Assembly (NCBI GenBank): GCA_965222605.1 | Contig: OZ244960.1 | Span: 2,016,001 to 2,080,000, forward strand | Direction: 5' to 3' | From: Candidatus Latescibacterota bacterium | GTDB lineage: Bacteria; Latescibacterota; UBA2968 | DNA: 64,000 bases | Part shown: positions 1 through 64,000 of the stretch, piece by piece | How the letters are laid out: each line of letters starts with the position of its first letter | How positions within the stretch are numbered: position 1 is the first letter of the stretch | Position numbers and translations under genes: made by a program | The notes under the pieces: generated by a model | Told to the model about the DNA's origin: nothing | The model's database searches: none | Seen by the model: the letters and a program-made list of their open reading frames with translations, nothing else

Positions 1-401
1 CATTGGAGGGTTCGGCACGAGAACGGTACAATATTATCGCCGGGGCGGTTGGCGATACAGATCGGTCTGTTCCAGATCTGGAAAAGACCGGCGTGTATTT
101 GTTGGGTACTCTGGGGGCACTAATATTTGCCGTACTTCAGGCGAGGATCCCCTGGTGGCCCCTCCATCCCATGGGATTAATGGTGATGTATAGCTGGTAC
201 ATGCGCATTTATATTCTGGACATTTTCTTGGTATGGCTGGCCAAGCTGCTGGTGCTACAATTCGGAGGGATCTTGCTCTACCGGCGGGTGCGCCCGTGTT
301 GTTATGGGTTAATCGTGGGATTTGTATTTGCGATAGGAATTGCATTCCTCGTAGATGTAATCTGGTTTCCAGACCAGGGGCACGGGATTCACGGGTGGTA
401 A
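1..401 (+). CDS. C-terminal part of a DUF6785/DUF6784-type polytopic membrane protein (runs off window start)
   Basis: WWPLHPMG...WLAKLLVLQFGGILLYRR...GLIVG C-terminus is homologous to the end of the 52636-54606 protein (LPLHPVAL...ILKIGGVRLYRK...GLLIG). Confidence 0.8.
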   Translation, partial: LEGSARERYNIIAGAVGDTDRSVPDLEKTGVYLLGTLGALIFAVLQARIPWWPLHPMGLMVMYSWYMRIYILDIFLVWLAKLLVLQFGGILLYRRVRPCCYGLIVGFVFAIGIAFLVDVIWFPDQGHGIHGW

Positions 402-613
402 TACGAAACAAACAAAATCCGTTTGTTTATCAAGTATTTTTTGGGTATTATTTAAAGAGACCATATAGCCATAAGATAATTCTCAAGTAGAAGTCGATAA
501 CTGCAATATGGTTCTCAAATAAGAAAGCCATCCCATTCTGTTTTACGACATTAAACTCCTGTCTCTAAAGTTTTAGGTTTTCTACCCATCGCAGGCCAAT
601 AAGGAGATTTACT

Positions 614-844
614 GTGGGATTATTTGATCGCAAAAATCAGCACAAGCAAACAGATAACACAGCATCAGTTGATCATAAAAATCTGTACCGGCAACCACAA
701 ATCTCTCCCCTTGCTTCATACACACCCGCAGTTTCAGGATTTATAGGTGGCCTGGTACTTGGCAGTCCCTTTGGGCCAGTGGGAATTGCCATCGGAGGTG
801 CTGTCGGTGTTTTCTGTGGATACAAGGTTGGAAGCAGGGGATAG
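614..844 (+). CDS. Small glycine-zipper membrane protein
   Basis: AAGGAG RBS and GTG start; GGLVLGSPFGPVGIAIGGAVG GxxxG repeats. Confidence 0.65.
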   Translation: MGLFDRKNQHKQTDNTASVDHKNLYRQPQISPLASYTPAVSGFIGGLVLGSPFGPVGIAIGGAVGVFCGYKVGSRG

Positions 845-1147
845 ATGTCGCTTACCATACAAAAAATCGGCCTAATTCTCGGTGCATTACTTTCGATTAT
901 TTACACCTGTATCGTCTTTTATAAAAAAAAGAAACCTGACCTTCCACAAATCATTACGATCATTATGGCGAGCGTCGGGCTTATGACAGGGATATTTCTC
1001 GGATACACTGCTATCATTTACGATGATACAGCACTTGGAGAACTAAGTGAACACAGGCTACCCGTTTTTGTGGGTGGCATCGCTATTCTTTATATATCTG
1101 TGGATGGTATAGTCAGATGTTTCAGAAAAGCTACGGATAAACAGTAA
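845..1147 (+). CDS. Small three-TM membrane protein
   Basis: Starts directly after the upstream stop (TAG ATG); three hydrophobic segments. Confidence 0.7.
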   Translation: MSLTIQKIGLILGALLSIIYTCIVFYKKKKPDLPQIITIIMASVGLMTGIFLGYTAIIYDDTALGELSEHRLPVFVGGIAILYISVDGIVRCFRKATDKQ

Positions 1148-1204
1148 TATCGGAAATGGAAGTACAGGAAGACTTCAAAGCATTTATCTTAGGAGAGGAA
1201 AACC

Positions 1205-1437
1205 ATAGATACGATCTTGCTGATCCTTGCTATAGGCGTTCTGTTTGCGTATCAAGTAGTGGGATATATAAAATGGCGAAAAGGTCAAATGTCTTTCCGT
1301 CGTTTTATAGGTTCTCTTGGTGTTCTCATAGTGTACCCGCATTGTCCTTGCCTTCAAATTGGACCCTGGGGATACTCGTAGCAGCGGTAATCATATTTGG
1401 AATCGCCTCTTTCAGAGACAAGCGCACTCAGGGATAA
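1205..1437 (+). pseudogene. Degraded small membrane protein (ATA at start position, internal frameshift)
   Basis: AGGAGAGG RBS, then ATA-DTILLILAIGVLFAYQVVGYIKWRKGQMSFRRFIGSLGVLIVYP; the hydrophobic sequence continues in another frame (LPSNWTLGILVAAVIIFGIASF). Confidence 0.5.
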
Positions 1438-1524
1438 CCTGTGGTCGCCTGCAGGGTTTACAAAATTTGATGCACCAAATTTTTAAGGGGATCGATCATC
1501 CGGTCCCCTTTTTTAATATGCGCT

Positions 1525-2682
1525 TCAATGCAAGAGACGGAATCGAAGGTCTCGGAAAGCTGTTTTACATTCCCATACATTCAGCGCAATCGGTCCTGAT
1601 TGATAGCTAAAATCGGTCACCTGATTGACCAGCTTGCCATCAATATATGAAGTAAGAGACGCGCCCCGGGCGGCGATTTGCACATCGTATTCCTGTCCAT
1701 GTTCAATGGGATAGTTGACCACACTGAGCTTTGTTAGTCCCTCGGGAGTGACCTTGCTAATGGCGACAGCCTGCCAGCCCAATAAGAAATCCAGCAAATA
1801 CCAGCACCGTTCGTCTTCGGACATTCTAAAGAAAACCTGAGCATTGCCGCCTGAAATGGGTGTGATGAGAAGCGACAGCTCATAACTTCCCCAGGAAGAA
1901 TCACCTATGATAAGCGGAGAATCGTTGTCACTTGAAGGGTCTGCTTCACCCACGATGCCATCGTCCGTGCGCGTCCAAACCTGATGCAAAGACGCTTCGG
2001 TATGTCCCTTTGCCGGTCGCCAATCTGCCAATCCATCTCCCTCAATCAATTTCTGCCAGTGGATAACCCCTCTCATTCCACTAATGACCCTGCGTCCGTA
2101 ATCTTCCTGGTTTTCACCATCGACAAATGTTCTATTTTCCATGACTAAAAGCCTCCTTTTGAGTTGTTTCCGCGATCTGTGTAACCGACTCTTGACAGTA
2201 CCCACCGGAATACCGAGGATACTGGCAATCTGATTCTGCTGTAATCCAACCAGATAAAAAAGCGTAGTAACCGTCCGATCCGCTGGAGAAAGCAATTTGA
2301 AAGCCCGCTTCAGAGCAGATGCGTACTGTGGCGCCACCGCTTTCTCAGGATGCACAAACTCAAGCTGTTGGTACTCCTGCACCCTTGATAATCCCCGTGC
2401 CTCAAGCGTTCGCTTTCTCACCCATTTGAGAGCCACGTTGCGCGCAATGGTATAAAGCCAGGATGAGAATTTGCCAACATCATCGAGTTGGTTGAGATTC
2501 CGATAGGCGAGAATAAATGTTTCTTGAGTCGCGTCTTCGGTATCATCAGCATCTTGCAGCACAGCCCATATAACGCCAAATACCAGAGATCGGTGCTGGT
2601 TAATCAGGTCGGCAAATGCGCTCTCATCGCCACTACAGGCTTTATCGACCAGGATCTTATCGCCTGATAATAAATCATTCAT
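1525..2682 (-). CDS. ECF sigma factor with C-terminal DUF1080-like (3-keto-disaccharide hydrolase-like) domain
   Basis: Region 2 (DTEDATQETF, FSSWLYTIARN) and region 4 (IASILGIPVGTVKSRLHRSR); the C-terminal beta-domain ends GPIALNVWECKTAFRDLRF. Confidence 0.85.
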   Translation of the reverse strand: MNDLLSGDKILVDKACSGDESAFADLINQHRSLVFGVIWAVLQDADDTEDATQETFILAYRNLNQLDDVGKFSSWLYTIARNVALKWVRKRTLEARGLSRVQEYQQLEFVHPEKAVAPQYASALKRAFKLLSPADRTVTTLFYLVGLQQNQIASILGIPVGTVKSRLHRSRKQLKRRLLVMENRTFVDGENQEDYGRRVISGMRGVIHWQKLIEGDGLADWRPAKGHTEASLHQVWTRTDDGIVGEADPSSDNDSPLIIGDSSWGSYELSLLITPISGGNAQVFFRMSEDERCWYLLDFLLGWQAVAISKVTPEGLTKLSVVNYPIEHGQEYDVQIAARGASLTSYIDGKLVNQVTDFSYQSGPIALNVWECKTAFRDLRFRLLH

Positions 2683-2812
2683 CAGAGTACTCCGATTCGC
2701 GCGTTCATAACAATAGATTCAGTTTTTGGCATAAGGTTCACGAATTTTTCACAACTCAAGTGCGAAAGAAGCCCCATAAATCAAAAGCATCTCAAGCATT
2801 TCTCTACGATCA

Positions 2813-2933
2813 AGTGTTCATTTTCGGACACCACTGTATCAAAATCGGACACTTTTTAAGACGCTAAAATCAGGTGATTTTTCGTAACCTATTGTTATAT
2901 CAGTATTTGACTTTTTCGGCACAGTTTTTGCTT
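2813..2933 (+). promoter_or_regulatory. Sigma-54 promoter module copy 1 (paired UAS, IHF-like site, -24/-12)
   Basis: TGT-N10-ACA and TGT-N11-ACA boxes; GG-N10-GC (CGGCACAGTTTTTGC, GG at 2918); repeated at 36387 and 41058. Confidence 0.85.
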
Positions 2934-2955
2934 AATAATTGTATAATCCTCAGCT

Positions 2956-5427
2956 ATGCTCAGTAATGGTAAAACACAGTGGAGGCCCAATATGATCTGG
3001 AATTATCTCACCGTTGGATTCAGAAATCTGCGCCGGCACGCCTTCTATTCACTCCTGAATATCCTCGGATTGGCTGTGGGTATTGCGTGCATGTTATTGG
3101 CGGTATTGTATGTGGGTTATCAGTTTCGTTTTGACCAGCACCACGAAAAGAGCGACCGCATTTACAGAGTCATCCGAAAACTCCAGGATGTCAGCGGCGA
3201 ACGCTACGACCTGGGAACAAAGCCCGTCGCCCCTCATTTGCGCGACAAATTTCCCGAAGTTGAGGCAGTGACCCGGATGCTCGTAAGAGATATGTGGGCA
3301 TCTAACGAAGATCGCGGTTTCAATACGCGCGTTTGCATAACCGATGCGGAGATGTTCGACATTTTTACCCTACCAATGGTGGTCGGCGATCCCAAAACCG
3401 GACTAAACGATCCCCATACCGCGTTTCTCTCCCAGACATTGGCCCACAAATTGTTCGGCGATGAAGACCCGATAGGCAAGACCGTCAATATTCACTACAA
3501 ATGGTTTAAGGGCGATTTTACGGTTACCGGTATCCTGAAGGATCAACCAAAGACATCAAATGACAAGCTACAATTCGATTTTCTCACCACCACATATCCA
3601 CAACCATCGGATAAATATCCAGAAAACCGATGGCGAATACAGGTGTGGGAAGAGTGGCCCTCGACCTGGTTCATCGGACCGTTGCGGACCTATGTATTAT
3701 TACGCCAGGGAGCCGATGTTACTGAACTGCAAAAAAAACTACACGCTTTTGCTGCCGATCACCAGCTTGCCGGTCCTGAACGCTATGATTTCTATTTACA
3801 ACCGCTCGACCGCATCCATTTGTACTCGATGCAAGATTACGGCACCGCGGAGCTCAAAGCCGGGGACATCACGCGCTGCTATATGCTGCTATTCATCGGG
3901 CTGCTGGTGCTGTTGATCGCCTGCATCAATTACATCAATTTGATAACGGCGCGGTCAGCCAACCGGCTGCGCGAAGTTGGCCTGCGCAAGGTCGTGGGTG
4001 CAACGCGGTTGCAATTGATGGGTCAATTTTTGGGCGAGTCCCTGCTCATCGTCTTATTGGCAGGTGTGTTGGCAGTCTTGTTTGCCATCGATGCCCTGCC
4101 CTTTTTTAATAAATTCATGGGTATCGATCTGCATTTGACCGACGCAGGTTCGGCATTCGTCCTGGCACTGTCGCTGTGTGTATTATTGGGCACGGGCCTG
4201 CTCGCCGGAAGCTACCCGGCATTTGTCTTATCGGCATTTGAGCCGGTTCGCGCGTTAAAAGGCACGCTGCAATCTCGGCGCATGGGTTTGAATCAAGTGA
4301 TGGTTGTCCTGCAGTTCGGTGTGGCTGTGGTCTTGATCATCACGACACTGGTGGTGTACAGTCAGCTTGCGTTCGTGCGTAGCAAAGAACTGGGATTTGA
4401 AAAGGAACACACCGTCATTCTGCCGTTCTTTTTGAAAGACCGCGGACTGCGGCCACAGGCGAAAACAATCCTCAATGAATTGCGCGCACAGCCGGGTGTG
4501 TTAAAAGCATCAGCATTTCACCTGACGCCTGGGCAAATCGGTCCAGATAGACGCATTCTGCGCGCCGAAGGGCATGGCGATGAGACATTCAAGTTCTACT
4601 GGAACGGCATTGACGACAGTTATCTCGATCTGTTTGGATTGTCCATTGCATCGGGCAGGAACCTGATTGGTATGCCTGCCTTTCGCCAAATCGACGAGAA
4701 CAAATGGGAAGTTTCCGCGCTGATCAATGAGACAGCCGCGCAGGAACTCGGATGGGACGATCCTGTGGGCAAGTCTTTTTTTTCTACTAATGGCCGGGTT
4801 CAAAGCCGGGTAATCGGCGTGGTCAAGGATTATCACAACCAGTCGCTGCACTATGGCATTGCACCCATGATCTTGCAAAACTCCACCAGTGTGAACCGGA
4901 TTGCCGTACACCTGGCACCCGGGGACCTGAGGGCGCAACTCGCCACGCTGGAAAGCGTGTGGAAGCAGTTTTTGCCAACCCGACCTTTTGAGTATCAATT
5001 CTTCGACGAAGTACTCGATGCGTATTACCGATCGGAGATAACACTGCAAAAGGTATGCGGGATTTTTGCCGCGCTGTCAATTTTTATCAGTTGTTTGGGG
5101 ATGCTCGGATTGATCGCGTTTTCCGTACAACAACGCACCAAAGAGATCGGCATTCGCAAGGTACTCGGTGCTTCGGAGGGGAATATCATTCTGTTGCTAA
5201 CCCGCAATTTTCTGTGGCTAACTATCATAGCCAATGTGATCGGATGGCCGGTAGCGTATTTTCTGATGTCCTCCTGGCTCAATGATTTCGCCTACCGCAT
5301 CGAACTGGGACCACTTATGTTCATTGCCACGGGACTATTGACACTGGGAATTGTGCTCGTGACCGTGGGCGGACAAGCCTGGCGTGCGGCCTGCGCCAAT
5401 CCAGTTGACGCGCTGCGGGATGAGTGA
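2956..5427 (+). CDS. ABC permease, duplicated MacB_PCD/FtsX (#1; start may be 2992)
   Basis: NYL..FRNL, IACINYINL, REVGLRKVVGA, RTKEIGIRKVLGA, ANPVDALRDE. Confidence 0.93.
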   Translation: MLSNGKTQWRPNMIWNYLTVGFRNLRRHAFYSLLNILGLAVGIACMLLAVLYVGYQFRFDQHHEKSDRIYRVIRKLQDVSGERYDLGTKPVAPHLRDKFPEVEAVTRMLVRDMWASNEDRGFNTRVCITDAEMFDIFTLPMVVGDPKTGLNDPHTAFLSQTLAHKLFGDEDPIGKTVNIHYKWFKGDFTVTGILKDQPKTSNDKLQFDFLTTTYPQPSDKYPENRWRIQVWEEWPSTWFIGPLRTYVLLRQGADVTELQKKLHAFAADHQLAGPERYDFYLQPLDRIHLYSMQDYGTAELKAGDITRCYMLLFIGLLVLLIACINYINLITARSANRLREVGLRKVVGATRLQLMGQFLGESLLIVLLAGVLAVLFAIDALPFFNKFMGIDLHLTDAGSAFVLALSLCVLLGTGLLAGSYPAFVLSAFEPVRALKGTLQSRRMGLNQVMVVLQFGVAVVLIITTLVVYSQLAFVRSKELGFEKEHTVILPFFLKDRGLRPQAKTILNELRAQPGVLKASAFHLTPGQIGPDRRILRAEGHGDETFKFYWNGIDDSYLDLFGLSIASGRNLIGMPAFRQIDENKWEVSALINETAAQELGWDDPVGKSFFSTNGRVQSRVIGVVKDYHNQSLHYGIAPMILQNSTSVNRIAVHLAPGDLRAQLATLESVWKQFLPTRPFEYQFFDEVLDAYYRSEITLQKVCGIFAALSIFISCLGMLGLIAFSVQQRTKEIGIRKVLGASEGNIILLLTRNFLWLTIIANVIGWPVAYFLMSSWLNDFAYRIELGPLMFIATGLLTLGIVLVTVGGQAWRAACANPVDALRDE

Positions 5428-5456
5428 ACGGAGAGGCAAAGATTTTGAGGGCATTT
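5395..5456 (+). repeat. 62-bp permease 3' end plus trailer, repeated at 13161-13222
   Basis: GCCAATCCAGTTGACGCGCTGCG..ATGAGTGAA.GGAGA.GCAAAGATTT.GAGGGCATTT in both places. Confidence 0.9.
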
Positions 5457-5498
5457 TTTTTCATCCACCTGCTCGACTGAAAAAAAGGAGAAGATAAA

Positions 5499-7365
5499 AT
5501 GTATAAAACAATTAAAGTATTTGTTTTTCTGCTCGCCTTTGCACCATTGAATACCGCATTTTCTACTGAGTCCGCGGAAACGGTTTTTAATCAAGGGATT
5601 GATTACCTCTACGAAGGCGAATGGGAAAAAGCCGGCAAGTCATTCAAAAAAGCTATCGAATTAGATCCAAATTTTCAAAAAGCCCATGAATATTACCAGA
5701 ATGTCGAGTTCTTTTTCTTTGAGAGAAAGGAAGAAATACGCACCGAATACAGAGAACGGATCAAAAAAGACCCCCACAATGCTGTTCTATATGTTCTCTT
5801 AGCTCTGTTCTATATGTTCTCTTAGCTCGTATTCTTGATCGGAATTCTGACGAAAGAATTGAATTACTGGAGCAAGCAATAGGTATAGATTCAACCTTTA
5901 CGTCCGCTTATACTCAGTTGCTTTCGGCATACCGTCCGAATTATGAAAAAGCTCAAGATATCCTTTCAAAAGGATTAAAAATCCAGCCCCATTCAATCGA
6001 ATTGATTATGGCACAAGCAGGGTTGTTTGCATCCATGGGAGAACCTGAGCGCGCACAAGACCTGTATCGTAAAATCATCACGTCATATCCAGATTCAATT
6101 GATGCCTGCAGGGCTTATCGCGAACTTGCGTCTTCAGAAGAAAACGACGAAAAAAGAATAGAATTGCTGGAAAAGACGATGACTTTAATGGAACAAACGG
6201 ATTTCGTCTTTACTGATATATATTTGGATTTGTATCAAGCTTATGAAAAAACAAATCCTCAAAAGGCTGTAGATCTGGCCGAAAAAATAACCCAAATCCG
6301 TCCTCCTTTTTTCGATCGCCGGTCACCATTATTCGCATACCAATTTCTCTATGACCACTGGATCAAATCGGATACAACCAAAGCAACAGATGTAGCTGTT
6401 CAGGCTTTGAATTCCAATTCAAGAAACTTCAACATCTATTCATATCTGGGCTTTCAACTTATACAAATAGAAAGAGAGATTCCATTAGCGATCCAATTGC
6501 TTAACAAGGCTAAAAAATTCAATAATCCAGGCCAGTTGTGGGGACGTACTCACGGAAGTGATTACCCGCGCAGCCAAAGCGAATATTCAAAGACCTCTGA
6601 AGAATTGTATGCGTATTATGAAAGTTTGCTTGGACGTGCCAAATTTGTCAAAAAAGATTACACTGAAGCGATTCAGCATTTGTCGTCAGCAATTGGTAAA
6701 ATGGGCGATTCCGCTTTAGATGCTGAAGGCTATTTCTGGATGGGCAGAGCATACGAAAAGATAGAAAAGTGGGATGATGCACTGGTCGCATACGCAAATA
6801 GTTTGGCAGAAAGAGAAGATAAGAATGTGCGTAAGTTTGCCGAGCGTTTGGGAAGCCGAATTACTGGGCTTAAGACATCTGTTCCTGAAAAAAAGTCGTC
6901 ACTATTGATGAACTAATCTCGGAAGCACAGATCAAAAAAAGTATGCCTGCGCCAGATTTCCAGGCGGAGACCCTTAAGGGGAAAAAAGTCTCTTTGTCAG
7001 ACTATCAAGGCAAAGTTCTAATACTTGACTTTTGGGCTACATGGTGTGGACCCTGTTTAGCAGAATTGCCATATTTTCAAGAGTTAGTGAACCTTTACAA
7101 GGACGAACCATCTGTTGCTTTTCTCACAATTAGTCAGGATCGATCCAAAGATGTCGTCCGAAAATTCATGAAAAAAAAGGGTTACACATTTCCCGTTATT
7201 TTTGATACGGGTATGGGCCAACTTTTCGAAATTGAAGGCATTCCCGTCTTAATAGTTATTGACACAGAAGGAAAAATACGATACAGGCATTTTGGATTTG
7301 ATCCCAACAATGTTGACTTCATCCAACTGATGAAGAAAGAGATACAGATCGTCCTGATGAAATAA
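5499..7365 (+). pseudogene. Secreted TPR + TlpA-like thioredoxin protein split by two frameshifts
   Basis: Signal peptide and TPR repeats; a 23-bp tandem duplication (5782-5827) and an A7 run (6888-6894) break the frame; C-terminal DFWATWCGPC domain at 6943-7365. Confidence 0.8.
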
Positions 7366-7378
7366 CCCGGTCGCTTAT

Positions 7379-7443
7379 TGATGCAATACAGAAGCCTTGA
7401 GACGGGGCCTTCTTTCTCCTCACATTATGGCAGTAGTCAAGAA
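7379..7443 (+). repeat. Remnant of the 3' end of the 17629-18462 methyltransferase gene
   Basis: TGATGCAATACAGA...CTTGAGACGG.GCCTTCT...TCTCC.CACATTATGGCA matches 18381-18456 with a small deletion. Confidence 0.85.
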
Positions 7444-7466
7444 TTCCCTTGCAGGAAGAAGACCCA

Positions 7467-8273
7467 ATGGAACATCCATCAAGACACCAGACCACTTTGG
7501 GAGACGATGCGACGTATGGACTTGGCGAAATCACGCTTCAACATCCACCCGAAACGTCTCCTATTACCCCAGCCACTCGTATCTCAATCGAGGCCATCGG
7601 CGTACACAAACACCTGTTTCAAGGCATTGGCATCGATTGGGGATGCGGCGGCGGATGTCTCTCCATCGCTGCCAGTCGGATTCAGGACGTGAACCGCGTG
7701 GTTGGATTTGACATTTCAAAAGACAATATGGCGACAGCCAGCGAGAACGCGCGGTTGAACAAAGTCGAAGCAAAAACCAAATTCATGCGCTCTAACGCCT
7801 TCGAGCCGTTTTCCGATACGGACCGACGTGAATTGGAAAGCCTGAAAGGAAAAGTGAATTTTATATTGGCCAACCCACCGTCCAGTGAGAACGATGACGG
7901 ATTCGAGTTCAGGAGAATCGTTCTGCGCGATGTCAGAGAATTCCTGGTAAGCGGAGGTTGTGTATTCCTCAGTATCTCCTATCAGTACGGCATGCCACGG
8001 ATTACCAATTTGGAGAAAGACGTTCCAGGATTCCATCACGAAGGCGTTCTGGCGACCACGGATTGTGTTCCATTTGATCTTGAGCGATCAGACCTGATGC
8101 ACTGTTTGGAATCATACGCGCTTGAAGAAGACAGAGGTGGACTCGAATACACCTTTTGCAACCCATTGCAACCATCTGAAAGCCTGGACGCACGGGCCTC
8201 TTTGAAGCTATTCAATCAAACGCAGCAAAGCCCCTTATCGAGATGGCAAACCCATCTATTCAGGTATTCCTGA
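7467..8273 (+). CDS. Class I SAM-dependent methyltransferase (PrmC/MTS-like)
   Basis: IDWGCGGG motif I, GFDIS motif II, ILANPP motif IV. Confidence 0.85.
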   Translation: MEHPSRHQTTLGDDATYGLGEITLQHPPETSPITPATRISIEAIGVHKHLFQGIGIDWGCGGGCLSIAASRIQDVNRVVGFDISKDNMATASENARLNKVEAKTKFMRSNAFEPFSDTDRRELESLKGKVNFILANPPSSENDDGFEFRRIVLRDVREFLVSGGCVFLSISYQYGMPRITNLEKDVPGFHHEGVLATTDCVPFDLERSDLMHCLESYALEEDRGGLEYTFCNPLQPSESLDARASLKLFNQTQQSPLSRWQTHLFRYS

Positions 8274-8315
8274 TCAACCTTTTGTAGAATTGAGTTCTCC
8301 AAAGGAGATATTAAG

Positions 8316-10751
8316 ATGTTTCGCAATTATATCCTCATAGCAGTTCGAAACTTGCTCAAGTATAAATTTTATTCCGCTATAAACATCATTGGACTCGGAA
8401 TAGGTATCGCCTCTGTAATCTTGATCATGCTATTTATTCAGGATCAAGATAGCTATGATAGCCAGCATGTGAATCGGGATCGAATTTATCGTGTGATTCG
8501 AGCATATAAGTCTGAAAATGGGGAAAAAGTATATGATTGGAGATTGTCTGGCGCGACAGGCCCTGCACTGGTTCAAGATCTTCCCGAAGTTGAGGCAGCC
8601 GTTCGCACTATGATACGTCGTGAATGGATTCAACACGAGGATAAGATTTTTAATCAAGCCTTTTGCCTCGCCGATCCCAATTTTCTGGATATTTTCACGT
8701 TTCCTCTTATTCGCGGAGATAAAACAGCGTTATTACAACCCAACTCGGTTTTGATAACCGAATCAGCCGCAAAAAAGTTTTTTGGCGAAAAAGACCCAAT
8801 TGGAAAAGTGATCAATGTAGGGGAAGGTTACGTCGAGGGTGATTATACGATTGCCGGTATCATGCGCGATGTCTTAACGCATAGCACATTGCAATTTGAT
8901 TTTCTTTCCTATTCTGTTCACCCAGAATTTACCACCTGGCATGAATGGCGGCCCAGAGCCAGATGGCGTGCGTTTTCCATTTTTGTACTATTGAAAAAGG
9001 ACATTTCTCCAGCCTCTCTCGAATCTAAATTTTCCGCATTCATTGAACGTCATATGGGACGGGAGATTGCCGTAACCATGGAGTATTTCTTACAACCTTT
9101 AGAGGAAGTTTATCTTTATTCCAAACGGGATTACGATCTCAGGCATACGTATGCATCAGAGGGTAAGATACCCCAGGGTAACATCACACAAATTAACACA
9201 GTATTTTTTGCAGCAATTTTTATTTTGCTTATTGCTTGTATCAACTTCACAAATTTGGCAACTGCACGGTCCGCAAACAGGGCCAGGGAAGTTGGCCTTC
9301 GGAAAGTCGTTGGTGCCAGTCGAAAAAATTTGATATGTCAGTTCATAGGAGAATCATCCTTACTGGCAGTTATAAGTTTAATTATTGGCATTAGCATCGT
9401 AGAACTCGCACTTCCAATATTTAATACCTATGCGGGAATCCATCTCTCCCTGGATTTCAACAGTGGTTTAATACTGGAGTTTCTGGGATTGGCTCTATTG
9501 GTAAGCCTTATAGGAGGATTTTATCCGGCGTTTTATTTATCACACTTTCGACCTATAGAAACACTGAGGGGAAGGCTTAATACAGGATCCCGAGGTAAGG
9601 TGCTACGGCAAGCCCTCATCATATTTCAATTTGGGATCTCAATCGTCTTGATTGTTGTGACATTTATTGTGCTCGGACAGGTACACTATATTCAAAATAA
9701 GAACCTTGGTTTCGTCAAAGACCAGGTAATCGCAATGCCGATCTTCTGGGAACATCGCAAATCACCAGACGGCATGAACGATTCCCTGAATAAAAGGTAT
9801 AATATTGTAAAACAAGCATTTTTGCAACATCCGAACATTACCAAAGCCACCATATCGCGTTTTAAGCACGGCATAGATGCGCCTCTTAATTCCTTCAGTG
9901 CTTATCAAGGTGAACAAAACGAGAGGTGGATGCAAATAAACGAGGTTGACGAAGACTTTATTCCGTTTTTTGACATTGAACTAATTGCGGGCCGAAATTT
10001 TTCAAAAAATGCTGTAAGTAACTTTTTTTCAGGAGAACAGGAATATATCCTCAATGAGGCAGCTATTAAGGCACTGGGATGGACAGCACCGATAGGCAAA
10101 AGATTCGGATTTAAAGAGCAGAAATCAGGTGTCGTTGTAGGTGTCGTAAAAAACTATCACACGCAATCTTTGTATGAACCTATTGAACCTATGGTATTAT
10201 GTCCCAGTGATTATGTTGCTAAAATACTCTATCTCAGAGTCTCACCTGAATACTTCGACGAAACAGTAGCATTTATGAAGCAGACTTGGGAACAGTTTTT
10301 ACCTTCGCGTCCCTTCAGTTATACTTTCCTGGATGATGATTTAATGCTGCAATATGAAAATGAACGCCAATTGAGCAAAGCTATTGGTGTGTTCTCTATG
10401 CTGTCCATCTTTATAGCTTGTTTGGGGCTTTTGGGCCTTGTTTCATTTTTGGCCGAACAGAGGAGAAAGGAAGTAGGGATTCGGAAAGTACTGGGTGCGT
10501 CAGAAACCAATATCATCATGTTAATGCTTACAGAGTCTTTTAAGCTTTTTCTAATTGCCTACCTATTGGCAGGACCCATCTCTTATATGGCTATCATGAG
10601 CTGGCTACAAGGATTCGCATATCGCATTGACATGACAATATTTCCTTTCTTAGTAGGCGGAATATGTGCGTTTACGATATCTATATTTTCTGTGATACCT
10701 CAGGTATTGAAAGCTGCTCATATTAATCCTGTGGAGGCATTAAAACATTAA
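8316..10751 (+). CDS. ABC permease, duplicated MacB_PCD/FtsX (#2)
   Basis: AAGGAG RBS; MFRNY, IACINFTNL, RAREVGLRKVVGA, NPVEALKH. Confidence 0.93.
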   Translation: MFRNYILIAVRNLLKYKFYSAINIIGLGIGIASVILIMLFIQDQDSYDSQHVNRDRIYRVIRAYKSENGEKVYDWRLSGATGPALVQDLPEVEAAVRTMIRREWIQHEDKIFNQAFCLADPNFLDIFTFPLIRGDKTALLQPNSVLITESAAKKFFGEKDPIGKVINVGEGYVEGDYTIAGIMRDVLTHSTLQFDFLSYSVHPEFTTWHEWRPRARWRAFSIFVLLKKDISPASLESKFSAFIERHMGREIAVTMEYFLQPLEEVYLYSKRDYDLRHTYASEGKIPQGNITQINTVFFAAIFILLIACINFTNLATARSANRAREVGLRKVVGASRKNLICQFIGESSLLAVISLIIGISIVELALPIFNTYAGIHLSLDFNSGLILEFLGLALLVSLIGGFYPAFYLSHFRPIETLRGRLNTGSRGKVLRQALIIFQFGISIVLIVVTFIVLGQVHYIQNKNLGFVKDQVIAMPIFWEHRKSPDGMNDSLNKRYNIVKQAFLQHPNITKATISRFKHGIDAPLNSFSAYQGEQNERWMQINEVDEDFIPFFDIELIAGRNFSKNAVSNFFSGEQEYILNEAAIKALGWTAPIGKRFGFKEQKSGVVVGVVKNYHTQSLYEPIEPMVLCPSDYVAKILYLRVSPEYFDETVAFMKQTWEQFLPSRPFSYTFLDDDLMLQYENERQLSKAIGVFSMLSIFIACLGLLGLVSFLAEQRRKEVGIRKVLGASETNIIMLMLTESFKLFLIAYLLAGPISYMAIMSWLQGFAYRIDMTIFPFLVGGICAFTISIFSVIPQVLKAAHINPVEALKH

Positions 10752-10781
10752 ATAACCAACGCTTCAAGATGGGAGGTCAAA

Positions 10782-13193
10782 ATGGTTTTGAGTTATCTCC
10801 GCACATCTTTCCGCAATCTTTTTCGGCACCGCCTTTACACGCTCGTCAACATCCTTGGCCTTGCCGTGGGGATGGCGGCTTGTATCCTCGTTGGTCTGTT
10901 CTTGCAGCACGAGTTCAGCTATGACGCCTATCATCGGGACATAGACCGCATTCATCGCGTGCTAAGGCTTGTACACCCATCAGGTGGCAACCTTCCATAC
11001 TATCCATTCGGCACTCAATATCGGGCTGGCTCCACACTTGTCAATGAATTGCCCGAAATTGAAGATATGACTCACTTCATCACGCGGCCCATGTGGGCTG
11101 GTCTTGAAGATCGCGGCTTCGATGTGCGCGGTACTGTGGCCGATCCCAACTTCCTGCGCTTTTTCACCTTTCCCTTGATCGACGGCAGCCAGCCACCCGA
11201 ATTAACACCTGGAACCGTCTATATCACAGAAAGTTTTGCACAAAAGCTCTTTGGCACCACTAAAGTTATCGGGCGAACGCTCAAGATTTACTACAAGTGG
11301 GTGGAAGGCGACTTCAACATCGGCGGTATTCTCCGCGATCAGCCAGCTACCACGTCGGGTGAGTTTGTGTTTGACCTGTTAGTCACTTATGAGGGAATCC
11401 CCGATTCCGCAGGTCCACCCTGGAGAAGGCAGTGGTCTCCCACAACAAGATTGCTCGTTCTAAAAACCTTTGTTCGGCTCGCGCCTGATGCTTCCCTATC
11501 ATCTCTTCGTCCCAAGCTGGATGATTTTGCACGCCGCCATCTGGGCAATGGCGCTGATCCGCGTGACACCTACGACCTTATGCCTTTGCGTCGTCAGCAT
11601 TTGCATGCCCGACGCGATTTCCAATTGCAGATGGGTGTGTTGGACCAGCAGGACGGCCTTGTGCAGGGGGACATCAACCGCTGCTATGCTTTTGGCCTTG
11701 TAGGGGCAATCATTTTGGCGCTGGCATGTGTCAATTTTGTAAACCTCTCCACAGCACGGGGAGCGAACCGCGCCCTGGAGGTTGGTGTGCGCAAGGCCGT
11801 GGGATCCACACGCGCCCAGCTTGTCACCCAGTTTCTCGGAGAGACTATTCTCCTCGCCGGGATATCGGCTATTTTAGCACTTGCCATTGTCGAACTAACA
11901 CTTCCCATAGTGAATAGCGTACTAATTTCTTCTTTACAAATAAACATCTGGTCCGTCGTTGGTGCTGCATTGCTCGCGCTCTTTGTCGGCCTAACTGCTG
12001 GTGCCTATCCAGCGGTATTCCTATCATCCTTTGTCGCGGCACAAGTCTTAAAAGGATCAGGACAGAAGATCGGCGGACAATCCCAACTCCGGCGAAGTCT
12101 GGTAACTCTTCAGTTTGCCATTTCGGTAGCCCTCGTCATTGGTACCCTCATTGCCTGGCAGCAAACAAACTATATCCGCACACGCGACCTCGGGTTTGCA
12201 AAAGAGGGCTTGATTACAATGCCCCTGCTTAAAGAAGATCGACGCTTGCGTGAGCACTTTGAAAGCATTCGAGACCGTTTTGAAGCAAGTCCCGACGTTC
12301 TGGACGCGACTGTTTCTCAGGCTCCGCCCGGTTATGAAAATAATACTGATCGCTCGCTAATGAGACGGCTGGACCTGACGGATTCCGTGAATGTCCACTT
12401 CTTGTCGGTGGATCATAAATTTACCGAGGTCTATGACATCCCCATCCTCGAAGGCAGGCCGTTGGCCCTAACTGACAAGGACCAATTAAACTTGCTCCTG
12501 AACGAAACAGCCGCTCAGACACTGGGCGGCGTAAAACCGGGTACCGTCCTGCGCGTTTGGGGGAGGGATTTCACTGTCGTTGGTATTTTCAAAGACTTTC
12601 ACAACAGCAGTCTGCACAATCCCGTGCGTCCCTTGATGCTTAGATATCGACCAGATTACGATTATGTCACCGTCAAAGTACGTATGGACAACCTGCCCAA
12701 AACACTGGATTTTCTCGCATCAGTCTGGAAGGATTATGTACCGGCTCACGCCTTCAAATTCCTCTTTGTCGATGAGTTTCTAAACAACTTCTACCGCGGC
12801 GAGATGCGTACCCAGAACGCCTTCACCTATCTTTCGGGCCTGGCCATTTTTGTCGCCTGTCTGGGGCTTTTGGGTCTGATTGCCTATACCACAGAAGTCC
12901 GCACCAAAGAAATCGGTGTTCGCAAGGTCCTTGGTGCATCATCTGGCGATATTCTAATTCTCCTCCTGAAAGAATTTGCGGTGCTCATCATCGTCGCAAG
13001 TCTGCTGGCATGGCCTGCCGCATATCTCTTCACCCGGTCCTATCTCGACCGCTTTGCCTACCGAATTGATCTGGATCCAGGCGTGTTTCTCGCCGGAAGC
13101 CTGCTGGTGCTTTTGATCGCGTTCTGCACCATCAGCTTTCAAGCCGTCCGTGCTGCACGCGCCAATCCAGTTGACGCGCTGCGTTATGAGTGA
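10782..13193 (+). CDS. ABC permease, duplicated MacB_PCD/FtsX (#3)
   Basis: GGAGG RBS; LACVNFVNL, EVGVRKAVG, RTKEIGVRKVLGA, ANPVDALRYE. Confidence 0.93.
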   Translation: MVLSYLRTSFRNLFRHRLYTLVNILGLAVGMAACILVGLFLQHEFSYDAYHRDIDRIHRVLRLVHPSGGNLPYYPFGTQYRAGSTLVNELPEIEDMTHFITRPMWAGLEDRGFDVRGTVADPNFLRFFTFPLIDGSQPPELTPGTVYITESFAQKLFGTTKVIGRTLKIYYKWVEGDFNIGGILRDQPATTSGEFVFDLLVTYEGIPDSAGPPWRRQWSPTTRLLVLKTFVRLAPDASLSSLRPKLDDFARRHLGNGADPRDTYDLMPLRRQHLHARRDFQLQMGVLDQQDGLVQGDINRCYAFGLVGAIILALACVNFVNLSTARGANRALEVGVRKAVGSTRAQLVTQFLGETILLAGISAILALAIVELTLPIVNSVLISSLQINIWSVVGAALLALFVGLTAGAYPAVFLSSFVAAQVLKGSGQKIGGQSQLRRSLVTLQFAISVALVIGTLIAWQQTNYIRTRDLGFAKEGLITMPLLKEDRRLREHFESIRDRFEASPDVLDATVSQAPPGYENNTDRSLMRRLDLTDSVNVHFLSVDHKFTEVYDIPILEGRPLALTDKDQLNLLLNETAAQTLGGVKPGTVLRVWGRDFTVVGIFKDFHNSSLHNPVRPLMLRYRPDYDYVTVKVRMDNLPKTLDFLASVWKDYVPAHAFKFLFVDEFLNNFYRGEMRTQNAFTYLSGLAIFVACLGLLGLIAYTTEVRTKEIGVRKVLGASSGDILILLLKEFAVLIIVASLLAWPAAYLFTRSYLDRFAYRIDLDPGVFLAGSLLVLLIAFCTISFQAVRAARANPVDALRYE

Positions 13194-13297
13194 ATGGAGA
13201 TGCAAAGATTTCGAGGGCATTTCGATGAACCGCGCTTTACCAAGACCACGACAATACTGGGATGAATACGCATCCAGATTCAAGAAAGGAAACAACA

Positions 13298-14389
13298 ATG
13301 TCACTTGATATTAAAGAAATGCGTATCAGACTCAGCGAATTTCTTGAACACTCGCAGTCCAATCCCTTATCGTCAGATGATTCTCCGTTACGCCAAATGT
13401 GTCTGGAAGTTGAGACTGAAATTGATTCCTGCTTGACGCCAGAGTTAGTTCATTTAGCCGACGACATCTACAGGTATTTGGGACAGGAAGGATTGGAGAA
13501 ACGCATTTCTCTTCATCGAACATATATCGATGCTGCGCCCAATGTAGAGGAGCGATTCTGGTCAAACTGGCATTTGGTTGATACGCTCGCAGTTATGAGA
13601 CGGAACAGCGAAGCAATTGAGGAACAGAACGCATTTTACAAATGGGCGCGTGAGGAATTGACCATTGGTCACATGGTGAAAACCCTGTTTGATAGTACTC
13701 AAGCCAGATGCTGGATAGTAGAAAACCAAGGCGAAGATTGGTTTAAGCTCTACTACAATGTTTTGAGAGAAACGGAATCTGCCCAAATTGACCGGCAGGA
13801 TCTTTGCATATTTATACGTACAGGATCTGAGGTCGCGGCAATGGCAGAGAAATTTCCTGAAGCTATGACGGAAGCCAATCGACTTGACGAGATAAACCGA
13901 GACCCTGAATGGAAGCATTACATACAGTTCTGGCTTGGAGCAATTACGACAAAACTTGAGGTCTATCGCAAGCAGAGCTTTTGGGATCAATATGACCAGC
14001 TTTCTGAGGAAATAATTTCTCTCGTTGAGAGAAATGCCATAAATCCTGAAAAGAAAATATCCGCATCTGATCTTGCCTGGATAGCCCATGATTTGGGTGC
14101 GTGTCTCATGTGGGCAAAAAGATATAAACAAGCCAAAAGGCTTCTGGAAATAGCCATAGAGCAAAATGATAGCGGTGGGTCGCATTTTTTTCTTGCCGCC
14201 TGTATCTGGGCTTCCGAAAAAAATCGAAGTCAGACTTTGTATCACCTGAGATATGCTCAACAAACAACAAAGCGCAATGTTTTAAATCGAGGAGGATATT
14301 ATAAATACTTCCTTGATCTTTCTGAATTTGAAGACGTAAAAGATGATGTGGATTTTCTTGAAGTCTTGGGACAGAGATCAGAAGATTAA
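13298..14389 (+). CDS. All-helical TPR-like hypothetical protein
   Basis: AAAGGA RBS before ATG 13298; TPR-like AHDLGACLMWAKRYKQAKRLLEIAIE. Confidence 0.7.
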   Translation: MSLDIKEMRIRLSEFLEHSQSNPLSSDDSPLRQMCLEVETEIDSCLTPELVHLADDIYRYLGQEGLEKRISLHRTYIDAAPNVEERFWSNWHLVDTLAVMRRNSEAIEEQNAFYKWAREELTIGHMVKTLFDSTQARCWIVENQGEDWFKLYYNVLRETESAQIDRQDLCIFIRTGSEVAAMAEKFPEAMTEANRLDEINRDPEWKHYIQFWLGAITTKLEVYRKQSFWDQYDQLSEEIISLVERNAINPEKKISASDLAWIAHDLGACLMWAKRYKQAKRLLEIAIEQNDSGGSHFFLAACIWASEKNRSQTLYHLRYAQQTTKRNVLNRGGYYKYFLDLSEFEDVKDDVDFLEVLGQRSED

Positions 14390-14474
14390 CCCCCGCCTCA
14401 GTACCAATCTTAGTTGATGAGCATTTAAAAAATGGACGAAAACTTGACAGCCTGCACAGTTTATGGAGGATGTG

Positions 14475-16835
14475 ATGTTCAAGAACTACTTCACAACTGC
14501 GTTGCGTAATTTCTCGCGACAGAAGATGTATTCATTTATCAACATGGCGGGGCTTTCTGTTGGGCTGGCCTGTAGTTTTTTGATCTTTATGTGGATAAAG
14601 CATGAGATTACGTATGACCGATTTCATGAACAGGGCACTCAGATTTATCGGGTGATGCGTAATTTCTCTGCAAATGATAAAATCTATACCTGGTCTTCTG
14701 CTCCCATGCCACTGGCCAACGTGTTAGTAGAAGAATACCCAGAGATTACCCATGCTATTTTAATAACCCGGCAAAGACATCTCTTATCTAAAGGCAATCA
14801 ATTATTTCGAGAAGCTGGTATATATGCCAGTCCTTCTTTTTTTAATGTTTTTACATTCCCACTTTTGCAAGGTGATGCTCGAACGATATTGGCAGAACCC
14901 AATGCCATTGCGATTTCAGAAAAATTGGCTGGTAAATATTTTGGACCAGATTGGGCGAGTCAATCGATTCTCGGGCAAAGTTTGACGGTTGATCATCGCA
15001 AAGAATTTATCATTAAAGCGGTGTTTAGAGATGTACATAGCAATTCCTCTCTGCGTTTTGAATTCGTGCTTCCAATAGAAGATTATGTCGCCGAAAACAA
15101 GTGGCTTGAGCATTGGGGCAATAGCAGTTTGCAACTTTATGTGAAACTGCGAGAGGATACTGCCCTGGAAGATGTAAACACAAAGATCGAGCGTGTCCTC
15201 TTAGACCATTACAAAGGGACAACTGCCACGGTTTTTTTGCACCCCTTGTTGGATATGCACCTGTATTCTAAGTTTAAAAATGGCAAGTCCGTTGGAGGGC
15301 GCATTGAGTATGTGCATATGTTTACATTTGTTGCGCTGTTTATTTTATGCATTGCCTGTATTAATTTTATGAATTTGGCTACGGCGCGATCTACTCAGCG
15401 CGCACGAGAGATTGGCGTTCGTAAAACCATAGGCGCCAGTAAGCGGGAACTCATAGGTCAATTTATGGGTGAGTCGATGTTGATAACGGTTTTTGCCTCA
15501 ATTTTGGCTTTAGGTTTGGTTGAAATTTTCTTGCCTGTATTTAATGGTCTGACACATGAAGAACTTGCACTTGATTGGTTGGATATACACATTTTGCCGG
15601 TCTTTTCAGGTATTACATTAGTAACAGGTCTAATCTCAGGAAGCTATCCGGCGTTTTATTTGTCGGGTTTTAACCCAATCGGCGTATTGCGAGGTTCGTT
15701 GAAATCGGGATCGGGTGCTGTTTTTTTACGCCGAGGCCTTGTGATTTTTCAGTTTGTATTGGCAATTTTGATGATTATTGGCACACTGACGATTTATGAG
15801 CAGATAAATTATATCCTCAGCAAAAATCTGGGACTGGACCGTAAGAATGTGGTGTCTGTTGGTTTGGAAGGGCCAATACAGCAACAATTGGAAACAGTTA
15901 AGCAAGAACTTCTGCGCCAGCCCGGCATTCAAAGCGTGGCGGCATCCAGCCAAAATCCACTATCCGTTAGCCATTCAACGAGCGATCCCAAATGGAATGG
16001 AAAAGACCCAGAGTCCCAAATTGTATTTCACATTATCAACGCCGATTTTGATTTTGTTGAAACTATGAAAATGAAAGTGGTACACGGCAGAGCGTTTTCT
16101 GAGGTGGTTGCAACCGATTCCTCAAATTATGTTGTAAATGAACAAATGGCACATGTGATGGGAATAGACAATCCGATTGGCGAAACTCTGAAATTTTGGG
16201 GAGATGAAGGTGAGATAATTGGCGTGGTTGAAGATTTTCATTTTAGTTCGGTACATACGTCAATTGAGCCGCTGATTATTCGTATTGATCCAGCCTCTTT
16301 CAACAAACTTTATATACGCACCAGGGCAGGGCAAACAGCCGAGGCATTGGCAAATTTGGAAAAGGTTTTCAAAAAATTCAACCCCAACTATCCACTTGCA
16401 TATCGGTTTATGGATGAGGACTTTGAGCGAATGTATCGCAGAGAAAAGATGCTGGGACAATTGACCACCACTTTTGCTGTTTTGGCAATTTTTATCTCTT
16501 GTTTGGGATTGTTTGGTTTGGCGTCTTTTACAGCGGAACAGCGCACCAAAGAGATTGGGATTAGAAAGATATTGGGTGCTTCCGTTACCAATTTGATTTT
16601 ATTGCTGTCTAAAGAGTTTATCAAGTTGGTGGTGATTGCGTTTGTATTCGCCATACCTTTGGCCTATTACTTTATGACAATTTGGTTAAACGCGTTTGCC
16701 TATCGCATCAATATAGGGTTAGAAGTTTTTGTTTTCGCAGGTGGGGCATCATTTATTATTGCTTGGTTGACCGTGAGCTATCAAGCACTCAAAGTAGCCT
16801 CTGCAAATCCTGTCGATGCCCTACGAAATGAATAA
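14475..16835 (+). CDS. ABC permease, duplicated MacB_PCD/FtsX (#4)
   Basis: MFKNYF, IACINFMNL, RAREIGVRK, EQRTKEIGIRK, ANPVDALRNE. Confidence 0.93.
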   Translation: MFKNYFTTALRNFSRQKMYSFINMAGLSVGLACSFLIFMWIKHEITYDRFHEQGTQIYRVMRNFSANDKIYTWSSAPMPLANVLVEEYPEITHAILITRQRHLLSKGNQLFREAGIYASPSFFNVFTFPLLQGDARTILAEPNAIAISEKLAGKYFGPDWASQSILGQSLTVDHRKEFIIKAVFRDVHSNSSLRFEFVLPIEDYVAENKWLEHWGNSSLQLYVKLREDTALEDVNTKIERVLLDHYKGTTATVFLHPLLDMHLYSKFKNGKSVGGRIEYVHMFTFVALFILCIACINFMNLATARSTQRAREIGVRKTIGASKRELIGQFMGESMLITVFASILALGLVEIFLPVFNGLTHEELALDWLDIHILPVFSGITLVTGLISGSYPAFYLSGFNPIGVLRGSLKSGSGAVFLRRGLVIFQFVLAILMIIGTLTIYEQINYILSKNLGLDRKNVVSVGLEGPIQQQLETVKQELLRQPGIQSVAASSQNPLSVSHSTSDPKWNGKDPESQIVFHIINADFDFVETMKMKVVHGRAFSEVVATDSSNYVVNEQMAHVMGIDNPIGETLKFWGDEGEIIGVVEDFHFSSVHTSIEPLIIRIDPASFNKLYIRTRAGQTAEALANLEKVFKKFNPNYPLAYRFMDEDFERMYRREKMLGQLTTTFAVLAIFISCLGLFGLASFTAEQRTKEIGIRKILGASVTNLILLLSKEFIKLVVIAFVFAIPLAYYFMTIWLNAFAYRINIGLEVFVFAGGASFIIAWLTVSYQALKVASANPVDALRNE

Positions 16836-16919
16836 AAACAAAACAACGAGAGACATTGTCAAATGTTATGGTCACCTTCACCGATCCACACCCATTAGTC
16901 TGTCTCGGTTTAAAATTGC

Positions 16920-16960
16920 TGGCCTCTTCTCAAAACGCAAAAGGTTTAGGGGAGAGGCCA
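16920..16960. repeat. Imperfect intergenic palindrome
   Basis: TGGCCTCTTCTCAAAAC...GTTTAGGGGAGAGGCCA. Confidence 0.45.
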
Positions 16961-17036
16961 AAAATTTGAATCACTGGGCAATTTCAGGTGTATGAAATAG
17001 AGAGAAGACTCGAAAATATTAAAGGAGAAAAAACCA

Positions 17037-17594
17037 GTGCCAACTTTCGGAGCCAGTGCAGTAGTTGTCTCAGACGAGCAAGTCCTGCTCATTAAGCGAG
17101 AGGATGTCGAGGTCTGGGCATTACCCGGTGGTGCAATTGATTCAGGAGAATCCGCGGCACAGGCAGCTATACGCGAAGTCAAAGAGGAAACGGGGATCGA
17201 CATTGACCTTGTGCGCCTGGTTGGTATATACTCGAGTCCAAACTGGCGCTCAGGCGGTGACCATGCGATCGTTTACGCGGCCATTCCGAAGAATGACAAA
17301 CCGGTAGCTCAGGTGAACGAGGTTTTAGATGTTGGCTATTTCAGTCCAGATCGGTTGCCCGAACCGTTTACGTGGTGGCATCGTCGAAGAATCGATGATG
17401 CCATGCGTGAGGTCACAGGCGTTTCTTGCGTACAGGACAGAGTATGGACACTAGATCCGAACCTGAGTCGCCGAGAGATATACGACATGTTGACCCGTTC
17501 AGGTTTATCGCCCAGTGACTTTTATGAACAGTATTTCACTAAAATAGGACAACCCGGGGAGAAAATCGAAGTTGACGGTGTTTCAGTTGGATAA
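17037..17594 (+). CDS. NUDIX hydrolase
   Basis: Nudix box GGAIDSGESAAQAAIREVKEETG. Confidence 0.92.
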   Translation: MPTFGASAVVVSDEQVLLIKREDVEVWALPGGAIDSGESAAQAAIREVKEETGIDIDLVRLVGIYSSPNWRSGGDHAIVYAAIPKNDKPVAQVNEVLDVGYFSPDRLPEPFTWWHRRRIDDAMREVTGVSCVQDRVWTLDPNLSRREIYDMLTRSGLSPSDFYEQYFTKIGQPGEKIEVDGVSVG

Positions 17595-17628
17595 TCAGAC
17601 ACTTTCGAGAAAGGAATAAATAAAACAA

Positions 17629-18462
17629 ATGGCTTCGAAACCTGAACAGTACGCCCCCGATCCAGCTATCCTTGAGTACTACGGGACCTATTATAATGAA
17701 ATTGCCCGATTCAATAAAGGCACCCATCGCCTGGATTACGTGCGCTCGAAACAGATTCTGGAACGGTACTTGCCCCAGGCTCCCGTCAACATCCTCGATG
17801 TCGGTGGCGGTCCAGGTGCATACTCGTCCTGGCTCGCAGAGAAAGGACACAAAGTCCATTTGGTTGATCCCGTCCCTCGACATCTCAAGGAAGCTGAGGA
17901 ACGCGCAAGAAAGAACCCTCTGGAAAGCATCCAGAAGGGCGATGCCCGTAGCTTGAACTGGTCAGACGAAACCATGGACATCGTCTTGCTCATGGGGCCT
18001 CTATATCACCTGACTGAATCCGATGATCGGAAAATGGCACTTCGCGAGGCCAGGAGAGTCCTGAAATCCGGGGGACTTCTATTTGCAGTTGCAATCACAC
18101 GATTTGCATCTCTACTTGACGGACTAAGATCAGGAGCGATCCTCGACCCCGCCTTCCGAGCAATTGTGGCGCGTGACTTGAAGGACGGTCAACATCGCAA
18201 TCCCGAAGAAAGCAAAGATTACTTTACGACTGCCTACTTTCATCGCCCAGAAGAACTGGCTGTCGAAATCACTGAATGCGGATTCACCCAGTGCCAGACA
18301 CTTGCCGTAGAAAGTGCCGCCTGGTTGCTCGGAGACATAGAAGATCAACTGGAAGACTCGGAACGCCGCGAGGTACTTTTTGATGCAATACAGAGACTTG
18401 AGACGGAGCCTTCTCTACTCGGCGTTTCTCCCCACATTATGGCAATGGCCAGGAAACCTTGA
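17629..18462 (+). CDS. Class I SAM-dependent methyltransferase
   Basis: ILDVGGGPG, GDARSL, DIVLLMGPLYHL. Confidence 0.92.
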   Translation: MASKPEQYAPDPAILEYYGTYYNEIARFNKGTHRLDYVRSKQILERYLPQAPVNILDVGGGPGAYSSWLAEKGHKVHLVDPVPRHLKEAEERARKNPLESIQKGDARSLNWSDETMDIVLLMGPLYHLTESDDRKMALREARRVLKSGGLLFAVAITRFASLLDGLRSGAILDPAFRAIVARDLKDGQHRNPEESKDYFTTAYFHRPEELAVEITECGFTQCQTLAVESAAWLLGDIEDQLEDSERREVLFDAIQRLETEPSLLGVSPHIMAMARKP

Positions 18463-18483
18463 GTATTTTCATCCCTAAAAATT

Positions 18484-19095
18484 ATGCGTGATGTACATCC
18501 CAACACAAGAGTGATCCTCATCGGAGGATCATCTCACTCCGGAAAGTCTGCCCTATCTGAGTCGATAGCTGCAAATCTGGGATGGAACCGAATCTCCACA
18601 GATACCCTTGCCCGTCATCCCGGTCGCCCGTGGAGACCTGAGCCAGAGAAGGTACCAGACCATGTGGCAGAACACTATCTCTCCCTCTCAGTTGAGGAAC
18701 TGATCAAAGATGTGCTCCATCACTACAGGGTCAATGTATGGCCGAAGGTTGAGGAAATTGTCGCGTCTCACATCAACGATCCTTCCCGAGGAGGATTAAT
18801 CATAGAAGGATCCGCTCTATGGCCCGAACTTGTAGCAACCCTGGACTTCTTCGACAATATTGTCTCATTATGGCTTACAGCAAGTGAGGCGGTTTTTCAG
18901 CAGAGGATTCGCGATGAAAGCCTGTATCATTCGAAGTCGCTTCAAGAACGCAGGATGATCGATAAGTTTCTGGAACGCACGCTCGTCTATAACGCACAGA
19001 TGATAGAGATTGCCAACCAGCATGGGTTCATTCTCGTAGATGTTCTGCAATCCAATGTGGAGGAGCTAACTAAAAGGTGCCTGTCGATACTCTGA
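18484..19095 (+). CDS. P-loop kinase (2-phosphoglycerate kinase-like)
   Basis: Walker A GGSSHSGKS; ISTD; IIEG Walker B. Confidence 0.8.
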   Translation: MRDVHPNTRVILIGGSSHSGKSALSESIAANLGWNRISTDTLARHPGRPWRPEPEKVPDHVAEHYLSLSVEELIKDVLHHYRVNVWPKVEEIVASHINDPSRGGLIIEGSALWPELVATLDFFDNIVSLWLTASEAVFQQRIRDESLYHSKSLQERRMIDKFLERTLVYNAQMIEIANQHGFILVDVLQSNVEELTKRCLSIL

Positions 19096-19250
19096 AGTTT
19101 CCTCTGGCAGATATTTGCAAATAGGTTATTTATCATTATATTCAAAAATTGGAGAACCTTGGCCGATTCTACCATCTTTAAAACCAAGGCCCTGCGCGGA
19201 GGGTGGTCGATTCACCCAGTTCAACGGCGCATCCAAGGAGGCACGACGCG

Positions 19251-19517
19251 ATGAAGAGAACATTGACCATTGACTACGGCGACGAGGTCCTGCTGGCCCT
19301 CGGATATACACCCAAGCAGTTCAGCGAAGAGGCCAAGCTCCTCATCGCCATCAAGCTCTACGAGTTGGGCCGTTTGTCCTCGGGGGGGGCAGCCAAGCTG
19401 GCTGGCATTCCCAAACCCTTATTTCTGACAAAGCTCGCCGAATACGGCGTTGATACCTTCCAACTGACCGAGGATGACCTCCAACAGGACTTAGACAGTG
19501 CCCGTCGTCATCTGTAA
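19251..19517 (+). CDS. UPF0175-family antitoxin
   Basis: AAGGAGG RBS; KLYELGRLSSGGAAKLAGI. Confidence 0.88.
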   Translation: MKRTLTIDYGDEVLLALGYTPKQFSEEAKLLIAIKLYELGRLSSGGAAKLAGIPKPLFLTKLAEYGVDTFQLTEDDLQQDLDSARRHL

Positions 19518-19570
19518 TACTTCTCCGATTCAATACCTGTACCAAGCCAACGTGTTGGAACTCTTACCCA
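19498..19570 (+). pseudogene. N-terminal stump of a DUF3368-type PIN toxin
   Basis: MPVVICNTSPIQYLYQANVLELLP overlaps the UPF0175 stop and switches to unrelated sequence after 24 codons. Confidence 0.75.
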
Positions 19571-19572
19571 CA

Positions 19573-19800
19573 ATGCAAACGAAAATGATTCAAATTCGCG
19601 TTAGTTCTGAAGCCGCTCAAGCCTATGAAATAGCTTCTGAAGCAGAACAGCGCAAGTTAGATGCTCTCCTTAGTCTCAAGCTCAGTGAAGTAGGGCGAGC
19701 GAAAAGGCCTCTTGAAGTAATTATGAGTGAGATTAGCCGTAAGGCACAAGACCGAGGCATGACACCGGAAATTTTGGAGTCCATCCTCAATGAACGGTAG
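19573..19800 (+). CDS. Small putative antitoxin, in frame with the DUF3368 stump
   Basis: IQIRVSSEAAQAY...ISRKAQDRGMTPEILESIL; overlaps a PIN-like start downstream. Confidence 0.65.
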   Translation: MQTKMIQIRVSSEAAQAYEIASEAEQRKLDALLSLKLSEVGRAKRPLEVIMSEISRKAQDRGMTPEILESILNER

Positions 19801-19834
19801 TACTCGTTATGTTTTTGACACCAATGTGCTTGTG
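19790..19834 (+). pseudogene. N-terminal stump of a second PIN toxin
   Basis: MNGSTRYVFDTNVLV (PIN first-Asp motif), then homology ends. Confidence 0.7.
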
Positions 19835-19848
19835 AAGAAAAATATGCG

Positions 19849-19883
19849 TTCCCGCTGAATAGACTATTTAGCGGGAATTTTTT
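19849..19883 (+). terminator. Probable intrinsic terminator
   Basis: TTCCCGCTGAATAG / TATTTAGCGGGAA stem followed by a T run. Confidence 0.55.
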
Positions 19884-19935
19884 ATTAGTGAGAGACCTGT
19901 CGGCTGACATCTCAACAAAATTAAAGGAACAGACA

Positions 19936-20238
19936 ATGATTTTAGAAGTTGCAATATTGGACGTCACGCCAGGGCGAGAGAAGGAATTTGAAACAGCTTT
20001 TGGTGAGGCGCAAAAAATTATATCGAGTATGGATGGCTACATTTCCCATCAGCTACAGAAATGTCTTGAAAAAGACAGCCGGTACATTCTCCTGGTAAAC
20101 TGGCAAACGCTTGAAGATCATACCATTGGGTTCAGAGGGTCCGAACAGTACCAGGAGTGGCGCAGGCTGTTACATCATTTTTACGATCCATTTCCCGAAG
20201 TAGAGCACTATACGAGCGTTTATGGTGGTGATCAATAA
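19936..20238 (+). CDS. Antibiotic-biosynthesis monooxygenase (ABM) family protein
   Basis: MILEVAILDV...WQTLEDHTIGFRGSEQYQEWRRLLHHFYDPFPEVEHY. Confidence 0.9.
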   Translation: MILEVAILDVTPGREKEFETAFGEAQKIISSMDGYISHQLQKCLEKDSRYILLVNWQTLEDHTIGFRGSEQYQEWRRLLHHFYDPFPEVEHYTSVYGGDQ

Positions 20239-20286
20239 TGAGGGAATGCTACTGATTAGACATACTCAACCCCAAGGAGGAAGATC

Positions 20287-21234
20287 ATGTATTCAAGATT
20301 CATTATGAGAACTCTGGGGAGTTTTTCAATTCTCTTTTTTTGTAATACACAAAATATAATGGGGAGTGAGTTGAATATAGCGGCAGAGATCGGAGATACC
20401 ACTAAAGTAAAAAACTTACTAAAAAAAGGCGTAAATATAAATGAGCGAGATAGATTCGGACGAACACCTCTCATTTATGCTGCCCTGAATGGTCATGATC
20501 GCATCATAAAAATGCTACTTGAATCTCATGCTGATATTCATGCCAAAGATCATTTCGACCAAACGGCATTCATTGCAGCAGTCACTGGAGGACATGTGAA
20601 CACCGCTGAAATTTTGCTAAAAAATGGTGCTAATCCATCGGCTCCCAATGGTGAGGATATGCTTCCTATATTTATAGCCTTTGAACGGGAAGACTTCGAA
20701 ATGGTAGATTTATTATTAAAATATGGAATCAAAATCAACACTATAGACAAAAAAGGAAGGACAGTTCTTCAGAAAATTATTGAATCAAATGATGCAGAAC
20801 TCGTGCGAACAATTTTGAGACGTGGCATAGATGAGAGATATATCGTACATCTGGCCGCTGGCGTGGGTGACACAACATTGTTAAAGATATTGTTAAAAAA
20901 TAAAATAGATATTGACAAAAGGGATCCATTGGAAAGAACGCCATTGCTATTCGCTCTATTATATGACCGCACGCAATGTGCTAAAATGCTATTGGACCAG
21001 GGCGCAGACTTTTCGCTTAGAGATAATGATGGTAAAACGCCATTAATGGTGGCTGCAGAACGAAAAAATATCGAAGGCCTGAAAATTCTTCTGCATGCAG
21101 GAGCAGATGTATTCGCACAAGATAATCGGGGCTGGCTTGCTTTAACATACGCAGCATTTGTTGGTAATAGGCATAATAGCGATAAGTGTACAAAACTGCT
21201 CAAATCTGTTATGGAGGATAGAAGGATTAGATAG
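20287..21234 (+). CDS. Ankyrin-repeat protein
   Basis: Multiple G.TPL..AA..G...LL..GAD repeats. Confidence 0.92.
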   Translation: MYSRFIMRTLGSFSILFFCNTQNIMGSELNIAAEIGDTTKVKNLLKKGVNINERDRFGRTPLIYAALNGHDRIIKMLLESHADIHAKDHFDQTAFIAAVTGGHVNTAEILLKNGANPSAPNGEDMLPIFIAFEREDFEMVDLLLKYGIKINTIDKKGRTVLQKIIESNDAELVRTILRRGIDERYIVHLAAGVGDTTLLKILLKNKIDIDKRDPLERTPLLFALLYDRTQCAKMLLDQGADFSLRDNDGKTPLMVAAERKNIEGLKILLHAGADVFAQDNRGWLALTYAAFVGNRHNSDKCTKLLKSVMEDRRIR

Positions 21235-21267
21235 GGACCTGATGGCTTTGATCGAAAGCGCAAAACC

Positions 21268-21768
21268 ATGCAAATCGAAAATATCAAGCACCACCTTGAC
21301 GCCATTGACACGCTATCAGAGGCACAATTTGAACTGTGGGGCCCTCTTACTGGTCGAAACACGTTGGAAGAATATCGCAAGTTACTCCACTTCGCCGCCG
21401 AATCCGAGAGCCTGCCGACCACGCTCGTTGCCGTAGAAAACGCAACCGTCCTCGGCTCGGTAAACGTGCTCGAAAACGATTTGCCACTCCGTCCTGATAT
21501 CGCGCCCTGGTTAGCACAATTATTTGTATTTCCTAATTTTCGAAGTCGGGGTGCAGGCGCATTCCTAATTGCGGGTGCGATTGCAGAGGCGCGCAAGCTG
21601 AACAAATCGATACTCTATTTGTACACATCGGGAACACTTCCGAATTATTACGAGAAACTCGGATGGTCTCGTACGGAAGAGATCGCGTACCTGGACAAGC
21701 GCAGAGTGATAATGGCCTATCCCATCCACAAAAAAAGTCTCCCAACCCACCCCTCCCGCGCAATATAG
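21268..21768 (+). CDS. GNAT acetyltransferase
   Basis: PWLAQLFVFPNFRSRGAG motif A; YYEKLGW. Confidence 0.9.
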   Translation: MQIENIKHHLDAIDTLSEAQFELWGPLTGRNTLEEYRKLLHFAAESESLPTTLVAVENATVLGSVNVLENDLPLRPDIAPWLAQLFVFPNFRSRGAGAFLIAGAIAEARKLNKSILYLYTSGTLPNYYEKLGWSRTEEIAYLDKRRVIMAYPIHKKSLPTHPSRAI

Positions 21769-21847
21769 AAACCCTCTGGCTGATAGAACTGTCAAAAGAT
21801 AAAATCTCCGTCTCAAACGCTATCTATCATTGAAGGGAATAATAGTA

Positions 21848-22339
21848 ATGGATACACACATCAGAGTCAGTACAAAAGCTCTCATTCTTCGAGACAACGC
21901 TATTCTACTCGTGGAATACGATGACGAATCGGGGCTTCATTACAACATGCCAGGAGGCGGTGTCGAGCCGGATGAGACTCTGGAAGAGGGACTTAAAAGA
22001 GAGGTACAAGAAGAGACTTGCGCCGAGGTCGAAGTCGGTCAGCCACTCATCATTACGGAATACGAGCCAAAGAGAAATGCATTCTGGGGAGGAACGCTTC
22101 ACTCACTCACAGTGATCTTCGAGTGCAGGCTCACAGGTGATACAGAACCCCGGATGCCGCAAATCCCGGACCCCAATCAGACAGCGGTCAAATGGATTCC
22201 CCTCGTTGATCTCGAAAAAGTGGAATTACTTCCACACGTTACAGATCACATTCTGGCCTACGCGAACATACAGGGGAATCACTACCCAATTTATCTCTGT
22301 GAACCCATCAACCCCGACAAAGTGCAGAAATACCTTTGA
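21848..22339 (+). CDS. NUDIX hydrolase
   Basis: PGGGVEPDETLEEGLKREVQEET. Confidence 0.9.
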   Translation: MDTHIRVSTKALILRDNAILLVEYDDESGLHYNMPGGGVEPDETLEEGLKREVQEETCAEVEVGQPLIITEYEPKRNAFWGGTLHSLTVIFECRLTGDTEPRMPQIPDPNQTAVKWIPLVDLEKVELLPHVTDHILAYANIQGNHYPIYLCEPINPDKVQKYL

Positions 22340-22410
22340 TGTCCTCATAAAAACAAAAGAACGGTTTAGACTATGGCAAAATTTGAAGAATCCCGATGGG
22401 GCGAAACAGA

Positions 22411-22676
22411 ATGAACCGTCCCCATGTGCAAATCGAATCTGAGAACAAAATCTCTACGCTCCTGCACCACCTCGAAAAGATGCTGCCCAAATTTGAAGCA
22501 TTGCCTGGTGTCGTAGGCTTAACGTGGAGATCCATTCTATCCAATTTGTAAACTTGAGGACGATCAACTGATTTTTGATCCCCAGGCGTTTCTCACAATT
22601 GATGAAGACGATATGCATGATTGGCACTATGAAGTCCTGAGGGCTGTGAAAAAAAATCTCAAGAATGATTTCTAAA
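22411..22676 (+). pseudogene. Internally deleted gene, probably a nucleotidyltransferase
   Basis: MNRPHVQIESENKISTLLHHLEKMLPKFEALPGVVGLT stops where a catalytic motif is expected; a C-terminus-like DPFYPICK...DWHYEVLRAVK* follows in another frame. Confidence 0.5.
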
Positions 22677-23612
22677 CCACTTGATCGCAATTCGACATGG
22701 CACGGCTTGATAGACGGGAAAATGCCCCCTTTTCCCGCGGCAGTTGTGCTGGATGTCCTCACTCGTTTTGAGATTAAGAATCCAGCCAAGTTAGAAGCAT
22801 GGCCTTTCGGCCCATTTGACATTCTAACTGCCTTTGAATATCGCAATACTCCCTATCTCTTAAAGGGTCGTCATGTCGAACAACGAGGCGTCAAGTCACT
22901 GTTTCAAACACAGGACATACAAAAGCAACTCCTTCAACTGGGCTTTCCCGTATCAGACCTCCTGGCTAATTCCTCCGGCGAAACTCTGGTAGAAGGCCCC
23001 GACTGGCAGGACGAAGGAAACATCTTCTATGAAATTCAGTCCATTCTTTCCGGAGTGCCATTCTCTCCTGATACGCACACAGCTTCCTTAGCAGGAAAAT
23101 TGCTCGGACAACTCCATTTCCTCGGACAGGAAATTCATTCAGATCTCCTGAGCAAGTTTTACTACATTGATACGTTCGTAGATAGATTTCTCAATCAGCT
23201 ACAGGCATTTCTTCAAGATGATAGGAATTTGCAACGTGGGGAAAGCCAGGAAATCAAAGACTCTATATCGCGATTATCGGATGCTTCGACACGTTCTTCG
23301 CTTACGCATCGCTTGACACATGGCGACTTTACACCCGATAATCTTCTGATGAATCAGAGTGAACTTTTCTTGATCGATAATGACGAACTTGGATTTGGCG
23401 CGGCGGCGGTCGATGTTGCGTGGGGACTAACCTATCTATTTGGTCTGAACATCGGATTGGGACAAATCTTCCTGAATGAATACAGAAAGCACGTCCCCGA
23501 ATTTGCCGAAAACGATCTTCTGGCTGTTAAAGACTATCTACTCGCCTTAAACATACAAGCGTACAATGTGTCAGAACTGTTAGATATCCTGCATACATTA
23601 CTCTCTATTTAA
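22665..23612 (+). CDS. APH/homoserine kinase type II-like phosphotransferase
   Basis: Brenner motif THGDFTPDNLL; LID.DE. Confidence 0.85.
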   Translation: MISKPLDRNSTWHGLIDGKMPPFPAAVVLDVLTRFEIKNPAKLEAWPFGPFDILTAFEYRNTPYLLKGRHVEQRGVKSLFQTQDIQKQLLQLGFPVSDLLANSSGETLVEGPDWQDEGNIFYEIQSILSGVPFSPDTHTASLAGKLLGQLHFLGQEIHSDLLSKFYYIDTFVDRFLNQLQAFLQDDRNLQRGESQEIKDSISRLSDASTRSSLTHRLTHGDFTPDNLLMNQSELFLIDNDELGFGAAAVDVAWGLTYLFGLNIGLGQIFLNEYRKHVPEFAENDLLAVKDYLLALNIQAYNVSELLDILHTLLSI

Positions 23613-23760
23613 CTAATAGCCCGTAAGTTCCATCGGCTTTAACGATGGGGCGCATGGCGGAGGGCTTACGAATCCCTGCTTTCGCAGTGGGCATATCGCT
23701 CAAGGCGATATGGATGCGGTGCGCCAACCAGATTCTTCCTCTATTCCCACGAAAAATGAC

Positions 23761-23789
23761 TTGACATAATATGTTCATAAATATATATT
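23761..23789 (+). promoter_or_regulatory. Sigma-70 promoter of tnpB
   Basis: TTGACA-17 bp-TATATT, ending 6 nt before the ATG. Confidence 0.75.
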
Positions 23790-23795
23790 TTTCTT

Positions 23796-24914
23796 ATGCT
23801 TAAGGCCATTAAATACAGGTTGCGCCCAACGAAAAAGCAAGAGAAAGTCCTACTGGCGCACATTGAAGAATGTCGCTTGCTGTATAACCAACTTGTCTGT
23901 GCAAGAGTGCAAGCATGGGAGAAAAAGAAAGAAAGTTTGTCGCGCTATGAGCAACAGGCGACATTGCCAATGCTGAAGCAACAGCGTATATCTTTTTCTC
24001 TTGTATACTCTCAAGTTCTTCAGCAAGTATGCCAGAGAGTAGATTGGGCGTTCAAAGGATTTTTCCGCCGTCTCAAAGAGAGGGCAAAGAAGGGCGAGAA
24101 AGCTGGCTTTCCCAGATACAAGGGTCAGAATCGCTATGATTCTATCACCTATCCTCAGTTTTCCAACGGATGCCGACTGGACGAGAAGGGCTTGCGATTG
24201 GGTAAGATAGGCTGTATTCGTGTTGTGCAACACAGACATCTTGAAGGAGTGCCCAAATCTTGCACAGTCACACGCACGGCTACTGGTAAGTGGTTCGTGT
24301 CTATCTCTTGCGATATTGGTAGTGTGCCAGAAAAACGGGATGATGGCTCTGCCATAGGCATTGACGTTGGCATTGAAAAGTTCGCCGTGTTTTCTGACGA
24401 GACAAAGGTCGCTAATCCTCGCTTTTTTCAAAAAGAGGAAAAGGCTCTTGCCAGAGCACAACGCAAGTGGGACAAAGTTAAAAAAGTGCCGCCAAAAAGA
24501 CGCGAGAGAGCACGTAAGGTTGTTGCCAGAGTGCATGAGCGTATCCGTAATAAGCGACACAATTTTGTGCATCAAGCGTCTCGAAAGATCGTGAATAAAT
24601 ACGGCTTTGTTGCCGTAGAGAAGTTGAAAGTTAAAGCGATGCAAAAGCGTCGCGGTTTGTCTAAGAGTATTTCCGACGTGGCGTGGTCACTGTTTCGGCA
24701 TTGTCTCGGATACAAAGCGGAAGAGGCTGGTATTGGATTCAAGGCCGTAAATCCTAACTATACGTCGCAAGACTGTTCAGCTTGCGGACATAGACAGAAG
24801 AAAGAACTTTCTGATCGTGTGCATCAGTGTAGGCAATGTGGTTATACCACAGACAGAGACCACAATGCTGCGATAAACATATTGACTTTGGGATTACAAA
24901 GTCAGGTGGATTGA
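23796..24914 (+). CDS. tnpB: RNA-guided endonuclease TnpB
   Basis: KAIKYRLRPT N-terminus; RuvC GIDVG / VAVEKL / DRDHNAAINI; Zn finger CSAC...CRQC. Confidence 0.95.
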   Translation: MLKAIKYRLRPTKKQEKVLLAHIEECRLLYNQLVCARVQAWEKKKESLSRYEQQATLPMLKQQRISFSLVYSQVLQQVCQRVDWAFKGFFRRLKERAKKGEKAGFPRYKGQNRYDSITYPQFSNGCRLDEKGLRLGKIGCIRVVQHRHLEGVPKSCTVTRTATGKWFVSISCDIGSVPEKRDDGSAIGIDVGIEKFAVFSDETKVANPRFFQKEEKALARAQRKWDKVKKVPPKRRERARKVVARVHERIRNKRHNFVHQASRKIVNKYGFVAVEKLKVKAMQKRRGLSKSISDVAWSLFRHCLGYKAEEAGIGFKAVNPNYTSQDCSACGHRQKKELSDRVHQCRQCGYTTDRDHNAAINILTLGLQSQVD

Positions 24915-24976
24915 CCGCCAAGAAGCCCAACTGCTTTAGCGTTGGGAGTAATCACTTTTAGAACTGAGGACATACC

Positions 24977-25216
24977 ATGCCAAACTTAGACCGCATTGAA
25001 ATCAATCCCAAGGTGATGATGGGAAAACCCGTGGTGAGGGGGACGCGCATTCCAGTGGACCTGATTTTGAGAAAACTGGGGGAAGGAGCGTCAGAAGACG
25101 ATTTGCTTGACGCTTATCCCCGGCTCACATTAGAAGATATACGCGCTGCATTGCATTATGCAGCCGCTACACTTGCCCATGAAGAAACGGTTTTTGTAAC
25201 ACCCGTGAGATCGTGA
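24977..25216 (+). CDS. DUF433 antitoxin
   Basis: INPKVMMGKPVVRGTRIPV...YPRLTLEDIRAALHYA. Confidence 0.92.
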   Translation: MPNLDRIEINPKVMMGKPVVRGTRIPVDLILRKLGEGASEDDLLDAYPRLTLEDIRAALHYAAATLAHEETVFVTPVRS

Positions 25217-25220
25217 TCTG

Positions 25221-25580
25221 ATAAATTTTCTCGCCGATGAAAGTTGTGATTTTGCTGTGGTAAGAGCATTGCGGAATGAAGGATATAATGTAATAGCTGT
25301 AGCAGAAGTGACACCCGCAGCAGATGATGAAGATATTATTGGCCTTGCTTACAGTGAGGCCAAAATTCTTTTGACAGAAGACAAAGATTTTGGACGACTG
25401 GTTTATGCCCATGCACATCCTTCAGGTGGCGTAATCTTAATCCGTTTCCCTTCAAATATCCGTCGCACCTTGCCCAAAGTTATTTTGGATTTGGTGCGCG
25501 ATATGAAACAGCGATTAGTGGGTTGTTTTGTTGTCGTTGAACCCGGGCATATTCGTATCAACAGGAGTACTGTTGAATAA
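25221..25580 (+). pseudogene. DUF5615 PIN-like toxin lacking a canonical start (ATA)
   Basis: ATA-NFLADESCDFAVVRALR...LLTEDKDFG; in-frame TGA at 25206; the next start (GTG 25257) skips FLADE. Confidence 0.7.
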
Positions 25581-25636
25581 GGAGCAAGTCATTTGAAAGC
25601 AGTTGGTAAGTTTCAAATAGGGGTGTTTTATGTTAT

Positions 25637-25822
25637 ATGTTGAATGAATCACCATATAGAAAACCGAATCATGGCATGATCACTGGCCTTGCCGACAAAT
25701 ACTTTGTCGATGTCAAACAGTTGGTGATGGTTGGAGATACAGAAATTGACCAGCAGGCGGCTCAAAATGCCGATATTGGTCGTTTCATTTGGGCCAGGGA
25801 CTTCTTTGAAAGACAAGACTGA
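25637..25822 (+). pseudogene. C-terminal fragment of a HAD-IIIA (GmhB-like) phosphatase
   Basis: RKPNHGM...MVGDTEIDQQAA; the N-terminal DxD motif is missing. Confidence 0.7.
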
Positions 25823-25847
25823 ACTCCTGATGAGAGGAAAAACAAAC

Positions 25848-26006
25848 ATGTGGACGCCGGTTGAGACTCAATTTTACGCCAAACAGAACCCCATTGGCAT
25901 AATAAACATCGGAGACTTTCAAAAAGCTCATACAATCCGAACATTTGCTGAAGAGCTAAACCTGGCAGTCAGATTCTATGGAATCGGAACACCGGGTGAT
26001 TTATAG
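25848..26006 (+). pseudogene. Truncated copy of the 39739-40326 gene
   Basis: MWTPVETQF...IGTPGD is near-identical to 39739, then jumps to ATAGGTCTCAT. Confidence 0.88.
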
Positions 26007-26529
26007 GTCTCATTGCAAACCGCGAAAATATTAACCGAATGTCCCCTACCGAGAAATCATGGATACGATACCCCGCATAGTCAGGATAGAAGCCGATGAT
26101 TCTTACTCTGCCGGCGTCCGACTGGGCGAGAGTCTCGGCCATAGTTTTGGGGCCTACCTTGAAGATTACCTTGCTGCCCGAATTCTGGCAGCGAAGAACT
26201 GTACTAAGTCCTCGGAAACTCATGCTGTAGCGTGGATCAATGCTCTACCCCAGCATATATGTGACAGGTTTCGGGGCCTCTCCAAAGGAAGCGGGATCCC
26301 GTTCGAGCGCATAGCAAACTGGGGTTATCTGGAGATTGCGCTCAGTCAGGGCTGTAGCAGTATCATCTGTCGGTCCAAAGGCAAAATCTGGATTGGTCAC
26401 AACAACGATACCTTTGTACCCGAGCTATGGGGATACATCACCGTCCTGGCGATCAAGGGCCGCATCCCAACCATGTATTTCGGGCTTGCGGGAGATATCT
26501 GGGCGACCGCTGGATTCAATAAGGCGAAG

Positions 26530-27996
26530 GACGATGTGCCTATCTTAGTTGAAATAGTAGAGGCTCCAATGTAAATTGGATACAGCAAATTCACCGCAGA
26601 AAACGCTGTGTCCTCAACCAAAGGAGCCCGTGATGAAAAAAGTATCGCACAACGCCCCCAAAGTCAAGGCCATCCACAAAGACGATGCAACGCCAGAGAC
26701 CCCCCTTGAAGAAGAACTGGGCGCACTGGATACACGCATCGCGTTGATCCAGGCCTTGATCCCATTAGGATTAGACGCCGTGGCAGAAGAATTGCAAGAA
26801 GAAGTGACCCGCTTGGCAGGTCACAGATACACACGCAAAGACACCCAAAACCCCAATCGTCGGTGGGGCAGTCAACAAGGCTCGGTGTATCTAAGCGATC
26901 AGAAAGTGCCCATACCTGTTCCCAGGGTACGTAATGTCGTGACCGAGGAGGAAGTCTCCTTACAGACCTATCATCATCTTCAGCGTCCCCGACATATGGA
27001 TGAAGGGCTGCTCCTTCGTATGATAAAAGGCATTGCCACACGCGCTTATCAAGCCTGTGCTGAGGCGATACCCGAAGCCTTTGGGCTCTCCTCATCTACC
27101 GTATCGAGACGCTTTATCAAGGCGTCGGCACAAAAGTTGAAGCAGTTTCAAAATCGGTCTTTAGCACAGTATGACCTCGTCGCCCTGTTTATAGATGGCA
27201 AGACCTTTGCAGACGAGGAGATGATCATTGCCCTTGGCGTGACCATAAAAGGAGACAAAATCCCACTCGGCTTTATCCAGGCCGCCACCGAGAACGAGCG
27301 CGTCTGTCGGCAGTTTATACGGTCTCTCCTAAAGCGTGATCTGGTCTATCACAAGGGCCTGCTGTGTCTTATTGACGGCTCGAAAGGCTTGTATGCTGCC
27401 CTTACAAAGGCACTTTCTGGCTATGTGGTTATTCAACGTAAAGAGTGGCACAAACGCGAGAACGTCACTTCCTATCTGCCCAAAGGCAAACAAGATGAGA
27501 TCAAAAAGGCCCTCCAAAATGCCTACGATCTGCCCACCTATCGGGAAGCTAAAGCTGCTCTTGATGCCCTTAAACCTGAATTGACTTTGATCAACGAAGA
27601 CGCGACAAAAAGCCTTGAAGAAGGTCTTGAAGAAACCCTGAGCTTACATCGCTTGGGACTCATGCCGCAGTTGAAGCAGTCCTTTCGTACTACCAACTGC
27701 ATTGAGTCCCTTAACTCAATGGTGGCACAAATCACCAGGGATGGTGTACAACGTGTCGCTTTCCAGACACGTTCATGTGAAGCGATGGACAAACTCGAAT
27801 CAACGCACACGCTGGTTGGCCACTGCGCTGTTGGATATTGAACCGCGCTTGCGAAGGGTTAAAGGCTTCCGAAGCCTGCCCACGCTCAGGCGCGCGCTTC
27901 AAAAGGACTTGAAGATAGATACGGACTGGCAAGACGCGCTTGCTGCTGATTGAAACCACCGGCCTCGATTATTTCAACTAAAAATAGGACTTGACC
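26530..27996 (+). mobile_element. IS256-family insertion sequence
   Basis: 35-bp imperfect terminal IRs (core TTAGTTGAAATA.T.GAGGC); 8-bp TSD AGGCGAAG at 26522-26529 and 27997-28004. Confidence 0.92.
26633..27953 (+). pseudogene. IS256 (Mutator-type) DDE transposase, frameshifted
   Basis: FIDGK, LIDGSKGL, RTTNCIESLN; a 34-bp insertion at 27744-27777 shifts the VKRW...RWLATALL tail; QRKEWH replaces the usual CxxH. Confidence 0.85.
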
Positions 27997-28658
27997 AGGC
28001 GAAGCTCTAGCTGCACGTTGACCACTTGCGGGTGACCGATAGGCCAGATAACGGCAAAGTCATTCTACCGACGTATGGCTTCATCGTTGAAGCTCTGGAG
28101 ACGTGTGAAACCATTGATGATGTGCAGGATCTCCTGAACGAAATTGACAGAACAGAAGGTATGATCCTGATCGCTGCGGATGGCAAAACAGATGAAGCAG
28201 CCATCTTTGAATGCTCATGTTCCAAATGGAGACTGGAGAGAGTCAAAACGGATTGGGCCGTGAGAACAAACCACGCCATGATAGGACGAGGGAGCAAAAA
28301 GACAGGAAAGCGACCACTCGACACCTGGAGCAGATACAATCGCCTGGCGCAACTTCTCGAAAACACCTGCAATAGCGGCGGGGACCCAACACCATCGGAC
28401 TTGAAGACATATCTCGCCGACGACGGAGTGGAGCGAAGAAGCGAGGCGTTCGCAACCGCATATTCAGTCGTGGTATGCCCCGCTACCAGCCGGATTGAGT
28501 TCACACTGGGCGGACAACCAGCGGCCAGTTGTGGGAACTGGTCGCATATTGCGTGGCTCTGGCACTAAGAGCTTGCTGGAGATTTGTCAACCAAAACGGG
28601 TCAAGTCCAATCAGTTTATAGCGTCGTAGTACTAAAGAAAAAAAAGAAAGGCTACATA

Positions 28659-31058
28659 ATGATCGGTAGATATTTTGTCATTACTTTAAGGCGAACATTC
28701 AGAGATAAAACCTTCTCTTTGATCAATTTAATAGGACTTTCTATTAGCATGGCAAGCGTAATACTCATTATGGTATTTATGTTTAATGAGTTGACCTTCG
28801 ACACCTTCCATAAAAACTCTGATCGCATATTCAGAGTGTTGAGAGAAACTGAATCCTTAGCAGGAGCACCCCAGATTTCACCAGGGACCTCAGGCCTGTT
28901 GGGGCAGAGTTTAGTGGCAGATATTCCTGAAATTGAGAAAGTTACTCGTTTTTTTAGAATTAGCAAAAACTGGGCAACCAACGAAGAGAAGGGATTTTTT
29001 GTAGAATTTTGTGCTGTTGATCAAGAATTTTTGCAGATATTTTCTTTTCCTTTCAAGATTGGCGATCCAACAACCGCATTGAAAGACAAATTCTCTGTCG
29101 TTATAACAGAAGAAACGGCAGAAAAATTTTTCCCCAATGAAAATCCCATTGGTAAAACAATCTCTGTTGATGGCAGGTATTTTGGCGGAGATTATTTTGT
29201 CTCTGGCGTTGTAAAAGATATACCGCAAAACTCCTCTCTGCATTTTGACATATTGACATCTACTGTTCACAATGAAATACCATTGACCGCCTGGGAGAGA
29301 TGGCAACCAAATACATCCTGGCGACCAATCCAGACATTTGTCATGTTGTCTGATGCTGCGTCTCTGAAAAACATAGATACCAAACTTCAGAACCTTTTAA
29401 ATCGTTATATGGGACCTGATGTAAGTGAACGCAATCGATATATTCTCCAACCTCTGGAAAGAATGTATTTATACTCTAACCTTGAATATGGAATTAGAAG
29501 CGGTGGGGACATTACATACGTCTATATTTTTTCGGCAATCGCAATATTTATCGTACTTATTGCCAGCTTTAACTTTGTAAATCTATCTATAGCGCGATCT
29601 TCTGCCAGACTAAAAGAAATTGGCGTGAGAAAAACCGTCGGTGCCCATAAGAGTAGCCTCATTTTTCAATTTATAGCCGAAGCTGTTTTTACGGCATTTT
29701 GTTCTTCTCTTCTGGCCTTTTGTATTGTAGAAATCTCTCTTCCTTATCTGGATAGCTACATAAATCAAGAAGCCAAATTGGAATTCAGCGGACATCTATT
29801 ATTTTTTATAACATTTCTTACAGCCCTTGCTATAGGTACCATATCCGGACTTTACCCTGCGCTTTTCCTGGCATCTTTTCATCCCGTCCAAATACTAAGA
29901 CGTGAACTCCAGTTTAATAACTCTGGAAAATGGCTGAGAAATGGCTCTTTAATTTTTCAATTTGCTGCTTCTGTTGTACTTATCATCAGTACGATTGTCG
30001 TTTATGAACAAATGGCGTTTATTCAAAACAAGGCGTTGGGATTTGATAAAGAGCATATTGTCGTATTACCTCTTTTTACGACTGACCGCTCTCTAAATGA
30101 GCGATATCGAGTTATTAAGCAGGAATTTTTGAAACACCCCAATGTGATCTCTGCATCTGCATCCAATTCTACTATCGCCTGGTTTGGTGGTGCATTCCAT
30201 ACTGTCTATCCCGAAGGTTTTCAAGGTAGCGAATGGCAGATGAGAATATTGGGTGTTGACGAAGACTTTATAGATTTGTATGGGATAACACTGTCAAAAG
30301 GCCGGAACTTTTCAGCGGAGATCCCAGGTGATGCGACAGAAGCTTATATCTTAAATGAAACAGCAGTTGAGCAACTTGGGTGGCAAAATCCGATAGGAAA
30401 ACAGTTCGAATGGGTATATTGGAAGCGAAAGGGCGTTGTGATTGGTATTGTTGAGAATTTTCATAACCGATCTCTCAAAGAACCCATCAGGCCAATTGCT
30501 TTATGTATGTGGCAGCCCAAGTACAATCTTCTTTCTCTAAAAATTAGGGGTGAAAATATCAAAGATACAATGGCTTTTTTGGAGGATCAATGGAGCCGAT
30601 TTATTCCCGACAAACCATTCGAAGCCGCCTTTTTAGATGAACACCTGAACCAGCTATATCAAAATGACATTAAGTTCGGGCGTATATTTGGTGTATTTGC
30701 ATTGCTTGCCATTTTTATCGCCTGTTTGGGCATGTTGGGCATGGTATCTTATGCTTTAGAAAGAAGAACAAAAGAGATTGGAATTCGAAAAATTTTGGGC
30801 GCTTCGGCCTGGCACATTATTGTCCTGATTTTCTCCGAGTTTTTCGGAATCCTTGTTGTTGCTAATTTATTTGCGTGGTTAATTGCATTTCTTTTGATGG
30901 ATAATTGGTTGCTTTCATTTGCTTACAGGATTGAACTGTCACCTCATACTTTTGCCCTGGGAACGCTATTTGCAATTGCAATTACTTTTGCAACTGTAGC
31001 CTGGCATTTGATACAGGCCGCCTCAAAAAATCCCATTGACGAAATAAGATATGAATAG
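28659..31058 (+). CDS. ABC permease, duplicated MacB_PCD/FtsX (#5)
   Basis: IASFNFVNL, RLKEIGVRK, RTKEIGIRKILGA, NPIDEIRYE. Confidence 0.93.
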   Translation: MIGRYFVITLRRTFRDKTFSLINLIGLSISMASVILIMVFMFNELTFDTFHKNSDRIFRVLRETESLAGAPQISPGTSGLLGQSLVADIPEIEKVTRFFRISKNWATNEEKGFFVEFCAVDQEFLQIFSFPFKIGDPTTALKDKFSVVITEETAEKFFPNENPIGKTISVDGRYFGGDYFVSGVVKDIPQNSSLHFDILTSTVHNEIPLTAWERWQPNTSWRPIQTFVMLSDAASLKNIDTKLQNLLNRYMGPDVSERNRYILQPLERMYLYSNLEYGIRSGGDITYVYIFSAIAIFIVLIASFNFVNLSIARSSARLKEIGVRKTVGAHKSSLIFQFIAEAVFTAFCSSLLAFCIVEISLPYLDSYINQEAKLEFSGHLLFFITFLTALAIGTISGLYPALFLASFHPVQILRRELQFNNSGKWLRNGSLIFQFAASVVLIISTIVVYEQMAFIQNKALGFDKEHIVVLPLFTTDRSLNERYRVIKQEFLKHPNVISASASNSTIAWFGGAFHTVYPEGFQGSEWQMRILGVDEDFIDLYGITLSKGRNFSAEIPGDATEAYILNETAVEQLGWQNPIGKQFEWVYWKRKGVVIGIVENFHNRSLKEPIRPIALCMWQPKYNLLSLKIRGENIKDTMAFLEDQWSRFIPDKPFEAAFLDEHLNQLYQNDIKFGRIFGVFALLAIFIACLGMLGMVSYALERRTKEIGIRKILGASAWHIIVLIFSEFFGILVVANLFAWLIAFLLMDNWLLSFAYRIELSPHTFALGTLFAIAITFATVAWHLIQAASKNPIDEIRYE

Positions 31059-31128
31059 ACATGGAATCAAGGGAAACGACATAATGGGGTTGGTTTGACT
31101 GTCCTTTTTAAAACGCGGAGGGGCATTA

Positions 31129-33618
31129 ATGTTCAAAAACTATCTCGTCATCACGATTCGCCATTTGCTCAAATACAAAATGTACTCAGCGATCAATATT
31201 GTTGGGCTGGGTATTGGCATAGGGTGTGTCATATTGATCGGTCTATTTGTGCAAAACGAGTTGGCCGTTAACACACAACATCCACATACTGATCGCTTAT
31301 ATCGGGTCATTGGTGAGTTTCGATCAGAAAATGGTCAGAAAACATACGACTGGCGCATTTCGGGTGCAGTAGGCCCCACTCTGGCACGCGATTTTCCCGA
31401 AGTTGAAATCTCCACACGAACAATGCTTCGCCAAGCCTGGGTGCAGCATAAAGAGAAAGTCTTGAATCGGGTATTTTGTCTCGCCGACCCGAATTGCCTG
31501 GATATGTTTAACTTTCCAATGATACAGGGTGACAAGTCCGCTCTTTTACAGCATAATTCTGTTTTTATCACCGAATCTATGGCACGCGATTACTTTGGCG
31601 ATCAAGATCCCATCGGCAAAGTGGTTACTGTCGAAGGGGCCTATATCGGGGGCGATTATACTGTCGCGGGTGTGCTTAAAGATTTGCCCAGGCGATCTTC
31701 GATTCGTTTTGACATGCTTTCAGTCTCTGTCTGGCCTGCTTTTCTTTTTCAATACTGGAATGCCTATTTGCCAACAGCACATTGGCGAGGCGGAATCACG
31801 GTCCACGTACGGTTAAAAGAAAACACGGCAGTTGAAAAATTGGCTTTAAAAATACCCGCGATGGTAGAACAGTATATGGGACCGGAAATGGTAGCACGCA
31901 CGACGTATCACTTCCAGCCCATGGATGAAGTGCATTTGTACTCGCGACGCGATTATGGACTTCAGGACGTATTCGACATTCAAGGGCCAGTGATATATGG
32001 CAATATTGCACATGTCTATGCTGTATCTGCTACAGCCATTCTCATTTTTTTAATTGCGGGCATCAACTTCATCAATTTGACTACAGCCCGATCAGCTAAC
32101 CGGGCACGTGAGGTGGGATTGCGAAAAGTGGTCGGCGCACAGCGGGGACAACTCGCTTTGCAATTTCTGATTGAGTCAGTGATTTTCTCTGCATTGAGTT
32201 TGATTGTGGGTTTAGTTATTGCTTCTAATTGCTTACCACATTTCAACGATTATACGGGCAATTTTTTGACATTGGATATCACGAGCAATATGGTGCTCGC
32301 TCTGGTTGGATTGTCATTGATGACAGGACTTCTTACGGGGCTTTACCCAGCATTTTTTTTATCGCGGTTTCGGCCTGTTGAAGTGCTCAAGGGCACACTC
32401 GCAGCAGGTGCTCGCGGTGGGTTATTGCGCAAAGTACTGGTGGTTTTTCAGTTTAGCACATCTATTGCGCTGATTGTGATCACATTGGTTGTGTTTAATC
32501 AAATGTCGTATATCCAGAATAAAGACCTGGGATTTGACAAAGAGTATGTTATTGAGTCTCGTCTTTTGTGGGAATCTCGCAACTCTCGTTTGCGTGAAGA
32601 TCGCTTGTGGGAGCGGTACAATGTTGTCAAAGATGCGTTTTTGCAGCATCCCAATATTACGGCTGCAACGATTTCGCGTTCTTCACACGGACGCACTGCG
32701 CCACAAGCGACTTTTAGTGCTTATGAACCGGGCAAAGAAGAATTGCGTATAGGCAGGAATGAAGTGGATGAAGATTTCCTGAGTTTTTTCAATATTGAAC
32801 TTGTTGCGGGCCGAGACTTTTCAGAAGACGCAGCGAAAAGGTATGATTCGGAATCGTTTGTGCCCCGAGATCAGTTGGATCAACTAAAAGTTCACGGTCA
32901 GGCAGAATACATTCTCAATGAAACCGCTGTTAAAATGTTGGGTTGGACAGACCCCATTGGCAAACCATTTGGTGTGAAGGGGCGAAGACCAGGGCGTGTT
33001 GTAGGCGTGGTTAAAGATTTTCACTCGCGCACATTGCACGAGCCACTGGGCCCCATGGTTTTATATGCGAATAACGCGGTACCCAAGACACTTTACCTGA
33101 AGATAAGCCCTCAAAATCTCGATGAAACCATTGCACACATGGAAAAGGTATGGAAACATTTTTTGCCGATTCGCCCTTTTGCTTACACGTTTATGGATGA
33201 CAATCTGAATCAGCGCTATACACAAGAGCGACAGTTGAGCCACACAGTGAGCGTCTTTGCTGCTCTGGCTATTTTTGTTGCGTGTCTGGGGCTATTGGGG
33301 CTGGTTTCATTTTTGACCGAACTGCGCAAAAAGGAAGTAGGCATTCGGAAGGTGTTGGGTGCATCTGCAGGTCTTGTCGTAGGACTGTTTTTAAAAGAGT
33401 TTATTCGTTTGGTAATCGTGTCATGTTTATTGGCATGGCCGATTGCCTATTGGGCAACCAATGAATGGTTACAGAATTTTGCCTATCGCATTGAGACTTC
33501 GGTACTGCCGTTTTTAATTGGTGGTGCGTTTATGGTTTGCTTGACAACAATAACAGTAGCGTATAAGGTGATCAAAACAGCCCAGGCAAATCCAATAGAA
33601 GTCTTGCGGCATGAATGA
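31129..33618 (+). CDS. ABC permease, duplicated MacB_PCD/FtsX (#6; closest to #2)
   Basis: MFKNYL; YDWRISGAVGP and FCLADPN shared with #2; NPIEVLRHE. Confidence 0.93.
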   Translation: MFKNYLVITIRHLLKYKMYSAINIVGLGIGIGCVILIGLFVQNELAVNTQHPHTDRLYRVIGEFRSENGQKTYDWRISGAVGPTLARDFPEVEISTRTMLRQAWVQHKEKVLNRVFCLADPNCLDMFNFPMIQGDKSALLQHNSVFITESMARDYFGDQDPIGKVVTVEGAYIGGDYTVAGVLKDLPRRSSIRFDMLSVSVWPAFLFQYWNAYLPTAHWRGGITVHVRLKENTAVEKLALKIPAMVEQYMGPEMVARTTYHFQPMDEVHLYSRRDYGLQDVFDIQGPVIYGNIAHVYAVSATAILIFLIAGINFINLTTARSANRAREVGLRKVVGAQRGQLALQFLIESVIFSALSLIVGLVIASNCLPHFNDYTGNFLTLDITSNMVLALVGLSLMTGLLTGLYPAFFLSRFRPVEVLKGTLAAGARGGLLRKVLVVFQFSTSIALIVITLVVFNQMSYIQNKDLGFDKEYVIESRLLWESRNSRLREDRLWERYNVVKDAFLQHPNITAATISRSSHGRTAPQATFSAYEPGKEELRIGRNEVDEDFLSFFNIELVAGRDFSEDAAKRYDSESFVPRDQLDQLKVHGQAEYILNETAVKMLGWTDPIGKPFGVKGRRPGRVVGVVKDFHSRTLHEPLGPMVLYANNAVPKTLYLKISPQNLDETIAHMEKVWKHFLPIRPFAYTFMDDNLNQRYTQERQLSHTVSVFAALAIFVACLGLLGLVSFLTELRKKEVGIRKVLGASAGLVVGLFLKEFIRLVIVSCLLAWPIAYWATNEWLQNFAYRIETSVLPFLIGGAFMVCLTTITVAYKVIKTAQANPIEVLRHE

Positions 33619-33622
33619 TTAA

Positions 33623-33784
33623 ATGGGATTTAACGAATATTTTGTTTCAATGAAAAAGGAACTGAAACAAGAGTAACTCACAAGCCACGCCTATCTTCTG
33701 TGAAATACAGCATTCTTTACTGATGAGAGGAAAAACAAACATGTGGACGCCGGTTGAGACTCAATTGATTTGTCAACTAAAACG
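33623..33784 (+). repeat. Collapsed copy of the GNAT tail / MWTPVET start / post-C45 trailer block
   Basis: Matches 39620-39764, then jumps to GATTTGTCAAC.AAAACG as at 28581. Confidence 0.88.
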
Positions 33785-33819
33785 AGGTAACTCCATCACA
33801 TCACTCTGGTTGTTTTATT

Positions 33820-36216
33820 TTATTCGTACCGAAGCGCATCCACAGGGTTTGAACGCGCAGCTTTCAAAACGTGATAGCTCACCGTTAAAAGGGTAAGAAA
33901 GAGAGTCAGAAAGCCACTAATAGCGAACGCCCAAATTGGAAAAGATATATGGTATGCAAAATCGTTTAACCATTGCCCCACAGCATAATAGGCAATTGGC
34001 CATACACAGAGATTAGCCACCACAACCAACTTTATATACCCTCTAAAAAATAAAAAAACAACGTTCCAAATTGATGCTCCAAGAACTCTACGGATCCCTA
34101 TCTCTTTTATGCGTTTGTTCATAGCTAAAGCTGCAAGGCTAAAAATTCCAATACAGGCAATAAATATTGAAAATATAGAACCTGATCTACTTATCCTTTC
34201 CCAGCGTTCTTCCGCTCGATATTGGTTACCCAGGTCCTCGTCAAGAAAAGAGAATTGAAACAGAAGATGCGGATTTAATTCTGTCCACTTTTTTTTTAAT
34301 AGATTCAAAGTATGTTGAACTTCTACAGGACTTATCCGCACATAAATATATTGGTATCTGTCGGGACGATCCAACTCGAACACAGCAGGCTCAATCTGAT
34401 GGTGTAGAGATCGAGAATGGAAGTCTTTGACAACACCCACAATTTGTCTATTTCTAAATTCTGGAAGCATTTTGCCTATGGGCGATGTCCATCCAAACTC
34501 TCTAACCAATGCCTCGTTTACAATAATACTGCCATGCAAATCTGAATTCGAATCCTGGATAAATCCTCTTCCTTCACTTAATTTTATCCCAAGCGTTTCA
34601 ATAAAATTGGGAGCAACATCGAAAAATTGAACCTCAATCACAGAACCCTTGCACTTAACGCTCGTCGTCCAAATCAATCCCCCAAAGTGTACAAAAGATG
34701 CCGTAATACCCAGGACACTGGGATAACGGGATAATTCAGATTTATAAACTGTATAAAGATCTGACCTTTGCTCCTTATCTGGTTGGGATGCATCAATGAC
34801 TACGACTTGTTCGTCTTGAAAACCTCGATCTTTTGTTTTCAAATAATCTATCTGTTTAAAGGTGACAATCGCAAAAATGATTAGAAAAATTGATACCGAA
34901 AATTGAGTGGCTATCAGAGCTTTACTGAAAAAATTAGAGCCGCCAAGTTTTAAATTCCCTTTGAGCGTGTTAATTGGAGAATAGCCAGACAAAACGATCG
35001 AAGGGTAACTGCCGGCAATGATTCCAACAAGAATAGATAGCACAACGAGAGCAACAATCACTTCACTGCCATAGTCTAAGACCAGCTCTTTATTGGCGAC
35101 ACTGTTAAAAAGAGGTAGAGCAAGTTCCGCGAATGCGATTCCGACAAATAGCCCAATAAGACTTAATAACAGTGCCTCGCCCCAAAATTGTTGCATAAGT
35201 TGCAATCTCTCTGCTCCTACAATCTTACGTACACCTATTTCTTTAATACGAGTAGAGGCTAAAGCCATAGAAATATTGGCAAAATTGATACAGGCAACCA
35301 ATAGAACACCAAGAGCGATTCCAAGAACTACAAATGAGAATATTCTGTCTCCTATTGGCAATAATCCGCCAAGGATATCTGCATTCAAGTGAACATCGTA
35401 AAGAGGCTGTAAATCCAATTGAAGCGCATCATCGCTTAAAGCCAGCGCATCGTATTCTTGGTATTTTTGAATAGTTGATTGATAGTATTTTTGTATGAAC
35501 TCGGGAAATTTTGGGATGAGTTTCAAAGCATCGGCATTTTCCGATAGCAGTACATATGATATGACTCTGGAACTTCCCCATAGGTCAGCATACCTCTCAT
35601 AATTTGGTTGCATTTCAAATGGCAAAAGAAAATCAAATTTTAAGCTCGAATTCTCAGGTGTCTCCGATACGACACCTTTTATTACAAAATCGATATACTC
35701 TGCGTTTATCCTCACAGCGAGCGTCTTATCAATCGGATTTTCTCGATCAAAATACTTATGAGCCATCCTTTGACTGATTACTATTGATGCTCTATTATGG
35801 AGGGCTGTTTTGTCTCCATCCAAAAGGGGAAATGAAAAAACTTCAAAAACATCAGGACCTGCAAAGAGCATATTTTCGACAAACATTTTGTCTTTATATT
35901 TTACAACACATTTTTTTTCTCTAAATCTCACGACTTTTTCTATTTCGAGAAAATCGCGCTTTAATGCAGCAGCCAAGGGCGTTGGAACGCGTGCAGAATT
36001 TCTTATCTCTCCATTAGGGTTCTTTCTGATCTCATAGATACGATAAATTCGATCCAGATTCTCGTGGAATGTATCGTATGTCCACTCGTTGTGAATGTAA
36101 CGAAGGGTCAAAATGCAAAAGGCAATCCCTATGGCCAGGCCGAGGATATTAGTGAAGGAATAGACTTTTTGTCTCCAAAGATGACGAAGTGCAACTACCA
36201 GATAATTCTTGAGCAT
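33820..36216 (-). CDS. ABC permease, duplicated MacB_PCD/FtsX (#7, inverted)
   Basis: GGGAG RBS and MLKNYL; VACINFANI, RIKEIGVRK, SNPVDALRYE. Confidence 0.93.
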   Translation of the reverse strand: MLKNYLVVALRHLWRQKVYSFTNILGLAIGIAFCILTLRYIHNEWTYDTFHENLDRIYRIYEIRKNPNGEIRNSARVPTPLAAALKRDFLEIEKVVRFREKKCVVKYKDKMFVENMLFAGPDVFEVFSFPLLDGDKTALHNRASIVISQRMAHKYFDRENPIDKTLAVRINAEYIDFVIKGVVSETPENSSLKFDFLLPFEMQPNYERYADLWGSSRVISYVLLSENADALKLIPKFPEFIQKYYQSTIQKYQEYDALALSDDALQLDLQPLYDVHLNADILGGLLPIGDRIFSFVVLGIALGVLLVACINFANISMALASTRIKEIGVRKIVGAERLQLMQQFWGEALLLSLIGLFVGIAFAELALPLFNSVANKELVLDYGSEVIVALVVLSILVGIIAGSYPSIVLSGYSPINTLKGNLKLGGSNFFSKALIATQFSVSIFLIIFAIVTFKQIDYLKTKDRGFQDEQVVVIDASQPDKEQRSDLYTVYKSELSRYPSVLGITASFVHFGGLIWTTSVKCKGSVIEVQFFDVAPNFIETLGIKLSEGRGFIQDSNSDLHGSIIVNEALVREFGWTSPIGKMLPEFRNRQIVGVVKDFHSRSLHHQIEPAVFELDRPDRYQYIYVRISPVEVQHTLNLLKKKWTELNPHLLFQFSFLDEDLGNQYRAEERWERISRSGSIFSIFIACIGIFSLAALAMNKRIKEIGIRRVLGASIWNVVFLFFRGYIKLVVVANLCVWPIAYYAVGQWLNDFAYHISFPIWAFAISGFLTLFLTLLTVSYHVLKAARSNPVDALRYE

Positions 36217-36308
36217 AATCAACTCCCTATATGTATCAGTAATATCTACAATAAAGACACTCACAGAATGCTAAAAGTGTCGGTTTGTACCTCGATATAG
36301 TAAATTTT

Positions 36309-36339
36309 AAAAGGACCGGACGACCCGGTCCCTTTTTTT
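36309..36339 (+). terminator. Intrinsic terminator-like hairpin
   Basis: AAAAGGACCGG-ACGAC-CCGGTCCCTTTTTTT. Confidence 0.6.
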
Positions 36340-36386
36340 AAAACCGTGTAATTTCTGTACTCACCCACAACTTTTGAATGCTCCTA

Positions 36387-36506
36387 AGTGTTCATTTTCG
36401 GACACCACTGTATCAAAATCGGACACTTTTTAAGACGTCAATTTCAGGTAATTTTCGTAACCTGTTGTTATATCAACATTTGACTTTTTTGGCATAATTT
36501 TTGCTC
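36387..36506 (+). promoter_or_regulatory. Sigma-54 promoter module copy 2
   Basis: Identical 49-bp UAS core; TGGCATAATTTTTGC (GG at 36491). Confidence 0.85.
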
Positions 36507-36521
36507 AATATTTGTTTAAGA

Positions 36522-36581
36522 TGGGAACTGGTCTCATATTGCGTGGATGTGGCACTAAGGGCTTTCCAGTGATCTGTCAAC
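36522..36581 (+). repeat. Remnant of the C45 gene 3' end and trailer
   Basis: TGGGAACTGGTCTCATATTGCGTGG...TGGCACTAAG...GATCTGTCAAC matches 28532-28591. Confidence 0.88.
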
Positions 36582-36593
36582 GGAGGTCTCTCC

Positions 36594-38981
36594 ATGTGGA
36601 AAAATTATCTCACCATAATCATTCGAAACATTCGCAATCACAAACTTTATTCATTGATTAACATAGTAGGATTAGCGGTGGGTCTGACGAGTTGTGGCCT
36701 AATCCTCCTATGGATACAGCATGAGACAAAATATGATCAACACCATCTCAACGGCGACCACATTTACAGGGTATTGAGACAGGTTAAAAATAAAACGTCT
36801 GGGGATTCCTACTTCAATTATGGCACCCTGGGACCTGTAGGCCCTGCTCTAAAAGCCGACTTTCCTGAAATCGAAGCGATGACCCGAATATTTACCCGTA
36901 ATGCGTGGATTCGGTACAAAGATAAGGGATTCCAAGAGAACTTCTGTGTTGCCGATGGTAGTTTTTTCGATGTATTCACATTTCCTTTACTAAAGGGCGA
37001 TCATCAGGCACTACTGAAACATCCTGCTTCTGTGGTTATTACGGAAACGGTTGCACGAAAGTATTTTGGTAATGAAAATCCTGTCGGCAAGGTTGTTACT
37101 GTAGAAAGTCGTTATACGGGGGGTGATTATGAAATTGTAGGCATCTTGAAAGATTTGCCGAGTCAATCAACACTCCAATTCGACATACTGACGTTTACTA
37201 TTCCTTCTTTACCACTGATGCATGCGGTTTGGGAAAGATGGCGTAAATCTTCTTTTCGTCCTGTCCAAACTTATCTATTGCTTTCTGAAGGCACTTCCTC
37301 TGCTGATTTAGAGCGTAAACTACCGGACTTTACCACCCGCTACTTTGATCTTGAAACGCGTGCGAACACAACGTATCACCTGCAACCTTTTCGCCGGATC
37401 TATCTCTACTCACGTTCAGACTACGGTATAGCAGGTGGTGGAGACATTACATATATCTATTTATTTTCTGCGATCGGTACTCTGATTCTTCTGATCGCTT
37501 GTGCGAACTTTATGAATTTGGCAACAGCGCGTTCAGCCAAAAGAGCAAGAGAAGTGGGCATTCGCAAGACCGTCGGCGCACACAAACTTCAATTAATCAA
37601 CCAATTCTTCAGTGAATCGCTATTCATATCACTCCTGTCTTTGCTATTTTCAATTTCACTGATTGAGCTTGTCCTGCCAACATTCGAACAATTTGTGGGC
37701 ATAGACTTGCGTTTTGGCGTCTCTGATCTCTTCTTAATGATCGCTCTTACCGTACTGATGGGATTACTCGCAGGAAGCTATCCCGCTTTCTTTTTGTCGA
37801 GTTTTCAACCTGTACAGGTATTAAGCGGCAAGCACTCAAACGCCTTAAAAGGTGTTCGCATACGAGAGGTCCTGATCGTCTTTCAGTTCTGTGTGTCTAT
37901 CGCCCTCATAATTTGCACTGGTGTAGTCTATCAGCAACTGAATTACATAAAAAATAAAAAACTTGGCTTCAACAAAGAGATGGTGGTCATGATGCCGCTA
38001 TTTGCAACAGACCGCTCCCTCACAAGTAAGTATAAATTGATCAAACAGGAATTTCTCAAACATCCCAATATTCACCGTGCAACCGCATCTCAAATCACAC
38101 TCTGGTATGACGGAGGACGTGAGCTTGTCATTCCAGAAGGAATGGATGGCGAAGAGGTCAGAATGAGGCATCTGGTAGTAGATGAAGACTTTTTGGACAC
38201 ATTCGAAATCGATGTGATAGCCGGAAGAAATCTGAATAAAGATATTGCAAGCGACTCTTTCGAAGCATTTATTCTCAACGAGACGGCTGTTAAACAACTC
38301 GGATGGAAAGATCCTGTTGGAAAGCAATTTACCTGGCCTCTTAATAATCGTCGCGGAACAGTAATCGGGGTCGTGCGCGATTTTCATCTGCTGTCTCTCC
38401 ACGAAGAAATAGAGCCAATTTTCATTTGCAAGTGGCAGACACAATGGAATTGGCTATCAGTCAAAATTGGACGAGAGAACATATCATCAACAATAGATTT
38501 CATGGAGTCAAAGTGGAAGCAATTCATTCCAAACCGGCCTTTTGACAGCTCATTTCTAAGCGAAAATCTTGAAAGATCTTATCTAAAGGAAATCGAGATC
38601 TTCAGTGTCCTCGAAATCTTCACGCTTCTCGCTTTTTTTGTCGCTTGTATGGGATTATTTGGCCTTGCAAATTTCAGTGTCGAACAAAGAATCAAAGAAA
38701 TTGGCATCCGCAAAGTACTGGGTGCAAACCTTGTAGATATTTTTACATTACTTTCAAAAGAATTCCTGAAGTTAATCGCAGTTGCTTATGTCTTGGCTCT
38801 TCCCCTCGCCTATTATGCCGGGGAAGAATGGCTACAAAATTTTGCATACCGAATAAATCAGAGCATCCTTGTTTTTATTATAGGAGCAGTCTCGGGCATC
38901 ATTGTCACCCTATCAATCGTAGGCTATCAGGCTGGCAAAGCCTGGTCTGAAGACCCGGTTAAAATGCTCCGGCAAGAATAA
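36594..38981 (+). CDS. ABC permease, duplicated MacB_PCD/FtsX (#8)
   Basis: GGAGG RBS; IACANFMNL, RAREVGIRK, RIKEIGIRKVLGA. Confidence 0.93.
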   Translation: MWKNYLTIIIRNIRNHKLYSLINIVGLAVGLTSCGLILLWIQHETKYDQHHLNGDHIYRVLRQVKNKTSGDSYFNYGTLGPVGPALKADFPEIEAMTRIFTRNAWIRYKDKGFQENFCVADGSFFDVFTFPLLKGDHQALLKHPASVVITETVARKYFGNENPVGKVVTVESRYTGGDYEIVGILKDLPSQSTLQFDILTFTIPSLPLMHAVWERWRKSSFRPVQTYLLLSEGTSSADLERKLPDFTTRYFDLETRANTTYHLQPFRRIYLYSRSDYGIAGGGDITYIYLFSAIGTLILLIACANFMNLATARSAKRAREVGIRKTVGAHKLQLINQFFSESLFISLLSLLFSISLIELVLPTFEQFVGIDLRFGVSDLFLMIALTVLMGLLAGSYPAFFLSSFQPVQVLSGKHSNALKGVRIREVLIVFQFCVSIALIICTGVVYQQLNYIKNKKLGFNKEMVVMMPLFATDRSLTSKYKLIKQEFLKHPNIHRATASQITLWYDGGRELVIPEGMDGEEVRMRHLVVDEDFLDTFEIDVIAGRNLNKDIASDSFEAFILNETAVKQLGWKDPVGKQFTWPLNNRRGTVIGVVRDFHLLSLHEEIEPIFICKWQTQWNWLSVKIGRENISSTIDFMESKWKQFIPNRPFDSSFLSENLERSYLKEIEIFSVLEIFTLLAFFVACMGLFGLANFSVEQRIKEIGIRKVLGANLVDIFTLLSKEFLKLIAVAYVLALPLAYYAGEEWLQNFAYRINQSILVFIIGAVSGIIVTLSIVGYQAGKAWSEDPVKMLRQE

Positions 38982-39019
38982 ACGACTCCCCACAACATTA
39001 TTCTATTCGATGATCTCAA

Positions 39020-39673
39020 ATGTCTCTCGTTAAAAATCAGGATATTCGCATCTTTTATGAAGTTGTAGGGCAAGGGCAACCTCTCGTTCTATTGCATGGA
39101 TTTGCTGGCAATTCAAAAGACTGGAAAAGAAACGGTTATGTTGAAAAATTAAGCGATGATTACCAGCTCATTCTCATTGATGAAAGAGGACATGGCCTAA
39201 GCGATAAGCCGCATGATCCGGCAGCCTATGAAATAGAAAAGAGAGCTTCTGATCCTCAGTTGGCCAGAATGAATAGCTGTCTCGTGGATGATCAGGGTAG
39301 CGAGAATCCGTTTTCATTGACAGAATATGAGGACCGGTTTCGCGAGTGGTTAAATACCAATATATGGACGGTAGATGTATTTCTACATGATGGACAGATA
39401 ATAGGCTATTCTGTCTATCAAGAGCGTACTGACTACTATGATCCAAATGAGACGGTAATTTATATCCGACAGTATTACATTAAACGCTCTCATCGTCGGC
39501 TTGGCCTGGGTAAAGCGGCCTTCCAGATTTTGATAGACACGCGTTTTCCAAAGGGCGTTCAATCCATAGCTCTCCATGTCATGGCAACTAACTCAGTAGG
39601 CCAGAATTTTTGGAGAAAGATGGGCTTTAACGAATATTTTATTTTGATAAAAAAGGAACTGAAACAAGAGTAA
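39020..39673 (+). pseudogene. In-frame deletion chimera: alpha/beta-hydrolase N-terminus + GNAT
   Basis: LVLLHGF...DERGHGLSDKP without GxSxG, joined near 39250 to a GNAT (HRRLGLGK, FWRKMGF). Confidence 0.75.
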
Positions 39674-39738
39674 CTCACAAGCCGCGCCTATATTCCGTGA
39701 AATACTGCATTCTTTACTGATGAAAGGAAAAAACAAAC

Positions 39739-40326
39739 ATGTGGACGCCGGTTGAGACTCAATTTGACGCCAAACAGAAGCCCATTGGCATAATATGCAT
39801 CGGAGACTTTCAGGAAGCTCATACAATCCGAACGTTTGCTGAAGAACTAAACCTGGCAGTCAGATTCTATAAAATCGGAACACCGGGCGATTTTTTGAAG
39901 GTCATCAGTCAAGAATCTGAATTGCCTCCCTGCATCATTATCTGCGGTCACGGAGATGAGAATGGGATTGTCTTTGGCGACTATATGGAGGGCATTGATA
40001 CATCAATACTAAAGGACGAGAGCATGCCTCCAGAGTGTATTGAAGAACATGCAAATCTAACTGATCGAATTTTTGTGAATACGTGTTGTGTAGGCGGGAC
40101 AGACGCAATGGCAAGCGCATTTTTGAAGAGTAATCCGAGATGCTACATTGGATCTTTGGATTATCAAAATGCCGTGTCAACGTCCATCTTCTTGACATTA
40201 TTTCTGGATCAGTTATTGCGGAAAAATAAGCCAGTGCAGGAAGCGTGGAATCGGGCAGCCTCTTATGATGGTGAAACACGTCACTTTGCTTTTTATGATT
40301 CCAATGGACGTCAAAAAATCGAATAG
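39739..40326 (+). CDS. Hypothetical protein with caspase/CHAT-like His-Cys pattern
   Basis: IIICGHGD and IFVNTCC motifs. Confidence 0.65.
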   Translation: MWTPVETQFDAKQKPIGIICIGDFQEAHTIRTFAEELNLAVRFYKIGTPGDFLKVISQESELPPCIIICGHGDENGIVFGDYMEGIDTSILKDESMPPECIEEHANLTDRIFVNTCCVGGTDAMASAFLKSNPRCYIGSLDYQNAVSTSIFLTLFLDQLLRKNKPVQEAWNRAASYDGETRHFAFYDSNGRQKIE

Positions 40327-40350
40327 GTCTCATATTGCGTGGCCCTGGCA

Positions 40351-41043
40351 CTAAGGAATTTCTAATATTGCGGGTAGGTCAGTCAATGAACTGATTTCGT
40401 AATCAGCTTTAATCCCAGTGTCATTTGTCAGACCTTCGCGATTTAGCCAAACCGTATGCGCTCCGGATGCACCCGCCCCTGCAACATCTTGTTCCAGGGA
40501 ATCTCCGACGTGTAATAACTGCTCCAGCGAGCAATACGCCCTTTGTGCAGCGATCTGAAAAATTCTTCGATCAGGCTTCGCAACACGCACATCCTGAGCA
40601 AGGACAACAAAGTCAAAACGTCTTGCAAGTCCACAGCGTTCCGGGTAACTATTCCCGTTTGATAAAAGTCCGATCTTGAAATGAGGGGCCAAAATATCAA
40701 GCGCAGGTACAACATCCTTATACAACTCAATATCTTCGAAACGATGCTTTAGATAGATTTTATTGAGATGCATGGCCAGGTCACTGTCCGGATATCCAAC
40801 ATATTCAAGCGTTCTCTCAAATGCCAGCCGTCTGATTTCCTCGAGATTCCAGACCTCGCCTTTCACCTCCTCAGCAAGCCGATTGCGAATCACAATCATA
40901 TCCTCAACAGTAAGGTCTAAAGCGCGTTGGGTCGAAACATGCCTGCACAATTCCCTCAATGTATGCGTTAACGAATGTCGCATGACCTTATAAAAGTCCC
41001 ACAAGGTCATATCACCATCAAAAGAAATCGCTGAAATTCGCAA
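40351..41043 (-). CDS. HAD-family hydrolase (inverted)
   Basis: GGAGGAG RBS and TTG start; FDGDMTL, LSNG, KPD, VGDS...DV. Confidence 0.9.
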   Translation of the reverse strand: MRISAISFDGDMTLWDFYKVMRHSLTHTLRELCRHVSTQRALDLTVEDMIVIRNRLAEEVKGEVWNLEEIRRLAFERTLEYVGYPDSDLAMHLNKIYLKHRFEDIELYKDVVPALDILAPHFKIGLLSNGNSYPERCGLARRFDFVVLAQDVRVAKPDRRIFQIAAQRAYCSLEQLLHVGDSLEQDVAGAGASGAHTVWLNREGLTNDTGIKADYEISSLTDLPAILEIP

Positions 41044-41057
41044 GATCTCCTCCTCTC

Positions 41058-41177
41058 AGTGTTCATTTTCGGACACCACTGTATCAAAATCGGACACTTT
41101 TTAAGATGCCAATTTCGGGTGATTTTTCGTAACCTGTTGTTATATCAATATTTGGCTTTTTGGCACAGTTTTTGCAG
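41058..41177 (+). promoter_or_regulatory. Sigma-54 promoter module copy 3
   Basis: Identical 49-bp UAS core; TGGCACAGTTTTTGCA (GG at 41162). Confidence 0.88.
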
Positions 41178-41228
41178 TAAAAATGAGGACTCCTGATACT
41201 ACTGTAATTGCCTATATGGAAAATAGAA

Positions 41229-43010
41229 ATGCAAAAACCACCATCATCTCTACCCGCTTTTTTATGGCACTTCCTACGTCCCCACAGACTGAGCGTTTTG
41301 GGATTAGTTGGTACGGGCGTCTTTTGGGCATTGGAAATGTCTTTCAAACCCTATTTGGTCAAATTGCTCATTGACGGCATTGTGGCTTATGGGGAAACGG
41401 CGGAAAATTTATTTAATCTGGTCGTTTTACCGGCAATTTTCTATGTGGCGTTATTGGAAGCGAACAATTTCAACTATAGAATGATGGATTTTATAAAGTT
41501 GCGGCTGATACCCAATTTAGAAAGGGATATCTCTGCCAGCATGTTCGATTATCTGGAGCGACATTCGTACCAATATTTTCAGAACCAATTTGCCGGAAAC
41601 CTTTCAAACAAGGTTATGGATATGGCAAGGGGAGCAGGAACGATTGTGGAGAGAATGGAGACATTTTTTTCTCACTTTACTGCACTGATTATTGCATCCA
41701 TTCTGCTTTTCTTTATTCATCCATTTTTTGCACTCGTTTTTGTTCTTTGGGCCGCTCTTTTCCTATCCGGTACTGTATTTCTTTCAAAGAGATCACACCA
41801 GTATTCAACCATTGCATCCGAGTCGCGCAGCATTGTAATGGGGAAAATTGTGGACAGTCTTGCCAATGTCATCAATATACATCTCTTCGCACGCAACAAG
41901 TACGAAAAGGAATATCTGCATGGGTACTTAAATGATGTAATGGAAAAAGACCGACGACTGAGGTGGTACCTGTTCAAGATCAAATATCTACAAGGATTTT
42001 CAATTACTTTGCTGGTAGGGGGTTGGCTCTTCTGTCTCGTCTATTACTATTCCCGGGGGCTGATCACCATTGGGGATTTTACGTTTGTCCTTACACTGGC
42101 AATGACGATTGTATGGGAAGTATGGAGATTGGCAGACTCACTTGTAGGATTTTCACAAGAACTGGGGATTTGCCGACAGGCCATTGCCATCGTAACAATT
42201 CCTCACGAGATTGCAGATGTTCGCGGAGCCAAACGGCTGAACATTTCAGATGGCGCGATTGTTTTCGACCAGGTCAGCTTCCACTACGTTCCGGGACGTG
42301 ATATTTTTGAGGATAAGACAATAGAAATTCAGGGAGGTCAGAGGGTCGGTTTGGTTGGATCTTCCGGAGTCGGTAAAACCACATTTGTCAATTTGATTCT
42401 TCGTTTCTTTGATGTGCAGAACGGGCGTATTCTGATTGATGGACAAGATATCAGTCAAGTCAAGCGAGAGTCACTCCACGAGCAAATAGCGATGATACCC
42501 CAAGATCCCGGTTTATTTCACCGCACATTGATGGAGAACATACGCTATGGTCGATTGGATGCGACAGATGAAGAAGTGATTGCGGCTTCTCAAAAGGGAC
42601 ACTGCCACGAATTTATCGAGCAGATTGAAGGCGGCTATCAGGCACTGGTTGGTGAACGCGGCATTAAACTTTCGGGAGGGCAGCGTCAGAGGATCGCCAT
42701 TTCAAGAGCCATATTGAAAAACGCTCCTATTCTCATCTTGGATGAGGCGACATCGGCCCTTGATTCAATTACTGAAAAATACATTCAGAAAAGCCTGGAA
42801 GACCTCATGAGAGATCGGACAACCATTGCTATCGCCCACCGCCTATCAACGCTTGCCACGATGGATCGCATTCTGGTGTTCAAAGATGGACAGATTGTTG
42901 AAGATGGTACGCATGTAGAACTTTTGGAACAGAAAAGCCACTATTTCCATTTGTGGCGTATGCAGGTCAGAGGTTTTTTGCCGAGAGAATCGAACAATGG
43001 TGAAAATTAG
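41229..43010 (+). CDS. ABC exporter, fused TMD-NBD (MsbA/MdlB type)
   Basis: N-terminal TMs; GSSGVGKT, LSGGQRQR, ILDEATSALD, IAHRLST. Confidence 0.93.
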   Translation: MQKPPSSLPAFLWHFLRPHRLSVLGLVGTGVFWALEMSFKPYLVKLLIDGIVAYGETAENLFNLVVLPAIFYVALLEANNFNYRMMDFIKLRLIPNLERDISASMFDYLERHSYQYFQNQFAGNLSNKVMDMARGAGTIVERMETFFSHFTALIIASILLFFIHPFFALVFVLWAALFLSGTVFLSKRSHQYSTIASESRSIVMGKIVDSLANVINIHLFARNKYEKEYLHGYLNDVMEKDRRLRWYLFKIKYLQGFSITLLVGGWLFCLVYYYSRGLITIGDFTFVLTLAMTIVWEVWRLADSLVGFSQELGICRQAIAIVTIPHEIADVRGAKRLNISDGAIVFDQVSFHYVPGRDIFEDKTIEIQGGQRVGLVGSSGVGKTTFVNLILRFFDVQNGRILIDGQDISQVKRESLHEQIAMIPQDPGLFHRTLMENIRYGRLDATDEEVIAASQKGHCHEFIEQIEGGYQALVGERGIKLSGGQRQRIAISRAILKNAPILILDEATSALDSITEKYIQKSLEDLMRDRTTIAIAHRLSTLATMDRILVFKDGQIVEDGTHVELLEQKSHYFHLWRMQVRGFLPRESNNGEN

Positions 43011-43086
43011 TTTGGCATTATTAATAGTGTGAACACACCGTTTCTGATGAAAAAAAGGAAGTTGATAGAATAAGAAGGGATTCGCA

Positions 43087-45498
43087 ATGTTTGAAAACTA
43101 TCTAAAAGTTGCAGTTCGAAACCTGTTTAAGTTCAAGATGTTTTCGTTCCTGAATATCAGTGGTTTAGCTATTGGGATGGCATGTTGTATTTTGGTTTTT
43201 TTATATATACAGGATGAAATGGGGTACGACCAGTTCCACGAAAAAAGCAATCGCATTTACCGGGTGCTAAGAGAAAGGAAAGCCAATAGCGGCGAATTCC
43301 AGACGCATCCGGGTACGTCAGGTGCGCTTGCACCGTCTCTGTTGAAAGATTTTTCAGAAATACAAAGTGCTGTCCGGACCTGGGACATTGATACGTGGAT
43401 AAACTATAAAGAGAAATGGTTTCAACAAAAATTTATGATGACCGATTCTAAAATCTTTGAAATCTTCTCTTTTCCTTTCGTAAAAGGCGATCCGGGGACA
43501 GCCCTGATGGAACCCTATACCGTTGTTCTCACTCAGGAAATGGCGAATAAATTTTTTCCCGACGAAGATCCCATAGGCCGAACAATCACCGTTGAACATC
43601 GATATTTTAGAGGGGATTACAAAATCACAGGTGTCCTGAAAAACATTCCAATAAATTCGACAATTCAATTCGATTTTCTCGCTTCGTCTGCTTCATCGGA
43701 ATGGAGACAAAAAGAATTTGCTGGCATTGTGTGGGAAAGGTGGCAACGCGAGAGTGGTTGGCTGCCAATAGAAACTTTTATTTTGCTACAAGAAGGGTAT
43801 CCACCTTTCAAATTGGAACAAAAATTGAGCGATTTTATGCTTCGTTATATGGGGGAGGAAGTCCAATCACACAATGTATATCACCTTCAACCGCTTAACC
43901 GCATTCACCTCTATTCTAACGTAGATTACGATATGACCATGTATAGTGACATCTCGTATATCTACCTACTCTCTACACTTGCCTTTTTTATTTTGTTCCT
44001 TGCCTGTATCAATTTTGTGAATCTCGCTACGGCACGCGCCACCACCAGGGCAATAGAAGTAGGTATGCGGAAGGTGGTAGGTGCTGACCAGCGGATATTG
44101 ATTGTACAATTTTTGGGAGAATCCTTTCTGCTGTCATTACTCGCCCTCTTGTTGGCATTGAGTTTTGTTGAGCTTTTCCTGCCTACCTTTAATGCCTTTA
44201 CACTTAAGGCATTATCACTAAGTATCCAGAACGGATCTCTATTGGTCGGATTATCCGGTATTACGGTATTGGTCGGCCTATTTTCCGGAATTTATCCTGC
44301 TTTTGTTTTATCTGCCTTTGAGCCTATGGATATTCTCAAAGGAGGCAAGTTAGTTGCTACTAAAAACAGCACTCGATTCCGAAAAGGATTGGTTATTTTT
44401 CAATCCTCAATTTCTGTTATATGTATCATCGGCACGATAACCGTCTTCAATCAAATGAACTATATGAGGAATAAAGACCTCGGTTTCGATAAAGATCACG
44501 TCATGGTTCTGGAGTTATACCAGACAGATCGATCATTGGCGAGCAATTATCGCGCAATACACCAGGAATTTCTAAAACATCCAGATATATTGGCGGCAAC
44601 GGCTTCTCATTCATTGCCCAATATTTGGTCGGGAGAGCACTGGGTGGTTTACCCAGAAGGAAGCAATTCGGATGGTTGGGAGATGAATATATTGGCTGTT
44701 GATGAGAACTTTTTGGATTTTTTTGACATCGAAATTAAAGAAGGCCGAAATTTCTCAAGCGACATTGGACGCGACACCACAAGTGCCTATATCCTGAATG
44801 AAACGGCGGTCAAACAACTGGGTTGGGAGAAGCCAATTGGCAAACGGTTTGAGTGGAATGATAGGCCCGGAAAAGTAATTGGCGTCGTCGAGGATTTTCA
44901 TCTGCTATCTTTGCACGAAAAAATAGGACCTGTTTTCGTCTGCATGTGGGTTTCCAAATGGAATAATCTCTCCCTCAAAATTCGGAAAGATAATATTGCC
45001 AACACGATCCAATTCGTGGAAAACCAGTGGAAACGACTAATCCCAAATCTTCCCTTCAACTTTTATTTTTTAGATGAAAACATAGATAAATTGAATTATG
45101 AGGCTGAAATAAAATTAGAAAAAATGCTCCGAGTAGCGTCATTGATTACAATTTTTGTAGCCTGTCTGGGCTTATTTGGGCTAACTGCCTTTACCGTACA
45201 ATATCGCACCCACGAAATGAGTATCCGAAAGGTACTGGGTGCTTCTAAGTTCAACATTTGGTGGTTGCTCGTGAGGGATTTTTTAAGACTCCTTTTATTC
45301 ACCAATATCATTGCATGGCCCATAGCTTTTTTCGTCATGGAGGCCTGGCTGCAGGATTTTCATTATCGCGTTCCTGTGGATCTTATAACGCTGATCCTGG
45401 GTAGTGGGATATCCCTGGTGATTACCCTGCTTACCATCGTCTATCATACCCTGAAAACTGCTTTGTTAAATCCCATTCATCATTTGCGGTACAAGTGA
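43087..45498 (+). CDS. ABC permease, duplicated MacB_PCD/FtsX (#9)
   Basis: MFENYL, LACINFVNL, EVGMRKVVGA, NPIHHLRYK. Confidence 0.93.
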   Translation: MFENYLKVAVRNLFKFKMFSFLNISGLAIGMACCILVFLYIQDEMGYDQFHEKSNRIYRVLRERKANSGEFQTHPGTSGALAPSLLKDFSEIQSAVRTWDIDTWINYKEKWFQQKFMMTDSKIFEIFSFPFVKGDPGTALMEPYTVVLTQEMANKFFPDEDPIGRTITVEHRYFRGDYKITGVLKNIPINSTIQFDFLASSASSEWRQKEFAGIVWERWQRESGWLPIETFILLQEGYPPFKLEQKLSDFMLRYMGEEVQSHNVYHLQPLNRIHLYSNVDYDMTMYSDISYIYLLSTLAFFILFLACINFVNLATARATTRAIEVGMRKVVGADQRILIVQFLGESFLLSLLALLLALSFVELFLPTFNAFTLKALSLSIQNGSLLVGLSGITVLVGLFSGIYPAFVLSAFEPMDILKGGKLVATKNSTRFRKGLVIFQSSISVICIIGTITVFNQMNYMRNKDLGFDKDHVMVLELYQTDRSLASNYRAIHQEFLKHPDILAATASHSLPNIWSGEHWVVYPEGSNSDGWEMNILAVDENFLDFFDIEIKEGRNFSSDIGRDTTSAYILNETAVKQLGWEKPIGKRFEWNDRPGKVIGVVEDFHLLSLHEKIGPVFVCMWVSKWNNLSLKIRKDNIANTIQFVENQWKRLIPNLPFNFYFLDENIDKLNYEAEIKLEKMLRVASLITIFVACLGLFGLTAFTVQYRTHEMSIRKVLGASKFNIWWLLVRDFLRLLLFTNIIAWPIAFFVMEAWLQDFHYRVPVDLITLILGSGISLVITLLTIVYHTLKTALLNPIHHLRYK

Positions 45499-45556
45499 TT
45501 GCTCCTGGGTTGCAGTTGTCATTAAAACTGACGGCCTCCGTGTTAGTGGATAAGGA

Positions 45557-46123
45557 ATGAAGCCAATGAGCAGTAAGAAATCCGAACCCAGCAAACAGCC
45601 TTTACTCGGTTTGAAGCGTGGAGAGTTGTCCATTTCCCCTTATCGGGAAGAATGGAAAACCTTATTTGAAAGAGAAAAGAAGGATATTGAAAAAGCTATT
45701 GGAGATTATATCGAGGATATTCAGCATGTCGGCAGCACATCAATTCCAGGCATGTCTGCCAAGCCGATTCTGGACATTGCAATCGCTGTCAAAGACTTTG
45801 AGAAAGCCAGAATATGTATAGAACCGCTTTCTAAAATGGGATACGCTTTCAAGGGCGAGAATGGCATACCTCGCAGACACTATTTTCTAAAAGGCGAGCC
45901 ATGCACCCATCACATCCATCTGCTCGAAAAAACCAGTGAAGAATGGGAGAAATTGATCTTATTCCGGGACCACCTGAGATCGAATCAAAATACCGCCGAA
46001 GATTACAAAAAATTGAAAATCGATCTATCTGAAAAACATCGAGAAGACCGGAAATCCTATCAGGCCGCAAAGAGTGATTTCGTTGAAGCGGTCATACGAA
46101 AAAGCCTTCTGGATTGCGGCTAA
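45557..46123 (+). CDS. GrpB/UPF0157 nucleotidyltransferase-fold protein
   Basis: IQHVGSTSIPGMSAKPILDI; LFRDHLR; Y...KSDFV. Confidence 0.9.
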   Translation: MKPMSSKKSEPSKQPLLGLKRGELSISPYREEWKTLFEREKKDIEKAIGDYIEDIQHVGSTSIPGMSAKPILDIAIAVKDFEKARICIEPLSKMGYAFKGENGIPRRHYFLKGEPCTHHIHLLEKTSEEWEKLILFRDHLRSNQNTAEDYKKLKIDLSEKHREDRKSYQAAKSDFVEAVIRKSLLDCG

Positions 46124-46225
46124 AACCATGCCGCAATGACAAACGGGAGCCTGCCCCGTAGTGACTCTATACGGGGGCACGGGGACCGTCCCCTACTACC
46201 ACGCCGCGATGACGGCGCTGTTGAA
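46109..46225. repeat. Cluster of REP-like palindromes at the island's right edge
   Basis: CTGGATTGCGGCTAAAACCATGCCGCAATGAC (related copy at 61352); CCCCGTA..TACGGGG; GGGGACCGTCCCCTAC. Confidence 0.65.
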
Positions 46226-46235
46226 CTGAGGCATT

Positions 46236-47066
46236 CTAATCACCCGCTCTTGAAGGCCGCATATACAACGCCTCAAAGCGATCCCTGGCCTCCCATCCCA
46301 ACAACCGCTTCGCCTTATCGGGCCGATACTTATCGTGCGGCAGCCGCGCGCAAATAAAAAAATTCTCATAAAGCGACGGCATCTCGGGCGCTCGCAGCCC
46401 GCACAAAAACGCCGTACCCGTATCCTCCCACGACGTCGAATAGGGATGTACACCGCGCCCATGTTCCTCGGGCAGCACCTCTCCCGGCCGAAAACTCGTA
46501 TAGACAAATGTAAGCACCTCCAGGCCCTCGCGCTCGGCAAAAACGCGCGTAACATGCCCGCCCAGATACTTGGTCACAGCGTAGAGATCATCGCCTGGAT
46601 GCAGCGGAATATCGGCTTCCAATTGGAAGTCGTGCCAATAATCGGCATTGTGGTCCAGCGAAGTGTGAAAAGGCCCGGTGTGAATCAACCGCTTAATCCC
46701 ACATGCCACGCAGGCTTTGGCCACATTGTATGCACCGACCATATTGACCTGAAAAGCCAGCACCGGATGTGGCCGAATGACAGAAACATTGATCGCCGCA
46801 TCCATCCCCTCGCACGCAGCCAGCACCTGTGCATAATCGGTAATATCGACAACCCGATTTTCGTGCGGCGGTCCCAACACCTCTGGAATCGGCGCCCGGG
46901 GACTTTGCGGCGGCGAAACCGCTATCTCTGTCATCGGACGAAGATCGGTCACCCGCAAAGTATAATGGTCTTTAAGCGCAGAAATCGCCGCTGCACCCAC
47001 CGGACCACCCGCCCCAAACAACACCACATTGCCCTCATTTACAGTTCCCATAACATCTCTCCTCAA
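46236..47066 (-). CDS. NAD-dependent epimerase/dehydratase (extended SDR)
   Basis: LFGAGGPVG; YAVTK (YxxxK). Confidence 0.85.
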   Translation of the reverse strand: MRRDVMGTVNEGNVVLFGAGGPVGAAAISALKDHYTLRVTDLRPMTEIAVSPPQSPRAPIPEVLGPPHENRVVDITDYAQVLAACEGMDAAINVSVIRPHPVLAFQVNMVGAYNVAKACVACGIKRLIHTGPFHTSLDHNADYWHDFQLEADIPLHPGDDLYAVTKYLGGHVTRVFAEREGLEVLTFVYTSFRPGEVLPEEHGRGVHPYSTSWEDTGTAFLCGLRAPEMPSLYENFFICARLPHDKYRPDKAKRLLGWEARDRFEALYMRPSRAGD

Positions 47067-47662
47067 GCAAAGCGCCCACTCGACGCCACATGCGCCAGCG
47101 ACCAGTGGTGCCCCTCGCGCTCGGCTATAAGCGCCTCCCGAACCGCCGCCACCGCATCCTCTGCCATCGTCTCCTCACCCAACGCACCAAGGCGCAAACA
47201 GCGCACTTCGATCTGACCCGTACGGGCAATCTCTCGCCCCACCAACTCAGCCATAAGCGGCGCCAGAGACCCGGCCTCCGCTCGCGGCAGCGCATTCCAC
47301 TGCGGATCAACGATATATTCCTCCGGATAATCCCGCACCAAATCCAGACAACTCAACAGCACCACCTTCTCAACACCGGCGGCACAGGCAGCCGTCAGTG
47401 CCACATAAGCACCCCTCGCCGCAGCGTCGAGCAGAACCTGTTCGCTATCACCCGTCGAATCACTGGCCGCCGCGTACACAACCGCCTCTACGCCTCCCAG
47501 CACCGGGTCCAACGACTTCCGCTCAAGCAAATCCACCTGTCGGTACCCGTCCAGACCAGGGGCATCTTCCGAACCAATCGCCACCACCTCAAAGCCCGCG
47601 CCCAACCCATCCGCCAACAGTGCACCCCAGGGGCGATCCGCGCCAATCACTGCCACATTCAT
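47063..47662 (-). CDS. Short degenerate NAD(P)-binding SDR-like protein
   Basis: Rossmann-like MNVAVIGA; GVEKVVLLS; no YxxxK; overlaps the next gene. Confidence 0.7.
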   Translation of the reverse strand: MNVAVIGADRPWGALLADGLGAGFEVVAIGSEDAPGLDGYRQVDLLERKSLDPVLGGVEAVVYAAASDSTGDSEQVLLDAAARGAYVALTAACAAGVEKVVLLSCLDLVRDYPEEYIVDPQWNALPRAEAGSLAPLMAELVGREIARTGQIEVRCLRLGALGEETMAEDAVAAVREALIAEREGHHWSLAHVASSGRFA

Positions 47663-47839
47663 GGTATCTCCTCTCTGAAATCTGACTCACCATCCCGCAA
47701 TATACGCGATTCTCTCCGCGGAACGCAACCTTCAAAAAGCGCGAATATCTATTTGTCTTGCTCCTGCATCTCAAAGGCTATATTTTGCCATCAATTAGAC
47801 CGCATCATCCACCAGCTATTCTTTCAAGGAGAACCGGAC

Positions 47840-49585
47840 ATGGACCGCGAATCTATGACCAATGCAGAGAATCACTTCTTCGACACCGAAGGCTATATCA
47901 TTGTCCCCGGTGCCCTCACCTCGAAAGAAGTCGATTCCCTCAACAACACCCTCGACAAAGCCGGACCCACCGACAATCTCCTGACACTATCCGCTCCTCT
48001 GCGGGAACCCTTCCGCGACCTTCTGGTCCATCCCTTACTGGTCTGGTACCTCAACCAGATCTGTGGCTCCGGCTTTCGCCTGGACACAGCACCTCGCCTG
48101 ATCGGAGAAACTGCTGGCGACGACCCCAACGCCCCGCTACAGGGCAACAACGAACCCAGAGATACCGCCCGGGCCTACTACTTTCAGAACCACTACCGCG
48201 TCTGCCACGGCGTACGCGTCATCTGGGCACTCTGCGATGTCAATGCGGACGACGGCGGCGTGGTCCTGATTCCGGCCAGCCACAAAAGCAATGTAGAAGT
48301 GCCCGAAGACCTCCTCACAGGCGCAGACGACATGGACCTGGTCAAACAACCCGTGCTCAAAGCCGGCGATCTGCTCATCATTGCCGGAACCACCCTTCAG
48401 GGCCTCCGCCCCTGGAAAGGGCGCAATCCACAGCGTCTCCTCGCCTGTGAATATGCCAACCGCGCTGTCCTGCAATCCAACGGGCCAGGAGCAAAACCAG
48501 AACCCAGACCAGAATGGATGGATGGCCTGCCGCCCGAACATGTGGCCGTCCTCTCCAAACCCGGATACAAAGACACCACCGACCCGCCGCCAAGCCTCAA
48601 TACCGATGGCAAAAAGACCTGGCTGGAAAAATCGCCGGACATTATCCACCCCTCGTTTTACAAACCCGATCCCGACGCTGGCATTGACCACAAAGAACTC
48701 TACTTCTGGGACCTCACCGGCTACCTCATCGTGCGCAATGTCATGGACGAAGAATGGCTGGAACAGGCCAACGAAGCCATCGACAAATTTTCCGATCGCA
48801 TTGTCGTGGGCGAAGAACTCGCCCGGGGATCCAAAAGCCTCCGGGGCACCGGACGCCCCACCCTCAGCGGCCTTCTTCACTTGCCCGAACCCTATTGCGA
48901 TCCCTTCCGCAAAATGCTCATCCACCCGGCCGTCATCGGTCGCCTCAACTGGATGATGGGCAGCGGCTATCGGTGCGACGGGGCAACCGCCTTCTGTTCG
49001 GTCAAAGGATCCACCGGGCACTCCCTCCACGGCGGCAACGAACCCCTCACACCCTCCCGAAGCTACGTCTTCCAGAATGGCCGCAGCCATGCCGAATTTG
49101 TCCGCGCTGTCTGGCAATTGCACGACATAACGCCCGGCGGCGGAGGGTTCGTCTGCGTCCCGGGAAGCCACAAAGCCTATTATCGCATGCCCGAAGGCAT
49201 CCGCACCAGCGACGACGACATGGGCACCATCCGCCAACCGGTCCCGAAAGCCGGCGACATCCTCTTTTTTATGGACACCGTCCTCACCCACGGAGCCTGG
49301 GCCTGGAAATCTGACATCAGCCGCCGGTCCGTCTTCTTCACATACCAGTCCCGCCACCACTCCTGGAGCGGCGGCGTCATCGAACCCGAAGACCGCTGGG
49401 GAGAAGACATAGTCGAAGGCATGACCGACGCCCAATTTGCCGTCATGCGCGGCTCCACCCGCGACGTCCGGAGTAGAAACACACCCCGCCTCGTTGTAGA
49501 AAACGGCCAACTAAGCGTCTCCTACGACGCCATGGGAGACCCTTATGAATACCCGGTCCGAAAACCGGACGACAAGAAAAAATAA
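47840..49585 (+). CDS. Two-domain PhyH-family Fe(II)/2OG oxygenase
   Basis: AAGGAG RBS and ATG 47840; two repeats of GY.IV...W.L.D...GG...P.SHK...KAGD. Confidence 0.88.
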   Translation: MDRESMTNAENHFFDTEGYIIVPGALTSKEVDSLNNTLDKAGPTDNLLTLSAPLREPFRDLLVHPLLVWYLNQICGSGFRLDTAPRLIGETAGDDPNAPLQGNNEPRDTARAYYFQNHYRVCHGVRVIWALCDVNADDGGVVLIPASHKSNVEVPEDLLTGADDMDLVKQPVLKAGDLLIIAGTTLQGLRPWKGRNPQRLLACEYANRAVLQSNGPGAKPEPRPEWMDGLPPEHVAVLSKPGYKDTTDPPPSLNTDGKKTWLEKSPDIIHPSFYKPDPDAGIDHKELYFWDLTGYLIVRNVMDEEWLEQANEAIDKFSDRIVVGEELARGSKSLRGTGRPTLSGLLHLPEPYCDPFRKMLIHPAVIGRLNWMMGSGYRCDGATAFCSVKGSTGHSLHGGNEPLTPSRSYVFQNGRSHAEFVRAVWQLHDITPGGGGFVCVPGSHKAYYRMPEGIRTSDDDMGTIRQPVPKAGDILFFMDTVLTHGAWAWKSDISRRSVFFTYQSRHHSWSGGVIEPEDRWGEDIVEGMTDAQFAVMRGSTRDVRSRNTPRLVVENGQLSVSYDAMGDPYEYPVRKPDDKKK

Positions 49586-49692
49586 AAACACGCGACACAC
49601 CAGAATGGGATCGCGTCTTGTGGAGACATGTTGATTGCTTGTGTACCGTGCCGGATTGACCTGGAATTACAACGCGCAAAGGGGATCATGGA

Positions 49693-49888
49693 ATGAGTAA
49701 AGTAAGTGACTTACACAAGAAATGGAGTCACGACTCTGAGTACCTGGCTGCTTATGAAGAACTCGGCCTGGAGTTCGACCTGGCCCGTGTGCTGATTGAG
49801 GCCCGAATTGGTGCCAAGCTCACGCAAGCGCAACTTGCCAAGCGCATGAAGACAACGCAATCGGTCATTGCCCGGCTTGAGAGCGGGG
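49693..49888 (+). pseudogene. XRE/HigA-like HTH protein, 3'-truncated
   Basis: LTQAQLAKRMKTTQSVIARLESG, then runs into the antisense strand of the next gene. Confidence 0.75.
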
Positions 49889-50277
49889 ATGTCGCCGAGC
49901 AGCCAGGCTTCACCCTCTTCTATGGCAATACAAAACCGGGTCTCTGGCCTGGAATTGCACGCATTCAGAACTCTGAAAAGTTCCTGACGAAATACTTTCA
50001 GACATTTATCATCCAGGTCGCAAACCACAATCACTGCTGCTGAATAGTTCGCCGGGTAGCTGGCAAATGTCTTTCCATGTCCTCTGAGCAACCTGATAAG
50101 TTGGTTGAGCAAAATGCGCTTACTCGCATCGGTACTGCTCTTGAGATTTTTGGGAATATGTCCGATTCCCCGGTATTCAATAACCCTGAATGTATGCTGA
50201 TCACCGATAATCTTTGGAATCAGAATATCGAGTGCCTTCTTACCGGACAGGTCTTCGACGAGTACTTCAAAGTGCAT
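49884..50277 (-). pseudogene. DUF4276-like TOPRIM-fold protein, 3'-truncated
   Basis: VLVED, VVCDLDD, EEGEAWLLGD; the frame continues into the antisense HTH sequence to 49711. Confidence 0.65.
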
Positions 50278-50281
50278 CCAA

Positions 50282-51541
50282 TCACCTCTCGTCGAAATAA
50301 TCGCTGTACCAGAGGCCTCCCAATGGCAAACCCTCTGCGACCATGTTATTCACGATTGGATCCTCACTTGCCCGGCGAATCGTCGAAAAACCATCTGAGC
50401 CCTTTTCCAGAATCCAGACTTCATTCGGCTCAAGGGCATTGACCAAATACGGCTGGTGTGTAGTGATAAAAACCTGCGATCCACCGGGAACATCGGCGTG
50501 TTCGCGAAACTCATTAGCCAGGGTCTCCAGCAGCTTGTGATACAGGCCGTTCTCCGGTTCTTCAATACAGAGAAATGGAGGCGGACTCGGATCTTCCAGC
50601 AGCAAAAGATAGGCAAACACTTTGAGCGTTCCATCGGACATTTGCTGCGCGTAAAAGGGATCTTGAAAGCCTTTGTCATTGAACCTGAGCAGCAACCGTC
50701 CGTCACTGGTTCTCTCCGTATCGATCTTGTCTATACCCGGAATTTTCCCGGCAATATTTTTTAAGATAGCCTGAAAACGATCTGGATGTTCGCGCTCCAT
50801 AAATTGCACGACATTGCCGAGATTGTCGCCATGGATATTGAGACGGTTCTGTGGACCCGCCAGCGGCAGACTACGCGCTGCATCCGGAGTGAAATAACTC
50901 AGATACCACCCTTCAATAAAGCGGCGAAACGCGGAAATACGCGGATGTTGTTTCAAAGCACCGAGTGTCGCAATGCCTAACTTGCGCCGATCTTCCAATT
51001 CGACGAATTCAGCATCTTTGGGACCTTTCCTTTCTTTTACCATCGGGGAAACATCGAACCCTTCTGTTTCATCGATTTGACCAACTGCCTCGCTTCCCTT
51101 CCACACAAAGCCATAGCCTTCCACGAGAAATAGAAAAAACAGATTTAGGTTATTTTCCCTATTCTCTTGCATCTGTTCTCGCAACACATAGGGACGCCCG
51201 AACTCGTCTACACCAATGTCGATTATGTAGTTAATAGGCCGTGCGTTTCTCTGCTCTCTATAATACACTTCGAACTCAATAGGACCTGTTTGTCCCTGCG
51301 TCCGCAGTTTCTCGAACCCACCGCGCCCCCGTGCATCACAAGCCTCCTCAGCGCCGAACTTGAGGGCATCTGCAAGGAATCCAAACGCATCGAATAGGGC
51401 ACTTTTTCCCACGCCATTTTTTCCGATTACCGCTGTCATAGGGGTAAGCGGTTGGCTATCTCGTTGATTCCACAGGGGACCCAGCGTAACATCCTTGAGC
51501 ACCTTAAAATTTTTGATTCTCAAGCCTTCTATCCTGGCCAT
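50282..51541 (-). CDS. AAA_21/AAA_15-type ABC ATPase
   Basis: GKNGVGKS, QMSDGT, IEEPENGLYH, ITTHQP. Confidence 0.9.
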   Translation of the reverse strand: MARIEGLRIKNFKVLKDVTLGPLWNQRDSQPLTPMTAVIGKNGVGKSALFDAFGFLADALKFGAEEACDARGRGGFEKLRTQGQTGPIEFEVYYREQRNARPINYIIDIGVDEFGRPYVLREQMQENRENNLNLFFLFLVEGYGFVWKGSEAVGQIDETEGFDVSPMVKERKGPKDAEFVELEDRRKLGIATLGALKQHPRISAFRRFIEGWYLSYFTPDAARSLPLAGPQNRLNIHGDNLGNVVQFMEREHPDRFQAILKNIAGKIPGIDKIDTERTSDGRLLLRFNDKGFQDPFYAQQMSDGTLKVFAYLLLLEDPSPPPFLCIEEPENGLYHKLLETLANEFREHADVPGGSQVFITTHQPYLVNALEPNEVWILEKGSDGFSTIRRASEDPIVNNMVAEGLPLGGLWYSDYFDER

Positions 51542-51795
51542 TTTACAGTCCTCTTTGGCGTTGTCTTCTTCAAATTTTTCTATTTATGATCGTCAACTCC
51601 TTAAAGCTGCGTAACATCAATGATTTAAGCAAAAAAACCCGTAAATGCAAATTTTAAGGATTATCCTCTGCGGAAATGCGGGAGAACAGCATGCAAAATC
51701 GGTCTTGATAAATTCCAATTCTCAATATATCCTCTTTGAACCCCTGTGCAGGGGCTAGTTGGACAATCTCTCGCCATTTTTTATATTGAAAGGCG

Positions 51796-51868
51796 GTGAG
51801 ACGTAAGACGTAAAAGGTAAGACGACCACCCATCCCCTCTCACGTCTCACGTCTTACCTCTTACCTTT
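51796..51868. repeat. Inverted array of heptamer repeats
   Basis: GTGAGAC GTAAGAC GTAAAAG GTAAGAC ... CTCAC GTCTCAC GTCTTAC CTCTTAC CTTTA. Confidence 0.8.
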
Positions 51869-51884
51869 AAAGAAAGGACTCGCA

Positions 51885-52622
51885 ATGGCCGTTGAAATAC
51901 TACCCCTAACAGAAAATCAGATTGACCAATACCATCGAGACGGTTTTTTACTGGCCTCGGAATTGATTCCCGAGGCTATTGCACGCACGGGCGAAGCCGC
52001 GATGTGGGAAATAATGGGCATGGATGCAAACGATCCGGAAACATGGGACAACTTTTCGGACGAAGCGATTGCTTCGACGTTTCAGGCGGGATTTAAACCC
52101 AAATCGAAATTGTTCCAGTTCTTCGGCAATCAACACCCCGACCTCCTCGCCTGTTACACGCCCGAAATGATGGCTGCAATGGCGCAATTGAGCGGCGAAA
52201 GAGTGGATATCTTTCATCCACCAGACGGCACACTCATACAAAACATCTTTCCCTCAGATGAAGAATGGGCGTGGCGAGGGGCGCATTTTGACGGTGGTGT
52301 AAAAGCCAAAATGCACAAAACACTCCCCGGCCCATTTATCATCAACTCGATCATTTATCTCAACGATATTGAAAAACACGGCGGGGGAACATTAGCGTGG
52401 CCCGGTGCCCACAAACCCGTTCGCGCACTGGCAGAATCCGACTCCGAAAAATACGAATACATGTGGCGGCTATCACAAGACCTGCACACCGTCGATATCG
52501 GCGACCCCGTAGAACTGGAGCCAAAATGCGGCGACATTCTTTTCTTTGCCCATTTCTGCGTCCACGCCGCCAGCAATAACGTGCGCGACACACCCCGCCT
52601 GGCACTGCGAAGCCGGTGGTAA
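51885..52622 (+). CDS. PhyH-family dioxygenase (canonical HxD)
   Basis: YHRDGF, AHFDG, CVHAAS...PRLA. Confidence 0.88.
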   Translation: MAVEILPLTENQIDQYHRDGFLLASELIPEAIARTGEAAMWEIMGMDANDPETWDNFSDEAIASTFQAGFKPKSKLFQFFGNQHPDLLACYTPEMMAAMAQLSGERVDIFHPPDGTLIQNIFPSDEEWAWRGAHFDGGVKAKMHKTLPGPFIINSIIYLNDIEKHGGGTLAWPGAHKPVRALAESDSEKYEYMWRLSQDLHTVDIGDPVELEPKCGDILFFAHFCVHAASNNVRDTPRLALRSRW

Positions 52623-52635
52623 ATGGAGATTTCTA

Positions 52636-54606
52636 TTGGCTCTTTCTTCTGCTCAAGAAGCAATATATCCAGCAACTGAACCAAAACTGGTGTCGTGGAA
52701 GGTCGTAGTCGCGGGACTGCTGTTAATTATCGCATCGGACTACTACATCAACTGGTCCACAGTAATCTTGAGGGCGTCCAAGAACAACAAAGCCCTATTC
52801 CCGATGGGACTGTTCTTCCCCTTTGTTGTACTGGTGGGCGTCAATCTGCTACTCAGCCGGATAAACCTGCGGTGGGCACTGAACCGGGGGCAACTGTGCG
52901 TAGCCCTGGGCATGGGACTGATCGGATCGCTATTCCCATTCTATGGCCTGGCATCCTACGTAGTCGGCACCATTGCCGCGCCCTATTATTTTGCCACACC
53001 GGAAAACGGCTGGGCAGAACTGCTGCACCCCAACATGGTCTCCTGGCTGGTCATGAACAACGAAGACCAAGCCGTAACCTGGTTCTACGACGGCCTGCCC
53101 CCGGGCCAGGCCATACCCTGGAGCGCCTGGGCCGTACCGGTATTCTGGTGGATGACCTTTGTGGCCGCAGCCGCCTGCGTGGCCCTCTGCCTGATGGTAA
53201 TATTGCGAAAACAATGGGTGGAAAACGAACGCCTGGAATTCCCGCTAATGGAAGTGGGCATGCAGGTGGCTCAGGTAGATAAAGGCGATACAGAAACTCC
53301 CCCCTTACTCAGTCAACCGCTCTTCCGCGTGGGTTTCTGGATTGGGATCTTTGCAGTATTCTGGAACATCATCTCTTATTTTTATCCCTTAATACCGGGG
53401 CTGCCAACCACGCACACCGAAGGCCAGTGGTTCCGCTGGCTGGAAGGCGCCAAACCCTTCTGGGTTCAAATCAGCATTTACGTCATAGGTTTTGCCTATT
53501 TTGCACGGGTCGAAACCCTGTTCAGTTTCTGGCTATTCTTTCTCTTTACAGAAATTGAAGTAGCGACATTTGACCGCCTGGGAATCGCGGCAGGGCACGG
53601 AGGTGGCGAAGCCGTACGGTCACAAAATTTCGGTGTACTATGCGCCTATGTCATGTTCGGCCTGTGGATGGCGCGTGGACATCTAAAAGCCGTATTTCGG
53701 AAAGTCTTCAAAGGGGCTTCCGATGTAGATGATTTCAGAGAAGTGATGTCGTACCGCGCGGCAGTAATCGCCCTCGTAGCCTCCCTGCTTTACATGGTAG
53801 CGTGGTTGCACGCGGCTGGCATGGAAGTCAGAGTAGTCCTCCTGTACCTGTTTTTCACCGCAGTAGCCTACATCGGAATGGCCCGATTCGCTGCAGAACT
53901 GGGCCTGCCTTATGGGGATATTGCCTACCATTCAATTACCTGGACACCGCTCCACATCATGGGCGGGCAAACAGTCACAGCATCCACATTGACATGCCAG
54001 GGCTATCTCTGGGCCATGTTCGGAAAAACCCGGGGATTTCTGGGACCTCCAATCGCGCAAATGTTAAAACTGACCACCCCATTGCGCGTCGAGCGGGGGC
54101 GTTTGTTCGGCGTGATCGTCCTCGCCGTAGTAGCAGGCGCCACATTTGCAATACTCCATGCGATATACATGGGCTATTCCTCCGGCGGCTTCAACCTCAG
54201 AGCCGCGTGGAATCTGCTGATCGGGCCTCAGCGCTCCTACGATGCATCCGTAACCTGGATCCGCAACCCGGAAGCACCCGATGTGGAGCGAATGTTATTC
54301 ATGGGGTCTGGCGTATTGATCACAGCCGTACTCACCTATTTGAAATACCGCTTCGTACACCTGCCCCTCCATCCCGTAGCCCTGATGCTACAGGGCACCT
54401 ATATGGCGCAGAAAACAGTATTTTCAGTATTTCTGATCTGGATCTACAAATCAACCATACTAAAAATAGGCGGGGTGCGCCTCTACAGAAAAGGACAACC
54501 GTTTTTCATCGGCCTGCTGATCGGATATGCCATAGCGACATTTTTATCCTGCGTGATAGACAGCATCTTCTTCTTTGGACAGGGGCATCTGGTACACGGG
54601 TTTTAA
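52636..54606 (+). CDS. DUF6785/DUF6784-type polytopic membrane protein, putative transporter
   Basis: GGAG RBS and TTG start; YFATPENGW, IPWSAWAVP, RKQWVENERLEFPL; many TMs. Confidence 0.8.
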   Translation: MALSSAQEAIYPATEPKLVSWKVVVAGLLLIIASDYYINWSTVILRASKNNKALFPMGLFFPFVVLVGVNLLLSRINLRWALNRGQLCVALGMGLIGSLFPFYGLASYVVGTIAAPYYFATPENGWAELLHPNMVSWLVMNNEDQAVTWFYDGLPPGQAIPWSAWAVPVFWWMTFVAAAACVALCLMVILRKQWVENERLEFPLMEVGMQVAQVDKGDTETPPLLSQPLFRVGFWIGIFAVFWNIISYFYPLIPGLPTTHTEGQWFRWLEGAKPFWVQISIYVIGFAYFARVETLFSFWLFFLFTEIEVATFDRLGIAAGHGGGEAVRSQNFGVLCAYVMFGLWMARGHLKAVFRKVFKGASDVDDFREVMSYRAAVIALVASLLYMVAWLHAAGMEVRVVLLYLFFTAVAYIGMARFAAELGLPYGDIAYHSITWTPLHIMGGQTVTASTLTCQGYLWAMFGKTRGFLGPPIAQMLKLTTPLRVERGRLFGVIVLAVVAGATFAILHAIYMGYSSGGFNLRAAWNLLIGPQRSYDASVTWIRNPEAPDVERMLFMGSGVLITAVLTYLKYRFVHLPLHPVALMLQGTYMAQKTVFSVFLIWIYKSTILKIGGVRLYRKGQPFFIGLLIGYAIATFLSCVIDSIFFFGQGHLVHGF

Positions 54607-54617
54607 AAGGAGATAAA

Positions 54618-56084
54618 ATGCCAGATAAACGCCCCAACATCCTCTACATCATGACCGACGACCATGGAACCGGAGCCTTGAGTTGCTATGGCAGTCAGAT
54701 CAACCACACCCCCAATATGGATCGCATTGCCCACGGGGGAATGCGCCTGGACAATAGTTACGTAACCTACTCCTTGTGTTCGCCCAGCCGCGCCTCCATC
54801 TTAACCGGAAAATACGCACATCTTCACGGACAAACATCCATTGGGGGGAATATTTTTGACGGCTCACAGCAAACATTCCCCCGTCTATTACAGGACGCGG
54901 GATATCAAACCGCGATTATCGGAAAATGGCACCTGCACAGCATACCAACGGGCTTTGATCACTACAGCGTAATGTGGGGACAAGGCTCTTATTTTGATCC
55001 CAAATTTATCGAACCCAGCGCGCACGGCCCCGTATGGAAAGAAAGTCGGGGATATTCGACAGACCTGGTAACCGACAAATGCCTCGACTGGCTCAAAGGA
55101 CGAGACGCTGAAAAACCCTTTATGCTCTTGTGTCATTTTAAGTCCCCCCATTACAACTGGGAGCCGGATGAGAAACACAAAACAATGTTCCAGGATGAAA
55201 CAATTCCCGAACCAGAGACATTTGACCACAATTTTGGAGACAGCCCCGTTTCTCCCGAAGCCTTGCAAGTCAAGCTGGAAACCGTACATGAACAGTGGAA
55301 TATCACACACTGGGACGCGATGCCCGAAGGATTGTCCATGCAGCAGCAAAAACACAGGAACTACCAGTATTTCATCAAAGACTACCTCCGCTGTGTTGCC
55401 TCGGTTGATGATAATATTGGGCGGCTTCTCGACTACCTCGACGAACAGGATCTGGCCGAAAATACAGTTGTAGTCTATACCTCAGACAACGGGATGTTTC
55501 AGGGCGAACACGGCTGGGTCGATAAAAAAATGATGTTTGAGGAGAGCCTGCGGGTCCCATTCTTAATCCGATATCCCCGAGAAATAGCAGCGGGATCCCA
55601 TACAAATGACATGGTAATCAATCTCGACTATGCACCGACCTTTTTGGAATACGCCGGGCAGCCCATCCCCGCAGACATCCAGGGAAGAAGTCTGGTATCC
55701 CTCCTGAGAGGGCACACGCCGGATAATTGGCGAACCGCGTTTTACTACCAACACTTCGACATCCATCCCGACGGCGAAATGGCAAATTGCGGCGTACGCA
55801 CCAAAAATTTCAAACTAATCTGGTACAACCACAACTACGACCATTACCAGCTCTTCGACACCCAAAAAGACCCCAGCGAAACCCGGGATGTATCCGAAGA
55901 TCCCGAATACGCCTTGACAGTATCCGAAATGAAAGCCTTGCTGCGGGATGAACGCGAAAAAGCGGGCCTGACAGATGAAACAGAACAACAAATTTTTAAC
56001 AGCGATAACATACCTCAGACGCGCAAGCAGATGAATGCGTTATTGCAAATGGTAGATACCAATACCGCTAAGGAGAAACAATGA
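54618..56084 (+). CDS. Formylglycine-dependent sulfatase
   Basis: RPNILYIMTDD, CSPSRASILTG, GKWHL, TSDNG. Confidence 0.93.
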   Translation: MPDKRPNILYIMTDDHGTGALSCYGSQINHTPNMDRIAHGGMRLDNSYVTYSLCSPSRASILTGKYAHLHGQTSIGGNIFDGSQQTFPRLLQDAGYQTAIIGKWHLHSIPTGFDHYSVMWGQGSYFDPKFIEPSAHGPVWKESRGYSTDLVTDKCLDWLKGRDAEKPFMLLCHFKSPHYNWEPDEKHKTMFQDETIPEPETFDHNFGDSPVSPEALQVKLETVHEQWNITHWDAMPEGLSMQQQKHRNYQYFIKDYLRCVASVDDNIGRLLDYLDEQDLAENTVVVYTSDNGMFQGEHGWVDKKMMFEESLRVPFLIRYPREIAAGSHTNDMVINLDYAPTFLEYAGQPIPADIQGRSLVSLLRGHTPDNWRTAFYYQHFDIHPDGEMANCGVRTKNFKLIWYNHNYDHYQLFDTQKDPSETRDVSEDPEYALTVSEMKALLRDEREKAGLTDETEQQIFNSDNIPQTRKQMNALLQMVDTNTAKEKQ

Positions 56085-58069
56085 AAAATGCCAAACTCCG
56101 CTATAGACAGATACACCTGGATTTTCACACCTCTGAACACTGCCCAAATGTCGGTGGCAAATTTGACGAAGACCAGTTCATCGGCGCCTTAAAAAAAGGA
56201 CATGTAAATTCCATAACCATCTTTGCACAATGCCATCACGGCTGGTGTTATTACCCCACAAACACGGATATGGAGCATCCCAACCTGCAAACCGACCTCG
56301 TTGGACGCATGCTCGCCGCAGCCAAAAAAGCCGACATCAACATGCCCGTCTATATCACCGTACAATGGCAGGAAAAAGCCGCGCGCGAACATCCTGAATG
56401 GCGCGTCAGGCGGCCCGATGGAAACTACGTCGGACGGCCAACCATGCATCCCCATACTCCCCTGCCACACGGCGGATGGTATCGCTTGTGCTGCAACACG
56501 CCCTATCTGGACGCGAGCGTCTTGCCCGTATTGACAGAAGTAATGGACATGTACAACCCCTCTGGCATATTTCTCGACATTACCGGTGAAGAAATTTGCA
56601 CCTGTGATTGGTGTATCGCCAGTATGCATGAAAAAGGGCTCAATCCCAATAATGCTGGAGATCGGGTTATTCACTCACAGGATGTGTACAAAGATTATTT
56701 AACAAAGACTACAGACATCATCTGGAGCCGAAATCCGGACGCGACAATTTATCACAACGGCAGCGACAAAAAGGGTCGCCACGACCTCTACCCCTACTGG
56801 TCGCACCACGAGATCGAATCGCTACCAACCGGTATGTGGGGATACAACCACTTCCCGACAAATGCGCGCTACTTCACAAATCTGCCCGACTGCAACGTAA
56901 TCGCACAAACGGGCAAGTTCCACCGCATGTGGGGCGAATTTGACGGCTTCAAAAATCCAGTCGCATTGGAATACGAAGTTGGACAAATCATCTCATTAAA
57001 TTGCCGTTGTATGGTCGGCGATCAACTCCATCCAGAAGGAGAGATGGATGAAGAAACCTATCGCATTATAGGCGAGGCATACAAACGCGTTGAAGAACGC
57101 GAACCCTGGCTCGTGGATGCCGAACCTGTGGTGGATGTGGCGATTCTCGCACCCTCGGGTGTACACAAAGATAGGGAGTTGGAAGACAGCGAAGTTGGCG
57201 CTGGGCTAATGCTAATGGAAAACCATATCCCATTTTTAATGCTGGACGAAACAATGGATCTATCGCCCTACCAACTGCTGATTTTACCAGACAGTGTGCG
57301 CGTGGATGATGCGCTAAAAACAAAAATCGATGCCTTTCTGGCAAATGGCGGGAAATTACTCTCATCCGGCGAAAGCGGCCTGGACCCCGCGGGAAATGGT
57401 TTTGCGTATGACATTGGCGCGGATTATACCGGACCGTCCCCAAATGATATAGAATACGTAATCGTCGGAGACGCCATCGCCGCAAATATGGTACGCACCC
57501 CATTCCTCGTCTATGAATCTGGCGTAACGACAAAAGTGACAGACGGCGAAATACTCGCAGCCGCGTGGAAACCGTACTTTAACCGCACTTATGGAAAATT
57601 CTGCTCCCACCGAAACACCCCTTATGAAGGCGACGCGGGTTGGCCCTCTGTCATACGCAAAGGCAATATCATACACATCGCCCAACCCATCTTCAGGGTA
57701 TATGACGACCAGGGGATGCAATTGCATCGCGACCTGGTAAAAAATTGCATCGATTTGCTCTACGACGATCCCTTATTGCAGGTCTCCCTACCATCGTGTG
57801 GCCGCGTAAACGTGACGCGCCAACCCCAGGAAGGAAATCGGCTAATCTTGCATCTGATGTACGCCAATCCCATCAAACGGGGCGATACACAAGTAATAGA
57901 AGACATTATCCCACTGTACGATATTGCGGTCTCCCTGAAAGCGGACCGCGACATATCTCGCGTGTATCTCGCACCCGAAAATGAGGACATTAAATTTGCA
58001 GTAGCGGACGGGCGCGTGTCATTTACCGTGTCAAAAGTCGAAATGAATCAGATTGTCGTGATAGAATAA
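56081..58069 (+). CDS. GH151-like glycoside hydrolase (putative alpha-L-fucosidase) with trimerisation-type domain
   Basis: RQIHLDFHTS, FAQCHHGW, EIESLPTG.WGY.HFP, TGKFHR.WGEF. Confidence 0.75.
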   Translation: MKNAKLRYRQIHLDFHTSEHCPNVGGKFDEDQFIGALKKGHVNSITIFAQCHHGWCYYPTNTDMEHPNLQTDLVGRMLAAAKKADINMPVYITVQWQEKAAREHPEWRVRRPDGNYVGRPTMHPHTPLPHGGWYRLCCNTPYLDASVLPVLTEVMDMYNPSGIFLDITGEEICTCDWCIASMHEKGLNPNNAGDRVIHSQDVYKDYLTKTTDIIWSRNPDATIYHNGSDKKGRHDLYPYWSHHEIESLPTGMWGYNHFPTNARYFTNLPDCNVIAQTGKFHRMWGEFDGFKNPVALEYEVGQIISLNCRCMVGDQLHPEGEMDEETYRIIGEAYKRVEEREPWLVDAEPVVDVAILAPSGVHKDRELEDSEVGAGLMLMENHIPFLMLDETMDLSPYQLLILPDSVRVDDALKTKIDAFLANGGKLLSSGESGLDPAGNGFAYDIGADYTGPSPNDIEYVIVGDAIAANMVRTPFLVYESGVTTKVTDGEILAAAWKPYFNRTYGKFCSHRNTPYEGDAGWPSVIRKGNIIHIAQPIFRVYDDQGMQLHRDLVKNCIDLLYDDPLLQVSLPSCGRVNVTRQPQEGNRLILHLMYANPIKRGDTQVIEDIIPLYDIAVSLKADRDISRVYLAPENEDIKFAVADGRVSFTVSKVEMNQIVVIE

Positions 58070-58085
58070 AAAAAGGAGATACCTT

Positions 58086-58997
58086 ATGGCAGAAACAAAA
58101 AAAATCGTCCGATCGGAACCCTTTGTAATCAACAAAAACATGGGCAGCCCGCTGGCGATATCCGCCAGAGATCTGACGCGCAAAAATGCAGATGGTCTTC
58201 CAGTGGTCTTGCCGACAGAAAAACAAAAATACGATTTTGATCGCAATGGGTGGCTTCTAATTCCCGGCGTACTTTCAAAAGACGAATGCGACGAAATGCG
58301 AACCTTTGCCGAGCGATTGGCCAAAGACCCCGAAAGCATTCCCGAACACGAACGCTGCCCACTTGGCGGACCATTGCAAAAATTGGCCGATCATCCCGTT
58401 GTCGTAGGATTTATGAATGAATTTTTGGCATACCCACCCCTCGCCAATGACGAGCGATATGGATTCAGACTGGAAACATCCCACCTGTTTTACCGCAATA
58501 CTGAAACGCCCGGGAAATTTAGCCCACATAACGGCAATGGCCTGTTTCGCATGCCCTGGGATTCCCACTTTTACCGGTGCATCCCCGGCAAAGCCTGGAG
58601 CGGTCTAACGCGCGTAATATGGGAATTTAACCCCGTCAAAAAAGGCCAGGGCAGCACATTATTTGTAACGGGCAGTCACAAAGCCGCTTATCCAGCACCT
58701 GAAACCGTCCGCGACCCCGACTCAACCATGTGGGAAACCTATGGCTGTCCGCCCGGATCGCTGTTGTTCTTCACCGAGGCAATCACGCACAGCGCACATC
58801 CGTGGACCAATACCGAAAACAACCGCCTCGCCGTATTCAACCTCTACAATATCGTCGCGAGCCGATGGCATTCGTGGTTGCCACCCGAAAAACTCATCGA
58901 ATCCATGCCACCCCTCAGACAAACGCTCTTTAGCGAACCGTATAACGAAAAAGTGGATACATTTTTCCCGCGCACAACGGCGTATATGGACGGGTGA
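58086..58997 (+). CDS. PhyH-family protein (HxG)
   Basis: FDRNGWL, SPHNG, GSHKA, ITHSA, NRLAV. Confidence 0.85.
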   Translation: MAETKKIVRSEPFVINKNMGSPLAISARDLTRKNADGLPVVLPTEKQKYDFDRNGWLLIPGVLSKDECDEMRTFAERLAKDPESIPEHERCPLGGPLQKLADHPVVVGFMNEFLAYPPLANDERYGFRLETSHLFYRNTETPGKFSPHNGNGLFRMPWDSHFYRCIPGKAWSGLTRVIWEFNPVKKGQGSTLFVTGSHKAAYPAPETVRDPDSTMWETYGCPPGSLLFFTEAITHSAHPWTNTENNRLAVFNLYNIVASRWHSWLPPEKLIESMPPLRQTLFSEPYNEKVDTFFPRTTAYMDG

Positions 58998-59014
58998 TTG
59001 AAAAGGAGACCGAC

Positions 59015-59914
59015 ATGAACGGCAATAGAACAGTAACACCTTATATCATCGACAAAAATCTGGGTAGCCCAATGGACGACTACTCAGATGTATTGCCAAA
59101 GAAAAATGGCGATGGATTAGACATCATCGAACCGACCGCAGAGCAGAAGTACCGGTTTGACAAAGATGGCTGGTTATTGGTCCCCGGCGTATTGAGTGAA
59201 CAGGACATCAAAGAAATGCGGGAATATTGTATTCAACTGCACTTCGATCCCCAATCGCTCCCCGAACACGAGCGCACCCCGCTGGCAGGTCCAACGCAGA
59301 AATTGATAGATCACCCTCTAATAGTCGGCATGATGAATGAATTTATGGCCAATCCCCGCCTGTCAAGCCCCAACTGTTATGGATTCAGTTTGGCTGCCAA
59401 TGGACTCTGGTATAGAACCGCGCCCAATCGGCGAAATGACGGCAAAAGAGAAGCCCGTCAGTTTAGCCCACACAATGGCAATGGACTATATCGCCTGCCC
59501 GGCGATGCACATTTTTACAACGCCTTTCCCGGCAAAGCCAACAGCCCGCATACGCGCGTGGTTTGGGAATTGAATCCAGTCAAACACAAACAGGGTGGCA
59601 CACTGCTCGTAACGGGCAGCCACAAAGCTGTGTACACCGCGCCCGACGAAATTCAAGACCCCGATTCCGGCATCTGGACGACCTATTCATGTCCGGCAGG
59701 CTCAGTCCTATTTTTTGCAGAAGCAACCACACACAGCGCGTATCCGTGGATCAATGAAGAAAACGATCGCATCGCGATTGCCAACCTCTACAACTTCGTG
59801 GATGGCGGTCACGCCAGACTATTGCGACCCGACCCCCGCATCCTGAACTCCATGCCCCCGATTCGCCAGACCCTGTTCAGAGAGCGATTTGCCGGTCAAA
59901 ATGTCGTCAGGTGA
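59015..59914 (+). CDS. PhyH-family protein (HxG), tandem paralog of 58086
   Basis: AAGGAG RBS; FDKDGWL, SPHNG, GSHKA, TTHSA, DRIAI. Confidence 0.85.
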   Translation: MNGNRTVTPYIIDKNLGSPMDDYSDVLPKKNGDGLDIIEPTAEQKYRFDKDGWLLVPGVLSEQDIKEMREYCIQLHFDPQSLPEHERTPLAGPTQKLIDHPLIVGMMNEFMANPRLSSPNCYGFSLAANGLWYRTAPNRRNDGKREARQFSPHNGNGLYRLPGDAHFYNAFPGKANSPHTRVVWELNPVKHKQGGTLLVTGSHKAVYTAPDEIQDPDSGIWTTYSCPAGSVLFFAEATTHSAYPWINEENDRIAIANLYNFVDGGHARLLRPDPRILNSMPPIRQTLFRERFAGQNVVR

Positions 59915-59921
59915 GAACATC

Positions 59922-61310
59922 ATGGACCAGAACCGACCAAATATCCTGTTCATAATGACCGATGAGCAGCGATTTGACCATCTGGGACGTGTAAATCCCG
60001 CGGTAAAAACACCGCATATAGACGCCCTTGCCGATGATGGCGTTCTATTCACCCGGGCATATACGCCCAATCCGTCGTGCGTGCCTGCGCGGGCGGGAAT
60101 ATTTACAGGAAAATATCCGCACCAGTGCGCGGCACCCACCTTTATCACCTATTTGCCAGCGCACGAAAAGACATTCATGAGTTATTTGCAGGAAGCGGGC
60201 TATTATACCGCGGTAATAGGCAAGCAACACTTTGGCGAATCGGAAATTGAACGCGGTTATAACTACGAAGATATTATTGACAGCCACAGCCCCGCGCCTC
60301 AGAATCCAGATCGCAACTCCTATAATCAGTGGTTATGGGACTCCGGGTTTAAGCACCGCAGCGAATTGATACAGGGAAATTCCGACATCAGAAGATATTC
60401 GGAATGGAAGGCAGACCCAAAATACCACGTCGATCACTACGTGGGCGACCGGGGCCGCGAATGGATCGAAAGCGGAATGCCCGAAAATCGCCCCTGGTTT
60501 TGCTGGATCTCATTTCCAGGACCACACGGTCCCATTGACTGTGGCAATTTACCTCAGGCTGACCTGTACGACCCGGCTGAAATTGACATGCCAGAAACGA
60601 ATTTTGAAATGTTAGCACAAAAGCCACCGCACAATTCACTTCGAGGGGGACCCGAGCACCAACAGCCTTTTACAAACGATGAGATTCGCAAACTTCGACA
60701 CGCTTATTACGCAAACGTAACACTGATCGATGAAAAAATCGGCGCAATCGTAAAGGCATTAAAAAATAGCGGCACCTATGACAACACCCTCATATTCTTT
60801 ACCAGCGACCACGGCGATTTCATGGGTGACTTCCAGTTAATGGCCAAAGGGCAAAACATCATGGAAGTCCTCATGCGCATTCCCTTTGTAATCAAACCAC
60901 CCAAAGACGGTGTACGCGGAAAAGTGGAAACGTCTCTAATCTCGGCAATTGATATTGCAGCCACATGTTTAACAGTCGCCGGCGCAGAAGTACCCGAACA
61001 CATGGCTTCACGCGATCTGTCGCATTATTGGTCCCATGCAGAAGACCTGGATGACCGGGATGAGTTGTACATGGAAGCGGCGGGCATTCGGTGTTTGCGC
61101 ACCCGACGCTGGAAAATAGGGCATTATTGGAATAAACCCTATGGTGAACTCTACGACCTGAAAAACGACCCGTGGGAAAAAGAAAATCTGTGGGATTGCG
61201 AAGAACTAACAGAGTTGAAATGCGAATTGCAAAAACGATTATTGGACAAACTAATTGAATTAAGCCAGCGGTCTTATATCGCGTGGAACCACGGCGCACC
61301 TGAATTATAA
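59922..61310 (+). CDS. Sulfatase
   Basis: RPNILFIMTDE, CVPARAGIFTG, TSDHGD. Confidence 0.92.
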   Translation: MDQNRPNILFIMTDEQRFDHLGRVNPAVKTPHIDALADDGVLFTRAYTPNPSCVPARAGIFTGKYPHQCAAPTFITYLPAHEKTFMSYLQEAGYYTAVIGKQHFGESEIERGYNYEDIIDSHSPAPQNPDRNSYNQWLWDSGFKHRSELIQGNSDIRRYSEWKADPKYHVDHYVGDRGREWIESGMPENRPWFCWISFPGPHGPIDCGNLPQADLYDPAEIDMPETNFEMLAQKPPHNSLRGGPEHQQPFTNDEIRKLRHAYYANVTLIDEKIGAIVKALKNSGTYDNTLIFFTSDHGDFMGDFQLMAKGQNIMEVLMRIPFVIKPPKDGVRGKVETSLISAIDIAATCLTVAGAEVPEHMASRDLSHYWSHAEDLDDRDELYMEAAGIRCLRTRRWKIGHYWNKPYGELYDLKNDPWEKENLWDCEELTELKCELQKRLLDKLIELSQRSYIAWNHGAPEL

Positions 61311-61351
61311 GGGACTATAAAAAACGCGTATATCAGTGACAACCAAAACCC

Positions 61352-61417
61352 CTGGATTACTGGCGTTGTGCCTTCGGCGTGGCGGCTAAAACCCTGCCGC
61401 AATGACGGCTCTGTTGA
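61352..61417. repeat. REP-like palindrome with a nested 23-bp insertion
   Basis: CTGGATT[ACTGGCGTTGTGCCTTCGGCGTG]GCGGCTAAAACCCTGCCGCAATGAC versus the uninterrupted 46109-46140 copy. Confidence 0.7.
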
Positions 61418-61450
61418 CAGGTTAATTGGTGTGATAGGAGGTGTCACAAA

Positions 61451-62470
61451 ATGAACGGATTTCGGATTGGAATTGTAGGGTGTGGTGGGATAGCGCATCG
61501 GCATATTGCGGGATATCGGAAAGTCGCACACGACCTGGGAGAAGTCGTCGCGGGATGTGATATAGACAAAGAGCAACTGAATGGCTATTGCGACACATAC
61601 GACATACCCAATCGCTTTACAAATGCGGCGGATATGATCGCATCGAGAGAAGTCGATGTCATCAGCTTATTAACACCACCTGCTGTGCGCCATGACGTGA
61701 TCTTCCCCGCAATTGAAAAAGGTATCCATCTCCTGGTCGAAAAACCATTTGGCGAAACATCAAGCGATGCGGTATCCTTTGTCGAAGCCGCGGAAAAAGC
61801 AGGCGTAACCCTGGCGGTAAACCATCAATTGGGATTTATGGAAGACGTCGTCGCAATGCGCAATATCGTCAATTCGGGTGACATTGGCGGCATACGTTAT
61901 ATATCGCACGACGAACTAAAAAATCGGACGCAAGTGCGCGGATGGCGAAGCCGGGAACAACGCCTGGAAATCAGTATCTTTAGCATACACCTCATCGACC
62001 GCATCCGCACATTGGCAGGCAGCCCTCCCCAAAGCGTATCAGCCGTAACGCGCCATTGGAATCCAGATGTCAAAGGCGAAACCTTTACGAGTTTGACAGT
62101 ACAATTTGAAAATGGCATCGTCGGAACCATGATATCCAACTGGCATTCCATGACCCTGTCAGAATGTCGATTGCGCGTAGATGGCACAAGAGGATCGGTA
62201 CTATCCGTCAAAAAAGTCGTACTTGCCGACGCAGCCACATTGCATATCCATTCCCTGAATGGAAAAAAGGAAACACGCGAATTCAATCGCGAAGGAGCAT
62301 TCACACACGCAATGGGTGAAAGCATGAATCATTTAATGGATTCAGCGCGGCGCGGCACAGAGCCAATGCACAGCGGACGAGGAAATTTATACACCATGCA
62401 AATTGTCGATGCAGCCTATTTGTCGGCGCAACGCGGCGGACAAATGGTAGAAATAGCAGAAATAAAATAA
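61451..62470 (+). CDS. Gfo/Idh/MocA oxidoreductase
   Basis: IGIVGCGGIA; LVEKP; SIHLID. Confidence 0.92.
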   Translation: MNGFRIGIVGCGGIAHRHIAGYRKVAHDLGEVVAGCDIDKEQLNGYCDTYDIPNRFTNAADMIASREVDVISLLTPPAVRHDVIFPAIEKGIHLLVEKPFGETSSDAVSFVEAAEKAGVTLAVNHQLGFMEDVVAMRNIVNSGDIGGIRYISHDELKNRTQVRGWRSREQRLEISIFSIHLIDRIRTLAGSPPQSVSAVTRHWNPDVKGETFTSLTVQFENGIVGTMISNWHSMTLSECRLRVDGTRGSVLSVKKVVLADAATLHIHSLNGKKETREFNREGAFTHAMGESMNHLMDSARRGTEPMHSGRGNLYTMQIVDAAYLSAQRGGQMVEIAEIK

Positions 62471-62486
62471 TACTGGAGGAATAGCA

Positions 62487-63287
62487 ATGACCACAGACTG
62501 CCCCACAACCCCTGAAGATGTCGCGCAATATCAAAAAAGAGGATTCATTAGCTATCCCAACTTCTTCACTCCCGAAGACCTCCGGGAACTGGCAGACGCG
62601 CTCGACCACGCCGTAGAAATCAACCGCGCCAGAATCAAAGGCGCAGAAAACGCGGGACGAGGCAGACCCGAATACGAACTCGTATTTAATCAAATGGTCA
62701 ACCTCTGGACCGACTATGCAGGCGCGCGAAAAATCGCCCTGAACAAACGCCTCGGGGAATCCGCTCGCCAGCTATCACAAGCCGAAAAGATCCGCATCTA
62801 TCACGACCACGCACTCATAAAACCACCCGGCGTCAAAAGCCGGGAAACCAACTGGCACCAGGACTTCCCGTACTGGTCTGGAATGGACCGCCCGGGCGCA
62901 CTCTCCGCCTGGATCGCCATCGATGATGTCTATGTCAAAAATGGCTGCATGCACTTCGTCCCCGGAAGCCACAAATTCGGCAAACAAGAAAGCGTGAGCC
63001 TGACCATTCAGGGCGAAAGCATCGTCGAAAAAATGCAAGAACGCGGACACACAGTCGCCGAACCGGAAACCATAGAACTGCCAGCCGGCGGCGTCACCTT
63101 CCACCACGGATGCAACTTCCACTATGCAGGACCAAACCTCAGCGACCATCCTCGCCGCGCATTCGCCATCATCTACATCCCCGACTACGTCCTCTTCACC
63201 GGGAAAAATGACGCAGCGGGCGCGCAAGACGAAATGGAAATTGGCAAACCCTGGGATCATCCCCTGCATCCCGTAATCGGAGAATAA
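62487..63287 (+). CDS. PhyH-family dioxygenase (canonical HxD)
   Basis: WHQDFPYW, SAWIAIDD, PGSH, FHYAGPN...PRRA. Confidence 0.93.
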   Translation: MTTDCPTTPEDVAQYQKRGFISYPNFFTPEDLRELADALDHAVEINRARIKGAENAGRGRPEYELVFNQMVNLWTDYAGARKIALNKRLGESARQLSQAEKIRIYHDHALIKPPGVKSRETNWHQDFPYWSGMDRPGALSAWIAIDDVYVKNGCMHFVPGSHKFGKQESVSLTIQGESIVEKMQERGHTVAEPETIELPAGGVTFHHGCNFHYAGPNLSDHPRRAFAIIYIPDYVLFTGKNDAAGAQDEMEIGKPWDHPLHPVIGE

Positions 63288-63299
63288 AGGAGGCCAAAA

Positions 63300-64000
63300 A
63301 TGTTAACCCCAGAACAATGTGAATCATACCAGCGCGATGGATATCTTCTGGTCCCCAATCTCTTCTCAAAAGAGCAATTGGCACCCGCGCTCAAAGTCGC
63401 AGAAAAAAATGCTTATGGCAAATCCCACGAAGAACTCAACGCCGAAATAGATACCCATCCCGAAATCGCAGAAACGCTCATCACACCAAAAGGCCGTCGC
63501 AGAATGGGCGGACCCCGAGCGGAATTTCACGACATCCCAACGGGTATTGACGCTATAGATCAGACCATTGAACACGAACCATTTTTAGACGCCCTCTCCC
63601 AACTCTTAGACACACCCGACATGCACTACCATCACGGCTTTGTCTATGTTCGCAGCGGCCGCTTAGACCGGAGAACCCCTCAAGAACCCTGGCAAGGATT
63701 TCACATCGACTGGGCAAAACCCCTGCTACCCCCGCACCCGGAATGGCAACGCTACGGCCACATCCAGGCCTGGGTTTATCTGACCGACAACGATCCAGAC
63801 TGCGCCCCTGTCCGCGTATTGCCCGGTGCACACAGCAAAATGAACAAACTCATCCGCAACCCACTCGGCACAGAACACGCATCTTATCGCTTTGACGACA
63901 TCCGCGAACTCCCCTTCAAATTCGAACCCGTCACCGCCACGGGAAAAACCGGAACCGTACTCTTTTACAGTTCGCACATGCCTCATTCGCCGCAGGCATT
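63300..64000 (+). CDS. PhyH-family dioxygenase, runs off the window end (not in ORF track)
   Basis: AAGGAGG RBS and ATG 63300; MLTPEQCESYQRDGYLLVP, FHID, WVYLTD, LPGAH. Confidence 0.85.
   Translation, partial: MLTPEQCESYQRDGYLLVPNLFSKEQLAPALKVAEKNAYGKSHEELNAEIDTHPEIAETLITPKGRRRMGGPRAEFHDIPTGIDAIDQTIEHEPFLDALSQLLDTPDMHYHHGFVYVRSGRLDRRTPQEPWQGFHIDWAKPLLPPHPEWQRYGHIQAWVYLTDNDPDCAPVRVLPGAHSKMNKLIRNPLGTEHASYRFDDIRELPFKFEPVTATGKTGTVLFYSSHMPHSPQA

Follow-up and report, generated by a model that had tools for sequence, protein, structure and literature searches.

The nine double permease genes in the window (the whole 64,000-nucleotide stretch analysed, from a Candidatus Latescibacterota genome) probably belong to a sigma-54 regulon in which many old, specialised permeases are supplied with a few ATPases and a single adaptor. 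We put the probability of this reading at about two in three (0.68). It is based on observed gene counts, a common regulatory module, the gene neighbourhood of one activator, purifying selection and conserved coupling helices.

In the mechanism that we infer, ADOP-like type VII permeases would form a genome-wide regulon with two large clusters, one of them the window array. Each permease would be a self-contained pseudo-dimer (8 helices, two coupling helices) needing two separate ATPase subunits. Its motors would act in trans, with DarD-like ATPases A and B encoded in the adaptor operon (C1:3.10 Mb) and ATPase C at C1:1.52 Mb, and one DarC-like adaptor may serve all three. Permeases may be exchanged on these same motors. 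The NtrC-type activator encoded at C1:2913166-2914548, together with its kinase, would bind a tandem upstream site and open sigma-54 promoters, so that the motors and many permeases would be raised together. The permeases may then remove hydrophobic or peptide-like molecules from the envelope.

The motif that connects dispersed permeases with the adaptor operon and the lone ATPase is specific to them in 13 of 13 copies, and it names one activator and kinase. Permeases regarded as 'orphans' are thereby turned into a short list of testable pairs and one promoter. If exchange on shared ATPases is true, the usual one-permease, one-ATPase rule of type VII ABC systems is broken. In several phyla, genomes contain between tens and a hundred ADOP-type permeases, and these are expressed, according to the available parts of PMC10564751 and PMC3914696. 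Such expansions and clusters are already in print; a shared motor and regulon was not found in the literature searched.

Permeases, motors and neighbours

Each of the nine permease ORFs encodes two MacB_PCD and two FtsX domains in 790 to 829 aa (domain scan, covering 56 of the 116 ORFs in the window), and the array of nine intact double permeases originally described is borne out in full. Pairwise identity among them is 32 to 54%. Eight are on the plus strand: permeases 1 (2956-5427, likely start 2992), 2 (8316-10751), 3 (10782-13193), 4 (14463-16835), 5 (28584-31058), 6 (31129-33618), 8 (36594-38981) and 9 (43087-45498). Permease 7 (33820-36264) is on the minus strand, divergent from the second regulatory module, and a search for a sigma-54 box of its own found none. 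Genome-wide family searches, one of which scored 150 of 197 candidates, put every stand-alone ABC ATPase, adaptor and TolC that they found outside the window, again as originally described. The sole ABC domain listed there belongs to an MsbA-like fused exporter (41208-43010, plus strand), a different ABC class, whose gene is the first behind the third module.

In the genome, a single 6.34-Mb contig of 98.7% completeness, 35 double permeases are intact; elsewhere in it are ten partial permease ORFs, split or cut, which by our reading represent six loci. A second permease cluster (C1:3.06-3.15 Mb) contains the adaptor, ATPase A, a permease, ATPase B and another permease, such that paralogous permeases flank ATPases A and B (C1:3.09-3.10 Mb). 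ATPase C is encoded alone at C1:1.52 Mb with no permease adjoining. These three are the only ATPases of the cognate clade and, with one matching adaptor, are 0.5 to 1 Mb from the window. All three keep the motifs that we take to be Walker A/B, signature and H-loop. The adaptor gene (C1:3100481-3101836; RND_mfp 122.9 bits, cut-off 94.9) lies in trans to the window and is behind the common module; its closest homologues (89 to 92% identical) all come from Ca. Latescibacterota genomes. MacB/LolD-type ATPases number ten in the whole genome (> 147 bits to ATPase A), and in our reading five of the other seven are beside different permeases of their own and two have no adjacent permease. The predicted excess of permeases is therefore real, with 35 intact copies against three cognate-clade ATPases and ten of MacB/LolD type overall, and the rest of the genome does not supply as many ATPases as permeases. 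Counts per genome across 21 members of the genus range from 8 to at least 25 permease matches (11 genomes reach at least 25) and from 1 to 5 ATPase matches.

Seven TolC-like genes are present in the genome, none of which falls in the regulon. Judged from gene lengths and N-termini, five of the seven appear to adjoin RND operons. Compared with the TolC of Bacteroidota loci, even the best of the seven matches weakly (≤ 56 bits). TolC is present, with weak scores, in 4 of 17 non-Latescibacterota loci (L040, L042, L043 and L046).

Many neighbouring genes had been described as broken. Some are, namely a TPR-thioredoxin gene in three pieces (5499-7365, plus strand; 88 to 90% to one 614-aa protein of genome G015), a shortened ankyrin gene and an acyltransferase gene interrupted by an IS256 transposase (26576-27841, plus strand); the description was overstated, however, as these are the only clear cases among 17 genes having relatives for comparison, relic fragments aside. 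Small co-directional cargo genes (17037-23612, plus strand; domain scan) encode two NUDIX proteins and methyltransferase, kinase-like, antibiotic monooxygenase-like, ankyrin, GNAT and APH-like proteins, and occur, partly reordered, in congeners. A hairpin resembling an intrinsic terminator (19848-19878, plus strand; 14 pairs and a T tail, a match to consensus only) probably ends the first sigma-54 transcript, after permease 4. This hairpin, a TnpB element (23796-24914, plus strand; domain and family matches) and the IS256 element stand between permeases 5 and 6 and the first module.

Regulatory module, activator and kinase

Module 1 (2814-2933, plus strand) consists of a tandem upstream site (2814-2852), an IHF-like site and a sigma-54 -24/-12 box starting at 2917 (CGGCACAGTTTTTGC). 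Modules 2 (36388-36506) and 3 (41059-41177) are also on the plus strand. The IHF-like and sigma-54 box (GG-N10-GC) calls were made against what we take to be the consensus sequences. Thirteen copies of the tandem site are found in the genome, 12 of them followed by a sigma-54 box. In all 12, the distance from site to GG is 103 to 104 nt and the IHF-like site is 32 to 33 nt ahead of the GG. The thirteenth, which has no sigma-54 box, lies before a split permease. At every one of the 13 sites the first or second gene encodes a permease, the adaptor (in the adaptor-ATPase operon) or ATPase C. Mean identity among module copies is 93% in the site and 53% in the spacer (minimum 20%), indicating that spacing and motifs are under constraint.

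The adaptor-ATPase operon was expected to carry the same upstream site, and it does, with a sigma-54 box; so does the lone third ATPase. The site is upstream of the adaptor in 18 of the 18 closest loci, and at least 8 of the 18 genomes possessing the lone ATPase have the module ahead of it. Among relatives, which as kin genomes are not independent, all 20 of 20 congeners have the site (1 to 12 copies), as do none of four other genera of the family and 5 of 16 sister-family genomes. The 39-nt site pattern reversed, used as a control, gave no match in 41 genomes.

The array had been proposed as a single sigma-54-headed unit. Instead, the window has three modules (at 2814, 36388 and 41059), so the array is not one operon; the minus-strand orientation of permease 7 and the hairpin at 19848 likewise rule out an operon of nine. 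Nor would all copies be co-induced, as had been suggested. Seven intact permeases are ≤ 600 nt behind a module and 24 of the 35 are in a co-directional run behind one. As the remaining 11 have no module in such a run and three of the 24 are 18 to 28 kb away from theirs, co-induction would be partial. No upstream 9-mer common to three or more of the 11 module-less permeases was detected when a second motif was sought.

Of 18 strong sigma-54 activator domains in the genome, which also encodes RpoN and four HU/IHF-family proteins, one was selected by its neighbourhood in relatives. The candidate (C1:2913166-2914548) has a receiver-AAA+-HTH organization and is accompanied by a kinase. Homologues of this pair were found opposite the adaptor operon in 14 of 17 loci outside the Latescibacterota and in 2 of 30 Latescibacterota loci within 10 kb. 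The gap in those two loci holds near-identical tandem sites, and several other loci have related half-sites. In sister-family genomes with the site, the activator is 129 to 214 nt from a copy in five of five, and two such loci are arranged as kinase-activator, site, permease train, ECF sigma factor, adaptor and ATPase A. Gene neighbourhood in relatives hence ties one activator to the site, in agreement with the original prediction of a single enhancer-binding protein. The gene is single-copy in 19 of 20 congeners. Its loop reads GAFTDA rather than GAFTGA; among 17 homologues, 15 have GAFTDA or GSFTDA and two GAFTGA.

That the two-component operon would carry the same site was not confirmed, since a search for the tandem site at the activator operon of the studied genome found none. 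Autoregulation through such a site was rejected for this genome on that search. Here the activator/kinase pair has relocated away from the system.

In 13 of 14 kinase homologues, two N-terminal transmembrane segments are separated by ≤ 9 residues, and the fourteenth has a single segment (hydropathy). A Pfam scan of the kinase found HATPase_c only. The layout suggests that it has no outer sensor and may sense through the permeases, as BceS does. BceS cannot sense alone and requires BceB and active BceA (available text of PMC5985334).

Two readings make more of this layout. One, which we consider doubtful, is combinatorial envelope surveillance, with permeases as receptors, three interchangeable ATPases, one kinase and a dispersed, self-amplifying sigma-54 regulon. 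The ATPases might possibly act as mixed pairs on the two unequal permease halves and, as part of the same doubtful whole, shuffling of entire genes, independent of integron machinery, might edit the receptor set from one species to the next. The other, unlikely in our estimation, has the same motors as the sigma-54 supply regulon; here the permeases would be chiefly co-sensors, the kinase would read permease-ATPase activity as BceS reads BceAB and each added permease would be an extra input to one positive feedback loop. It would account for the closely spaced kinase segments, the BceS precedent, the lack of TolC in the regulon and the presence of one activator for dozens of permeases. However, short-loop kinases are common, and the long cytoplasmic region ahead of the H-box looks PAS-like to us, so this kinase may sense inside the cell. 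The conserved adaptor (dN/dS 0.11) also points to transport.

Selection and reshuffling

Each window permease forms its own orthologue group (3 to 11 sequences, 87 to 97% identity). Pairwise Nei-Gojobori estimates of dN/dS are 0.11 to 0.23: 0.15 for permease 1 (nine congener orthologues), 0.13 for permease 2, 0.20 for 3, 0.22 for 4, 0.11 for 5, 0.19 for 6, 0.17 for 7 (three sequences only), 0.23 for 8 and 0.21 for 9. All nine are under purifying selection, and neutral evolution, which would have refuted the original proposal, is not what was seen. ATPases A and B have values of 0.05 to 0.06, the adaptor 0.11 and 12 neighbouring cargo genes 0.11 to 0.29.

By domain, dN/dS is 0.08 to 0.34 in the 18 periplasmic domains and 0.05 to 0.26 in the 27 membrane or cytoplasmic segments. 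Diversifying selection on the periplasmic domains is not supported by these values (≤ 0.34), which are pairwise averages by domain and could still accommodate a few selected sites. Among paralogues, identity is 34% in the periplasmic domains and 43 to 44% in the membrane parts. Purifying selection together with this divergence indicates that the diversity is old and preserved, and not visibly racing.

Permease content is fluid. It differs in all 13 regions compared, four of which span only 15 to 20 kb. Six of 33 permease pairs, all among permeases 5 to 9, were found in both orders, in a count leaving out one of two permease-3 copies in genome G005 and all unassigned paralogues. A 20-kb control region was collinear, with gains and losses only, in nine of nine close congeners, and two more distant ones differ (judged by eye). 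Contigs from four sequencing runs were compared with positions 27000-46900; one run, possibly the source of the assembly, is identical in the eight pieces listed. Joints of 28591 to 40364 (two runs) and of 45531 to 36570 (one run) fit alternative gene orders in mixed samples, in which no strain is assignable.

Junctions are near stop codons and short leaders, and permease 3 ends like permease 1 in G004 and G005. This suggests recombination at conserved 3' ends in addition to duplication with loss. An integron cassette array was considered and rejected, as no attC-like repeat family was detected between successive genes and no integrase was found (no TIGR02249 match above cut-off).

Such changes are what would be expected of largely equivalent dosage copies, gained and lost by local duplication, with modules travelling alongside the duplicated genes. 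The differing content and reversed pairs fit this explanation, as do duplicated relics and three module copies within the window, the ten partial permease ORFs elsewhere and the resemblance of permease dN/dS to that of the cargo genes. We hold it to be decidedly unlikely, because the nine are old paralogues and not one clade in a quick tree, and each is kept as its own orthologue group. Moreover, the site, IHF-like motif and spacing are kept in modules whose spacers are unrelated, and the module also heads a lone ATPase. The frequent gain, loss and breakage of permeases fits redundancy too, and was counted against the sigma-54 supply regulon, together with the module-less permeases, the activator operon devoid of a site, the GAFTDA loop, the lack of TolC in the regulon and the lack of visible diversifying selection.

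Architecture and related systems

Permease 4 was modelled from a 63-sequence alignment (pLDDT 87.8) with eight transmembrane helices and two periplasmic domains. The type VII hallmark is a major coupling helix between helices 2 and 3 and a minor C-terminal helix (PMC5985334, available text). By domain content, all nine window permeases have the four-helix unit, with helices 1 and 2 separated by a large periplasmic domain, and the doubling; all nine keep both coupling helices, and the hallmark is conserved in both halves. In the 63 sequences, conservation is highest in the coupling helices and the C-terminal helix (0.63, 0.65 and 0.72), compared with 0.41 to 0.42 in the periplasmic domains.

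Prediction of complexes, proposed for every permease with the ATPase, was carried out for permease 4 and ATPase A, and its outcome is weak. The pair reached 0.49, compared with 0.00 in the best of three controls (runs agreeing in ≥ 98% of contacts, partner pLDDT 83). In this range (≤ 0.60), 18 of 157 solved complexes passed, as did 2 of 215 mismatches, the only mismatches to pass at all. As like complexes are already solved, the score may reflect likeness only, and it lends the pairing weak support. That score, and the absence of any ATPase within about 0.5 Mb, are what one might cite for window permeases acting without trans ATPases, as binding sinks or scaffolds, while the ATPases serve their neighbours only, but with both coupling helices conserved in nine of nine and ATPase C carrying the same module despite adjoining no permease, this is highly improbable.

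The ADOP family is defined as a duplicated family of about 800 aa from an acidobacterial lineage, encoded away from ATPase genes. The window permeases share its length, internal duplication and large clustered paralogue families, and ADOP (TIGR03434) is the best NCBIfam match for nine of nine, at 262 to 322 bits against a cut-off of 622.3. They differ in belonging to another phylum, Latescibacterota, and in having paralogues that adjoin ATPases elsewhere in the genome. Comparable expansions are a 42-kb cluster of ten paralogues, highly translated, in Psychroflexus torquis (PMC3914696), 28 and 33 ADOP-type copies in Dyadobacter (PMC11573002) and 102 copies, 80 of them transcribed, in the Acidobacteriota MAG CO124 (PMC10564751). 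In the available parts of these three reports, motor, regulator and substrate are not assigned. A search of five supplementary files of PMC3914696 for six P. torquis locus tags from that cluster gave no match. The main text of a paper on sponge Latescibacterota (PMC12993501) never mentions permease, ABC, MacB, FtsX or efflux. No paper on a shared motor or regulon was found in a search outside which most subscription papers fall.

Like MacAB-TolC and DarBCD, the system combines a type VII permease with an adaptor and an ATPase. In MacAB-TolC, the ATPase is fused to a four-helix permease that forms a homodimer, whereas here the ATPase is separate and the permease doubled; unlike both, the regulon lacks a TolC and has many permeases per motor. 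In NCBIfam, the adaptor matches DarC best, three of three ATPases match DarD best and DarB ranks second for nine of nine permeases, all below their cut-offs (DarB ≤ 176 of 700, DarC 190 of 450 and DarD 239 to 281 of 375 bits). Neither a darobactin-type precursor peptide nor a radical-SAM maturase was among the 56 window ORFs scanned.

BceAB-BceRS of Bacillus subtilis also has a duplicated MacB-type permease, a separate ATPase and a kinase without an outer sensor domain. However, it has one permease with one periplasmic domain and no adaptor, in contrast to the dozens of permeases and sigma-54 activator found here.

By Foldseek, the permease 4 model matches YbbP, MacB and LolCE, and YbbAP is its nearest solved structure (E 3e-19, TM 0.47, 14% identity). 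In YbbAP one duplicated permease is bound by two separate ATPases via two coupling helices (available text of PMC12646458). The YbbAP-TesA complex of Escherichia coli (PDB 9GE6-9GE8) resembles the window permeases in its duplicated chain, two periplasmic domains and two coupling helices. YbbP has ten helices, two of them extra linking helices, compared with eight in the permease 4 model, and YbbAP-TesA, unlike the window permeases, is single-copy, with a hydrolase partner and no adaptor. The genome appears to have its own YbbAP-TesA at C1:5.007-5.011 Mb, where the sequence contains what we take to be the TesA motif.

Paired ATPases and ECF sigma factors

The candidate motor operon encodes two ATPases, A (L001:7770-8447) and B (L001:4307-5044), which are 50% identical to one another and have intact motifs. 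The pair is conserved together from Latescibacterota to Ignavibacteria (L044, L045). A and B may act as a mixed pair on the two unequal halves of the permease.

In the host genome, a gene encoding an ECF sigma factor (L004:153-734, corresponding to G000 C1:3149152-3149733) lies downstream of a module comprising a tandem upstream site, an IHF-like site and a sigma-54 box. ECF sigma factor genes are also found immediately 5' of the adaptor gene in many Latescibacterota loci (L019-L035). A cascade from sigma-54 to the ECF sigma factor could be envisaged. Divergent from module 1, the window has a gene (1525-2682) whose product joins an ECF sigma factor and a 3-keto-disaccharide hydrolase domain in one polypeptide; this gene is retained at the same border in eight of the 12 congeneric regions examined.

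Genes accompanying the permeases

Small genes encoding GNAT, NUDIX, methyltransferase, APH-like, HAD and GrpB proteins are interleaved with the window permeases (17037-23612 and 39020-46123). They are retained in congeners under purifying selection, with their order partly changed. Genes of these types are frequent integron cassettes; no attC sites were found with those interleaved here.

The first gene behind module 3 encodes an MsbA-like exporter (41208-43010), found in only one of the 12 congeneric regions; others retain just the ends of the gene, 5' of permease 9. In one congener (G009; L080, C1:1849500-1869499), an additional double permease is inserted near the gene for the kinase partner of the NtrC-type activator.

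Downstream cluster and interspersed repeat

A gene cluster at 47090-63287 of the window encodes PhyH dioxygenases, sulfatases, a GHL6 hydrolase and a DUF6785/DUF6784 membrane protein. Within it, the DUF6785 gene overlaps the next sulfatase frame by 800 nt, which may point to a frameshift or to a start called too far upstream.

A short interspersed repeat follows grpB (window 46100-46260), with 49 blastn pieces across the genome and a strong depth peak (four runs).

Follow-up and report, generated by a model that had tools for sequence, protein, structure and literature searches.

Partial copies of one multigene unit in a permease-rich accessory locus in a Latescibacterota bacterium associated with sponges: probable tandem duplication followed by differential deletion

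Results and Discussion

The window, by which we mean the whole analysed stretch of 64 kb, is taken from the closed metagenome-assembled genome (MAG) of a sponge-associated Candidatus Latescibacterota (6.34 Mb, labelled G000) and contains, between roughly 22.3 and 46.2 kb, a dispensable and fast-changing accessory locus. Permease genes of the FtsX/MacB type resembling the Acidobacterial duplicated orphan permeases (ADOP) alternate there with small genes for a hydrolase, a GNAT, a predicted mini caspase-fold protein (His/Cys), a C45 Ntn-hydrolase, a HAD and an ABC-B exporter. In the sources of our literature search, as far as their text was accessible, a published account of this locus was not found. 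The features are as follows.

25637..25826, + strand: o61, remnant (61 codons) of a gene for a HAD-IIIA (GmhB-like) phosphatase, adjoining copy A on its left
25827..26002, + strand: copy A His/Cys stub, comprising the ribosome-site region and codons 1-52, after which about 430 nt are deleted internally
26003..28568, + strand: copy A C45-family gene (Ntn, acyl-CoA:6-APA acyltransferase-like; Pfam AAT, PF03417), split by an insertion sequence (IS)
26530..27996, + strand: IS256-family element of 1,467 bp with a Mutator-type transposase (26576-27841) and an 8-bp target duplication
28532..28609, + strand: copy A trailer, the last 37 nt of C45 and the downstream spacer, leading into X1
28659..33618, + strand: X1 (28659-31058) and X2 (31129-33618), ADOP-like duplicated FtsX/MacB permeases (Pfam MacB_PCD and FtsX, twice)
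33623..33795, + strand: copy B, the last 51 nt of GNAT, the GNAT-His/Cys spacer and the first 9 His/Cys codons, joined straight to the trailer end
33820..36264, − strand: X3, ADOP-like permease (Pfam), convergent with X2, orthologues in congeners G006 and G014
36384..36504, + strand: HADup, a duplicate of the divergent promoter region of HAD/ABC-B, with a dispersed operator-like motif in it
36522..36581, + strand: copy C, C45 tail and trailer only, 13 nt upstream of X4
36594..38981, + strand: X4, ADOP-like permease (Pfam, NCBIfam)
39020..39673, + strand: copy D fusion ORF, alpha/beta-hydrolase (ABH) codons 1-78 joined to a GNAT without about 15 N-terminal codons
39739..40326, + strand: copy D His/Cys gene, intact, 195 aa, predicted stand-alone caspase/CHAT-fold protein with His71-Gly72 and Cys117
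40326..40362, + strand: copy D remnant of the excised C45, its tail, which meets the His/Cys stop at GGTCTCAT
40351..41043, − strand: HAD-IA hydrolase gene (Pfam, NCBIfam)
41055..41175, + strand: second copy of HADup, between the HAD and ABC-B exporter genes
41208..45498, + strand: ABC-B type exporter (41208-43010) and permease X5 (43087-45498) (Pfam), end of the third partial unit

With the ADOP (TIGR03434) and MacB-type FtsX families the permeases, represented by nine paralogues in the 64-kb window, share a length of about 800 aa, two MacB_PCD and FtsX halves and the multitude of paralogues. They differ in their scores, which at 262 and 293 bits lie under the 622-bit family cut-off of TIGR03434 (X1 being among those below), and in their host phylum Latescibacterota. 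Orthologues of X1 and X2 in congeners show 92–95 % nucleotide identity, and the ABC-B/X5 stretch shares 96.9 % identity with G019, the closest congener. HADup at 36384-36504 matches 41055-41175 with 91 % and 2812-2946 with 89 % identity in a self-BLAST and occurs in 13 copies genome-wide; as a motif recurring 5′ of permease genes it is better read as a putative regulatory site. An Rfam scan of the window matched no family.

Self-BLAST of the window and a repeat finder recovered the four partial copies, A to D, that a preliminary description of this DNA had proposed. Copy A (25827-26002) and copy D (39717-39893) agree with 92.7 % identity over 177 nt (E 1e-68), copy B (33623-33766) and copy D (39620-39764) with 92.4 % over 145 nt (E 6e-54), and copies A (25827-25873) and B (33720-33766) with 100 % over 47 nt (E 5e-17). 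At the other end, the copy A tail (28532-28591) matches copy C (36522-36581) with 85 % over 60 nt (E 1e-11), and the copy D tail matches both the A tail (40326-40355 against 28540-28569, 93 % over 30 nt) and copy C (40326-40362 against 36530-36566, 86 % over 37 nt). Copies B and C thereby proved to be what had been claimed for them, end stubs only and a C45 tail only, and the repeat finder additionally aligned 33767-33795 with 28581-28609 (83 %). Within the genome as a whole (6.34 Mb), the trailer core of 17 nt (0–1 mismatch) is confined to three places, all at this locus, to which a whole-genome search also restricted the His/Cys and C45 coding sequence.

Copy A had been described as lacking His/Cys while retaining C45. 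The deletion is real, its junction (GATTT joined to ATAGGTCTCAT) being without clear microhomology, but 52 codons remain and C45 is interrupted. The splitting of C45 by an IS256-family element had been overlooked. Its transposase (Pfam Transposase_mut, PF00872, E 5e-31) is flanked by 20-nt inverted repeats (26545-26564 and 27962-27981), and the combination of a Mutator-type DDE transposase, terminal inverted repeats and an 8–9 bp target duplication is what we take to mark the IS256 family. One 100 % identical copy and five further full copies lie elsewhere in the genome. Pfam AAT matches the C-terminal half of C45, and with C45_proenzyme (NF040521) the halves score 52 and 62 bits at profile positions 3-151 and 171-312, the cut-off for the whole protein being 85. 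Orthologues in 11 of the congeners mapped are uninterrupted, and contigs of runs X19, X21 and X23 carry an IS-free C45 joint that skips 1,475 nt with 6–8 ambiguous letters.

For copy D, retention of both GNAT and His/Cys had been proposed, which applies to His/Cys, whereas GNAT is 5′-truncated and fused to a hydrolase fragment. Pfam places Abhydrolase_1 at 21-72 and Acetyltransf_1 at 100-203 of the fusion; an intact 151-aa GNAT paralogue is found at 1.65 Mb in the same genome. The truncated hydrolase (ABHn) and o61 are gene fragments whose whole genes are present in G009 (ABH, 252 aa) and G015 (o61 parent, 160 aa), respectively; NCBIfam matches o61 to the C-terminal part of HAD-IIIA/GmhB, and the o61 fragment also occurs in eight congeners.

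The fusion nature of the GNAT had escaped the preliminary description, as had the fold of the His/Cys protein, which has no match in Pfam or NCBIfam. Its structure model (pLDDT 88, pTM 0.85) retrieved SAVED-CHAT 8tl0 in Foldseek (E 1.6e-7, TM 0.63), followed by caspase-7, -3 and -1, separase and Craspase CHAT, and H71, G72 and C117 are invariant in 11 aligned sequences. The model thus predicts a clan CD (caspase/CHAT) fold with the His-Gly and Cys dyad in canonical order.

The excision of C45 from copy D between two GGTCTCAT octamers turned out to be exact. In genomes keeping both genes, one octamer lies right after the His/Cys stop and the other 25 nt before the C45 stop. GGTCTCAT is found at 26006, 36530 and 40326, with GGTCGCAT at 28540. 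It follows the His/Cys stop in copy A and in copy a of G009 and is also present in the C45 tail, while a single octamer is left at the joint of copy D and of G004: one repeat at the joint and two flanking the undeleted segment, the signature of a microhomology deletion. The octamer is not universal, as the alleles of G006, G015 and G009 copy b read AGTTTCAT instead. The left joint of copy D recurs in G004 and in a contig of the independent run X1.

The stubs are scars left by deletions of independent kinds. C45 was removed at GGTCTCAT in copy D and G004, at a different point in copy b of G009, and also in copies B and C. Between CAAGCCGCG and CAAACCGCG, His/Cys was lost in G013, G020, G014, G007 and G004. 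Stubs of the ABC-B 3′ end share one common boundary in G006, G009 and G020, and HAD stubs occur in G003, G015, G005, G009 and G019. Junctions other than the octamer excision show 0–4 nt or an imperfect 9-nt homology. The idea of amplification or acquisition followed by microhomology pruning holds for the repeated copies, which belong to a larger unit, and for the pruning at GGTCTCAT, but some joints have little or no homology. A promoter as the reason for retention of the trailer was dropped, since sigma-70 promoter and terminator scans of 25.6–41.3 kb returned counts that did not exceed those of shuffled sequence (27 vs 30.4 and 17 vs 13.9, respectively), and a sigma-54-like TGGCAC...TTGC in the trailer was ruled out by eye from its spacing.

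Comparison with congeners revealed the undeleted version of the block: the reconstructed order GNAT-His/Cys-C45-trailer is intact and contiguous before X3(-) in G006. The wider order there reads GNAT-His/Cys-C45-X3(-)-HAD(-)-ABC-B stub-X5-C45 tail-X4-X2, and X4-X1-X2 is present in G003 and G015. Copy B fits the arrangement ...C45-trailer-X3(-) of G006 and G014 minus its deleted middle. The arrangement differs in all 13 congeners mapped. At one extreme stands G002 with an empty locus, its left flank adjoining GrpB and the right flank, and at the other G000 with 24 kb. The C45-tail stub upstream of X4 is common to G003, G015, G009, G006 and G014, and to G004 with an IS inside; shared by at least seven of the genomes mapped, it is old. 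The joint of o61 to His/Cys at the left of copy A also occurs in G004, and the events are neither all recent nor all specific to G000.

Orientation is constant, with all BLAST pieces on the plus strand after orienting the loci and no inverted module in 13 genomes. Gene order is collinear inside every partial copy, each genome reading as one to three such copies of one multigene unit. Against a module reference order assembled by hand from the single-unit genomes G006, G003, G014 and G007, the 19 adjacencies of G000 contain 2 order breaks, compared with 9.9 in shuffles, none of 20,000 shuffles being as low. The figure is descriptive and not a test, because module labels were assigned manually and the order used as reference was itself taken from related genomes. 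Among the 12 genomes counted (G005, G002 and the left-hand modules being omitted), seven have one collinear run, four have two (G006 solely through a C45-tail stub upstream of GNAT) and three are seen in G000. No single simple order fits the modules on the left-hand side (APH, o61, DUF433/DUF5615, methyltransferase and, in G015, GNAT). Within the stretches mapped, none of 13 genomes has the same permease gene twice, and no permease stubs were seen in G000. In G000 and in the 12 further mapped genomes the small genes persist as one good copy plus stubs. G009 has two copies of His/Cys, and G000 has one together with two stubs.

We consider in-genome tandem duplication of one multigene unit followed by differential deletion the best explanation of the locus, with a probability of roughly 60 %. 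The unit would have read approximately (ABH)-GNAT-His/Cys-C45-X3(-)-HAD(-)-ABC-B-X5-[C45 tail]-X4-X1-X2 and would have been tandemly duplicated, probably repeatedly and for the most part ahead of the split into the present species. The genes subsequently shed would differ from copy to copy, through deletions between short direct repeats (GGTCTCAT; CAAGCCGCG/CAAACCGCG) in some cases and with little or no homology in others. Three partial units would be left in G000, the four copies of the preliminary description representing their stubs and survivors. The repeats, their scars, the intact order in a relative, the collinearity, the constant orientation and the differences between strains are observed. 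That tandem duplication rather than import supplied the extra copies, and in which order the events took place, is what we infer from these data; counted against the model is that, with no permease gene present twice, it needs complete later loss.

Additive import is the strongest competitor, though distinctly less probable. Partial copies from related strains or species would have been stacked as island versions, by recombination anchored in a homologous module (permease gene, C45 tail or HADup) at one end and an illegitimate microhomology joint at the other, and later pruned by deletions. The copies in G000 differ about as much as orthologues between species: paralogue divergence of about 7–15 % equals species divergence of about 6–13 %, so that by this measure in-genome duplication is not separable from import, and trees of His/Cys (nine sequences) and C45 (seven sequences) are star-like and weakly supported (bootstraps of 45–95). 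Identity to G019 is 96–97 % on ABC-B-X5 and the right flank and only 90–94 % on X2, o61 and the left flank, which implies that recombination tracts end inside the locus. Strains 99–99.9 % identical in other samples have no copy D and different X2 neighbours, and the alleles of His/Cys combine two upstream types in mosaic form. However, no donor is pointed to by any of the data, and in-genome duplication would lead one to expect the collinearity and the lack of doubled permease genes just as well.

A further reading, which we regard as doubtful, sees the permease array in permanent flux as a strategy by which strains within one population of sponge symbionts would continually re-deal their set of ADOP permeases and accompanying enzymes. 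Preferred substrates for recombination would be short conserved joints, namely the C45 tail, the operator region of HADup and permease 3′ ends. Such a locus would resemble a cassette array but work through homology, with no dedicated recombinase, under selection by peptides of host or competitors.

Dedicated integron- or shufflon-like exchange moving single genes at the trailer or HADup is highly improbable. It would account for the sharp module borders 15–50 nt from start or stop codons, for the ABH border (39000), which comes after X4 in G000, after permease X1 in G020 and, in a run X1 contig, after X2, and for the C45 tail accompanying permease X1 or X4 in several contexts; sharp borders can, however, reflect survival of only gene-preserving rearrangements, and HADup is better read as regulatory. 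A Pfam search of 48 ORFs in the 64-kb window yielded no integrase, invertase, resolvase or other site-specific recombinase, the only recombinases being IS transposases (Transposase_mut; OrfB_IS605/TnpB). By eye, 14 junction sequences contained no common or attC-like motif, hairpin or imperfect palindrome, and an inverted-repeat search of the window returned IS ends only. Many breakpoints lie within genes and leave dead stubs, and the collinear order within partial copies is expected from duplication and deletion, not from cassette excision and re-insertion. With no such recombinase in the window, no shared motif seen by eye in the 14 junctions and no inversion in 13 genomes, the integron-like shuffling suggested earlier finds no support.

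Zero-mismatch contigs of run X19 bridge trailer-X1-X2, HADup-C45 tail-X4, X4-ABHn::GNAT and His/Cys end-HAD, and contigs from other studies contain the D joint (run X1) and the A-tail and C joints (runs X21 and X23). These short-read contigs back local junctions only. Because each stub interrupts them, the order of the three units over long range is that of the deposited assembly alone. Minor alternative joints in X19, from the His/Cys end to the C45 start (depth 16) and from 41057 to 36342, represent a second strain in the sample; depths, like the uncovered parts in runs X21 and X1, serve as hints only. An assembler concatenating locus versions of co-occurring strains into three partial units, conceivable for a MAG with minor joints at a depth of about 16 beside a main form at 24–44, is very hard to reconcile with zero-mismatch X19 contigs at 24–44x for every segment in G000 order and across several G000-specific joints, stubs (47–177 nt, 85–100 % identity) too short to fool a long-read assembler, two-unit forms in the independent closed genomes G009, G004 and G020, and the same 5.2-kb X3-HADup-C45 tail-X4 stretch in G014.

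Tandem duplication-amplification followed by deletion "remodelling" is known in bacteria from the Salmonella lac and Acinetobacter cat systems. The present locus resembles these in its collinear repeats of one orientation, illegitimate or microhomology joins and copy-specific later deletions. In contrast to the young, identical and unstable laboratory cases, its copies are old (7–15 % diverged) and nearly fully fractionated, and different forms are fixed in different species. Fractionation, or reciprocal gene loss after duplication, is known mainly from eukaryotic whole-genome duplications; the present case resembles it in that no permease gene was seen twice in a mapped genome and that the surviving copy lies in different units in different genomes, whereas this is a bacterial accessory locus of 20–50 kb with scars readable at the nucleotide level. 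Single-gene modules, very short spacers and an order varying between relatives are shared with integron cassette arrays, from which the locus differs in that no IntI, attI/attC or promoterless-cassette logic was seen in it, stubs lie inside genes and order is conserved within units. Tandem-duplication remodelling in bacteria is treated in PMC9997567.

Conclusion

On the best reading, the process, segmental duplication followed by deletion, is already known and what is new is this example. It offers an unusually legible natural record of the building and erosion of a bacterial accessory locus in unit copies and nucleotide-level scars, to be read together with the intact form kept by a sister species and with differing states in near-identical strains. 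Apparent cassette shuffling can arise from duplication and deletion alone, and no new mechanism is revealed. Worth following up in this uncultured sponge symbiont are the large, fast-turning ADOP-like permease family, the shared operator-like motif and the unannotated protein with a predicted mini caspase fold.

Gene content of the locus

Self-BLAST of the window and a repeat finder recovered every match of the four partial block copies (A–D) in the preliminary description, and the order rebuilt there, GNAT, His/Cys, C45 and trailer (the C45 tail plus downstream spacer), is present intact in the congener G006, as seen on comparing the relatives' loci. Copy A 25827-26002 matches copy D 39717-39893 (92.7% over 177 nt, E 1e-68) and copy B 33623-33766 matches copy D 39620-39764 (92.4% over 145 nt, E 6e-54); copy A 25827-25873 matches copy B 33720-33766 (100% over 47 nt) and the copy A tail 28532-28591 matches copy C 36522-36581 (85% over 60 nt). 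The copy D tail (40326-40362) is 86-93% identical to the tails of copies A and C, and copy B 33767-33795 is 83% identical to the end of the copy A trailer.

Features of the locus (window positions; permeases are ~800-aa duplicated MacB_PCD+FtsX proteins by Pfam)
26059-28568: C45; both halves match C45_proenzyme (NCBIfam), the C-terminal half AAT (Pfam)
26530-27996: IS256-family element, 1,467 bp, Mutator-type transposase, 20-nt terminal inverted repeats; splits C45
28659-31058: permease X1
31129-33618: permease X2
33820-36264, minus strand: permease X3
36594-38981: permease X4
39020-39673: copy D "GNAT", a fusion of alpha/beta hydrolase (ABH) codons 1-78 (ABHn) to GNAT
39739-40326: His/Cys protein, 195 aa, stand-alone
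40351-41043, minus strand: HAD-IA hydrolase
41208-43010: ABC-B exporter
43087-45498: permease X5
45557-46123: GrpB-like gene

The NCBIfam scan, which among the five permeases covered X1 and X4, gave ADOP (TIGR03434) scores of 262 and 293 bits, below the cut-off of 622. Nine permease genes of this type lie in the window, the four further ones at 2956-16835, a second ADOP-like stretch that is likewise rearranged among congeners: in G004 a segment matching 10759-13191 precedes one matching 7466-8289, and G003 lacks 8316-10751. A 46-nt motif of two direct repeats ~21 nt apart (GTTCATTTTCGGACAC ... ATCAAAATCGGACAC) occurs in 13 copies in the genome under study, G000 (36386-36431, 41058-41103, 2813-2858 and ten others); within 3 kb it is followed by an ADOP-like permease gene in 11 of the 13 cases and by the ABC-B exporter in one, and looks like a putative operator of a permease regulon.

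Three features had escaped the preliminary description: the insertion in C45, the fusion nature of the "GNAT" gene and the identity of o61, a 61-codon ORF on the left side of copy A. This ORF is a piece of a HAD-IIIA phosphatase gene, which G015 has in full. The ABH is whole in G009 (252 aa, 97% identical across fusion codons 1-78), and comparison with an intact 151-aa GNAT paralogue at 1.65 Mb of G000 (84% aa identity) shows that the copy D GNAT lacks ~15 N-terminal codons. One 100% identical copy of the IS256-family element (310739-312205) and five other full copies lie elsewhere in G000. An IS-free C45 allele exists in the population: in contigs of run X19 (the probable source run) and of runs X21 and X23 from two other studies, the C45 halves meet directly at a joint with 6-8 ambiguous letters, consistent with a polymorphic, recent insertion and an 8-bp target duplication. 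His/Cys is the sole intact gene of the block in G000, a state that fits relaxed selection on the block.

An IS200/IS605-type TnpB element (OrfB_IS605, Cas12f1-like TNB; 23613-24962, between APH and DUF433) is not at the same place in the 12 other mapped genomes and has many diverged copies in congeners. The adjacent DUF433/DUF5615 gene pair (24977-25580), likely toxin-antitoxin-like, is complete in G000 and G014 and survives as a stub of 100-200 nt in G015, G003, G006, G017 and G020. Between GrpB and the right flank, the spacer at 46124-46235 contains another dispersed short repeat, which dozens of sequences in congener genomes match at 80-92%. Further right, an AAA_21 (AbiEii-like) ATPase gene (50282-51541, minus strand) and the small partner ORF upstream of it may form a defence or TA module; their segment is absent or replaced in several congeners. 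A cluster at 47090-63287 rich in PhyH-family dioxygenases (five ORFs), sulfatases (two) and a GHL6 glycosidase is typical of sulfated-glycan use.

The His/Cys protein

The His/Cys protein matched no family in Pfam or NCBIfam, and 5.8 billion searched proteins held 11 relatives, one source-named "Peptidase family C25". In an alignment of the query and ten relatives, His71, Gly72 and Cys117 are invariant. The AlphaFold model (pLDDT 88, pTM 0.85) is best matched by SAVED-CHAT 8tl0 (E 1.6e-7, TM 0.63), followed by caspases-7/-3/-1, separase, DdvA and Craspase CHAT, and because of these matches we predict a 195-aa stand-alone caspase/CHAT-fold protein without partner domain, whose peptidase activity is putative. 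It defines a small unannotated family; 8 of the 20 congeners searched carry the gene, and with G000 counted the total is 11 of 61 genomes. Neither His/Cys nor C45 coding sequence was found elsewhere in G000 by whole-genome search.

The locus in related genomes

Nucleotide-level maps of the locus cover G000 and 12 congeners, 13 genomes of the genus in all. The flanks are syntenic at 87-96% identity, and the interior differs in each.

Gene orders, oriented as the window ((-), minus strand; HADup, copy of the HAD/ABC-B divergent promoter region)
G002: GrpB-flank only; locus empty
G013: o61-GNAT-C45-HAD(-)-GrpB
G017: GNAT stub-HADup-X4-GrpB
G007: GNAT-C45-HAD(-)-HADup-X1-X2-GrpB
G014: ABH stub-GNAT-C45-X3(-)-HADup-C45 tail-X4-X2-GrpB
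G006: C45 tail-GrpB-like-GNAT-His/Cys-C45-X3(-)-HAD(-)-ABC-B stub-X5-C45 tail-X4-X2
G003 and G015: His/Cys-C45-HAD stub-X4, HADup and C45 tail upstream of X4, then X1-X2
G005: His/Cys-C45-HAD stub-X4, then X2 without X1 between; contig ends within X2
G019 (closest relative): o61-X2-HAD stub-HADup-ABC-B-X5
G020: GNAT-C45-X1-ABH stub-HAD(-)-ABC-B stub-X5-extra permease
G009: ABH-methyltransferase-His/Cys-C45-HAD(-)-ABC-B stub-X5-C45 tail-X1-His/Cys-C45 tail-HAD stub-HADup-C45 tail-X4-GrpB
G004: His/Cys (frameshifted)-C45 tail [DDE_3 IS]-X4-GNAT-C45-HAD(-)-GrpB
G000 unit 1: His/Cys stub-C45::IS-X1-X2
G000 unit 2: GNAT stub-His/Cys stub-trailer-X3(-)-HADup-C45 tail-X4
G000 unit 3: ABHn::GNAT-His/Cys-C45 tail-HAD(-)-HADup-ABC-B-X5-GrpB

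The extra gene of G020 (14187-16553 of its sequence L056), which encodes a sixth ADOP-like permease of 788 aa, separates X5 from the right flank and has no window counterpart at >=78% nt identity. Within the mapped stretches, none of the genomes holds the same permease gene twice; His/Cys occurs twice in G009.

Using a reference module order hand-assembled from the single-unit genomes G006, G003, G014 and G007, which are kin, and hand-assigned labels, we counted collinear partial units in 12 genomes (without G005 and G002), leaving out APH, o61, DUF433/DUF5615, the methyltransferase and the GNAT of G015, which no simple order fits. One run was found in seven genomes, two in four (G006 solely because a C45-tail stub precedes its GNAT) and three in G000. 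On these labels and this order from kin, two of 19 adjacencies in G000 break the order; shuffled orders averaged 9.9 breaks, and none of 20,000 had as few.

Deletion scars

The octamer GGTCTCAT lies at 26006, 36530 and 40326, and its variant GGTCGCAT at 28540. Downstream of the His/Cys stop, His/Cys-C45 forms read ...TAGGTCTCATTGCAAACCGCG... in G000 copy A and G009 copy a, or alternatively ...TAAGTTTCAT... in G006, G015 and G009 copy b; the C45 tail reads ...GGGAACTGGTCTCATATTGCGTGG... and the copy D joint ...GAATAGGTCTCATATTGCGTGG.... Judged by these junctions, the excision of C45 from copy D, which the preliminary description had placed at the octamer, is a clean deletion between the two octamers. 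G004 shares the left joint of copy D with an X4-type right side, so either the octamer served in both settings or the joint underwent later recombination.

Other borders differ. G009 copy b lost C45 at a point unlike that of copy D, and the left border of copy C differs again (TGGGAACT). Copy C with HADup upstream is common to G000, G003, G015, G009 and G014 and is therefore old; its stub also follows X5 in G006 and additionally precedes X1 in G009. His/Cys is absent in G013, G020, G014, G007 and G004, where the GNAT-C45 joint is at CAAGCCGCG; in G006, CAAGCCGCG and CAAACCGCG flank the His/Cys segment. The junction left by the internal His/Cys deletion in copy A is without clear microhomology; the joint of X2 to the GNAT stub in copy B has ~3-4 A's in common. 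ABC-B 3' stubs share one boundary in G006, G009 and G020. At 0-1 mismatch, the 17-nt trailer core occurs at three places genome-wide, all within the listed block copies, and at 2-3 mismatches at 17 further places with unrelated flanks.

Contig evidence and strain variation

G000 is a single contig of 6.34 Mb (marker-gene completeness 98.7%, contamination 5.4%), on which the window spans 2016001-2080000, and most runs holding parts of the window sequence are sponge metagenomes. Evidence from the sequencing runs came from Logan contigs. Run X19, which contains 98% of the sampled words, is possibly the source sample; its zero-mismatch contigs (depth 24-44) cover 28383-31152, 31163-33623, 33737-36394, 36408-38971, 38942-39679, 39736-40333, 40304-41031 and 41077-45000. 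They bridge trailer-X1-X2, HADup-C45 tail-X4 and X4-ABHn::GNAT with at least 31 letters on each side, and the copy B inner joint and copy D joint with just 22-30 letters on one side; as they stop at every stub, the bridging covers local joints, not long-range order. Contigs of X19 also link the end of His/Cys to the start of C45 (depth 16, with 19 letters on the short side) and, in the arrangement of G019, position 41057 to 36342 (depth 16); these minor joints suggest that the sample contains a second strain.

Contigs from other studies show that the locus varies among near-identical strains. Run X1 contains a 2,243-nt contig of ABH and 557 other letters followed by 39609-41057 with the copy D joint, and joins permease X2 (33621) to 39000; run X23 holds His/Cys-C45 (IS-free)-HAD; in run X21 permease X3 shows 2 differences in 2,363 nt, X2 has another right neighbour and depth over copy D is low (4-12 vs 55-95).

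Origin of the locus

We favor, at a probability of roughly 60%, tandem segmental duplication of a multigene unit with subsequent differential deletion. Part of these deletions would have occurred at short direct repeats, and together they would have left a series of stubs beside a single working copy of each permease.

Additive import from relatives, anchored by homology at one end and closed by an illegitimate joint at the other, is a serious if considerably less probable rival. Divergence is 0-15% among the copies in G000 and 6-13% among orthologues of different species, and the trees of His/Cys and C45 are star-like. The closest congener, G019, shows 96-97% identity across ABC-B-X5 and the right flank but 90-94% across X2, o61 and the left flank, a step indicating that recombination tracts have their ends within the locus; these data fit in-genome duplication and import alike. 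The preliminary interpretation is supported in part, by the intact order in G006 and the octamer deletion in copy D; its integron-like shuffling is not supported. A dedicated cassette system is highly improbable, since Pfam scans found no recombinase other than IS transposases within the 64-kb window, no common sites are visible by eye in 14 junction sequences and no inversions occur among the mapped genomes, all BLAST pieces having the same orientation. An assembly chimera is very unlikely given the bridged joints, the short stubs and the multi-unit forms in independent closed genomes.

Read as tandem duplication and differential deletion, the locus documents a known evolutionary process in well-preserved form and does not amount to a new system.
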